From NCBI GenBank assembly GCA_937958705.1, contig CALGNJ010000038.1, positions 1 through 34,249 of the forward strand: 34,249 nt of DNA. The letters are read 5' to 3'. The notes under the pieces were generated by a model. The model was not told the DNA's origin. It worked only from the letters and a program-made list of their open reading frames with translations, and searched no databases. Below are positions 1 to 34,249 of the stretch, piece after piece. The translations under genes and the position numbers were made by a program. Each line of letters starts with the position of its first letter. Position 1 is the stretch's first letter. The DNA comes from Minisyncoccota bacterium. GTDB lineage: Bacteria > Patescibacteriota > Minisyncoccia > Phycocordibacterales > GCA-2747955.

Positions 1-875
1 GTTCTCTTGAAATTTCTAAAACACATATTCGAAATCATGTTCTTCCGCGTGTGTTCTCTCTTTTTTATAAACAAGAAAAAGACACCGCTCTTTCATACAA
101 AGAGGTTCGAACTGTTATTGATGCGCTAATCGACAAAGAAGCAATTGTTAAAGAAGTGTTTAACGGATACGCTCGAGGCATCAACAGCCCCCTACCTCCT
201 ACTTCTCGGTATACGTCACAGTACGAACCTGACACCACAGCAAAAGAAGATAGACTAGAATCTGCTCGTGCATTACTCAACAAAAATTCATGGAAATTTG
301 ATACAGAAAAAAACCTTTGGACCAAAAAAATCAACAACAAAGACGTGGACTTAGCGTTTACATTACACGCACCAAATTCAGATGATCTCATACTAACTGC
401 AAATAGAATTAGGAACGACCTAGCTGAACTAGAGATCCCAGTTACTGTTCTCTACCAGGACATTGAGTCTCTGACCCAAGACGTAATCAGACCTCGAGAG
501 TATGAAATGTTGCTCTTTGGGTACGTAACAGATATCCCAGCTGATCTTCACCCCTTCTGGCATTCCTCAGGAAGAATTGATCCTGGATTAAATATCGCTG
601 AGTATGTTAATATAACGAGTGATAAAGAGCTCGAAACTATTAGGACAGAAACAGATGAAGAAAAACTATCTTCTTCATACACAAAACTACAAGAAGAAAT
701 ACGTACTGACGTACCTGCAACGTTTCTGTTTAGTCCAGAGTTTATCTATCTTCAAAGAGAACATATCAGACAAGATGCTTCATCTGGATCACTAGCATTT
801 CCTCATGATAGATTTCGGAATGCTGAAAGTTGGTACATAAAGACAGAAGAGATACTTCCGCTCTTTCTAAAGTAA
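1..875 (+). CDS. ABC-transporter solute-binding protein, family 5 (peptide/nickel type); C-terminal part only, 5' end outside the window
   Basis: The reading frame is open from base 3, with no stop before the listed GTG at 51, so the gene is cut by the window edge. The C-terminal sequence resembles OppA/DppA-type binding proteins. TAA stop at 873-875. Confidence 0.5.
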   Translation, partial: SLEISKTHIRNHVLPRVFSLFYKQEKDTALSYKEVRTVIDALIDKEAIVKEVFNGYARGINSPLPPTSRYTSQYEPDTTAKEDRLESARALLNKNSWKFDTEKNLWTKKINNKDVDLAFTLHAPNSDDLILTANRIRNDLAELEIPVTVLYQDIESLTQDVIRPREYEMLLFGYVTDIPADLHPFWHSSGRIDPGLNIAEYVNITSDKELETIRTETDEEKLSSSYTKLQEEIRTDVPATFLFSPEFIYLQREHIRQDASSGSLAFPHDRFRNAESWYIKTEEILPLFLK

Positions 876-948
876 CCAAGACAGGGATTGTCCATAAATA
901 TAGTTGATGTACTGCATCACCTACAGTTTGTGAATAATTAATAAAAAT

Positions 949-2964
949 ATGAATACAAACACACAACAAAATAGTGGTCCAAGCCACCGAGTTGGGAATA
1001 AAAAAACCCGACCACACGCTCAAAGTAAGCCGCGAACAGATGCGCCAACAAGAGCACCTGCAACAACATCAAGTTCAGCTAAACCTACGCAAGGACAGAA
1101 TCGTTCCCGGCGGCCTGCACACAATGGTGCGCAAAGACCCTCTCGGCCTTCACACAACCGAGGCTCAAATGGTCCAACACGAACAAAGAAGCACTTACAC
1201 CCTGCAGCTGGAGGAAAAGTACAAAAGCGTCGTCCATTTCATGGATCAAAGAAACACGTAGATAGGCGTCCTGTTCCAAAAATCGAAGGTGAAACAGTAC
1301 GTGTAATTCCACTTGGAGGAGTTGAAGAAGTTGGACTAAACATGTGTGCTGTTGAGTACAAAGAAAACATCTGGGTATTTGATGCTGGGTTTCAATTTGT
1401 CTCAGAAGCAGAGATGCCGGGAGTCGACTACACACTTCCAAACATTACCTACCTTGAGCAAAATAAACACAAAATCAAAGGACTTATTATTACCCATGGT
1501 CACTTAGACCATATTGGAGGTATTCCATTCCTGATCGCTCGTCTTGGTAATCCAACTATATACACAAGAAATCTAACTGCAATCATGATCAAAAAGCGAA
1601 TGCATGAGTTCCCTAACGTACCAACTCTTGATTTCCACGTAGTTGAACCAAATGACACCATGATGATTGGTGACCTTGAGTTCTATTTTTTTGCTGTGAC
1701 TCACTCTATTCCAGACTGTATCGCTACTTCAATCAGAACACCTCACGGAAATATTGTTATTACCGGAGATATCAAGCTTGAGCACAAAGACGGTATTCCT
1801 GTACCGGGTGAAGTTGAACATTGGGCGCAAGTAACCAAAGAAGATAACATCATGCTTCTTTCAGATTCAACCAACTGTGAAAACCCAGGATGGTCAATTC
1901 CAGAACCACGAATTCATGACAATGTGGATGAAATCATTAGAAACGCACAAGGTCGAATTATGATTGCAACATTTGCATCTCAATTTCGACGTATGATTGC
2001 GTTTATGAAATCTGCTGAGTCACAAGGTAAAAAAATTATCCTTGAAGGACGATCAATTAAAACTAACTTGGAAATTGCTAAGCTGGCAGGTAAATATACT
2101 CCAGCCGACGGAGTAATTATCCAAGCAGCAGATATCGATAAGTACCCAAGTGACAAGATCCTTATTCTTTGTACTGGAGGACAAGGAGAGCAATTTGCTG
2201 CCCTACCTCGAATGGCTCGTGGAGATCACAAGTACGTTAAGTTAAATAACCGAGATACAGTAATTCTTTCATCATCAGTAATCCCAGGTAATGAAATCTC
2301 TGTTCGTAACCTTATGGACTTACTACACCGAAATAATGTACGTCTTATTTCATACAAGACATCTGACGTTCACTCAACTGGACACGGAAACCAAGAGGAG
2401 CTTAAGTGGATTATTAATACGGTGCACCCAACGTACATGGTTCCAGCATACGGATATCACTCTATGCTTAAAATCCACAAGCGTCTTGCTATCGAAACAG
2501 GAATGGATGACGAACACGTAATTGTTCCTGATAATGGATCAGTAATCGAAATCAAAGGAAAAGACGACGTTACAGTACTACCCATGAAAGCACCGTCTGC
2601 ACCAATCATGGTTGATGGGTTTTCTATCTCAGACATGCAACACACAGTGATTGCTGACAGGCAGCTTCTATCTTCAGACGGAATATTTGTAACTGTTGTT
2701 TCAATTAACGTAGCGAAGAAGCAAATGCAGAAATCTCCAGATATTATTTCTCGAGGGTTTGTGTACCTACGTGAATCACAAGATCTTCTATCTCAGGCGC
2801 GAGGAATTATTAAACGAGTTACAGAAGAGCAAATCCGTAACTCTGACGGAAATCGAATTGATGTTGAGACTTTGAAGAAGCAAATTCATAAACACCTGGA
2901 ACGATTCTTGCTTAGAAAGACCAATAAGCAACCCATCATCATCCCCGTAATTTTAGTGGTGTAG
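949..2964 (+). CDS. rnj: Ribonuclease J with a basic N-terminal extension of about 110 aa
   Basis: It has the metallo-beta-lactamase motif HGHLDHIGG, followed by beta-CASP-like and RNase J C-terminal regions. Length is 671 aa, from ATG 949 to TAG 2962-2964. Confidence 0.85.
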   Translation: MNTNTQQNSGPSHRVGNKKTRPHAQSKPRTDAPTRAPATTSSSAKPTQGQNRSRRPAHNGAQRPSRPSHNRGSNGPTRTKKHLHPAAGGKVQKRRPFHGSKKHVDRRPVPKIEGETVRVIPLGGVEEVGLNMCAVEYKENIWVFDAGFQFVSEAEMPGVDYTLPNITYLEQNKHKIKGLIITHGHLDHIGGIPFLIARLGNPTIYTRNLTAIMIKKRMHEFPNVPTLDFHVVEPNDTMMIGDLEFYFFAVTHSIPDCIATSIRTPHGNIVITGDIKLEHKDGIPVPGEVEHWAQVTKEDNIMLLSDSTNCENPGWSIPEPRIHDNVDEIIRNAQGRIMIATFASQFRRMIAFMKSAESQGKKIILEGRSIKTNLEIAKLAGKYTPADGVIIQAADIDKYPSDKILILCTGGQGEQFAALPRMARGDHKYVKLNNRDTVILSSSVIPGNEISVRNLMDLLHRNNVRLISYKTSDVHSTGHGNQEELKWIINTVHPTYMVPAYGYHSMLKIHKRLAIETGMDDEHVIVPDNGSVIEIKGKDDVTVLPMKAPSAPIMVDGFSISDMQHTVIADRQLLSSDGIFVTVVSINVAKKQMQKSPDIISRGFVYLRESQDLLSQARGIIKRVTEEQIRNSDGNRIDVETLKKQIHKHLERFLLRKTNKQPIIIPVILVV

Positions 2965-3116
2965 GCAGCTTCCAAAATAGGCGTATTACATCGTCAGGTA
3001 AGTAAAATATTTTCTCAATGTATAAGACATACATCTCTCAAATATTTGACTTCCCTTCCTTGTACTACATCCTATTTTGAAACCTTAGGTTTTGTAGTGA
3101 CTTACTGAAGGATAGA

Positions 3117-3146
3117 AAAAGAGTGATGTGTACGCATCACTCTTTC
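3117..3146. terminator. Hairpin terminator, probably bidirectional
   Basis: Stem GAGTGATG, loop TGTACG, stem CATCACTC, flanked by an A5 run on the left and TTT on the right. It lies downstream of rnj (+) and of the frameshifted small ORF (-). Confidence 0.5.
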
Positions 3147-3251
3147 TACATTATTAAGCAAGAATAATCTACACGTTAGTGCATATTAAATTAAAGAGTT
3201 ATTCTTAACATATCAGCTTTTTTTGGGTTTAAAGTCGCCTTTCAATAACGC

Positions 3252-3511
3252 TTAGTGAAAATCTTGATCAACGATGATATGACCGTTGTCAAAACAGCCA
3301 TACTCCATAGTTGAATTTGTTGCATCAAAGTTTAGATAAGTTATACAAAATCTATCTGCATAGCCAACAGCTGCTTGTATCTCGTCTCCTTTAGACAAGC
3401 CTAGTGTTGGACAATCCTCATATATTTTTGCATAACAGCTGCCTGCATCTTGTAACTCAGTGTTGAAACCCCAAAATCTATTTCAATTGTAACTCTCATA
3501 ATTTTCTCCAT
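3252..3511 (-). pseudogene. Small orphan gene of about 88 codons, split by a 1-nt frameshift
   Basis: ATG at 3511 opens MEKIMRVTIEIDFGVSTLSYK..., which stops at TAG 3401-3403. A second frame is open from 3482 to TAA 3252-3254 (...ELQDAGSCYAKIYEDCPTLGLSKGDEIQAAVGYADRFCITYLNFDATNSTMEYGCFDNGHIIVDQDFH) but has no start codon. The two frames overlap around the TTTTGGGG run at 3469-3476. Confidence 0.4.
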
Positions 3512-3526
3512 AAATGAACCAGAAAC

Positions 3527-3554
3527 ACTATACTAATTATTACATACTAGTCAA
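3527..3554 (-). promoter_or_regulatory. Sigma70-type promoter for the small frameshifted ORF
   Basis: On the minus strand: TTGACT (3554-3549), 16-nt spacer, TATAGT (3532-3527). The ATG lies 15 nt downstream of the -10. Confidence 0.55.
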
Positions 3555-3705
3555 TTAATCAAACCTGTTTTACGTAGATACAGAAAGCCGGTTTGGTTAA
3601 TACATCTAGATACCTCTATGATTTTCTGATCATTGAATAAAATAGTAGACCGTCGGACAGTCAACTGCTTTTGAAATAATTCAGTATTTTACACCCCCAT
3701 CTCTA

Positions 3706-3739
3706 AATTTGAGTTCCAATCCAGATTGGAACTCAAATT
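3706..3739 (-). terminator. Terminator hairpin after the dus operon
   Basis: Perfect 15-bp inverted repeat AATTTGAGTTCCAAT / ATTGGAACTCAAATT around the loop CCAG, about 40 nt downstream of the dus stop. Confidence 0.6.
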
Positions 3740-3780
3740 GTTCATTGTTTTATTTTTGGATAAAAAATTTGGGATAATTT

Positions 3781-4815
3781 TTATATGTCTTTAAGTGTAG
3801 CAGTGATGTTGTCTAACAACTCCTTAGGTTCATGTATTTGCATAAGCTCGTTCCGAACCTCCTTTGCGCCCGGGAACCCATTAACATACACCTTTAAAAA
3901 CTTCTTCATTAAGTAAAACGACTTAATTCGCTTTCCAAACTCTTTCATATTACGCTTTGTTGGTCCAAAATTAGCCTCAAATAGGGTAATATGCTCTTTG
4001 AGCAACATGTATCGCTCTTTGACACTTGGTACCCTGTCAGCGTCAAATAACAGAGGATTCTTAAATATTCCTCGTCCAATCATCACTCCATCTATTCCAT
4101 ACTTGCTAATTTTTGCGTACGCTTCTTCTTTAGTATTTATGTCTCCATTCCCGAGCAATAGAGTATGTGGTGATATCCTGTCTCTCATCTCTCTAATCTC
4201 CGTCATGAGCTCCCAGTGAGCAGGAACTTTGGACATCTCTTTTCTAGTGCGTAGATGAATAGTCAGCATGTCTACATCTTGCTCCAAAAGAAACTGTATC
4301 CAGGAAATATCAATCTCATTCCATCCAAGTCTAGTTTTTACCGCCACATCAAGTTTAGGAGCTCCTTCTTTAACAGCCTGTATTAATTTTCGTGCCAGTT
4401 CTCTGTTTTCTTTCTTTATTAGCTCTGCACCACAAACCTGCTTATTAATGGTTCTTGAAGGACATCCTGTATTAATATCCACACCATCGAAACCCAGTCT
4501 CTGAACTAGAGCCGCACCTTGTCTAATATTGTCTGGTTTACCTGAAAATATTTGTGCTATTACCGGAGACGTGCTCCTTTGTTTCTTGGTATATTCCAAA
4601 TCTCTAAGCAGACGTTTCCTCCCTGTTGGATGAGCAAGACCATCTGCCGAGACAAACTCTGTATATAAAAGATCTGGCGTAGAATACTTAGCTAGTATTT
4701 CTCTAAATGCATTATCTGTGACATCTGCCATGGGTGCAATAACACAAAGCCCCTTCCCTTGTGTTTTCCCGAGAGCTTTTTTCCATATTCCTTTTTTATT
4801 CTTTTTTAAAAACAT
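3781..4815 (-). CDS. dus: tRNA-dihydrouridine synthase
   Basis: Dus-family motifs are present (APMADVTDNAFR, GVDINTGCP, TIM-barrel layout). I prefer ATG 4815 (MFLKKNKK...). The listed start at 4875 is a TTG only 5 nt from the ftsQ-like stop. TAA stop at 3781-3783. Confidence 0.8.
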   Translation of the reverse strand: MFLKKNKKGIWKKALGKTQGKGLCVIAPMADVTDNAFREILAKYSTPDLLYTEFVSADGLAHPTGRKRLLRDLEYTKKQRSTSPVIAQIFSGKPDNIRQGAALVQRLGFDGVDINTGCPSRTINKQVCGAELIKKENRELARKLIQAVKEGAPKLDVAVKTRLGWNEIDISWIQFLLEQDVDMLTIHLRTRKEMSKVPAHWELMTEIREMRDRISPHTLLLGNGDINTKEEAYAKISKYGIDGVMIGRGIFKNPLLFDADRVPSVKERYMLLKEHITLFEANFGPTKRNMKEFGKRIKSFYLMKKFLKVYVNGFPGAKEVRNELMQIHEPKELLDNITATLKDI

Positions 4816-4880
4816 ATTTTTTATTTTTATCCTCTTGTACGTAAAGTCCAACTGCGCGGATAAGGAGGTGTTCAAGATAA

Positions 4881-5708
4881 TTATCTATAATTAACTGCAC
4901 ATACCTCACCTGAGACGCAGGAGAAAATTTTCTTACCGAACTGTAAGTTTATGTATGCATAATCTACTTTAAAATCTTTTGTATCTTTTGAGACCTTAAA
5001 TGATTCTGTATTTAAAAGTTTCACAAGCAATGAATACAACTCATCGTATGATGTGGTTTTAGGTAACAGTAGTCTTGTCCCTTGCCGGGTGATCAGAGCC
5101 ATAGTAAATTCAGAGTACTCTTCGATAGTCACAATTTCTAATCCTTTACCAGAAATAGAGTCAACCAAGATACCAAGCTCAGAAATTATCTGTTCATTCA
5201 GATATATTTCACCTATACTGTACGTCTTATTACTTGTAAATATTGGAGCCCCTTCTTGTGCCTTCCCTTCAATTATCTTAAATACGACTCCAGTTCTATC
5301 AAGATAGTAACAATTCTCTGTTTGACATAATGTATACGAAGCGTCCCTCTCTTTCACATCTATCTCCAGTCCAGTAAGACCATTTCGTGTTATCTTCAGA
5401 GACTCAATTTCTGTAAATCTTTTAGTTAGTTCCCGTGCAATATCTTTTTTTGACAAAAATATAGTATTAGATTTTGGTATAACAAACACACGATTACCCA
5501 ATAGACTCGTTTGAGCCTCAGCAACGATAGTCTCTGTCTGTACAAACTGATTTTTAACCACAGAAATAGTCTGTATCTGAAGTGCCTCAATACGCATTAC
5601 ATACACAAAGACAGCGAGCACTACTAGACACAACACTAAAAAAGAAATAAAGAGTCTCTTTCTTTGCTTGTTTCTTTTTACTGCGCGCTTGTTATTTTTA
5701 TATACCAT
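4881..5708 (-). CDS. ftsQ: Cell-division protein FtsQ/DivIB-like (N-terminal TM helix plus POTRA domain)
   Basis: A basic N-terminus and a single TM helix are followed by a POTRA-like segment (IQTISVVKNQFVQ...LEIDVKERD). The ATG overlaps the serS stop as TAATG at 5706-5710. Confidence 0.55.
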   Translation of the reverse strand: MVYKNNKRAVKRNKQRKRLFISFLVLCLVVLAVFVYVMRIEALQIQTISVVKNQFVQTETIVAEAQTSLLGNRVFVIPKSNTIFLSKKDIARELTKRFTEIESLKITRNGLTGLEIDVKERDASYTLCQTENCYYLDRTGVVFKIIEGKAQEGAPIFTSNKTYSIGEIYLNEQIISELGILVDSISGKGLEIVTIEEYSEFTMALITRQGTRLLLPKTTSYDELYSLLVKLLNTESFKVSKDTKDFKVDYAYINLQFGKKIFSCVSGEVCAVNYR

Positions 5709-6970
5709 TATCCAATATATTCTTGCCCTCCCATGAACGGCCTGAGCACAGCTGGAATCTCAATTGTTCCATCTACTCGTTGAAAATTCTCTATTAGTGA
5801 CACCAAAATCCGTGGAGTAGGAATGGCTGTACAATTTAGTGAGTGCGCGTATGCAAGTTTCCCTTGCTCATCTTTATATCTGATATTAAACCGCCTTGTT
5901 TGAAAATCATGAAAATACGAAGCGGATGATATTTCTCGATATTTTTTTTCTCCGGGCACCCATAGTTCAATATCATATTTTTTAACCTGCCCCTGTCCAA
6001 GATCCCCTCCACAGTTTAAAACTGTTTGATATGGAATACCGAGTGATTCAATAAACTCTTCTGTATTTCGATTAATCCACTCATGCCATTTTACAGACTC
6101 AGTATGTGAAGCTTCACACAGCATTACCTGTTCAAGCTTGTAAAACTCATGCACACGAACCAAACCTTTGGTATCTTTACCGTATGAACCGGCCTCACGT
6201 CTATAACATGGAGAGAATCCTAGATATTTGAGCGGTAGCTCTTCTTTATTTACTACTTCATCCCGGTGGTATCCCATCATAGGAACCTCAGCTGTTCCGG
6301 CAAGATAATCCTCATCTTGTGTTTGATATACGTCCTCAGCCTCATTAGGTAAATGACCTGTTCCATATAAATTTTCTTTTCTCACTATGGCTGGGGGGAT
6401 CACTGGAATAAATCCCTTCTCTTGGAAAAATTGATTTGCATAGTTCCAGATAGCCCAAGATAGACGCGCTCCGTCACCAAGTAAGTAATACCCTCTAAAC
6501 CCATGTACTTTTGAACCTCGTTCAAAATCAACCATTCTATGTTTACTCATCAAGTCAACATGAGACTGTGTATCAAAATCAAATACTGTTTGTTCGCCCC
6601 ATGTTTTAATTTGCAGGTTATCAGCATCGTCTTTTCCATCAGGAACTGACATGTCAGGCACGTTGGGTACTTGAAGCATCAGCGCTTTCCACTCAACCAT
6701 AATAGGCTTGAGTGTTTCTTCTAGACCCTGAATCTCTGCTTTGACTACAGAAACGCTTTCGATCAGTCTCGTTCTTGTCTCCTCTGTTGCCTGAGCTATT
6801 TGCTTAGATGCCTCGTTCTGAACAGACCTCTTTTCGTCAATTGCCTGTTGAATATTTTTTCGCTCATCATCAAGAGCAACTAGTCTGTCTAGGTCAATAT
6901 CTGTATGTTTCTTTATTGCACCCGCCTTAACTACATCAAGGTTCTCTCTTATAAATTTTATATCTAACAT
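5708..6970 (-). CDS. serS: Seryl-tRNA synthetase
   Basis: 420 aa, with an N-terminal coiled-coil arm (MLDIKFIRENLD...) and class II core motifs. Full length. Confidence 0.92.
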   Translation of the reverse strand: MLDIKFIRENLDVVKAGAIKKHTDIDLDRLVALDDERKNIQQAIDEKRSVQNEASKQIAQATEETRTRLIESVSVVKAEIQGLEETLKPIMVEWKALMLQVPNVPDMSVPDGKDDADNLQIKTWGEQTVFDFDTQSHVDLMSKHRMVDFERGSKVHGFRGYYLLGDGARLSWAIWNYANQFFQEKGFIPVIPPAIVRKENLYGTGHLPNEAEDVYQTQDEDYLAGTAEVPMMGYHRDEVVNKEELPLKYLGFSPCYRREAGSYGKDTKGLVRVHEFYKLEQVMLCEASHTESVKWHEWINRNTEEFIESLGIPYQTVLNCGGDLGQGQVKKYDIELWVPGEKKYREISSASYFHDFQTRRFNIRYKDEQGKLAYAHSLNCTAIPTPRILVSLIENFQRVDGTIEIPAVLRPFMGGQEYIG

Positions 6971-6978
6971 GTTTTCTT

Positions 6979-7818
6979 TTAATTATGGTTATACATATGA
7001 ACGTCTCTCTGCGGGAACGGAATCGATATTCCTGATATATCAAATTCTTTTTTTATCTGCTCAATGAGGTCAAATCTTACTGCCCAGTATTGTTCTGAGT
7101 CAGAAACAAAGGATCTGGTCAGAATATTGACTGAACTATCTGCTAATTCAGAAACAGCAATGACTGGTTCTGGATCTTGTAACACATGTGTGTTGTTAGA
7201 GATTACTTTTTTGATTATATTTTTTGCTTTATCTATGTCGTCTGAATAACTTATTCCAAATATAATTTCTATTCCAAAGTGACTATTACCAAAATAACTT
7301 ATAATTGAATTATTAGATAACTCACCATTTGGAATAACTATTCTTCGATTATTTCTGTCACGCAGCACGGTATAAAGGATTTGTATTTTTTCAACAACTC
7401 CTGTGTGCGCCGATGTCTCTATCCTATCTCCAACCGTAAATGGTTTAAAAAATAGTATAAGTGCACCACCTGCAAAGTTTGCAAGAGAACCCTGCAAAGC
7501 AAGTCCAACAGCTAATCCTGCTGCACCAAGCAGTGCAACAAATGAGCTTGTTTGAACACCTAGGATTGAAACTGTCACAATCAGTAAAATTACTTTGAGA
7601 GCAACACTAATAAAGCTCTGTAGAAAAGACTCTAGTGCTGGATCTATCTCAACTCTTTGAAACGAAAACCCAATAACTTTAGCAATTTTTTTTATAATAA
7701 AAAGCCCAATAAACCACGCCGCTACCGCAGCAACAATCTTAAATCCATATGTGGTAAGTGACTCGACAATCAATGTCTGTAATTCAACAATAGTCTCCTT
7801 GGTCAAAAAGTTATCCAT
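6979..7818 (-). CDS. mscS: Small-conductance mechanosensitive channel (MscS family)
   Basis: Three TM helices are followed by the MscS beta-domain signature PFTVGDRIE...GVVEKI...IVIPNGEL. 279 aa. Confidence 0.85.
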   Translation of the reverse strand: MDNFLTKETIVELQTLIVESLTTYGFKIVAAVAAWFIGLFIIKKIAKVIGFSFQRVEIDPALESFLQSFISVALKVILLIVTVSILGVQTSSFVALLGAAGLAVGLALQGSLANFAGGALILFFKPFTVGDRIETSAHTGVVEKIQILYTVLRDRNNRRIVIPNGELSNNSIISYFGNSHFGIEIIFGISYSDDIDKAKNIIKKVISNNTHVLQDPEPVIAVSELADSSVNILTRSFVSDSEQYWAVRFDLIEQIKKEFDISGISIPFPQRDVHMYNHN

Positions 7819-7885
7819 GATTAGGTTATTGTAACAAATATCACATTAATATATTCAACCGATTAATTCACAGACATGATAATAC

Positions 7886-8758
7886 GTGTATGCTTACAAC
7901 ATGAACTATTTTGATATAACAGAGATTGCAGACACACCTTTAGAAAAAATTATACATATACCCGATAAGCCAACAGGTATGTATATTCAAGGAAACCCAT
8001 ATGTGCTGAGTAATAAAAAATTAATCACCGTTGTTGGCTCAAGAGTATGCAGTAGCTATGCAAAAGAAGTAGTGCTCAAACTAGTACGTGACTTGGCACC
8101 CTTCCCTGTGTGTATTATTTCAGGACTTGCACTTGGAATAGATAGAATTGCCCATACAGCAGCACTAGAGAATAATGTACCAACAATTGCATTTCCCGGA
8201 TCGGGACTTAATCCTGATGTTATATATCCCGCTTCTCACCAAAGATTAGCACAAGAAATCTTAGAATCTGATGGATTATTAATTTCTGAGTATCCTCCTC
8301 ACACTAAAGCAGCTCGCTGGACTTTTCCAAAACGAAACAGACTTATGGCAGGTGTTGCCGACTTGGTTATAATTATCGAAGCAAAGGAAAAATCAGGAAC
8401 ACTCATCACCGCTAGGCTTGCTATGGAGTATGGAACAACAGTTGCTGTAATACCACAAAACATAACCGCATCTCATGCATACGGATCAAACAGGTTGATG
8501 CAAGATGGAGCCTACCCAATATTGTCTTATAAAGATATTCTTTCTTTACTCAGCATACAAGAAGAAGTAGCTGAACCTGCTCCAAAAATATATACCCCTC
8601 TTGAAGAAAAAATCCTTTCCCATCTATCTGAGCCAACCCCCAAAGACGAGCTTTGTCTACTCTCTGGTCTCAGTTATCAAGAATTTATTACAACACTCAG
8701 TTGTCTCGAACTGTCAGGTAGCATATATGAGAAATACGGAAAAGTGCACAAGGCGTAA
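7886..8758 (+). CDS. dprA: DNA-processing protein DprA/Smf
   Basis: DprA Rossmann-like core (VVGSRVCSSYAKE, GLALGIDRIAHTAAL, SGTLITARLA) plus a C-terminal winged-helix-like tail. The start is GTG 7886 or ATG 7901. Confidence 0.85.
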   Translation: MYAYNMNYFDITEIADTPLEKIIHIPDKPTGMYIQGNPYVLSNKKLITVVGSRVCSSYAKEVVLKLVRDLAPFPVCIISGLALGIDRIAHTAALENNVPTIAFPGSGLNPDVIYPASHQRLAQEILESDGLLISEYPPHTKAARWTFPKRNRLMAGVADLVIIIEAKEKSGTLITARLAMEYGTTVAVIPQNITASHAYGSNRLMQDGAYPILSYKDILSLLSIQEEVAEPAPKIYTPLEEKILSHLSEPTPKDELCLLSGLSYQEFITTLSCLELSGSIYEKYGKVHKA

Positions 8759-10453
8759 CTACTCGAAATACTTGGTTATACCATCAGTGAATAATCCCTC
8801 AAACATACGTGTCATTGTTCGAGATATTCCCAGCCTATTACCTGCTGGTCCATTCTCTGCCATTACTACAAATGCATACTTAGGATCTTCATACGGCCAA
8901 TATCCTATAGTCCATGAATTCCACCTAGATCTATTGACCCCTCTCTCTGCCGTACCTGTCTTGGCAGCTACTTGCACATACGGGAGATTTAATGAACGTG
9001 CAGTACCCTTGGGGTGAGTAACTACCATTCTCATTCCTTCTTGAACAACCTGGAAGTCTTCTTGAGATATATCTATTTCTCTTCGTATTTCTGGCATTAT
9101 TGTATTTTCACCTTGAGTAACTAATTGAGGGGTAAGCAACTTTCCATCAGTCGCAATCGAACCAACCGCAGTGACCAACTGCAAAGGTGTTGCTAAAAAA
9201 CTATACTGCCCAATTGCCGTAAAGTAGGTATCTCCAAGCAGCCACCCCTCTCCGAAAGTATTTCTTTTCCATTCTGGAGTAGGAACAAACCCTGATTGTT
9301 CTCTGAACTCTTTAAGGCCTGTTTTTTCAGCAAAACCAAACACATCTAGATACTCTTTCATTCCTGCAATACCAAGACCCGTATGTTTTCCTGGTACCCC
9401 ACCACCAAAGGTAAAAAAATAGATGTTTGATGATTTAGCTAGTGCTTCACGAATATTTATTGTTCCATTATTTCGTGCATCCCTAAATATTGTAGCTGGG
9501 CCTCCAAATCTGTTTGGAATCACTAATCTCCCGTTAGTAAATAGTTTAAATGTTGGACTCACAATGTCTTTATCGAGAATTCCTGATGCAATAAAAGGCT
9601 TTATAACAGAACCTGGAGCGTAGGTACCCCCAAGAGCTCTATTTAAAAATGGTTTTTTACTGTCCGTGTTATAGGAAGCAATTAATGCTCTATCTTCTCC
9701 ATCAGCAAGTACATTTGAATCATATTCTGGCACATTAGTTAATGCTAATAATTCACCAGTTCTAACATCCATGATCACACCAGACGCACCATCAAAACCT
9801 TGCTCTTCTACGTACCGGGCTAATTCTTTGTGTAATCTAGCCTGTAGTATTGCGTCAATAGTTAGTGTGATATTAAGCCCATTGATAGGTTCTTGTATAA
9901 GTGAATCAGACCGTACAGCGCCTTTTGTGGTAACTTGTTTTTCTCTAAATCCTAACTGACCATTTAAAAGCTCATTATAAAAAAATTCTATACCTGAAAT
10001 TCCCCTATACTCAAATTGAAAGTACTTACCTTTATTATCAGCTTGAGGATATGTGACATACCCTAGAAGATGTGAGAACCCCGGTATTTGTGTGTACTTC
10101 CTTTTTGGAAAATCTAACCCCTCAACTGATTCGTTCCACACAAGTTCGGTTCCATTCCTGTCATATATAACACCCCGCTTGTTAAAAATAATATCAAGTG
10201 ACTGAGCATTGCTTGATGCGCGTGCATACAAGTCTTCACCTTGAACAACTTGTATTTGATATAAGCGGAATGAAAATAATACAACCATTAGTAAGAATAA
10301 AACAGAGATAGTAAATAATGTCCATTTATGTATAGGTTTTTCCAACACTCCTTCCATCTGTTGCCTATTCATCCCTGCGGTATTTTTTGAATCAAAAAAA
10401 ACCTGTTCAAAATCTATTTCTCCAGATCTTCGTTTCTTAAAATACCTACTCAT
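8759..10453 (-). CDS. mrdA: Penicillin-binding protein 2 / class B transpeptidase
   Basis: N-terminal TM anchor, with SxxK (SVIKPF), SSN and KTGTA motifs in the correct order. 564 aa. The TAG stop directly abuts the dprA stop. Confidence 0.85.
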   Translation of the reverse strand: MSRYFKKRRSGEIDFEQVFFDSKNTAGMNRQQMEGVLEKPIHKWTLFTISVLFLLMVVLFSFRLYQIQVVQGEDLYARASSNAQSLDIIFNKRGVIYDRNGTELVWNESVEGLDFPKRKYTQIPGFSHLLGYVTYPQADNKGKYFQFEYRGISGIEFFYNELLNGQLGFREKQVTTKGAVRSDSLIQEPINGLNITLTIDAILQARLHKELARYVEEQGFDGASGVIMDVRTGELLALTNVPEYDSNVLADGEDRALIASYNTDSKKPFLNRALGGTYAPGSVIKPFIASGILDKDIVSPTFKLFTNGRLVIPNRFGGPATIFRDARNNGTINIREALAKSSNIYFFTFGGGVPGKHTGLGIAGMKEYLDVFGFAEKTGLKEFREQSGFVPTPEWKRNTFGEGWLLGDTYFTAIGQYSFLATPLQLVTAVGSIATDGKLLTPQLVTQGENTIMPEIRREIDISQEDFQVVQEGMRMVVTHPKGTARSLNLPYVQVAAKTGTAERGVNRSRWNSWTIGYWPYEDPKYAFVVMAENGPAGNRLGISRTMTRMFEGLFTDGITKYFE

Positions 10454-10703
10454 AATATCTCATAGTTTTTTTAACAAATGCGAGTACAAACAAGACAACC
10501 AACATCATCAGTAAATAATAGTGACCAAGAAATCCAACACCTAGTGGTCCAAAAAGTATTTCCACTACAACTAACCACAAGATAGCCTCATAAAAATTTC
10601 TAAATAAAAATATACCAGCACACAATAAACCTGTATAGACAGGCCATGGAGTAATGACCAGAGAAATAAATAGTACCGTGTTGTATAGTAGTCGCCATTT
10701 CAT
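10446..10703 (-). CDS. Small three-TM membrane protein, possibly a reduced MreD
   Basis: 85 aa, fully hydrophobic, overlapping the PBP2 start by 8 nt. This is the position MreD normally holds upstream of mrdA. No sequence motif confirms the assignment. Confidence 0.35.
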   Translation of the reverse strand: MKWRLLYNTVLFISLVITPWPVYTGLLCAGIFLFRNFYEAILWLVVVEILFGPLGVGFLGHYYLLMMLVVLFVLAFVKKTMRYYE

Positions 10704-10740
10704 GTCCCTGCATTATAACACCAGATTCTTTCTGATACGA

Positions 10741-10767
10741 AAAAAGACAGCCTGAGACTGTCTTTTT
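10741..10767 (-). terminator. Rho-independent terminator after fusA
   Basis: AAAAAGACAG, loop CCTGAGA, CTGTCTTTTT. It begins 9 nt after the fusA stop. Confidence 0.75.
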
Positions 10768-10775
10768 ATAGATAT

Positions 10776-12920
10776 TTACCCTAGTCGTTTCTTAATGATT
10801 TCATCAGCAACGTTTTTCGGAACAATACCATAGTGTGAGAATTCCATGTTTGGAGTAGCTCGCCCTTGAGTCATTGAACGAATGGTTGTTGTGTATCCGA
10901 ACAATTCAGATAGTGGTACTTTTGCACGTACAACTTTGTCCATTCCTCGATCATCCATTCCTTCTACCGCTCCACGTTTTGAAGAAATGTTTCCTGTAAT
11001 ATCACCCATGAATTCTTCTGGAGTAACGATCTCGATTTTCATGATTGGCTCAAGGATAACCGGATTAGCTCGCTTTGCCGCGTCTTGCATCGCCTTTGAT
11101 GATGCGATCTTGAATGCAATTTCTGATGAATCGACATCATGGAATGAACCATCATATAGCTCAACGGAAATATTCACCGCTGGATATCCAGCAAGAATTC
11201 CACGATCCATACCATCCTTGAATCCTTTTCTACATGGCGTGATGTACTCCTGTGGAATAACACCTCCCTTAATCGAGTTAATAAACTCGTATCCTTCTTC
11301 CCGGTACACGTTCTTAGCCAGATCTTCTTCATCTGTATCCATATCCATTGGCTTAATTCGAATCTTAACGTGACCATACTGTCCTTTACCTCCAGACTGC
11401 TTAACATACTTCTCTTCTCCATTTGATTCACCTGTGATTGTCTCTCGGTATGCAACTTGAGGTTGCCCGATATTTGCCTCTACTCCAAACTCTCGTTTCA
11501 TTCGGTCAACAAGAATATCTAAGTGAAGCTCACCCATTCCTGAAATAATTGTTTCTCCTGTTTCTTCATCTGTAAATACCTTGAATGTTGGATCCTCATC
11601 AGAAAGTTTTTTAATAGCTGTACCCATCTTCTCTTGGTCAGCTTTAGAGTTAGGCTCAATTCGAACAGAAATAACTGGTTCTGGGAACTCGATTCGGTGA
11701 AGCTCTACTGGTGCATCAAGAGCACAGATTGTGTCTGATGTCTTAGTGTCCTTAAGACCAACCGCAGCAACAATTTCTCCTGCGTATCCAACCTCAACCT
11801 CTTCTCGGTCGTTTGAGTGCATTCGTAGTAGTCGTCCTACTCGCTCTTTGTTTCCTGTTGTTGAGTTAAGAACGTATGACCCAGCTTCTAATTTACCTGA
11901 GTAAATTCGAATATATGAGAGCTGTCCCACAAACGGATCAGTCTGTAATTTAAATACAAGTGCGGAAAGTGGTTCATCGTCTCCAGCTACTCGCTCGATA
12001 ACATCTTCAGTTCCCGGTGTTACACCTGTTACTGGTGGAATATCTGTAGGTGCTGGTAAGTACTCAACAACTGCATCAAGTACTAGTTGTACTCCAATAT
12101 TCTTAAATGCTGATCCTCCAAATACTGGAACAATCTCATTATTAATTACTGCACGACGTAGCTCTTTTTTAAGATCTTCAATTGAAATATCTTCACCTCC
12201 CAAGAACTTATCCATCATCTCTTCATTGTTCTCAACAATCTTCTCAATGAATTGTGATCGTTTTTCAGTCGCAAGCTCTACCATGTCTTCTGGAATTTCT
12301 CCTTCGATAATGTCCATACCCATTTCCCCTGTAAATGTATATGACTTCATTGAAAGTAGGTCAACAACTCCTGATAGTGTTGATTCAAAACCAATTGGAA
12401 GTTGTGCCATTACAGCATCTTTAGTTAGCCGGTCTAAAATAGATTGAAACGCAGTTTCAAAGTTAGCACCAATTTTGTCGAGTTTGTTGATGAAACACAT
12501 TCGTGGCACACCGTACTTGTTTGCTTGTTTCCATACAGTTTCTGATTGTGGCTCTACACCTGCGTTACCATCGAACACCACAACAGCACCATCAAGAACT
12601 TTAAGTGACCGCTCTACCTCAGCTGTAAAGTCTACGTGACCTGGTGTATCAATAATGTTAAATCGGTGTTCCCGCTCTTTGTTTCCTACTTCTTTAGTTG
12701 GTGTCCAAAAGCAAGTTGTTGCAGCTGAAGTAATAGTAATACCTCGCTCTTGTTCTTGCTCCATCCAGTCCATGGTTGCTGCACCATCGTGCACTTCTCC
12801 AATCTTGTGTGAACGACCTGTATAGTACAAAATACGCTCTGTGGTAGTTGTTTTACCAGCATCAACGTGCGCAACAATACCAAAGTTACGTACTTTACTT
12901 AAGGGATAATCTCTCGACAT
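10776..12920 (-). CDS. fusA: Elongation factor G
   Basis: 714 aa with the G-domain motifs [14 protein letters not shown] and NKLD, and all EF-G domains colinear. Confidence 0.97.
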
Positions 12921-13017
12921 ATATTTTTTATTAATTGCTAACTTTTAGTACCAATAGTGTTAGTTTCATTGGTATAAAATTGTGTGCATTATAGCGCATA
13001 TCAACTTTTTCGCAATC

Positions 13018-13046
13018 AAAAAACTACATATTCACATGTAGTTTTT
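13018..13046 (-). terminator. Terminator after the 119-aa membrane protein gene
   Basis: AAAAAACTACAT, loop ATTCAC, ATGTAGTTTTT. Confidence 0.65.
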
Positions 13047-13053
13047 ACTATAG

Positions 13054-13413
13054 TTATTGTGTCTGTGTAGCTTCTGGTGCAGATTGTATGTATTTAGATG
13101 CTAGTTCATCAGGATTATATCCTTCTGCTGCAATACATTGTACATATTGTGTATTTAAGAACTCATTTACCTGCTCATCTGTTGGTTGTTCTTCTACTCC
13201 TTCAGGAGGATTAGCAATTGCTTGTTGGGTTGCTTGTTGTGCTAATAGAATACATGAATTATGTACCCGTGCCTCTGCTCTTTCAAATGACTTCTGAGCA
13301 AGCATGAGCTGTTGTGACGGCACAAATACAAATGCGTATAGTGCCACGAACACAGCAACTACTGATGCTACAACTTTTGCAATACTTTTTGGTGTTAGTT
13401 TTAAATGTTTCAT
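13054..13413 (-). CDS. Hypothetical membrane-anchored protein (119 aa) inserted between rpsG and fusA
   Basis: N-terminal TM helix (VVASVVAVFVALYAFVFV), two Cys and an acidic C-terminus. It has its own promoter and terminator. I recognise no family. Confidence 0.5.
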   Translation of the reverse strand: MKHLKLTPKSIAKVVASVVAVFVALYAFVFVPSQQLMLAQKSFERAEARVHNSCILLAQQATQQAIANPPEGVEEQPTDEQVNEFLNTQYVQCIAAEGYNPDELASKYIQSAPEATQTQ

Positions 13414-13454
13414 ACTACAATATTATTTATTATGGGTATCAGTGTACGCTGTGC

Positions 13455-13482
13455 ATTATCAAAAATCAAGACTACTTGTCAA
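13455..13482 (-). promoter_or_regulatory. Sigma70-type promoter for the 119-aa gene
   Basis: On the minus strand: TTGACA (13482-13477), 16-nt spacer, GATAAT (13460-13455). Confidence 0.55.
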
Positions 13483-13701
13483 TAAATTAGACATGTAAAA
13501 TAGCTTCAATCAGCCAAAGAAAGTACACATGTGTGTGACCTACCTGTTCTCTAGTTTGTGGCTCGTATCAAGAAGACACTCACCGATCTTGTTTGACTGC
13601 CGATTAGAGTAGCGACAACTGCTTCTTTCATGTGCTAGATAAAAGCTGCAGAAAGTGAACGCACCGGACTCCAACGGTACTATACTTTGTATGGAATAAG
13701 C

Positions 13702-13725
13702 AAAAGAGCGCCGTAGCGCTCTTTT
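13702..13725 (-). terminator. Terminator directly after rpsG
   Basis: AAAAGAGCGC, loop (C)GTA(G), GCGCTCTTTT. It starts 2 nt after the rpsG stop and has the same shape on both strands. Confidence 0.75.
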
Positions 13726-13726
13726 C

Positions 13727-14197
13727 TTACCATGCAAAGTGTGCAAATGCTTTGTTGGCCTCTGCCATTTTGTGAGTGTTGATTTTCTTGGTTACTGCAG
13801 TTCCTTCACCTTTTGACGCAAGGATTAATTCTGCCGCAAGTCTCTCTTCCATCGCTGACCCCTTTCCTGAACGAGCTGAATCGATAAGCCATCGCATTGC
13901 TAGTGAAAGTTGACGCTCAACCTTAACCGGAACTGGAACCTGGTAGTTGGCACCTCCAACTCGACGTGACTTCACTTCTAGTTCTGGTCCTGCTTGACGC
14001 AGTGCTTCTTCAAATACAGCCAGTGGATTATCTGTACCTTCTTTTTCCTTAATGATATCCATTGCTCCGTATACAATTTTTTCAGCAGTAGTTTTTTTTC
14101 CATCAAGCATGATGTAGTTAATAAACTGAGAAACTTTCTTAGATTTGTATACTCGGTCTTCTGAGAGATGATTAATTTTTTTATGTGGTCTTCGCAT
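13727..14197 (-). CDS. rpsG: 30S ribosomal protein S7
   Basis: 156 aa, typical S7 sequence (...GGANYQVPVPV...MAEANKAFAHFAW). Confidence 0.97.
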   Translation of the reverse strand: MRRPHKKINHLSEDRVYKSKKVSQFINYIMLDGKKTTAEKIVYGAMDIIKEKEGTDNPLAVFEEALRQAGPELEVKSRRVGGANYQVPVPVKVERQLSLAMRWLIDSARSGKGSAMEERLAAELILASKGEGTAVTKKINTHKMAEANKAFAHFAW

Positions 14198-14220
14198 AGT
14201 ATTTTAATTACGTAAATAGA

Positions 14221-14631
14221 TTATTCCTTAGGTTTCTTAACTCCGTACTTAGATCGTCCACCCTTTCGACCATCTACCCCTTGAGCGTCAAGCTTACCTC
14301 GAACAACAGTATATCGAACGTTAATATCCTTAACTCGCCCTCCACGAACCATTACTACCGAGTGCTCTTGCAGGTTGTGTCCTTCTCCTGGAATGTACGC
14401 GGTAATTTCCTCACCATTAGTTAGACGAACACGTGCGATCTTTCGTACCGCTGAGTTAGGTTTACGTGGGTTCGCTGTTGTTACTTTTGTACACACACCT
14501 CGTTTAAATGGTGCTGGGAAAAATGAAGGTTTGTTTTTTAGTAAGTCAAAGCCCTTTCCCAGTGCAGGAGCTTTTGTCTTTTTCTTTTGGATTTTTCGTC
14601 CTTTTCGTACTAATTGGTTAACTGTTGCCAT
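14221..14631 (-). CDS. rpsL: 30S ribosomal protein S12
   Basis: [13 protein letters not shown]...PNSAVRK..., a typical S12. The true ATG is at 14631; the listed ORF begins 17 codons upstream. Confidence 0.95.
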
Positions 14632-14654
14632 ATATTTATATATTGATGCGCAGT

Positions 14655-14682
14655 AGTATACCAACCGATTTATATTTTGCAA
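14655..14682 (-). promoter_or_regulatory. Promoter of rpsL-rpsG
   Basis: On the minus strand: TTGCAA (14682-14677), 16-nt spacer, TATACT (14660-14655). The leader is about 23 nt. Confidence 0.55.
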
Positions 14683-14702
14683 GGCATATTTGCATAAAAA
14701 AA

Positions 14703-14734
14703 TAGTCGCACTCTACCGAAGGTAGGTGCGACTA
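14703..14734 (-). terminator. Strong terminator overlapping the 3' end of the cupin gene
   Basis: On the minus strand: TAGTCGCAC-CTACC-TTC-GGTAG-A-GTGCGACTA followed by T7. The stem is 14 bp with one bulge. Confidence 0.75.
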
Positions 14735-15177
14735 GTATTAGGTTTTGCACTCTTCACTTTCTTTCTGCGTCTTTTGTCAAATTTCACCCAGTACCTACCA
14801 GGCCAGGTCTCTTCAATCAGGCTGTCTACGGGGTACGAGAAATCATGAACTACACCTTTCGGAATCACGAATGGTTCCGAATGAGGTGATAGCTGAATAA
14901 CTCGTACTGATTTGTCATCATTATAGAGATTGATTTTCAGTGAACCCTGAATGACCCAAACTCTTTTTATATGTCTTGGGTGATATTCTCCACCTCGCAT
15001 ATACCCTCGGCGAGTAAAGACTTTTTTAATCTTAACTCCATTGTCCGTACGTAGCTCAGCCCAGCCACGAGAATCCTCTTTGTAAAAGGAGTCTTGCCAA
15101 AGAGCGATACTACCAACAAGAGCAGTTAAGCGATCCGGCAAGAACAAACGAGCCAAATCAAACATGAATTTTCTCAT
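14713..15177 (-). CDS. Cupin-fold protein (RmlC/WxcM-like), function unknown
   Basis: 154 aa. The segment RRGYMRGGEYHP...WVIQGSLKINLY...FVIPKGVVHDF resembles sugar epimerase/isomerase cupins. It has a basic C-terminal tail. Confidence 0.4.
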   Translation of the reverse strand: MRKFMFDLARLFLPDRLTALVGSIALWQDSFYKEDSRGWAELRTDNGVKIKKVFTRRGYMRGGEYHPRHIKRVWVIQGSLKINLYNDDKSVRVIQLSPHSEPFVIPKGVVHDFSYPVDSLIEETWPGRYWVKFDKRRRKKVKSAKPNTSRTYLR

Positions 15178-15243
15178 TTTCTTCTCCTTTTATGTTAAGA
15201 AATTCATTATTTATTATATATAATAATATAATAATGTCAAAAA

Positions 15244-16662
15244 TTATATGATCTCTTTGACAAGCTGAGCTAGTAGTTGTGGGTTTGCCTTTCCCTGAGT
15301 CATTTTCATTCCTTGTCCAATGAAGTACTGCATCAGCTTTGCGTCGCCTGCTTTAAATTTTTCAACCACATCTGGATTTTCTGAAATGATTTTTTCTACA
15401 ATGATCTTAAGTTCATCAGTATTTGATGATTGTAGTAGGTCATACTTCTCTGCGAGAGTAGCTGGCTCACCTCCTTCTGTATACACATACGAGATTAAGT
15501 CTTTTGCACCACGTGATGAAATCTTATTTTCACCAATCATTGAAACCAGCTGGACCATTGATTCTGATGAAATATTTGACAGGTTACCTTCTGGTGAATT
15601 CTTAATTAAACCTGCAATATCAGAGGTTATATAGTTTGTTGCCAATTTGATTTGCTTTTGGTCTTGTACTGTTTCGATAAATCCTGCAAACAATGTGTCT
15701 AATTCTATTTCTTGCAAGAAGAACTCTATAGCTTCTTCATTCAAACCAAGATCCGCGTATCGTATCCGTTTTTTCCACGGTAGCTCAGGTAATGTCTTAG
15801 AAATTTCTTCTTTAGAAAATCCCGGCAACAAAGAGAGCTTGAACTTTGGAATATCTGGATCAGGAAAGTATCTATAATCATCTGATGATTCTTTTACTCT
15901 TTGTGAAAATGTAGATTGTTTCTGCTCATCCCACCCGCGTGTCTCTTGTACTAAAACCTCTCCGTTCTCAAGTGCCTCAATTTGCCTATCTATTTCATAA
16001 TCAATAGCTGCCCCAACAATTTTAAATGAGTTGAGGTTTTTTACCTCCACCTTAGTACCAAATGTCTCTGTTTTTGAAACTGATATATTTGCCTCAACTC
16101 GCATCTCCCCTTTCTCTAGGTTGGCATGTGATACTCCAAGCTTCCGTAGTAGCAACTGTAGTTCCTTTCCAAACCTCATCGCTGTTTCAGCATCATGAAT
16201 AACAGGCTCAGTAACAAGCTCCATCAGTGGTACTCCCGCTCTATTAAAATCTACTAATGAGTGATTAGTCTGATGTGAAGAAGTCGCTGTATCTTCTTCG
16301 AGATGAATACGAGTAATATCAACCCCTGCCAGCTTCCCGTTGGAAACAAGTGGGTATTCCAACTGTGAAATTTGATATGCTTTTGGGATATCTGGGTAGA
16401 AATAGTTCTTACGATCAAACTCAGTAAAATCAGCAAGGTCAGCATCAATAGCTGTCCCGACTCTTAAAACATACTCTACTGCTTTTTTATTAACCATAGG
16501 TAACGTTCCTGGTTGTGCTGTACAGATTGGACAAATATGTGTATTCGCGCTAGCAACAAAAGGGTCATTCTTACACTGACAAAACATCTTAGTGTTTGTG
16601 TCGAGCTCTGCATGAACCTCTAGTCCAATTGTAGCTGTGTATCCGTGTGGTAGTTCTTTCAT
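15244..16662 (-). CDS. gatB: Asp/Glu-tRNA(Asn/Gln) amidotransferase subunit B
   Basis: 472 aa with a GatB N-terminal cradle (IGLEVHAELDTNTKMFC...), helical domain and YqeY-like tail. Confidence 0.93.
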   Translation of the reverse strand: MKELPHGYTATIGLEVHAELDTNTKMFCQCKNDPFVASANTHICPICTAQPGTLPMVNKKAVEYVLRVGTAIDADLADFTEFDRKNYFYPDIPKAYQISQLEYPLVSNGKLAGVDITRIHLEEDTATSSHQTNHSLVDFNRAGVPLMELVTEPVIHDAETAMRFGKELQLLLRKLGVSHANLEKGEMRVEANISVSKTETFGTKVEVKNLNSFKIVGAAIDYEIDRQIEALENGEVLVQETRGWDEQKQSTFSQRVKESSDDYRYFPDPDIPKFKLSLLPGFSKEEISKTLPELPWKKRIRYADLGLNEEAIEFFLQEIELDTLFAGFIETVQDQKQIKLATNYITSDIAGLIKNSPEGNLSNISSESMVQLVSMIGENKISSRGAKDLISYVYTEGGEPATLAEKYDLLQSSNTDELKIIVEKIISENPDVVEKFKAGDAKLMQYFIGQGMKMTQGKANPQLLAQLVKEII

Positions 16663-16709
16663 GATTTTGCTATTTTATCACACTCAGACACTGCCTTATA
16701 TGCGCATAA

Positions 16710-17762
16710 CTACTTTCCAAAATATTTTTGTCGCAAACTCTCGTAGGTTCCATCTTCCTTTGCCTGTATTAGCAACGCATTGAGTTCTTCAAAATACGGC
16801 GAGTCTTCAGGGAATGCAAATCCAATATTGTCTCGAGCAAACACTGAACCTGCTGTTATAACTTTACCAACACCTTCGGTTGCTGCATAGTATTGTGAAA
16901 CAGCAGCTCCTCCTACCCCAGCCTCTAGTGATCCATTTTCTAAATCAACGAGCACCTCTGTAAAATCTGTGTATTTTTTGTACGGAATATTTTGCTTATC
17001 TAAAAATGATGAGATTGTTGTACCTTCTGGTGCTCCAACCTTCTTACCACGAAGATCTTCGTAGGATTCAATACCAGTCTGTAGTTCAGAGATAGTCAGG
17101 GCGGTTGTTATTTTTGCTGTGAGTGTAGATATGAAGAACAACGAAGCTAACACCCAGAACACAGCAATTACTCGCCCTATATAATTCTCTGGTCTTTCAT
17201 TTTCAAATCCACCCATCGTGACAACTATAAACGCCCACCAGAATGCGTCCCACAATCCACCAAAATACTCATCTCTAAAATAGTCATGTTTAGCATTTCC
17301 CCCTCGCTCAAAAAACCAGACCAAGTGAGCAACGATCATTAGTATTACAAATGCACCAAAGATAAATAGAAAAATACCGGATTCCCAGACAACGCTCCAT
17401 AAAGAAGTAGCACCAGAATCTTTAGGTATCAAAATCTGGAGTCCAGATTCATACAATGGTTGTGAGAAATCCAAAAATTCTTCACGCTCAGATGTAATTG
17501 AAATGTTTGCCGCTGCAAAATCTGTTTGTCCAGAGCGTATACTGTTAATCATTTTAGAAAATACTGTAAACGGCACGTGAGTGACTGTATACCCTGCTTC
17601 TGTGGCAAGTTTTTTTGCAAGTTCGACTGAAAAACCAGACCACTCACCAGACTCAGTCTGGAATGCAAATGGCGGCCTCTCTATCACACCAACTTGCAGC
17701 TCTTGTGCAAATACAGGCCCTAGAGGAACCAGTAATAAAATAAATAGGATATATTTTTTCAT
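16710..17762 (-). CDS. Prokaryotic ionotropic glutamate receptor-like channel (GluR0 topology)
   Basis: Signal peptide, then periplasmic binding-protein lobe 1, TM helix, re-entrant pore loop (WWAFIVVTMGGFEN), a TM helix ending STLTAKITTALT, and binding lobe 2. There is no third TM helix. Confidence 0.7.
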   Translation of the reverse strand: MKKYILFILLLVPLGPVFAQELQVGVIERPPFAFQTESGEWSGFSVELAKKLATEAGYTVTHVPFTVFSKMINSIRSGQTDFAAANISITSEREEFLDFSQPLYESGLQILIPKDSGATSLWSVVWESGIFLFIFGAFVILMIVAHLVWFFERGGNAKHDYFRDEYFGGLWDAFWWAFIVVTMGGFENERPENYIGRVIAVFWVLASLFFISTLTAKITTALTISELQTGIESYEDLRGKKVGAPEGTTISSFLDKQNIPYKKYTDFTEVLVDLENGSLEAGVGGAAVSQYYAATEGVGKVITAGSVFARDNIGFAFPEDSPYFEELNALLIQAKEDGTYESLRQKYFGK

Positions 17763-17763
17763 A

Positions 17764-18396
17764 TTAGGTGTCTTTATCTTTTTTCATTACTATATCATCA
17801 AACCAAGACTGATTTAATATCTCACCCGACCATTTGAGAACTCTTGGATATAAAGAGAGATCAAACTCCGCATTTCGTATTCTCATAATTTGTCTGACAA
17901 ATGGAATGATTGCAATATCAGCGAGTGTTATAGAGTCTCCGGTTAGATGTGAACTAACCATAAGTCTTTCCTCCAGCTCGCCAACCACTATTTGTAAAGA
18001 CGTAGCATGTTCTTCATGTTTTGCATCATCAAACACCCGATCTTCCCCATACTTGTATACATCTATGACTGGTTTAAATTTTTCGTCACACCATTTCCAC
18101 CAAGTAATCATCTCGTTATACTCTTGTGAACCTTCTTTTGGTGTATATAGTTGCTCTCCAAAATTTGAATCGAGCCATACATTAATATTATTTGACTCTG
18201 GCATAATGATATCTTTATTCTTATTCTGTATGTGCAAGACAGGTACACGAGGATGAGAAATGTGTGTCAGCATCCAGCTGGTCCACTCACGAAGTGGCTC
18301 ATGGACTCTTTCATATTCAACTCCTTTTAAGTACAGGACAATTCTAACTCTGATACAGAATGGGCAGCGCCTATAATCATGTAGTGTTATCTTCAT
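17764..18396 (-). CDS. Glutathione S-transferase / glutaredoxin-2-like protein
   Basis: N-terminal thioredoxin-fold with CPFC (MKITLHDYRRCPFCIRVRIVL) and a helical GST-C-like half. The stop is 1 nt before the iGluR-like start. Confidence 0.55.
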   Translation of the reverse strand: MKITLHDYRRCPFCIRVRIVLYLKGVEYERVHEPLREWTSWMLTHISHPRVPVLHIQNKNKDIIMPESNNINVWLDSNFGEQLYTPKEGSQEYNEMITWWKWCDEKFKPVIDVYKYGEDRVFDDAKHEEHATSLQIVVGELEERLMVSSHLTGDSITLADIAIIPFVRQIMRIRNAEFDLSLYPRVLKWSGEILNQSWFDDIVMKKDKDT

Positions 18397-18410
18397 GGGC
18401 TCATTCTATC

Positions 18411-18436
18411 AAAAAAGACCCTGATGGGTCTTTTTT
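18411..18436 (-). terminator. Terminator after the cupredoxin gene
   Basis: AAAAAAGACCC, loop TGAT, GGGTCTTTTTT. Confidence 0.75.
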
Positions 18437-18444
18437 GATTTTAT

Positions 18445-19047
18445 TTACTCAACAATTAATGTTCCAACCATACCATTTGCTCTGTGTGAACCTACAGAGC
18501 AGTAGTATTCATATGTACCTTTCTTATCTGCTGTAAAAGTAACTGTTGTTTCATTGCCTGTGGAAACCTTTTGCGTTGCTGCGTCAAATTCATCAACAAC
18601 CCAATCGTGAAATCCATCAACCGACCTAAATGTCACTGTAACCACATCACCTTCTTGTACCCTCATCTCAGTAATGTCGTATGCGAAGTTAGATCCAAGG
18701 ACTGTATATGATACCTCTCCAGGAGTTCTTACTGGTGCGACTGCATCTTGACCAATCAGTTCTCCTTCTGCTGCAATTTCTATCTGACCGCTGGTTTCTA
18801 CACCTGATTCATCAACTGATGTATCAGTGGCTCCGACAATTTCGGCAGAACCTTCTTCTTCCATTATTTGTTCAGGTGTTCTTGTGTCTTCCACCTCTTG
18901 ATCAGTACCTGCTGTTGGTGCCAATTCGGTTGAAGACTCATCCTGTGTATCAAGCATCACTAGCTCATCTTTTCCCTGTGCGAACAAATAAATTCCTCCT
19001 ATAATGAGTGCTAATAAAATAATTCCTCCTACAATTTTTGTTTTCAT
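18445..19047 (-). CDS. Membrane-anchored type-1 (blue) copper protein, cupredoxin fold
   Basis: N-terminal TM helix and an acidic linker of about 90 aa, then a C-terminal cupredoxin domain. Candidate ligands are His (GFHDW) and C-x4-H-x4-M (YYCSVGSHRANGM). Confidence 0.7.
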   Translation of the reverse strand: MKTKIVGGIILLALIIGGIYLFAQGKDELVMLDTQDESSTELAPTAGTDQEVEDTRTPEQIMEEEGSAEIVGATDTSVDESGVETSGQIEIAAEGELIGQDAVAPVRTPGEVSYTVLGSNFAYDITEMRVQEGDVVTVTFRSVDGFHDWVVDEFDAATQKVSTGNETTVTFTADKKGTYEYYCSVGSHRANGMVGTLIVE

Positions 19048-19090
19048 AATATATTTTTTATTACTAGATTATACGTTACTTTTGCTAATC

Positions 19091-19116
19091 AAAAAATATC
19101 CCAAGGGATATCTTTT
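19091..19116 (-). terminator. Terminator after the 88-aa gene
   Basis: On the minus strand: AAAAGATATCCC, loop TTG, GGATATTTTTT. Confidence 0.7.
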
Positions 19117-19128
19117 CTACCTAGCTGT

Positions 19129-19395
19129 TTAGGGTGCAATTTGTATACCATTCTCATCTGCTTTTGTACCGACAGTGTTTACCTCTATCACCTGATTTGT
19201 ATCTTCTGAGACCTCTTGCGTCCCTGTTGCTACATCTTCCTCGGAATCACTTTTGTCTTGTATGTCTATACTAGTTACAGATACCTGAGTATCATCGGTC
19301 ATTTCTTTTGTGAACTTATCTTTCTGAGAAACAACAAGAATAATTAAAAGTGCTGCTGCAAAAACAAGCGCTACCCATTTGAGTCCATCTTTCAT
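19129..19395 (-). CDS. Hypothetical membrane-anchored acidic protein (88 aa)
   Basis: TM helix (WVALVFAAALLIILVV) followed by a D/E/T/S-rich tail. The composition resembles the linker of the adjacent cupredoxin. Confidence 0.45.
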   Translation of the reverse strand: MKDGLKWVALVFAAALLIILVVSQKDKFTKEMTDDTQVSVTSIDIQDKSDSEEDVATGTQEVSEDTNQVIEVNTVGTKADENGIQIAP

Positions 19396-19453
19396 ATTAA
19401 AAATAATTATACTAATAGTAATATGTTTATTGTATCACTTGCGTCGCACCCTG

Positions 19454-20728
19454 TTATCTACAGTCACCCAGGAATGGTAGCGATAGTACTTTTTTGCCCC
19501 ATGAATCGTATACTAGTGGATTCGCATTATGTACCTGTCTATCCCTGGTATTACCTGAGCTTGAAGCCCGCGTAATGGTTCCAATACCATACTTATCTTC
19601 AATTGATTTTATGGTCTTCAAAACTTGCTTCATGTCTTGCTGATTATGTGTCTCACTAGAAAAGAGTCCTATCTGTGCATCTTGTTCTTTTAGGCCTGAC
19701 ACAACTAAATATGTTGCTCTATATTTCTTATGTGAATTCACTATCTTCCAAAAAAGTTTCTCAGCAACTGAGTAAATGACATGAGGGTCTCTTGTTTCTA
19801 CTTGCAGAACAAACTCTTCTGATATGGTCATCTCCTCAAAAGTTTTAACTCCACATCTCACTCTTGTCGCCCCTCGATCTATCCGAGAAAGCTTTCTTGC
19901 AATAATTTCACTGTGCCGTGATAACTCTGAAAGTAAATACTCAGGATTAGATGTCGGTACCCTAAAAGCGTGAATTTTACTAATACTTTGTGGGATTCTC
20001 ACACCGGTCTCAAATTCTTTGACACCTATGCCACGCAACTCCTGATGCAGTTCCTGATACGGTTTTGAAAACATATCCATCACGTACTCATGCTTCTTAG
20101 ATATGAAATCATGAATCGTAAAGATGTTATGTATATTCATCTTGGGCACACTCCTATATCCAATCCCAGGAACATGCCCAATTGGTAATTTGTATAGAGT
20201 GGAATATAAAAAGTCTTTGGTAATAACTGTTAGTCCATGTGGTTTGTTGCAATTGGATCCGATCTTCGCGAGCGTTTTAGTTGGACCAAGACCAATGGAA
20301 AATGTTATCCCTAAAGCTGTGTGCAGATCTGACTGGATTTGTAATGCAATTTTTTCATAAGAACATCCGAGTCTTTTATCCAAGCCTGTAATATCAGCAT
20401 ATAATTCATCAATACTATTTTTTTCTACTTTGTCGCAGGTCCGTAATACAATCTGCTTAAAACGATTAGAAAAAAGGGAATATTTTTTATAGTCTGAAGA
20501 TACAAGCAATACTTCTGGATAGTCCCTCTTGAGTTCAGAAACCTTTAACCCCCGGGTGACTCCGAGTGCTTTTGCTTCGTATGAATATGCAGTTGCTATG
20601 CCTCTTTCATGTCCTACCGCGATTGGCTTTCCCCTCAAGTTACTGTTTGTTGCTTGTTCACATGATGCAAAGAAGGCATCCCCATCAATATGTAAGATAG
20701 CCTTGGGATATGAGTACTCTGATTTCAT
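19454..20728 (-). CDS. dinB: Y-family DNA polymerase (Pol IV / UmuC-like)
   Basis: ILHIDGDAFFASCEQ catalytic motif, palm/fingers/thumb regions and a little-finger region. 424 aa, starting 5 nt after the lexA stop. Confidence 0.88.
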   Translation of the reverse strand: MKSEYSYPKAILHIDGDAFFASCEQATNSNLRGKPIAVGHERGIATAYSYEAKALGVTRGLKVSELKRDYPEVLLVSSDYKKYSLFSNRFKQIVLRTCDKVEKNSIDELYADITGLDKRLGCSYEKIALQIQSDLHTALGITFSIGLGPTKTLAKIGSNCNKPHGLTVITKDFLYSTLYKLPIGHVPGIGYRSVPKMNIHNIFTIHDFISKKHEYVMDMFSKPYQELHQELRGIGVKEFETGVRIPQSISKIHAFRVPTSNPEYLLSELSRHSEIIARKLSRIDRGATRVRCGVKTFEEMTISEEFVLQVETRDPHVIYSVAEKLFWKIVNSHKKYRATYLVVSGLKEQDAQIGLFSSETHNQQDMKQVLKTIKSIEDKYGIGTITRASSSGNTRDRQVHNANPLVYDSWGKKVLSLPFLGDCR

Positions 20729-20733
20729 TAGTT

Positions 20734-21312
20734 TTATGTATTGTTATATCGACGAATTACTGATATCACCTTTGCCTCTACATCCAAAGACCCTTCTGGG
20801 TAAATATCATCATACTCATCATTTGCTGCCTCTAAGTAATATGCATCTGTCTGCTTGTTGTGTCGCAAGTATTTTAAAGTGAAAGAACCATCTACATCAG
20901 CGACAACAATGTCTCCAGGTTTTACATTTCTGGTTCTCTCAACAAGTACATAATCTCCATTCATAATTCCTGCGTCTTTCATTGACGGACCTTTTACTTT
21001 TAAAAGATAACTTGCTTCTTTGTCATCAACCAACCATTCATCAAGAGACATGGTGTCAATTTCTTGCTCTTCTACTGGGGCTGGAAATCCTGCCTCTACA
21101 AGACCGAGTAGTCTAATTGAGTATGGACTAAATGTTGGAATAAGCCTTCCCTTCTTATCTTTTTCAAGGACGCCGTACCGAGCTAATTTAGTAACAAGCT
21201 TAGAGGCTGCATTTTTACTTTTATAATTAAAAATTTCACATATTTCACTATATGTAGGCATGCGTTTATGATTTCTATAAAATGCTTGAATGATCTGGGC
21301 TTTCTCTTCCAT
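20734..21312 (-). CDS. lexA: LexA-type repressor (S24 peptidase)
   Basis: N-terminal winged-helix domain, an Ala-Gly cleavage site (VEAGFP), catalytic Ser (GPSM) and Lys (TLKYL). 192 aa. Confidence 0.85.
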   Translation of the reverse strand: MEEKAQIIQAFYRNHKRMPTYSEICEIFNYKSKNAASKLVTKLARYGVLEKDKKGRLIPTFSPYSIRLLGLVEAGFPAPVEEQEIDTMSLDEWLVDDKEASYLLKVKGPSMKDAGIMNGDYVLVERTRNVKPGDIVVADVDGSFTLKYLRHNKQTDAYYLEAANDEYDDIYPEGSLDVEAKVISVIRRYNNT

Positions 21313-21325
21313 AATTTAGATAATT

Positions 21326-21373
21326 AAAATGCTAATACATACATATTAGCATTTTGGTGAACGATTGTACACC
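21326..21373 (-). promoter_or_regulatory. Candidate operator/terminator region upstream of lexA
   Basis: A perfect 12-bp inverted repeat AAAATGCTAATA-N6-TATTAGCATTTT lies at 21326-21355. Next to it is the Cheo-box-like GAAC-N4-GTAC (21359-21370), set inside a 14/18 palindrome. Confidence 0.4.
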
Positions 21374-21388
21374 TATCTCTGTGTGCAA

Positions 21389-22129
21389 CTATTTTCTAGA
21401 GTTTCTCCATTGATACATTGCAATTGCTGTTGATGTACCCGCATTGAGTGACTCACACTCTGGCTCCATTGGAATTGAAAGCAATATGTCACAAGCCTCT
21501 TTTGTTTTCTTTCTAATCCCCTCTCCTTCATTACCAACAACAAGCGCTGTAGGTGCATCAAATACTTCATTTGTGATTGATTGTTTTGATTCACCGTCTA
21601 AGCCATAAATCCAGAATCCAGCCTTCTTAAGGTCCGCTAGTGCTTGGTTTACATTTCCAATTGAAACAAGTGGAATCCTAAAAGCCATTCCGACTGAGAC
21701 TTTAATTACTGTCGCATTCACTTTTGCTTGTTTGTGAGTTGGGATCAAGATACCAGAAATACCAAATGCTGCTGCTGAACGAATCATTGATCCTACATTT
21801 TGTGGATCTTGTACTTCTCCTAAAACGAGTACTCCTGTCTTCGAGGTTGGTTCAAGACTCTTAATAAAGTCATCAAAATCTTGCATGATTCCTTCCTGAT
21901 AGATTTCCGCAACAACACCTTGGTGAACCGCATCTTTTGGAACACCTTTGGGCATATGTCGTGAATCAAAAGACTCGGACTTAATACCTTGATCTTTTAC
22001 GTACTGATACATATGTTGTTTTGCATCAGCCCCTGATTGAAACATGACTCGTTTAAAAATGTGAGGCATGTGCAACAACGCCTCTTTGACGGGATGTTTC
22101 CCATAAATGTATGTAGTGTCTTTCTTCAT
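21389..22129 (-). CDS. rlmB: SpoU/TrmH-family RNA 2'-O-methyltransferase (RlmB-like)
   Basis: MKKDTTYIYGKHPVKEAL... N-terminal substrate-binding domain, plus SPOUT motifs (VQDPQNVGSMIRSAAAFG, VVGNEGEGI, SLNAGTSTAIAMY). The true ATG is at 22129; the listed 324-aa ORF runs into the upstream gene. Confidence 0.85.
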   Translation of the reverse strand: MKKDTTYIYGKHPVKEALLHMPHIFKRVMFQSGADAKQHMYQYVKDQGIKSESFDSRHMPKGVPKDAVHQGVVAEIYQEGIMQDFDDFIKSLEPTSKTGVLVLGEVQDPQNVGSMIRSAAAFGISGILIPTHKQAKVNATVIKVSVGMAFRIPLVSIGNVNQALADLKKAGFWIYGLDGESKQSITNEVFDAPTALVVGNEGEGIRKKTKEACDILLSIPMEPECESLNAGTSTAIAMYQWRNSRK

Positions 22130-22161
22130 GCCGGAAGTATACCAGAAATATACACAACAAA

Positions 22162-22189
22162 GAAAAACAAACCGTACGGTTTGTTTCTC
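22162..22189 (-). terminator. Terminator after the acidic repeat protein gene
   Basis: On the minus strand: GAAACAAACC, loop GTAC, GGTTTGTTT followed by a T-rich run. Confidence 0.7.
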
Positions 22190-22208
22190 TTTGATTCTAC
22201 TTGATTCT

Positions 22209-23708
22209 TTATAGTTCGTCTTCTGCATCCTTAGCAAGCTGTTCTGCCTCTTCTGCTTGTTCTTCTGCGTCCTCTGCTTTTTTGATTGCTTTATCGTAAT
22301 CTTCATCCTCATACTCCTTCTCTGCATCCTCAAGATCATCCTTTGCATCATCATACTTCTCATCAGCCTCTTTCAATTTATCTTCAGCATCGTCTACATT
22401 ATCACCGTCATCTTCAGCCTCTTTTATCTTGTCTTCAGCTTCATTGATTTCTTTCTTTGCGTCATCAAGTGCATCCTCTGCGTCATCAATTGCTTTCTTA
22501 GCGTCATCTTTGAGTGATTCTCCATCTTTGGCAATTTTTTCCGCATCTTTGGCTAAGTCCTCAGCATCTTTTGCCAAATCTTCAGCCTTTTCATAATTCT
22601 TATCATCATACTCGTCTTTTGCTTCATCGTACCTCTCATCAGCCTCTTTCAATTTATCTTCAGCATCTTCCACATCAACTCCATCATCTTCGGCTTTCTT
22701 GATTTCATCTTCAGCTTCATTAATAGCATCTTTCGCATCATCAAGTGCTTCTTTTGCGTCATCTTTATCTCCATCAGTTTCACCAATTGCATCTTCAGCG
22801 TCTTCAGCCATATCTTCAGCTTCTTTACCAAGTGAGACAGCTAAAGCATATTTTTCCTCATCATATGCGTCTTCTGCCTCTTTAAGTTTATCTTCAGCAT
22901 CTTTAAATAGATCTTCAGCCGTCTCAACGTCTTCACCCTTGTCTTCCTCTTCTTTTATTTCATCCTCAACTTCTTCAAAAGTATCTTCAATATCATCGAG
23001 TGCTCGTTTTGCTTCAATTCGAGTAACCTCATCATCAACCACACTAGTTGTTGAGCCTGAACCGATTGCTGCTTGCGCCTGCTTTGTTTTTGTTAAGGCA
23101 GTATTAGCAGAGGTAATAGCCTTACTTGTCTGATTATCTAGAAAAGCAAAAATAGCATCAAACAGATTTGACTGTGCATCATTTTGCAATGTTTCAGCTG
23201 TAGACGTTTTAAGCTTGTCGCTCTTTGCGTCATTAATCATATTTGTAGTGTTTTCAACTTCAGTTACTGCACTCTTTAGTGCCAGTCTGAGCAGTGCTGA
23301 AAGTCCAGTATTTGCCGGAGTGGTTACTGTAGTAGTTTGAGTTGCAACTGTTGTAGGTGCTACTAAATCAGTTGAGACCCGTGCGTATGTAGCTCGTGAT
23401 ACTGGCCCCCAATACCCTGTTGCCGGAGACACTCCCTGTGCACGTTGCCAATTAATAACAGCTGCTTTTGTTCCACCTGCAAATTTGGTTGTTTCCAGAC
23501 CTGTTGAACCGAGCCCCGATGTTGCAACTGGAAATCCAGATGTGTTTAGAAATTCTTGTAAACACTGCACGTCAGCACCTATGTCTCCAACCTCTAAGTC
23601 TCTATCAAAAGTACATGATGCTGCCTCGGTAAAACTAGGCATCATCAATACTGCCACAAACCCTGCAAGACCCGCCAAAAGTATTTTTAAAGAAGATGTA
23701 TTAACCAT
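22209..23708 (-). CDS. Secreted or anchored protein: peptidoglycan-binding domain plus long acidic coiled-coil repeats
   Basis: Signal/TM segment, then a PG_binding_1-like segment (GDIGADVQCLQEFLNTSGF...INWQRAQGVSPATGYWGP), a Thr/Ala-rich linker, and about 270 aa of D/E/K/A repeats. Confidence 0.65.
   Translation of the reverse strand: MVNTSSLKILLAGLAGFVAVLMMPSFTEAASCTFDRDLEVGDIGADVQCLQEFLNTSGFPVATSGLGSTGLETTKFAGGTKAAVINWQRAQGVSPATGYWGPVSRATYARVSTDLVAPTTVATQTTTVTTPANTGLSALLRLALKSAVTEVENTTNMINDAKSDKLKTSTAETLQNDAQSNLFDAIFAFLDNQTSKAITSANTALTKTKQAQAAIGSGSTTSVVDDEVTRIEAKRALDDIEDTFEEVEDEIKEEEDKGEDVETAEDLFKDAEDKLKEAEDAYDEEKYALAVSLGKEAEDMAEDAEDAIGETDGDKDDAKEALDDAKDAINEAEDEIKKAEDDGVDVEDAEDKLKEADERYDEAKDEYDDKNYEKAEDLAKDAEDLAKDAEKIAKDGESLKDDAKKAIDDAEDALDDAKKEINEAEDKIKEAEDDGDNVDDAEDKLKEADEKYDDAKDDLEDAEKEYEDEDYDKAIKKAEDAEEQAEEAEQLAKDAEDEL
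22212..23021 (-). repeat. About three tandem coding repeats of 85-92 codons
   Basis: A block of about 32 nt, TCATCAGCCTCTTTCAATTTATCTTCAGCATC, recurs around 22359 and 22636, a period of about 277 nt. The peptide DAEDKLKEADE(R/K)YD(E/D)AKD recurs with a 92-aa period. Confidence 0.7.
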
Positions 23709-23780
23709 GATGATTTTTTATGTACTAATAACTCTATTATATACAAGAATTTGTACAAACTTGTGAGAAATTGTGTATAG

Positions 23781-23804
23781 AAAAAGCAGGGTGCTTTCCC
23801 TGCT
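23781..23804 (-). terminator. Terminator after the Nudix gene
   Basis: On the minus strand: AGCAGGG, loop AAAGCA, CCCTGCT followed by TTTTTC. Confidence 0.7.
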
Positions 23805-23815
23805 CTATTTCTTAA

Positions 23816-24583
23816 TTAGTAGTCACCTTCGTTCTCTTCGTCTTCGTAATCGTCTTCTTCAATTGATGGGTCGTATGCTTCACCGCCCAACCGTTCAATC
23901 ACTTCATGAATCATTTCGTCATGCGCATCATCAGGATTTCCTTCTGCCTCTTCATATAGCTCATTTAGAATCTCTGGTACCTCAACACTCTTGAATCCAG
24001 CTTCAACAATATCTGTCACGTATTCTCGCATTTCTTCAAAAAAATCTTCTCGCTCCATGTGTGCCATACTCTTTTTAGTTAAACGTAATATAGAAGCATC
24101 ATAATATTTTTTTAGGAAGATGCAACACCTTTTACCAACAGTGGGTTTTTTATGTTTGGCTCTGTCAAATACCTCAGCAAACTGTGCGACGTTTGAATAT
24201 ACAAGCTCCGGAAGTGTGTCTTTGTTTACAAATTTTACTTCGTTGCACTCTCGGCTTGGAGTGAAGTCCAGGTGCGGAACAGTTGTCTCATAAAACAGAT
24301 TGGCTATCCAAGACCCTGTCCGATCATGCTGACCTGTTATCACATATACGGGTAGCTCGGCAACATGTGTTGGCGTAATTCCCATCTCTTCTTCCAGTTC
24401 TCGTGTCACGTTTGCTTGTGCACCTTGTCCATACTCCCATCCTCCTCCTGGAAACTCCCATTTTCCGTTTGATTCTTTTGTTATCAAGAACTTGGTTCTT
24501 GTTTCGTCTAGGATTAACGCTTTAGTACTAATTCGGTAAAAATTTGGAGGAATATTTTCATTGTGTTCTGTAGGTGATTTCAT
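23816..24583 (-). CDS. Nudix hydrolase continuous in frame with an acidic C-terminal module
   Basis: Nudix box GGGWEYGQGAQANVTRELEEEMGI. From residue 173 (ATG 24067) an 83-aa, highly acidic segment follows an AT-rich, promoter-like spacer. Confidence 0.7.
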   Translation of the reverse strand: MKSPTEHNENIPPNFYRISTKALILDETRTKFLITKESNGKWEFPGGGWEYGQGAQANVTRELEEEMGITPTHVAELPVYVITGQHDRTGSWIANLFYETTVPHLDFTPSRECNEVKFVNKDTLPELVYSNVAQFAEVFDRAKHKKPTVGKRCCIFLKKYYDASILRLTKKSMAHMEREDFFEEMREYVTDIVEAGFKSVEVPEILNELYEEAEGNPDDAHDEMIHEVIERLGGEAYDPSIEEDDYEDEENEGDY

Positions 24584-24612
24584 CTTGTGAGTATAGCAGA
24601 GTATTATTATCT

Positions 24613-25203
24613 ATGGTTAAATTAGACTATAATGAATATTCATGGTATAAAATATCTCGGATCGTGAAGGGAGAAAAAGTGATCGACATACAGTTACAAA
24701 ATATATCCGAGGGAATCTATGGTTTTACCATTAATCCTATTGAACGGTCACGGAGAGTGTGGGCGAAGACACTTGATGGCGATGGACACTATGTCCAGTC
24801 AAAAGTTCATGCAATTGTTGATTCTGTACAGAAACACAAATCCGGCGTCCTTTTGCAGGGCGTCATCATTACAGACACTGCAATTAAAAAACCGACTCAG
24901 CGTGCGGCGTACAAAGTCGCAGCTAATCTTGGCTACGGCAACAAAGCCTGCAAAGCTGAGCTTGCCTACTACCTCCGCATGGGCATCTCAAACGCGAAAC
25001 TTGCTGAGATTGGGGCACAGCGGATTATTGTTTCTCATGAACCAATCACATTCGGTGGAACCTCTTATCAACTCGGTATCACGTCGGAGTACTCTGTCTC
25101 AGGTATATTCCCCTATTGGGCGATTACATCAGACGCTCCTTGGCAAAGCCCTCGCGGTAAATGTCCAGATCTCAATGACACAGTATTCGCCTTTGTCATG
25201 TAA
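24613..25203 (+). CDS. Hypothetical protein (196 aa) in a locally G+C-rich segment
   Basis: ATG 24613 (MVKLDYNEY...); the listed 24574 start is upstream. I recognise no family. An overlapping 182-aa ORF in another frame fits raised G+C. A terminator follows. Confidence 0.5.
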   Translation: MVKLDYNEYSWYKISRIVKGEKVIDIQLQNISEGIYGFTINPIERSRRVWAKTLDGDGHYVQSKVHAIVDSVQKHKSGVLLQGVIITDTAIKKPTQRAAYKVAANLGYGNKACKAELAYYLRMGISNAKLAEIGAQRIIVSHEPITFGGTSYQLGITSEYSVSGIFPYWAITSDAPWQSPRGKCPDLNDTVFAFVM

Positions 25204-25226
25204 TACAAATAAAATCCTTTCAGGTA

Positions 25227-25254
25227 GCGCACCATTTCATGGTGCGTCTTTTTT
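25227..25254. terminator. Bidirectional terminator between convergent genes
   Basis: GCGCACCAT, loop TTC, ATGGTGCG followed by a T run. Confidence 0.7.
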
Positions 25255-25255
25255 A

Positions 25256-25660
25256 TTAAAAATCTAATTCGAGATCATTGAGCAAAATATCTTCATTCTC
25301 TAGAACCTCTTGAATATCTTGCACGTGAAAAACTGCTGGATGTAGCTGCATAAGTGACCGCTTAGAATCCTCACCTACAATATAGATTTTATTTGCCTTA
25401 CTGTTCGATAGTGCAATTCCTAGCTCTACAAACATGTCGGTACCTTCTGAGTCACTTATCAATACAAAAATATCTGCCTCTAACACTTGTTCTACTATTC
25501 GCTCCGAAAAGGCAGTAACTTCTGGATTATTCTCAAATGAATTAAATTTCTCAACATATAACCACTCAGAAAGCACTTCTTCTCCTACCTCAGTAAGTTT
25601 ATCTGCCAAAGCTCTTAATGTTGTCTGATGACGTGTTCGTGATGCTAGGTACCATTTCAT
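25256..25660 (-). CDS. Nucleoside 2-deoxyribosyltransferase-like (NDT-fold) protein
   Basis: MKWYLASR... N-terminus and ADIFVLISDSEGTDMFVELGIALSNSKANKIYIV resemble the NDT family's D..GT..E.G.A motif region. I prefer ATG 25660; the listed 25666 start is a TTG. Confidence 0.4.
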   Translation of the reverse strand: MKWYLASRTRHQTTLRALADKLTEVGEEVLSEWLYVEKFNSFENNPEVTAFSERIVEQVLEADIFVLISDSEGTDMFVELGIALSNSKANKIYIVGEDSKRSLMQLHPAVFHVQDIQEVLENEDILLNDLELDF

Positions 25661-25679
25661 AAGCAAAGTATATCAAATC

Positions 25680-25699
25680 AAAATAGCCCTTACGGACTA
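25680..25699 (-). terminator. Terminator after module B
   Basis: On the minus strand: TAGTCC, loop GTAA, GGGCTA followed by TTTTGATTTG. One G-U pair exists only in the minus-strand RNA. Confidence 0.55.
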
Positions 25700-25715
25700 T
25701 CTTTAGATATACGTG

Positions 25716-25837
25716 CTACCGGACTAAGACTCAGCGCCAGTTCTAATTCACTACGTTCATAAGAACTCGCTGCCCCGTCCCTCACCTCCTCACTTCGTTT
25801 GTCGAGAGTTCGGTCTTGTTCGAGTCCAGTTCCAATA
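25716..25837 (-). ncRNA. Module B: unclassified 122-nt structured element 3' of tRNA-Gln
   Basis: The 5' arm is antisense and the 3' arm is sense to the tRNA-Gln 3' half. The core is homologous to module A, with compensatory changes in the stem of a shared hairpin. See findings. Confidence 0.45.
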
Positions 25838-25842
25838 GGTAT

Positions 25843-25882
25843 AACAAAATCACCCAGCCTATTCAGACTGGGTTCATTTGTT
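25843..25882 (-). terminator. Long hairpin directly after tRNA-Gln
   Basis: On the minus strand: AACAAA-TGA-ACCCAG, loop TCTGAATAGG, CTGGGT-GAT-TTTGTT. Confidence 0.5.
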
Positions 25883-25887
25883 ACATG

Positions 25888-25958
25888 CTACCGGACTAGG
25901 ACTCGAACCTAGATTGCCTGGACCAAAACCAGGTGTCCTGCCATTAGACGATCCGGTA
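25888..25958 (-). tRNA. tRNA-Gln (anticodon UUG)
   Basis: The 71-nt cloverleaf folds by hand: UACCGGA acceptor, anticodon arm CCUGG-UUUUGGU-CCAGG, T arm CUAGG-UUCGAGU-CCUAG. It has a U1-A72 pair and G73 discriminator, and no encoded CCA. Confidence 0.88.
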
Positions 25959-26068
25959 ATGTGGATCTGTGATAATTTTATTAGTTATTTTCTAACCAGG
26001 CAAGCCTGGACCGCTATAGTCTTAATTGCAGGTGTCCTGCCATTAGACGATCCGGTAGTGTGGATCTG
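25930..26068 (-). repeat. 40-nt direct repeat (39/40): tRNA-Gln 5' flank plus tRNA positions 1-29
   Basis: The copies lie at 25930-25969 and 26029-26068. On the minus strand each reads CAGATCCACA(T/C)TACCGGATCGTCTAATGGCAGGACACCTG. Confidence 0.9.
26004..26057 (-). pseudogene. Truncated tRNA-Gln copy: 5' two-thirds, altered anticodon loop, no T arm
   Basis: It is identical to tRNA-Gln through CCTG. A 16-nt stretch CAATTAAGACTATAGC then replaces GTTTT, GGTCCAGGC is shared again, and the sequence diverges into the hairpin CCAGG-CTTG-CCTGG. Confidence 0.6.
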
Positions 26069-26119
26069 ATGTGCGATAAGATGTTGTTCAAGAATCGGCA
26101 CGGTTTTAAATCAAGGCCG

Positions 26120-26264
26120 CGGGTGATTCGAAATCGGGATCAAGTCTCTAAACTCACTTCGTTCGTTAAGAGCTTCCTCCCCGGGCTCACCTAGTCACTT
26201 CGTGACTTATGGCTCCGCCTTTCGATTCTCTACACAAGCAAAGCAGTTTGCTTGCTCATCACCC
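26120..26264 (-). ncRNA. Module A: unclassified 145-nt structured element 3' of tRNA-Trp
   Basis: The 5' arm is the exact reverse complement of tRNA-Trp nt 54-72, interrupted by a 25-nt hairpin insert. The 3' end is ATCACCCG. The core is homologous to module B. See findings. Confidence 0.45.
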
Positions 26265-26266
26265 TT

Positions 26267-26286
26267 GAAAACGCGTATGCGTTTTC
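26267..26286 (-). terminator. Hairpin directly after tRNA-Trp
   Basis: GAAAACGC, loop GTAT (ATAC on the minus strand), GCGTTTTC. Confidence 0.55.
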
Positions 26287-26288
26287 TG

Positions 26289-26359
26289 CGGGTGATGAGA
26301 GAATCGAACTCCCGACGGCGGTTTTGGAGACCGCAGTTATACCACTTAACTAATCACCC
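26289..26359 (-). tRNA. tRNA-Trp (anticodon CCA)
   Basis: The 71-nt cloverleaf folds by hand: GGGUGAU acceptor, anticodon arm GCGGU-CUCCAAA-ACCGC, T arm GGGAG-UUCGAUU-CUCUC. Discriminator G, no encoded CCA. Confidence 0.9.
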
Positions 26360-26436
26360 AATGGCTGACATTATAACTGATATTAGTTATAAGTGCACCA
26401 TTTTTACTAACAAAGAGCGCGCCGGGGCGCGTGTCT

Positions 26437-26592
26437 TTATTTTTTAGTCTCTTTGTACGTTACGTGTTTTCGTGCAATAGGATCAAACTTCTTAAACGAT
26501 AGTTTATTTTCTACTGACTTTTTGTTACGTCGTGTGTACCGGATGTGTCCAGTCTCTTCTGACTTAACTTTTACAAGATGTTTCTGTGCCAT
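26437..26592 (-). CDS. rpmG: 50S ribosomal protein L33
   Basis: [51 protein letters not shown], 51 aa. The true ATG is at 26592. Confidence 0.85.
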
Positions 26593-26678
26593 AATGTGAA
26601 GTATCATACTAAAAAACATACAAAAAGCAACTGTATTACTTGGTATAAAAAATCACGCTCATGCGTGATTTTTTACTT

Positions 26679-27002
26679 TTAGCAAACTTTCTTTTTTGCT
26701 TTGAAGTGTTGTGTAAGTAGGTAGTACACAGTAAGTCGCGATTTTGTTCGATCCTTCTTCATAGTCGCTGCAACCATTTCGATTGCCTCATCTGCTTTTG
26801 CTTTGCTTTTTACTCCAAGCCGTCCCATTACAAAGTTTCTTCGTACTCGTCCCACCTCTTTTGCGTCTGAGAATGCTACAAGTCGTGCATCCCTTCGCGC
26901 CAATGATCCTGCTAGACGTCGGTATAGAGCTTCCACAAGTTCCATATCCGGCTTTTTGTCATACTTCTTGATATCTTCAAGATGTTTTTTATCCATTGCC
27001 AT
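26679..27002 (-). CDS. DUF2853-family protein
   Basis: 107 aa. The C-terminal ...KSRLTVYYLLTQHFKAKK and central RRNFVMGRLGV match my recollection of the DUF2853 pattern. Confidence 0.5.
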   Translation of the reverse strand: MAMDKKHLEDIKKYDKKPDMELVEALYRRLAGSLARRDARLVAFSDAKEVGRVRRNFVMGRLGVKSKAKADEAIEMVAATMKKDRTKSRLTVYYLLTQHFKAKKKVC

Positions 27003-27069
27003 ATGTCTGTACTATTGATTTATTAATAATGAGTTTATTATACCCATAAAAGTTACAGCCATGCAATAG

Positions 27070-27657
27070 CTACATGTTATCTATTATCTCTTGAACTTCA
27101 GACCATGATGAACATATTGCATGTGTATCTCCCTGTTCAAAAATCTCACGTGAATGCAATCCAAATGTTACACCTATTGTCTTAATCCCAAACTCGTTAC
27201 CTTCGTGCACATCTCCTAAAGTGTCTGTAATAAAAATAGTCTCCTCTTTACTAAACCCATGTTTATCCGCAATAGCCCCAAACTTAATAACTTTTGATTT
27301 TGAAGCTCTGTAGCCGAGTACCTCTAAAAAATATCTTCTCACGCCGTTTCGAATTAGGTACTCTTCGATAATCAACTCATCGCTAGAAGATACAATTGCT
27401 AACTTCTTATCTTTGTTTGCTTCCAAGAAGTCTTTTGTTTCTTTGGTGGTTGAGTATCCATCGTAGTACCTTTTCATGTCAGTGAAAAAACTATCATTAT
27501 TCACCTTCTTTATCTCCTTGTCGTCATGTATATTCCCCATGAAAGCATTCCGGGTCTGTTCTCGTGAAAAACCTGAATATTTTTGATTTAAATCGTACAT
27601 TGCTTCTGTACTATCATGAATCACCCCATCAAAGTCAAAAATAATATTCTTAATCAT
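27070..27657 (-). CDS. HAD-superfamily phosphatase (phosphoglycolate phosphatase-like)
   Basis: MIKNIIFDFDGVIHDS is the DxDG motif I, and there is a later TDTLGDVHEGN motif. ATG 27657 overlaps the dnaX stop as ATGATTAA. Confidence 0.75.
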   Translation of the reverse strand: MIKNIIFDFDGVIHDSTEAMYDLNQKYSGFSREQTRNAFMGNIHDDKEIKKVNNDSFFTDMKRYYDGYSTTKETKDFLEANKDKKLAIVSSSDELIIEEYLIRNGVRRYFLEVLGYRASKSKVIKFGAIADKHGFSKEETIFITDTLGDVHEGNEFGIKTIGVTFGLHSREIFEQGDTHAICSSWSEVQEIIDNM

Positions 27658-28681
27658 TTTGTGATTCAAATAAGTTAAATAAGTATAGTTCAAACGTCGC
27701 TTCTGGATTCTGAGAAGCATCAAAAGAAGTAACCACCTTGATTAAATCTTGGAGATGTTTTGATGTAATCTTTTCCATTTTTTCATATGTCGCAACTTTG
27801 TCTACGCCTGAATCAAGAGCTAGGTGCTCTTTATGTGCTTTTGAGTACCTCACCAAAAGTACGTTGCGGACTTCCTCTAATACATTCTTCACAAAAACCT
27901 CTCTGTCTATGCTCAGGTCTTTAGTCTCATGATATACAGAGAATACCTCATCCCTATCTCGATTATTTAGCGCCTCAATAAACTTTACTACCAGATCATT
28001 ATCAGACACATTCATTATTTGTGAGACTTGTTCAAAAGATATATCTCCCTCTACGTATGCAAATACCTTTTGTAAGTGAGACAACGTGTCTCTAAAGGAT
28101 CCATCTCCCAAAGACGCAATAAATTGGGCTGACTCTGCATCAATCTTTCTTTCTTCCAGGCCACATACCTTCTCCACTAGCTCTACCAATAGTGCGCTAT
28201 CTGGTCTATTAAAATCAAAAACCTGACACCTGGAGATAATAGTGTCTAAAATCTTGTGTTTTTCTGTTGTCGCAAGGATAAACAGCACGTGGGATGGTGG
28301 TTCCTCAAGTGTCTTTAACAGAGCGTTAAATGCCTCCTTGGTGAGCATATGCACCTCATCAATGATATACACCTTATAATCTGAATTAAAAGGTCGTGTG
28401 TCGACACCAGCACGTAGTTCGCGTATCTCACCAATACCTCGATTAGATGCTGCGTCGATTTCATAGATATCCTGATCTGATGTTCCAAGCTCTTTTGCAA
28501 AGATACGAGCAATAGACGTCTTCCCTGTTCCTCTCGTTCCTGAAAATAAGTATGAGTGCGAAATTGACCCCTGCTTAATTGAGTTCTGCAACACAGAGAT
28601 AACTTCGTCTTGTCCTAAGATGTCTTTAAATTTTTGTGGACGATATTTTCTATACAGTGTTTCTGAAATTACTTGTGTCAT
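27650..28681 (-). CDS. dnaX: DNA polymerase III gamma/tau subunit, short form (343 aa)
   Basis: Walker A GTRGTGKTS, DEVHML and the sensor region are present. There is no tau-specific C-terminal domain. Confidence 0.85.
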   Translation of the reverse strand: MTQVISETLYRKYRPQKFKDILGQDEVISVLQNSIKQGSISHSYLFSGTRGTGKTSIARIFAKELGTSDQDIYEIDAASNRGIGEIRELRAGVDTRPFNSDYKVYIIDEVHMLTKEAFNALLKTLEEPPSHVLFILATTEKHKILDTIISRCQVFDFNRPDSALLVELVEKVCGLEERKIDAESAQFIASLGDGSFRDTLSHLQKVFAYVEGDISFEQVSQIMNVSDNDLVVKFIEALNNRDRDEVFSVYHETKDLSIDREVFVKNVLEEVRNVLLVRYSKAHKEHLALDSGVDKVATYEKMEKITSKHLQDLIKVVTSFDASQNPEATFELYLFNLFESQND

Positions 28682-29021
28682 ATTGTTTTCATTATAACAA
28701 AGAGAGCTGGTCTTAACCCAAAATACTAATCAGTAGCACACCGACAACAACAAAAAAACCGAGGACCTATTTCTTTCTAAGGTTCTTCTCTTTAAAAAAC
28801 ATTCCTCTAATAGCAATGGTAATGATGATGGAAGATATTTTTATTGTTACAACATACACGACCAATACATTTAAGATTGCAATCATCTGAATTATCAACT
28901 GGAATACAGCAAAGTCATAACTACTGAAAAGAAAACAGTCACTGCGAATGCAGAATTATCAACATTATCAAAAGACCACAGGAACATGAGGAGCAGATAC
29001 GCAAGAGGGATAGAACCGATA

Positions 29022-29050
29022 TAAAAAACAATACATGATGTATTGTTTTT
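29022..29050 (-). terminator. Terminator after the Gly-rich gene
   Basis: AAAAAACAATAC, loop ATGAT, GTATTGTTTTTT. Confidence 0.7.
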
Positions 29051-29053
29051 TGC

Positions 29054-29085
29054 TATATATATATATGTGTGTGTGTGCTCTCTCT
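29054..29085. repeat. Compound dinucleotide microsatellite (TA)6-(GT)5-(CT)4
   Basis: TATATATATATATGTGTGTGTGTGCTCTCTCT, read directly between the gene stop (29095-29097) and its terminator. Confidence 0.95.
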
Positions 29086-29094
29086 AAAATGAAA

Positions 29095-30540
29095 TTATTG
29101 AACGATATATGCGGAACGTGTTGGGTGAGTATATGTTGGTGCAGCATTAGGAACTGGGAATACTGACCCGTAGTTATCTCCTTGTACTGTACCTGCAATG
29201 TCCATAAATCCAGCTCCAATCATCATAAGGTCTCTACTCGATGCACCTCTTGCACTGATCTCGAGTGCCTTCACAACCGCACCTCCGTCTCCACGAATAC
29301 CAAATACCCCTCCTTTAACTTGCGCGCGCTTTGCATCAATCATTACCATTCCACTTGCTTGGATATTTGTCCTCCCAGCATCAAATGCAAATGTCTCCCA
29401 CGCACTCGTATATCCGTCGTTTGTTTGGTAAATATTGATAAGTCCATTGTATCCAAAAGAAGATCTGTCTATACATATGCTACACCACCATTTTTACTAA
29501 ATACACCAAACTTCGCATTACCAAATGAACCAGCGCTTTCCATGTAGAGCATCCCTCCTCCATATTGACTCTGGAATCCTGAACCAGCTGCACCGAGTGC
29601 AACTACTGGTCCTTCTCCGCCCTCATCAGAGAAAATAGATCCCCCATAGTGAGTTGAAACATTTGTAGAGTTTGCACCTAGGAAGTACATATTATCTAAA
29701 TAAATATTTGCTCCATCTCCAGTAATTCGACCTCCATCTCCAGTAATTAAACCATACTTACCATTACCTTTGTTAATAAAAACAAGTCGTGAATAAATAC
29801 CTCCATTCTTACCTTTTAATTGAATACCGTTACCATTTTTGTATTCAATAATAGTCGCGTATCGTTGTCGCAGTAGTGCTTCATTTGCGGCTAAGTCACT
29901 CGCACGAGATGCTGCGTCACTCCCTGTAGCTAGAATATCAACAGAAGAGATTTCGTTACCGTCTTCATCAACTAGCTGCCCCTCAGCAGTATATCGAGGA
30001 ATAGTTGGTACTGGACCAATCATTGGTGCACCTATTGTGATGATAGTTCCATTGTGGCCATCAATACCTTCAATTCTTTGATTCTTTTGACCATCGAACA
30101 CAAATACGCCTGGTGTGAATTGTCTAGTAATAATTACACCGTCATCAGAAGATCCTCGTGCTAACACATCTTGAATACGCATGAACTCATCGACTGAATC
30201 AATAGTGAACGTTAAGTCTTTGTCGATGTGATACAGCTCTTGTGGCGCACGCACTTCCCACTTTCCTGTATTCGCGTTATATCTCTCAAAGACTGTATCA
30301 ATTTCATTAAAGCGAATCTCAAACATCTTGGGTGCAACCTGTGAAGCTGCAACAGTGGCATAATCGGGAACAGAAATAGTTGTAAGTTTTGTATTTATGA
30401 TTTGGTTTAGTGTCGCATTACTACTGGTATCAGATGTCTGTGCATATGCAAAAAAAAGCAGAGAACAAAATCCCTACTATCACATACGTAATTATATTAA
30501 AAATAGAGTATTCTAGAAATTTAACGGAAGATTTTTTCAT
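29095..30540 (-). pseudogene. Secreted Gly-rich repeat protein (about 480 codons) interrupted by two frameshifts
   Basis: ATG 30540 encodes a signal peptide, MKKSSVKFLEYSIFNIITYVIVGILFSAFF. The frame is lost at the A8/T8 tract (30450-30457), just before the AYA-Q cleavage motif. The 285-aa ORF (29469-30326) is open upstream to that point. A third frame is open from about 29490 to 29095 with no start codon until 29349. Confidence 0.6.
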
Positions 30541-30643
30541 AAAATATTTATTATTATTTTTGCATTATAACAAATATTTAAGTTATCTTAGAACAGTTTA
30601 TAAACTGCTTGTCAACCATCCTGTACATTCTTTGTTTACTGTC

Positions 30644-32434
30644 TTAGATTTTAGAACCTGCTCTTTTCCGAGCAGACTCTGTCAGGTGGGCTTTTCTAAG
30701 TCTCACCTCGTTTGGAGTGACTTCGATATATTCGTCTGACCTCATCATTCCAAGAGCCTTTTCTAGAGTAACTTCCATAGGTGGCGTAAGCTTTACCGTT
30801 CCGTCAGATCCAGATGCACGCATGTTGGTCAGCTGCTTACCTTTGGTGGGGTTAACCACCATGTCTTCTCCTTTTGCGGTATTTCCCACAACCATACCTT
30901 CATAGACCTCTTGGTTTTGTGAAATGTATAGTGTCCCGCGCTCCTGCATGTTTGCAATTGAAAACCCAAGTGCCTTACCTGTTGCCATAGCAATCATTGA
31001 TCCTCGCTCAGTCTTTTGAATTTCCCCTGCAAAAGGCCGGAACCCAATCACAAGTGTGGTTAAAATTCCCTCCCCCTTAGTATCAACAATGAATTCATTT
31101 CGATATCCGAGTAATCCTCTAGTTGGCATCTCGAATGTCATTTTGGTTTGAGAACCATCTTGCTCCATATTCACCATGATTCCTTTTCGTTTTCCAAGCT
31201 TTTCAATTACATTTCCTGAGAATTCTCCAGGCACTAGAATAGTCACCTCTTCAAACGGCTCTTGTTTAACACCATCAATTTCTTTAACGATAACTTCTGG
31301 TTGAGATACGGCTAGTTCAAATCCTTCTCGACGCATGTTCTCGATTAGAACAGCAAGATGCATTTCTCCACGTCCAAATACTTGATATCTTGAATCATCT
31401 GAGAAATCCACCTGTAGACCTACGTTGATCTCTAGCTCTTTTTCAAGTCGTTCACGAATCTGCCGAGATGTTAAAAATTTACCAACCTTTCCTGCAAACG
31501 GTGAATCGTTTACAAACATAAATAGTCCAATAGTTGGCTCATCAACTGAAATAGCTGGCAGAGCCTCTGTCTCTTCATCAAGAACAATCGTCTCTCCAAT
31601 AAAGATCTCTGGAATACCCGCAATCATCACAATGTCTCCAGCTGTTGCTTCTGAGACCTCTTCTTTTGCCATCCCCTTGAATGAGAATAGTTTTGTTAAC
31701 TTACCTTTGTAGACTTTACCTTCAGCATCTTTTACCATTACTGATGCATTTGCTGGTAGTGTTCCTTCGTATACACGACACACACCCATTCTTCCTAGGA
31801 AGTTATCATATGCAAGGTTAAACACCTGTGCCTTGAGGGGTTGCGATTTAAGGTCGTCTCCAGATGCAGGAGCTACTTTCTCTAGTACTAAATCAAGAAG
31901 TGGTGTTAGGTCCGCAGACTCATCAGTCATTTCTTTTTTAGCAATACCGTCTCGTCCAATTGCGTATACGGTCTCGAAGTCCAATTGTTCTTCTGTTGCA
32001 CCCAGATCCATAAATAGTTCGTATACCTCGTCGTGTGCTTTTTCAACATCTGCCGCTGGTTTATCAATCTTGTTCAAAACAAGAATAGGCCTTAATCCAA
32101 GCTCTAGTGACTTTTTAAGTACAAACTTAGTTTGTGGCATTGGCCCCTCTGCCGCATCCACCACAAGCAACACTGAATCAATTGAACGCAATACTCGCTC
32201 AACCTCTGATCCAAAGTCAGCATGGCCTGGTGTATCAAGAATATTAATCTTTGTATCTTTATATAAACAAGACGTATTCTTTGCGTAGATGGTGATTCCT
32301 CGCTCTTTTTCAAGATCATTCGAGTCCATTGATGCACCCTCTTCGGTCATCCCTGTTTGTTTTAAAATTTCATCTGTAAGTGTTGTCTTTCCGTGATCAA
32401 CGTGGGCAATAATTGCGATGTTTCTGATTTGCAT
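30644..32434 (-). CDS. typA: Translational GTPase TypA/BipA
   Basis: 596 aa with MQIRNIAIIAHVDHGKTTLTD, DTPGHADF, NKID and a BipA-specific C-terminal domain. Confidence 0.93.
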   Translation of the reverse strand: MQIRNIAIIAHVDHGKTTLTDEILKQTGMTEEGASMDSNDLEKERGITIYAKNTSCLYKDTKINILDTPGHADFGSEVERVLRSIDSVLLVVDAAEGPMPQTKFVLKKSLELGLRPILVLNKIDKPAADVEKAHDEVYELFMDLGATEEQLDFETVYAIGRDGIAKKEMTDESADLTPLLDLVLEKVAPASGDDLKSQPLKAQVFNLAYDNFLGRMGVCRVYEGTLPANASVMVKDAEGKVYKGKLTKLFSFKGMAKEEVSEATAGDIVMIAGIPEIFIGETIVLDEETEALPAISVDEPTIGLFMFVNDSPFAGKVGKFLTSRQIRERLEKELEINVGLQVDFSDDSRYQVFGRGEMHLAVLIENMRREGFELAVSQPEVIVKEIDGVKQEPFEEVTILVPGEFSGNVIEKLGKRKGIMVNMEQDGSQTKMTFEMPTRGLLGYRNEFIVDTKGEGILTTLVIGFRPFAGEIQKTERGSMIAMATGKALGFSIANMQERGTLYISQNQEVYEGMVVGNTAKGEDMVVNPTKGKQLTNMRASGSDGTVKLTPPMEVTLEKALGMMRSDEYIEVTPNEVRLRKAHLTESARKRAGSKI

Positions 32435-32506
32435 AGTCGCGGTATTATAACAGAATATTGACTAATAGATAGAAGTTTCGTGTGTATTCCTTTTTTTTGA
32501 GGCAAG

Positions 32507-32535
32507 AAAAAAACACCGTCGTAAGGTGTCTTTTT
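32507..32535 (-). terminator. Terminator about 210 nt downstream of the 16S 3' end
   Basis: On the minus strand: AAAAAGACACC, loop TTACGAC, GGTGTTTTTTT. The G-U pair forms only on the minus strand. Confidence 0.65.
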
Positions 32536-32743
32536 CTTATTTTATTGTTTTTTGAAAACATAATGAAATATGTAAGTAGAAAATATATCTATGTACTTTC
32601 TTTTGTCCCATCCAGAGGTCTGACGCACGTGACCAAAAGCGAATGTGTTTAGGATGTTCACATTATCATCATCCTCTATAGAGAGAATATCGACTCATTT
32701 AACTATATGCACAAAGAATAATCTGAATACATATAACTTCAAT

Positions 32744-34236
<1,493 letters not shown>

Positions 34237-34249
34237 AATCCTACTCAAA

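Follow-up and report, generated by a model that had tools for sequence, protein, structure and literature searches.

An in-frame UGA codon conserved in prfB of a bacterial genus with few UGA stops

The genome described here comes from a Paceibacteria-like bacterium (CPR/Patescibacteria) that appears to retain the standard genetic code, and its gene for release factor 2 (RF2), prfB, carries an in-frame UGA at codon 23 that is conserved in all species of the genus. We consider it likely that UGA serves this lineage as a stop codon only rarely and probably weakly, that RF2 synthesis hangs on readthrough of the UGA within prfB and is thereby placed under feedback, and that the lineage is a poised intermediate on the way to reassignment. 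The window, i.e. the whole stretch of DNA that was analysed (34,249 nucleotides), is contig C38 of an assembly (G000) that comprises 607,369 bases in 49 contigs and is 86% complete. The features discussed are collected in Table 1.

It has long been asked how a stop codon can acquire a new meaning while the cell survives, and few natural intermediates are available. Here one small family holds the full series: genomes with an ordinary prfB and few UGA stops, genomes in which prfB is apparently gated by its own codon and almost no other UGA is found, and RF2-less species in which about three quarters of the Trp codons are UGA. As the middle state is persistent across a genus of common environmental bacteria, the route in which RF2 is weakened first becomes directly testable.

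Table 1. Location of the features in the window and in assembly G000
Feature	Location	Strand	Basis or remark
prfB (RF2 gene)	G000:C21:2549-3415		HMM search
dipZ-like gene with in-frame TGA	G000:C7:17990-19240	-	Pfam
Stretch without any credible TGA-ending protein gene	window 1..32434	.	25 TAA and 9 TAG among mechanical ORFs; Pfam identity for 10 ORFs
63-aa ORF, spurious, sole TGA-ending mechanical ORF of the window	window 25878..26069	+	overlaps tRNA-Gln on the opposite strand
tRNA-Gln(UUG), neighbour of tRNA-Trp	window 25887..25958	-	tRNA search
tRNA-Trp, anticodon CCA	window 26288..26359	-	sole Trp-type tRNA detected in G000

The release factor gene prfB and its internal TGA

According to HMM searches G000 has two genes for class-I release factors. 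The one on contig C21 scores 276 bits with prfB as opposed to 183 bits with prfA, and 291 as opposed to 186-190 bits in a further comparison, so the RF2 loss that had been suggested from the window alone did not take place: prfB is present alongside a second class-I release factor gene. It retains the release factor motifs SPF and GGQ, which are invariant in alignment A1. Its match to TIGR00020 (291 bits, below the cut-off of 370) covers only positions 113-347 of the 353 positions of the model; the protein is N-terminally short (288 aa), and the same shortness is seen across the order.

The in-frame TGA lies at C21:2615, and the two halves of the gene share one frame. In alignment A1 it sits at the W of a 'DFW' motif, and all 6 TGG-bearing relatives have Trp at this position. 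The same TGA is present in five separate assemblies, i.e. in all three species of the genus (G000, G001 and G002), in one species of a neighbouring genus (G010) and in one metagenome contig (locus L291), and each time there is an in-frame ATG 22-24 codons upstream (5 out of 5 occurrences). Among the matches listed in an order-wide survey (150 of 374), G000 alone has an internal TGA.

Within the genus, dN of prfB is 0.14-0.17 whereas dS is saturated, which means that the gene is under purifying selection and is no fresh pseudogene. The 22 codons 5' of the TGA, being few and variable, do not reveal selection by themselves. Internal restart is unlikely, since the first in-frame Met after the TGA is residue 77, which lies within the conserved domain. 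RF2 and species trees are congruent, so prfB is vertically inherited, and the distribution of its TGA on the tree requires that the codon arose twice or reverted twice. The possibility that a TGA-bearing prfB moved horizontally between G010 and the genus was considered and rejected, as the RF2 tree puts G010 together with G004 and G007 (support 93/90) and apart from the genus.

TGA as a stop codon in the window and in the genome

Stop codons were counted in a mechanical set of non-overlapping ORFs (at least 60 aa, window up to position 32700). The 35 ORFs end with TAA (25), TAG (9) and TGA (1), and the single TGA-ending ORF is spurious because it is antisense to the tRNA-Gln gene. No credible gene of the window is thus terminated by TGA, in agreement with the original prediction; its 7 TAG became 9 here, where two doubtful small ORFs were retained. 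The full length that it ascribed to conserved genes is confirmed by Pfam for RNase J, the PBP transpeptidase, EF-G, GatB, the DinB-type IMS polymerase and TypA. Note that the TGA trinucleotide as such is not avoided, since it occurs 617 times off-frame inside window genes of at least 100 aa (the in-frame number is 0 by construction).

Genome-wide, TGA terminates at most 27 out of 560 ORFs of at least 100 aa (4.8%), an upper bound given that ORF calling was mechanical and several of these ORFs are spurious, and 2 out of 310 core genes; the rarity seen in the window therefore extends throughout the genome. Two of the TGA-ending ORFs, C23 602-1789 and C49 8-340, are of low complexity and probably spurious. 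At the genome's own rate (27/560) the probability of finding no TGA in 32 stops is about 0.21, i.e. unremarkable, versus about 3e-5 at the rate of G028, a genome of the same order (29/105), so the real signal is genome- and family-wide rather than specific to the window.

The share of TGA in ORFs of at least 100 aa is 27.6% in G028, 12.9% in G012, 7.6% (44/576) in G003, 6.7% in G001, 2.0% (2/102) in G007 and 1.8% in G010. Since the GC content of G028 (0.43) is similar to that of G000, composition alone is insufficient to explain the depletion. In G012, which belongs to another family, TAG also exceeds TGA. The depletion is family-wide and includes genomes with TGG in prfB (G003, G007), consequently the UGA of prfB is neither its sole nor its first cause.

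It had also been proposed that UGA is unassigned, which did not hold, as real genes terminate with TGA at their natural C-termini. In 6 genes of G000 the TGA comes after complete Pfam domains, and in 2 out of these 6 the C-terminus is common to the ortholog of the same genus: the Aminotran_5 gene on C41 has a TGA stop where the ortholog in G001 has TAA, and the gene at C20 1247-2089 and its ortholog in G001 have a TGA stop at the identical residue. A search for back-up stops 3' of TGA gave p=0.28 with all 12 ORFs of at least 200 aa; in a subset of n=8 hand-picked post hoc the one-sided value was p=0.017, a weak result.

At the same time UGA is avoided and is no general sense codon, and this part of the original prediction is borne out for the whole genome. 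In ORFs of at least 150 aa, TGG occurs 1273 times in frame and TGA not once, and there is no in-frame TGA in EF-G, UvrA or SecA. When ORF proteins of three relatives were compared to G000 by tblastn, TGA in a sense frame was found solely in prfB and at one site of nrdA, a screen that covers genes with homologs in G001, G003 or G008. The idea that conserved genes have no in-frame TGA is thus valid for the window, but not for the genome, where prfB and a dipZ-like gene contain one each. The nrdA site (C2:10928) was dropped as a third case. There an in-frame TGA takes the place of an invariant Gly codon in ribonucleotide reductase, and the sole long contig of run X1 over the site differs at exactly that base, where G gives GGA (Gly, depth 10); the TGA is either an assembly error or a minor variant. 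As this was the lone TGA at a Gly column and is GGA in the independent contig, G000 does not display the signature of code 25 (UGA = Gly). Neither does it display that of code 4 (UGA = Trp): codon 23 of prfB is the only TGA at a conserved Trp column, prfB is kept, tRNA(UCA) is not detected, and counting TGA as a sense codon raises the coding fraction by little, from 0.825 to 0.845. Another apparent internal-TGA match, C49 16788-17621 (+), proved to lie antisense to the gene for ribosomal protein S5, and when more conserved internal TGAs were sought in DNA of the same genus, off-frame matches flooded the result.

The tRNA-Trp of the window has the anticodon CCA, as originally read. ARAGORN detected 24 tRNAs in G000 (86% complete), among which the Trp-type is solely CCA and none is tRNA(UCA). 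A whole-genome DNA search with tRNA-Trp(CCA) and the tRNA(UCA) of G008 as queries found no second Trp-type tRNA in G000 and G001; G002 matched neither query, its tRNA-Trp being unassembled, and is hence uninformative. PMC13092985 provides, in its available text, the idea that a 4-bp anticodon stem makes tRNA-Trp read UGA. We rejected this for tRNA-Trp(CCA), since all 10 genes of the family have 5 pairs.

The TGA-AG context and relatives with code 4

The dipZ-like gene has a Pfam DsbD_TM domain at residues 4-212, TGA at codon 258 and an AhpC-TSA/Redoxin domain at residues 272-402, i.e. the TGA is located in the linker between the membrane domain and the redoxin domain. The gene has exactly one in-frame TGA in G001 and in G002 as well, where the matches span query residues 1-415 and 1-416, respectively, in one frame. 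Fused dipZ homologs without a stop are the norm. There is an ATG 12 codons past the TGA, and two separate genes are possible in principle.

All internal TGAs (5 in prfB and 3 in dipZ, 8 out of 8 occurrences) have the context TGA AG(A/G/T) G. By comparison, AG follows 0 out of 26 other terminal TGAs in G000, 29 out of 560 stops of any kind in this genome and, as the next dinucleotide, the corresponding codon in 4 out of 37 TGG-bearing RF2 loci. The codon after the internal TGA varies in the genus (AGA, AGG or AGT, i.e. Arg or Ser), whereas AG is constant. On the 5' side of the prfB UGA the codon is TTT, which gives the context TTT TGA AGA. One ORF of G001 (C30 15429-17318) also ends with TGA AGA; its extension is 16 codons only and it has no homolog in G000.

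The neighbouring genus (g4) shows where such a lineage may lead. RF2 genes were not found in four of its species (G005, G008, G009 and G011), which, judging from their genes, read TGA as Trp (code 4). When TGA is treated as sense, the coding fraction of G008 rises from 0.555 to 0.856, and its TGA plus TGG amount to 10.7 per 1000 codons, compared to 9.5-10.2 for TGG in G000, G001 and G003. Of the 16 TGAs in RNR genes (G008, G009 and G011), 13 are at all-W columns, and three of the four species (G005, G008 and G009) possess a Trp-type tRNA(UCA). In G008 the tRNA-Trp(UCA) gene adjoins the same tRNA-Gln/tRNA-Trp pair that is found in the window. In its anticodon arm and discriminator the tRNA(UCA) of the family corresponds to tRNA-Trp and not to tRNA-Gly. 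Code-11 genomes are nested among the code-4 ones in g4. The view that RF2 is weakened in an intermediate state preceding reassignment fits the conserved UGA of prfB and the completed reassignment in the neighbouring genus; the endpoint of the relatives is UGA = Trp, however, and not the UGA = Gly of Gracilibacteria/Absconditabacteria (code 25) that had been considered too.

Possible mechanism, alternatives and known systems

We propose that full-length RF2 is made only if UGA codon 23 is read through. The likeliest reader would be the near-cognate tRNA-Trp(CCA), which would restore the Trp residue and which we presume to act at both internal UGAs. RF2 terminates at UGA, so a UGA inside its own gene is expected to create a negative feedback: ample RF2 would halt its own synthesis after 22 residues, and scarce RF2 would permit readthrough. 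With little RF2, termination at UGA may in turn be poor and an exchange of UGA for UAA and UAG be favoured, which would leave the lineage poised for full reassignment of UGA to Trp as completed in the four species of the neighbouring genus. A more far-reaching idea, to which we would give somewhat less than an even chance, is that UGA-AG is a programmed, context-dependent readthrough signal of the genus, i.e. that UGA has a dual meaning. The prfB loop would then replace the +1 frameshift, dipZ would have two products, one short and one long, and the state would be stable and might have served as a launch pad for repeated, independent RF2 loss and adoption of code 4 in the neighbouring genus.

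One can ask whether an ordinary standard code would suffice, with TGA rare through mutational bias or drift in a small, AT-leaning genome and the internal TGAs being tolerated, leaky nonsense codons of no role. TGA is indeed already rare where prfB has TGG, TAG outnumbers TGA in another family too, and the back-up-stop test is weak. We nevertheless regard this explanation as unlikely, because G028 uses TGA so much more often at a like GC content, the prfB TGA persists through saturated synonymous divergence in five assemblies and demands two origins or two reversions, and AG is kept next to all eight internal TGAs despite the changing codon; moreover, RF2 being what it is, any UGA within prfB is tied to RF2 activity. 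It is much less probable that UGA means Trp everywhere already, with TGA codons just starting to accumulate and RF2 being kept for UAA. The invariant Trp at the prfB site and the code 4 of the sister lineages would agree with it, and certain code-4 bacteria are described, in the available text of PMC13695967 and 10.1101/2023.03.27.534433 (preprint of PMC10540940), as having no tRNA(UCA). However, the absence of TGA beside 1273 TGG codons, only two conserved internal TGAs genome-wide, TGA terminating conserved genes exactly at the TAA or TGA of the ortholog, the retained SPF motif of RF2 and the missing tRNA(UCA) all speak against it.

That UGA is unassigned, read by no factor and simply avoided, as first proposed, would account for a window without TGA stops and for the low number in core genes. 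It is hard to reconcile with a prfB that is intact save for its UGA and under purifying selection, with at least six Pfam-supported genes terminated by TGA and with two conserved internal TGAs, which makes it highly improbable. Errors in the assembly or consensus of this metagenome-assembled genome may account for one of the three in-frame TGAs first found (that of nrdA, contradicted by the contig of run X1), but the prfB TGA recurs in five separate assemblies and the dipZ TGA in three, so there is even less reason to believe that the remaining ones are artefacts. We attach practically no credence to selenocysteine or to bypassing by a frameshift. UGA is the selenocysteine codon and prfB the textbook frameshift gene; still, selB had no match at the cut-off of 242 (GTPase cross-hits reach 82 bits at most), tRNA-Sec was not found in G000, the prfB site is an invariant Trp, and no change of frame occurs across either TGA.

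It is natural to compare the prfB gene described here, which we still take to depend on readthrough, to that of E. coli, in which codon 26 is an in-frame UGA and autoregulation works through a programmed +1 frameshift at this site (10.1101/2024.09.24.614795, available text). In both cases there is an early in-frame UGA, and RF2 synthesis needs (here presumably) a failure of RF2 termination at it. The differences are numerous. There is no change of frame in our case, UGA is preceded by TTT as opposed to the CTT of the E. coli motif, and it is followed by A instead of C. UGA stands in place of a Trp codon, so that near-cognate reading would give the normal residue, and the short RF2 does not include the region in which the E. 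coli site lies. Apart from the early UGA, none of the features of the +1 frameshift is seen in G000, i.e. neither a downstream ORF in the +1 frame nor the CUU U slippery site nor UGA-C.

A closer parallel is the leech symbiont 'Candidatus Providencia siddallii' PSAC, where according to the available text of 10.1101/2023.03.27.534433 a UGG>UGA change in prfB was proposed as the trigger of recoding and the A after UGA was invoked for readthrough by tRNA-Trp. Both systems keep prfB with an in-frame UGA, have only tRNA-Trp(CCA) and retain some UGA stops. On the other hand, about 20% of the genes are reported to have an internal UGA in PSAC, compared to 2 genes in about 560 ORFs here, and PSAC is a single symbiont lineage while here a whole genus and one species of another share the codon at saturated synonymous divergence; the organism in our case is a CPR bacterium, not an endosymbiont of the insect or leech type. 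Among the Mollicutes, Acholeplasmataceae and phytoplasmas resemble the present family in that TGA stops are few, prfB is retained without the frameshift motif and relatives are prfB-less with UGA = Trp, but the available text of 10.1101/2024.09.24.614795 describes no in-frame UGA in their prfB.

Within Minisyncoccia, a class of the Patescibacteriota, reassignment of UGA to Trp (code 4) was published in 2026 for the family JAKLIH01 and the genus GCA-2747955 (PMC13695967, PMC13092985; available text). The code-4 species of g4 share its hallmarks (TGA at Trp columns, a Trp-type tRNA(UCA), no prfB), a likeness that does not equate g4 with GCA-2747955, and in contrast to those published genomes G000 is not reassigned. 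PMC13695967 identified prfB in all code-11 genomes, and an in-frame UGA in prfB is not mentioned in its available text. Calls of prfB presence or absence conceal an internal stop of this kind, and annotation with table 11 splits or truncates both prfB and dipZ in these genomes.

Stop codon use in the window and in the genome

The window is the entire contig C38 of the assembly studied, G000 (607,369 bases, 49 contigs, GC about 0.40, 86% complete), and its source is a small CPR genome. In a mechanical count over a non-overlapping set of ORFs of at least 60 aa, the window has 25 TAA, 9 TAG and 1 TGA stops; the single TGA-ending ORF was rejected as a gene as it overlaps a tRNA-Gln on the opposite strand. 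The original prediction that no gene here ends in TGA therefore holds, tRNA-Trp(CCA) lies where it had been placed, and the normal gene lengths proposed under the standard code agree with Pfam, by which RNase J, the PBP transpeptidase, EF-G, GatB, the DinB-type polymerase and TypA are full-length. At the genome's own rate, the chance of finding no TGA among 32 stops is about 0.21 by simple arithmetic. The window alone is an unremarkable sample, and the depletion signal is genome-wide. The window also holds an iGluR-like ORF of 350 aa (SBP_bac_3, Lig_chan and Lig_chan-Glu_bd), and the genome, about 0.6-0.7 Mb in size, thus encodes a prokaryotic ionotropic-glutamate-receptor-like channel.

Positions of the features discussed (C, contig; G000, genome studied; G003, same family; G007, neighbouring genus)
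Feature	Position	Strand	Remark
16S rRNA gene, complete	G000:C38:32744-34236	-	contig end; 1346 bits
iGluR-like ORF	G000:C38:16710-17762	-	
prfB	G000:C21:2549-3415		
in-frame TGA of prfB	G000:C21:2615		codon 23
dipZ-like gene	G000:C7:17990-19240	-	
dipZ-like ORF as far as TGA	G000:C7:18467-19240	-	open for 158 more codons
TGA in nrdA	G000:C2:10928		rejected
gene with shared TGA stop	G000:C20:1247-2089		
TGA-ending ORFs	G000:C34:249-1076, 1188-2261		contig of 5345 bases
tRNA-Ile(UAU)	G000:C44:7302-7375		
gene with homolog in G003	G000:C49:21350-22711		
in-frame TAA	G003:C1:84375		
UvrA homolog	G007:C16:9754-12429		in-frame TAA

The avoidance of UGA as a stop, proposed from the window, is confirmed by the genome-wide count: ORFs of at least 100 aa (n=560) end in TAA (414), TAG (119) or TGA (27), and TGA ends 12 of the 356 ORFs of at least 200 aa. 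Of these 27, just 5 could be matched to a homolog in G003 or G008 (a code-4 species of the neighbouring genus g4), and at least 2 are low-complexity noise. Among 310 reciprocal-best pairs with G003, a complete genome used as the relative, TGA is the stop of 2 genes on the G000 side and of 9 on the G003 side. The depletion is graded over seven genomes, the TGA share of ORFs of at least 100 aa being 27.6% in G028 (another family, GC 0.43), 12.9% in G012 (another family), 7.6% in G003, 6.7% in G001 (same genus), 4.8% in G000, and 2.0% and 1.8% in G007 and G010 of the neighbouring genus. Both ORFs listed for contig C34 are TGA-ending; one has, by eye, a Bacteroidota-style signal peptide at its start, and the contig may be mis-binned.

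UGA still terminates in G000. Genes with Aminotran_5, Aminotran_1_2, YaaA, methyltransferase, PASTA and DUF4377 domains have the complete domain before the TGA; the Aminotran_5 gene (contig C41) and its G001 ortholog stop at one and the same residue, the latter with TAA, and the C20 gene and its G001 ortholog have a TGA stop at the identical residue. The coding fraction is hardly altered when TGA is read as sense (0.825 to 0.845). No tRNA(UCA) is present among the 24 tRNAs detected in this 86% complete assembly, and no second Trp-type tRNA came up when the full G000 and G001 genomes were searched at DNA level with tRNA-Trp(CCA) and a relative's tRNA(UCA); G002, the third species of the genus, matched neither query and is uninformative on tRNA(UCA). 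The proposal that UGA is unassigned is contradicted by the six Pfam-supported TGA-ending genes, two of which share their end with an ortholog. UGA in G000 serves as a stop, though rarely, and its two exceptions are putatively programmed.

In-frame TGA codons in prfB and in a dipZ-like gene

Both class-I release factors are present, prfA-like on contig C23 and prfB-like on C21. The latter has prfB as its top model match, and its score falls below the curated cut-off because only model positions 113-347 of 353 are covered. RF2 is N-terminally short throughout the order (about 285-300 aa), matching the prfB model from 113 with most of domain 1 missing. The prfB of G000 has an in-frame TGA across which the frame is unchanged, and in the RF2 alignment it takes the place of the W in a 'DFW' that is invariant in 6 TGG-bearing relatives; neither the SPF nor the GGQ motif is disrupted. 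The TGA is common to the three species of the genus, to G010 and to a metagenome contig whose RF2 locus is 79% identical, two further loci being excluded from this count as repeats of G002 and G010 over the compared part. An in-frame ATG lies 22-24 codons upstream in 5/5 carriers, and no further in-frame Met occurs before residue 77, which is within the conserved domain; the only route to full-length RF2 in G000 crosses UGA at the Trp position. A stop at this codon is absent from all 37 TGG-bearing RF2 loci inspected, and in an order-wide sample of 401 genomes the internal TGA occurs only in G000 among the 150 of 374 matches listed. Within the genus dN is 0.14-0.17 and synonymous sites are saturated, which argues that the interrupted prfB has been maintained as a functional gene for a long time. 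RF2, whose loss or weakening had been proposed, is present, with its motifs intact and under selection: it is not lost but probably gated by its own codon. In both sampled genomes of another family (G020, G136) there was no RF2 match at 1e-50; G020, which is 98% complete, has an RF1-like gene and a reductase without internal TGA.

The dipZ-like gene appears, on sequence grounds, to use the same device as prfB. The read-through product would comprise a DsbD_TM membrane domain and an AhpC-TSA/Redoxin domain, joined by a linker in which the TGA is codon 258. Most of the homologs among the matches listed by a search of 5.8 billion proteins are fused, and for some, which span the whole query, the source gives the name cytochrome c biogenesis protein DipZ; the 11 closest clusters listed (81-91% identical) are called as proteins of 250-267 residues that end in the linker. 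G001 and G002 have exactly one in-frame TGA each, in single-frame matches to query residues 1-415 and 1-416. An ATG is found 12 codons downstream of the TGA, and the 'LLTMKKKAPEF' around it is also internal to an uninterrupted homolog; by eye, no export signal of its own is evident in the part after the TGA.

The 8 internal TGAs, 5 of them in prfB and 3 in dipZ, all stand in the context TGA AG(A/G/T) G, a count that overstates independence as the sequences are related; the species tree requires at least two events at prfB and one at dipZ. AG follows 0 of the 26 other terminal TGAs in G000, 29 of its 560 stops of any kind, and the Trp codon in 4 of the 37 TGG-bearing RF2 loci. The codon after the internal TGA varies within the genus (AGA, AGG, AGT; Arg or Ser) and AG is constant. 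An A 3' of UGA is reported to favour tRNA-Trp readthrough in E. coli, as cited in the accessible part of 10.1101/2023.03.27.534433.

A candidate third case, in ribonucleotide reductase (nrdA), where TGA replaces an invariant Gly codon, is unique to G000 and was rejected. The codon is GGT in G001 and G002, and an independent contig from sequencing run X1 reads GGA, the sole difference from the assembly in 778 bases. Either the assembly is wrong at this base or it captured a minor variant, and the case is a warning of consensus errors in the assembly. In-frame TAA codons were also seen in relatives: in the UvrA homolog of G007, possibly a pseudogene, and in a G003 gene 52% identical over 413 residues to the C49 gene.

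Proposed mechanism and published reports

We infer that tRNA-Trp(CCA), to which UGA is naturally a near-cognate codon, would insert Trp at the prfB UGA, and that RF2 would compete at this codon and so restrict its own synthesis. Low RF2 would make UGA a poor stop, with selection for UAA and UAG. TGA is depleted also in family members whose prfB has TGG, so weak UGA use either preceded the prfB UGA or has an additional cause; a candidate for such a cause, as a guess, is the clade's short RF2. An in-frame prfB UGA has been proposed as a recoding trigger in a leech symbiont (10.1101/2023.03.27.534433, accessible part), and the accessible text of a survey of prfB frameshifts (10.1101/2024.09.24.614795) mentions Patescibacteria 0 times. 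By full-text search and in the published material available to us, supplementary per-genome prfB lists aside, we found no report for this group of either the conserved prfB UGA or the dipZ site.

Code-4 relatives and the history of UGA

No RF2 gene was found by protein or prfB model query in the four code-4 species of g4 (G005, G008, G009, G011). The RF1-like gene of G005, G009 and G011 contains 1-3 in-frame TGAs, and no class-I release factor gene was found in G008. In the 265 kb of G008 analysed (GC 0.275), the coding fraction rises from 0.555 under table 11 to 0.856 when TGA counts as sense; of the 668 TGA+TGG codons 504 are TGA, and the two codons together reach 10.7 per 1000 codons, near the 9.5-10.2 TGG per 1000 in G000, G001 and G003. 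EF-G, UvrA and SecA carry 1-3 TGAs per gene wherever matched in the four genomes, and 0 in the other eight. In a reductase alignment G008, G009 and G011 together have 16 TGAs, of which 13 lie at columns that are all W in code-11 sequences, 2 at a column with Y in these sequences and W in G009, and 1 at a variable column. A tRNA(UCA) of 72 bases occurs in G005, G008 and G009, its anticodon arm and discriminator matching tRNA-Trp and not tRNA-Gly; a search with a relative's tRNA(UCA) did not find it in G011. Of the endpoints considered in the original prediction, code 4 (Trp) and code 25 (Gly), these W columns and the Trp-type tRNA indicate Trp and not Gly.

A four-protein species tree, inferred by careful search from 3216 columns and with genus g2 assumed as the root, gave (g2, (g1, (G004, (G008, ((G010, G011), (G005, G007, G009)))))), g1 being the genus of G000, with strong support on 8 of 9 inner branches and G010 filling just 13% of columns. 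On this tree the prfB TGA needs two changes: it arose separately in g1 and in G010, or it arose once and reverted in G004 and G007. The RF2 tree groups G010 with G004 and G007, which argues for vertical inheritance of RF2 and more than one RF2 loss in g4. The code-4 genomes are not a single clade and are interleaved with code-11 species of g4, and their tRNA(UCA) genes (G005, G008, G009) are 93-97% alike; together this points to either several RF2 losses from an ancestor already having tRNA(UCA), or transfer of the tRNA. The pattern is consistent with an ancestor in which UGA was already set to change its meaning.

According to the accessible parts of two reports, UGA-to-Trp in Patescibacteriota was first described in 2026 for family JAKLIH01 (PMC13092985), and JAKLIH01 and genus GCA-2747955 share it, with three code-11 genomes nested (PMC13695967). 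G000 is in a real intermediate state of UGA reassignment, apparently a stable one. The lead of the original prediction was sound, and its interpretation is corrected on RF2, on the status of UGA and on the endpoint residue in relatives.

A tRNA-Ile(UAU) is present in G000 and also in G001, G003, G008 and G010. Since it occurs across the family, and the 40 tRNAs of the complete genome G003 include just two tRNA(CAU) genes, AUA reading in the family may need no lysidine-modified tRNA.

Follow-up and report, generated by a model that had tools for sequence, protein, structure and literature searches.

The closest known analogue of the two modules found in the window (the whole 34,249-nt stretch of DNA that was analyzed) is the RttR (rtT) RNA of the E. 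coli tyrT–tyrV locus. Like these modules, designated A and B, RttR is a small RNA located directly 3′ of a tRNA gene, and its own end repeats that of the tRNA in sense orientation. In the NC_000913.3 genome, RttR (171 nt) ends on a copy of the 19-nt tRNA-Tyr 3′ end; four sense copies of AATCCTTCCCCCACCACCA are present, three of them downstream of tyrV at 178-nt spacing. Both the RttR locus and the modules are organized in units of ~170–180 nt bounded by direct repeats, and tandem duplication is possible in both. Unlike modules A and B, RttR has no antisense copy. The modules also differ from it in their conserved structured core, which occurs away from tRNAs as well, and in that their copies of the tRNA end lack CCA. 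There is no kinship in sequence or structure: in positions 25500–26500 of the window, tRNA was the only Rfam family to reach E ≤ 10, which leaves out the rtT model, the core is unmatched in E. coli genomes, and similarity searches against phage and E. coli sequences returned tRNA-Gln as the sole match.

The attL/attR tRNA elements resemble the modules in the direct repeat running from the T-loop to the tRNA 3′ end, in the occupied and empty sites of relatives, and in the variable downstream genes. However, the unit considered here is ~170 nt long, there is no integrase in the window, an antisense copy is added, the repeat passes the tRNA end, and the core is also present at non-tRNA loci without repeats. 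A possible likeness can also be noted with the folded single-strand recombination sites attC of integrons and attP1/attP2 of CTXφ, which we take to be imperfect palindromes of 2 × 25–45 nt, one arm of which equals the chromosomal target. Palindromes do exist at this locus (the P0 helices described below), but the conserved attC core motifs (RYYYAAC/GTTRRRY) are absent by inspection, and there is no IntI or Xer context.

Correia/CREE, ERIC, BOX and REP/BIME elements and MITEs are likewise structured, intergenic, multi-copy and patchily distributed sequences of ~100–150 nt located near gene 3′ ends and transcribed together with their neighbors, and some small intergenic repeat elements are processed by RNase III. 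The ends of Correia, ERIC, BOX and REP elements and of MITEs are constant inverted repeats, whereas here the ends vary with the upstream gene and the interior is conserved. MALAT1 mascRNA and pre-4.5S RNA may be compared with the modules in that an acceptor-type helix follows another RNA and the ends are set by tRNA-processing enzymes; however, these RNAs are eukaryotic or unrelated in sequence, and the mimic predicted in the modules is a literal copy of the neighboring tRNA stem. We know of no RNA or mobile-element family whose flanks reproduce the 3′ end of the gene that precedes it.

Organization of modules A and B

The placement of the two modules given in the first-pass annotation agrees with the tRNAs called by ARAGORN and Rfam (Table 1), and the sequence at its coordinates matches its description. 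Below, X denotes the end of the upstream gene, X′ the antisense arm, and X″ the sense arm of a module. For module A, X is the final 19 nt of tRNA-Trp, from the T-loop to the acceptor 3′ strand; for module B, it is the final ~21 nt of tRNA-Gln.

Table 1. Features of the locus, listed in the direction of the minus strand
Feature	Positions	Strand	Evidence or remark
tRNA-Trp(CCA)	26288..26359	−	ARAGORN; Rfam RF00005, 64.2 bits
Hairpin GAAAACGC-ATAC-GCGTTTTC, immediately 3′ of tRNA-Trp	26265..26287	−	Tip of long helix P0(A) (fold)
Module A, whole	26264–26120	−	
Module A antisense arm X′	26221..26264	−	GGGTGATGAG 26264–26255 and AGAATCGAA 26229–26221
25-nt insert hairpin splitting module A X′	26254–26230	−	
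Module A core, type 1	26134..26220	−	Covariance model R1: 96 bits, E = 2e-18; fold
Module A sense arm X″ (TTTCGAATCACCCG)	26120..26133	−	Start of the T-loop, 3′ acceptor strand and discriminator of tRNA-Trp
Second, degenerate sense copy of tRNA-Trp 3′ end (CGATTCTTGAACAACA)	26082..26097	−	Window/L043 alignment; L043 fold
Partial tandem duplicate of tRNA-Gln leader and 5′ half	25991..26068	−	Repeat 40 nt, 98%
tRNA-Gln(UUG)	25887..25958	−	ARAGORN and Rfam
Terminator T1, after tRNA-Gln	25842..25883	−	Terminator scan, inverted repeat, fold; tip of helix P0(B)
Module B, whole	25838–25714	−	
Module B antisense arm X′ (CTATTGGAACTGGACTCGAAC)	25818..25838	−	18/21 RNA pairs with tRNA-Gln 3′ end
Module B core, type 2	25733..25817	−	Covariance model R1: 76.5 bits, E = 3e-14
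Module B sense arm X″ (GAGTCTTAGTCCGGTAGCA)	25714..25732	−	Distal direct-repeat copy bounding the 172-nt unit
Terminator T2	25668..25712	−	Terminator scan, inverted repeat; minus-strand pairing requires a G·U

Module A begins with GGGTGATGAG, followed by an insert with the perfect hairpin CAAGCAAA-CTGC-TTTGCTTG and then by AGAATCGAA. Without the insert, the antisense arm is complementary to tRNA-Trp positions 54–72 at 19 of 19 positions, i.e., as exactly as had been claimed. The insert hairpin is retained in L033 with a compensatory change from CAAGCAAA/TTTGCTTG to CGAGCAAA/TTTGCTCG and is missing from L043. The hairpin next to tRNA-Trp is retained in the relatives L002, L033, L043 and L036, with different stem sequences. 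At its 3′ end, module A carries a 13-nt copy of tRNA-Trp with an internal deletion, and in the minimum-free-energy fold this X″ pairs with X′ (7 + 6 bp). The degenerate tRNA-Trp copy is located 22 nt beyond this sense arm; in L043, it is the sole 3′ partner of the antisense arm.

The antisense arm of module B had been described as about 80% identical to the reverse complement of the tRNA-Gln 3′ end. The complementarity is present, while the figure is 76% when counted as DNA; as RNA, the pairs include two G·U and surround a 3 × 3 internal loop. In the acceptor part of this X′, two C-to-U changes (TACCGGA to TATTGGA) keep the pairing as G·U. The sense arm of module B differs from tRNA-Gln at 1 of 19 positions, a match found in 0 of 100 shuffles. 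The direct repeat around module B (23 nt, 91%, spacing 172) runs ~4 nt past the tRNA end. The partial duplicate of tRNA-Gln, located 99 nt upstream of the true gene, has a disrupted anticodon loop and no T-arm; according to the window/L043 alignment, it is missing in L043.

Among the eight loci examined, X″ is restricted to the copies linked to tRNAs, and in A, B and L039 it still includes the bases of the discriminator and trailer. Closing helices X′:X″ appear in the module folds. In the fold of the full read-through transcript, X′ captures the tRNA 3′ half, while the partner of X″ is the 5′ strand of the tRNA acceptor stem; the competition is therefore real. Both pairings of the antisense arm proposed earlier, with the tRNA 3′ half or with its own sense arm, are predicted to be energetically feasible.

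The core RNA and its homologues

Modules A and B are real copies of a structured small RNA read on the minus strand, with compensatory changes in its stems. Their cores are 75% identical over 79 aligned nt, with a score of 57 versus 21.6 ± 4.9 (maximum 46) in 1000 shuffles (z = 7.2), so the similarity reported in the first-pass annotation exceeds that of shuffled controls. The ordered motifs ACGAAGTGA..AGGTGAG are found in the window in A and B only. The core is ~90 nt in size and consists of two domains. The first contains helix P1 (GGC/GCC), the internal loop GGA/GA, helix P2a (GCC/GGU, with a conserved G·U) and the variable hairpin P2; the second is the hairpin P3 with an invariant U·U mismatch and the 11-nt loop GAACGNAGUGA (GAACGAAGUGA in module A). 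The 8-bp hairpins with an 11-nt loop, a U·U mismatch and compensatory change, which had been noticed by eye, are present in both modules. The ACGAAGTGA motifs, previously suggested to be recombinase sites, are loop nucleotides of covarying hairpins and not obviously such sites.

The minus strand was favored earlier, and the folds agree with this choice: the energy of A is −55.3 kcal/mol on the minus strand versus −45.7 on the plus strand (z −5.2 versus −4.1), and that of B is −38.8 versus −23.7 kcal/mol (z −2.5 versus −0.8). The conserved G·U of P2a and the G·U pairs in the B arms and T2 are compatible with the minus strand only. When A, L069 and L045 were folded independently by minimum free energy, a common architecture was obtained, with z-scores of −2.9 to −5.2. 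In a five-sequence alignment, 85% of cells are paired and seven pairs are altered on both sides; the covariation score is 0.38 versus 0.22, was reached by 0/500 shuffles, and collapses on sliding the partners. About eight family members were found, so the covariation statistics are thin, and the conserved fold with compensatory changes on one strand, typical of structured non-coding RNAs in general, is drawn from 5–8 sequences only. The alignments used were manual ones and A3, as the MAFFT alignment of all copies was too poor. The P2 hairpins differ in sequence in every copy and are fully paired, except that of L088 (6/8 pairs). The U·U mismatch is invariant in 7/7 tabulated sequences (six complete cellular copies and a viral hairpin). 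The P3 domains of A and L069, from two different Paceibacteria-type genomes, are identical at 43 of 47 positions (four differences). The B core from CGGGG on is identical at 40/43 nt to module M of L043, with a compensatory change from C:G to G:C in the hairpin P3c.

Homologues of the core were found in other Paceibacteria and Kaiserbacteria genomes, also away from tRNAs. A and B are paralogs, of subtypes 1 and 2, in a previously undescribed family of small structured RNAs from Paceibacteria-type (CPR) bacteria. The L069 copy, located after khpA, and the L045 copy were detected by a pattern scan, and covariance model R1 gave E = 6e-5 for L088–L094. The L069 and L088 copies are khpA-linked, and L045 does not adjoin a tRNA either. 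Copies away from tRNAs had been named in the first-pass annotation as a finding that would refute its interpretation, and the module is therefore not tRNA-specific. The first core pattern, ACGAAGTGA..AGGTGAG..CGGGG, gave only chance matches in high-GC coding DNA (L001, L021, L022) in the genome, metagenome and viral collections, and a second one, built on A/L039, gave no matches. A protein search with a spurious ORF spanning the RNA returned only the self-match.

At gathering thresholds, Rfam 15 finds the 16S rRNA and two tRNAs only in the whole window; at E ≤ 10, only noise overlaps the modules in positions 25500–26500, and the outcome for L039, L043, L045 and L069 is the same. The modules are neither tRNAs nor plain duplications, as had been recognized from the sequence: ARAGORN and RF00005 recognize no tRNA beyond the two genuine ones, and the 5′ arm, rather than being a D-arm, is a reverse-complemented T-arm. 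An origin from MITEs or IS elements was rejected in agreement with the same annotation, since terminal inverted repeats are not common to the copies and the arms match local sequence. A T-box riboswitch was rejected as well (no RF00230-type match; downstream there are tRNA-Gln or nucleotide-metabolism-related genes). Likenesses noted by eye with 5S rRNA, SRP RNA, RNase P RNA, hammerhead, group II domain V, k-turn/box C/D and 23S H93 correspond to no Rfam model at E ≤ 10; the motifs behind them are CCGAAC..GAAGUGA, GUGAUGAG, GAGCCAUAA and GAACGU.GUGAG, and the antisense sequence of tRNA-Trp accounts for some of them. Protein coding is contradicted by the GGTGAG–CGGGG linker, which is 2, 3 or 4 nt depending on the copy, and by the covarying stems. 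PBS-like tRNA-primed reverse transcription would have neither a CCA complement nor a reverse transcriptase here. TIGR-Tas arrays consist of ~36-nt units with two 9-nt spacers each and adjoin a Nop-domain Tas protein (PMC12045711). The arms described here are 13–21 nt around a 90-nt core, with no array and no Nop-domain ORF, so a TIGR-Tas guide array was also rejected.

The 5′ flank, the upstream gene and polymorphism of the sites

At 8/8 loci, the 8–22 nt ahead of the core pair with the very end of the upstream gene, spanning the terminator hairpin of that gene, and the resulting helix P0 is found in the folds of all eight. The RNA gene always lies ≤15 nt from the terminator hairpin belonging to an upstream gene in the same orientation. 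No relationship exists among the arms of A, B, L069, L088 and L045, each of which matches local sequence. As had been proposed, the arms track the adjacent tRNA, and they do so even when the core is swapped: at the Trp site of the relative L043, a B-type core (type 2) carries tRNA-Trp arms, whereas the window has type 1 there. The 5′ flanks of the non-tRNA copies match their upstream genes too, so the rule widens from tRNAs to whatever gene is upstream. The khpA ends of L069 and L088 are synonymous but different (TTACGAATA versus CTCAAGATT), and X′ matches each; the X:X′ pairing thus covaries between khpA orthologues. Control terminators in the window, whose folds were inspected directly because a count of pairs enclosing the loop was too noisy, are plain hairpins of ~5–16 bp (the strongest 13–16) without an X′-type extension. 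An intact X′ was not found at the RNA-less loci L032, L083 and L043 (after tRNA-Gln), and L002 has only a degenerate X′-like stretch. No promoter is recognizable between the upstream terminator and the RNA, and before B there is no room for one.

The sites are polymorphic. In L043, tRNA-Gln runs straight into T2, and precisely the 172-nt unit carrying B is missing. In the window, as well as in L039 and L002, the insert is flanked by directly repeated copies of the 3′ part of the tRNA; these repeats begin in the T-loop and end at the tRNA end or slightly past it. Fragments of tRNA-Gln are scattered about the locus, and the gene content after tRNA-Gln varies between close relatives. The subtype swap at the Trp site occurs between near-identical relatives. 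The P3c hairpin of the scrambled L039 copy is inverted, and a perfect 16-nt repeat lies ~740 nt downstream in L039 with an 89-aa ORF between. In the L088 group, 15 contigs carry its KhpA, and assembly breaks lie inside the RNA in 6/7 contigs shown. L002 and L036 contain eroded relics of the element, and the distribution is patchy among close relatives. The patchiness, the subtype swap, the scrambled L039 copy and the contig breaks have a flavor of DNA mobility. As to the earlier suggestion of a tRNA-targeting integration module, the occupied/empty polymorphism and direct repeats speak for it, while no integrase or transposase is present in the window: none of the 26 window ORFs searched against Pfam is an integrase, transposase, Rep or reverse transcriptase, and a PHROGs scan of two window ORFs and two L039 ORFs revealed no integrase or recombinase.

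Possible origin and role of the modules

We tentatively propose, as the reading that fits best, that the modules are promoter-less trailer RNAs co-transcribed with the upstream gene, and that their arms form RNA helices for release or insulation, mimicking the tRNA end behind tRNAs. The RNA would be produced by read-through as the trailer of the upstream gene. Since X′ is complementary to X, the two would pair in the read-through transcript and lengthen the terminator hairpin into P0, at which the trailer RNA might be severed or insulated, e.g., by RNase III. With a tRNA gene upstream, the T-arm and 3′ acceptor strand of the tRNA would be caught in P0, and X″ would draw X′ off the tRNA. X′:X″ would form an acceptor/T-type helix that carries the discriminator and trailer bases of the tRNA itself, which could allow RNase P and RNase Z to free the RNA. 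The core is presumably the functional part, binding a protein or RNA partner. The arms may have arisen by local copying of the neighbor’s 3′ end, with direct repeats giving X″ and palindrome extension giving X′; the repeats would allow the ~170-nt units between them to be duplicated or lost, as at E. coli tyrT–rttR. Pairing selection alone is insufficient for a perfect 19/19 antisense copy, and a templated DNA event is needed as well. T1 looks like an efficient terminator, which speaks against the trailer reading.

The main rival, possible but in our opinion unlikely, is a small non-autonomous DNA cassette inserted at tRNA T-loops/3′ ends by a recombinase encoded elsewhere. Its unit would comprise the tRNA 3′-end copy, the hairpin, the antisense copy and the core, with the RNA core as cargo; by the logic of attC and CTXφ attP, the X–hairpin–X′ palindrome would be a folded single-strand attachment site mimicking a double-stranded target, and X″ would correspond to the original end of the tRNA, now displaced (attR). 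The order sense–body–antisense–~90 nt–sense, which is presumably the layout of an integrated CTX-type element, counts for such a cassette, together with the direct repeats resembling classical tRNA att sites, the exact occupied/empty pair of the window and L043, the distant L039 repeat with its ORF, the tRNA-Gln fragments and variable genes, and the swap, inversion and contig breaks described above. However, a candidate enzyme is absent from the window ORFs, the khpA-linked and L045 copies have X:X′ and no third copy, the direct repeat runs into the trailer, and the empty site of L043 is equally explicable as a deletion between 19–23-nt repeats. Additionally, the tracking of khpA synonymous drift by X′ at orthologous loci is more readily explained by co-evolution in situ than by an att site formed beforehand, and the G·U pairs of the arms and the covariation of the core indicate selection at the RNA level. 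It is improbable that only the core is a real RNA and the arms have no function, X′ being left by template switching that extends and corrects quasi-palindromes at strong terminator hairpins and X″ the debris of tandem duplication. Template switching is able to keep palindrome arms matched without selection; the region is rich in partial duplications (pseudo-tRNA-Gln, the degenerate Trp copy, L039 fragments), and the decay of B X′, the degenerate L043 sense arm and the eroded relics also fit. Yet X:X′ is found at all eight RNA-linked terminators and at 0 control terminators or RNA-less orthologous loci, the C-to-U changes in B X′ preserve pairing, and the X″ arms of A, B and L039 keep their discriminator and trailer bases.

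We also give little probability to a self-propagating RNA gene that lands right after terminators and builds its 5′ arm, as a guide, from the reverse-complemented gene end. The arm would be copied during insertion via hairpin-primed or template-switch synthesis at the terminator and would tether the conserved scaffold to the neighbor’s transcript or DNA. Very improbable is a riboswitch-like cis-regulatory aptamer for the downstream gene, with the next terminator as the expression platform. Downstream of B, L039, L045 and L069 there is indeed a terminator in each case, with a gene in the same orientation behind it, several of the genes act on nucleotides (a nucleoside 2-deoxyribosyltransferase-like ORF in the window, a DHH phosphoesterase in L039, NUDIX in L069), and the conservation of the P3 domain is aptamer-like. 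However, A and L043-M are followed by tRNA-Gln and not by a protein gene, the RNA has no promoter of its own after the upstream terminator, alternative pairing between the core and the downstream terminator is absent, the downstream genes share no common family, and X′ and X″ would be left unexplained.

CPR/Patescibacteria have tiny genomes whose non-coding RNAs are almost unexplored. The modules represent a candidate new RNA family that is strongly conserved. They also reveal a regularity: the flank is always the reverse complement of the upstream gene’s end, to which a literal copy of the tRNA end is added behind tRNAs. Such copies, and the assembly breaks induced by the repeats, call for caution in the annotation of tRNA loci and in genome assembly. 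If the self-propagating reading were true, it would mean a new target-templated mobility or guide acquisition in CPR, at both tRNA and protein genes. If the regularity is generated at the DNA level, it would point to a cassette system of very small size whose attachment site at tRNA genes is a hairpin. If it acts at the RNA level, it would show how a promoter-less RNA borrows the transcription of its neighbor and the tRNA-processing machinery.

Modules A and B and their setting

On the minus strand, the locus runs in the order DUF2853 gene, rpmG (L33), tRNA-Trp, hairpin, module A, spacer, truncated copy duplicating the 5′ half of tRNA-Gln, tRNA-Gln, terminator T1, module B, terminator T2, and a 136-aa ORF. 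GC content is about 0.39. Among species representatives, a Candidatus Paceibacterota MAG comes nearest, with 87% identity in the DUF2853 protein. The genes surrounding the modules are ordinary chromosomal ones (RNase J, Dus, SerRS, DprA, a PBP, EF-G, S7, S12, GatB, a LexA-like protein, DinB, SpoU, DnaX, and TypA), and Pfam scans of 26 window ORFs revealed none for an integrase, transposase, Rep, or reverse transcriptase.

The first-pass annotation described two paralogous modules with a shared core, arms resembling the adjacent tRNA, and a preference for the minus strand, and these points were borne out. In module A, tRNA-Trp positions 54–72 recur in the 5′ arm as an exact reverse complement, interrupted by a 25-nt perfect hairpin, and the 3′ end copies the tRNA-Trp acceptor 3′ strand with the discriminator. 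The 5′ arm of module B shows 76% complementarity, at the DNA level, to the 3′ end of tRNA-Gln (18 of 21 pairs as RNA, G·U allowed); the 3′ arm repeats 19 nt of the tRNA-Gln end with one mismatch. Without arms, the cores share 75% identity over 79 nt (z = 7.2, 1000 shuffles), and for both modules the minus strand gives a far better fold than the plus strand. The feature is real and amounts to more than the first-pass annotation had described.

The partial tRNA-Gln duplicate diverges within the anticodon loop (CAATTAAGACTATAGC in place of GTTTT) and has no T-arm; it is missing from the close relative L043. Downstream of the 16S rRNA gene lies typA/bipA instead of 23S and 5S genes, which leaves the rRNA genes unlinked. 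The C-terminal region of the 499-aa ORF is long, extremely acidic, repetitive, and D/E/K/A-rich, which accounts for the strong GC and AT skew at 22–23 kb. Long palindromes are present in the low-GC stretch that separates the RNase J and Dus genes; the perfect hairpin there has an arm with ATTGGAACT in common with the module B 5′ arm, probably by chance.

Positions of the features in the window and in other contigs
Feature	Contig	Positions	Strand	Remarks
tRNA-Trp	window	26359-26288	minus	
Module A	window	26264-26120	minus	
tRNA-Gln leader and 5′ half, tandem partial duplicate	window	25991-26068	minus	period 99 nt; 98% identity over 40 nt
tRNA-Gln	window	25958-25887	minus	
Module B	window	25838-25714	minus	
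NUDIX gene	window	23816-24583		about 1.1 kb past module B
499-aa ORF	window	22209-23708	minus	
typA/bipA	window	30644-32434		
16S rRNA gene	window	32744-34236	minus	
RNase J/Dus gap	window	2965-3780		800 nt; GC 0.335
Palindromes in gap	window	3101-3162; 2996-3056		
Hairpin in gap	window	3706-3739		perfect; 16-nt arms
Tandem mini-hairpins	L039	2860-3010		also in L040
Degenerate tRNA 3′-end copy	L039	~3541-3575		
P3c-type hairpin	L039	3657-3704	opposite to rest of module	loop GAACGAAGTGA
Possible relics	L036	7413-7597; 7670-7750		
khpA–trmD region	L069	3690-4451		RNA and NUDIX gene
khpA–trmD region	L083	2860-3180		closest khpA relative of L069
P3c-type hairpin	L097; L098	2917-2951; 7716-7750		IMG/VR
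Tandem repeats	viral	1953-2400		~100 nt
Second similar hairpin	viral	4433-4459		

A conserved structured RNA core

A relaxed pattern scan revealed true core homologues away from tRNAs. In L069 (Ca. Paceibacteria), the copy belongs to the rpsP–khpA–trmD cluster, where it separates khpA from a NUDIX gene; the copy in L045 (Ca. Kaiserbacteria) has no adjoining tRNA. Compared with L083, its closest khpA relative, L069 has the RNA and the NUDIX gene as an insertion ahead of trmD, and a NUDIX gene is also present in the window beyond module B. KhpA homologues led to contigs L088–L094, with the RNA directly after khpA, and to L083–L087, which contain neither the RNA nor the NUDIX gene. The expectation that copies lie only beside tRNAs therefore does not hold. 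Six of the seven contigs shown from the L088 group (Logan SRR267868xx; 15 contigs in all carry this KhpA) stop at the same base within the P3c hairpin, and the seventh stops earlier; this shared break points to repetition of the element within that genome, with the assembly graph breaking there.

The core consists of helix P1, a GGA/GA internal loop, P2a, a variable hairpin, a 2–4 nt linker, P3a, an internal loop, P3b, and P3c. Within P2a, four copies have a G·U pair where two have A-U. P3c has a U·U mismatch in every copy and carries the loop GAACGNAGUGA. Independent folds of the copies agree on this structure. In the alignment, whose pairing was also tabulated by hand, 85% of cells are paired and both partners have changed in seven pairs; the covariation score of 0.38 (against 0.22) is reached by none of 500 shuffles, and slid controls collapse. 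A covariance model built from five copies matched only family members in the 260 kb scanned, namely the L088 group (E = 6e-5) and viral P3c-type hairpins. The latter are isolated hairpins (CTAACAGTTAT-GAACGTAGTGA-ATTACTGTTAG) with the same loop and U·U mismatch, in two caudovirus-like contigs encoding terminase, portal, and major head protein. The viral hairpin sits in a 3.2-kb ORF-free stretch that also contains tandem repeats. The core is a conserved, strand-specific structured RNA; in agreement with the first-pass annotation, Rfam 15 gave no match, and no similar DNA was found in E. coli genomes and known phages.

Arms matched to the upstream gene

In all eight loci, the core is immediately preceded by an antisense arm of 8–22 nt (X′); across the terminator hairpin, this arm pairs with the terminal bases of the gene upstream (X), forming the long helix P0. 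X is the end of tRNA-Trp or tRNA-Gln, the last khpA codons, or another upstream sequence. The khpA ends of L069 and L088 differ synonymously, and each X′ matches its own. An intact X′ is absent from orthologous loci without the RNA, with a degenerate X′-like stretch in L002, and control terminators of the window form simple hairpins, with 13–16 bp in the strongest. Among the copies examined, the sense copy after the core (X″) occurs behind tRNAs only; it also repeats the discriminator and 3–6 trailer bases. The modules lie right after terminators, with X′ matched to the neighbour and X″ specific to tRNAs.

Relatives of the window locus were reached via the DUF2853 and L33 proteins (percentages below give the relation to the window), and their comparison shows that module presence is patchy. 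In L043, whose L33 is identical, tRNA-Trp and tRNA-Gln are separated by a single module, M. The 5′ arm of M consists of contiguous tRNA-Trp antisense (18/19) and lacks the insert hairpin. The M core is of the B type (type 2; A is type 1): from CGGGG onward, 40 of 43 nt are identical to B, and a C:G pair in the hairpin has become G:C by compensatory change. Across the relatives, the arms track the tRNA irrespective of core subtype. In L043, tRNA-Gln runs straight into T2, so that exactly the 172-nt, direct-repeat-bounded unit of the window (T1, X′, core B, and one repeat copy) is absent; such units of about 170 nt differ between close relatives. L033 (81%) has an A orthologue, including the insert hairpin with a compensatory change, after which the contig stops. 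L039/L040 (78%) carry a longer, partly scrambled copy behind tRNA-Gln. It has an antisense arm; a perfect 16-nt sense copy follows about 740 nt downstream, and an 89-aa ORF without a family match lies in the interval, separating tRNA-Gln from the module. Only an eroded remnant behind tRNA-Gln is present in L002 (87%), possible relics in L036 (72%), and no module in L032 (90%).

Several smaller features accompany these loci. Ahead of tRNA-Gln, L039 and L040 have two mini-hairpins whose ends copy its acceptor stem (TTACCGAATC ... GATATCGGTAA); L039 also has an extra degenerate tRNA 3′-end copy. Its opposite-strand P3c-type hairpin could have arisen by local inversion or be left over from a second copy. 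The candidate L036 relics comprise a degenerate tRNA-Trp antisense arm (GATAATAAAGAATCGAG) following the Trp hairpin and the 10-mer ATCGAAAGGC; past tRNA-Gln there is also a 10-nt copy, GCCGGTAGCA.

Possible origin and relation to known systems

The RNA may be made by read-through, as a promoter-less trailer of the upstream gene, with P0 separating or insulating it from the upstream RNA. Behind tRNAs, X″ would free the tRNA, X′ and X″ forming an acceptor/T-type helix usable by tRNA-processing enzymes; the arms would originate by local copying. Taken jointly, these steps form the likeliest reading, if somewhat short of probable. In the predicted fold of the whole tRNA-plus-module transcript, the 3′ half of the tRNA is bound by X′ and its 5′ acceptor strand by X″, and this fold is 13–14 kcal/mol more stable than tRNA plus closed module. 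The competition between tRNA half and sense arm put forward in the first-pass annotation is therefore physically plausible.

The main rival is a DNA mini-cassette recombining at tRNA ends via the X–hairpin–X′ palindrome. It accounts for the occupied/empty pair and the swapped subtypes, as well as for the scrambled copy and contig breaks, but leaves unexplained the khpA-linked copies, which lack the third repeat, and the fact that X′ follows synonymous changes; we consider it rather unlikely. Neutral palindrome extension with duplication debris appears improbable, and a riboswitch-like leader still more so.

The closest analogue is E. coli tyrT–tyrV–rttR, in which the 19-nt tRNA-Tyr end occurs in sense repeats, three downstream of tyrV (178-nt spacing) and one between tyrT and tyrV, and RttR terminates on such a copy; however, RttR lacks an antisense arm and is not homologous to the module RNA. 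With tRNA att sites, the modules share the direct repeat and empty-site polymorphism but lack, within the window, integrase and cargo. MITE-type elements have constant ends and variable surroundings, whereas the modules show the opposite, and attC/CTX hairpin sites appear to resemble P0 in layout only. The defining features of T-box and TIGR-Tas systems are absent from the modules. The element is an uncatalogued structured RNA family with flanks templated on the upstream gene, and it sits among known kinds, namely tRNA-operon trailer RNAs and structured intergenic elements.
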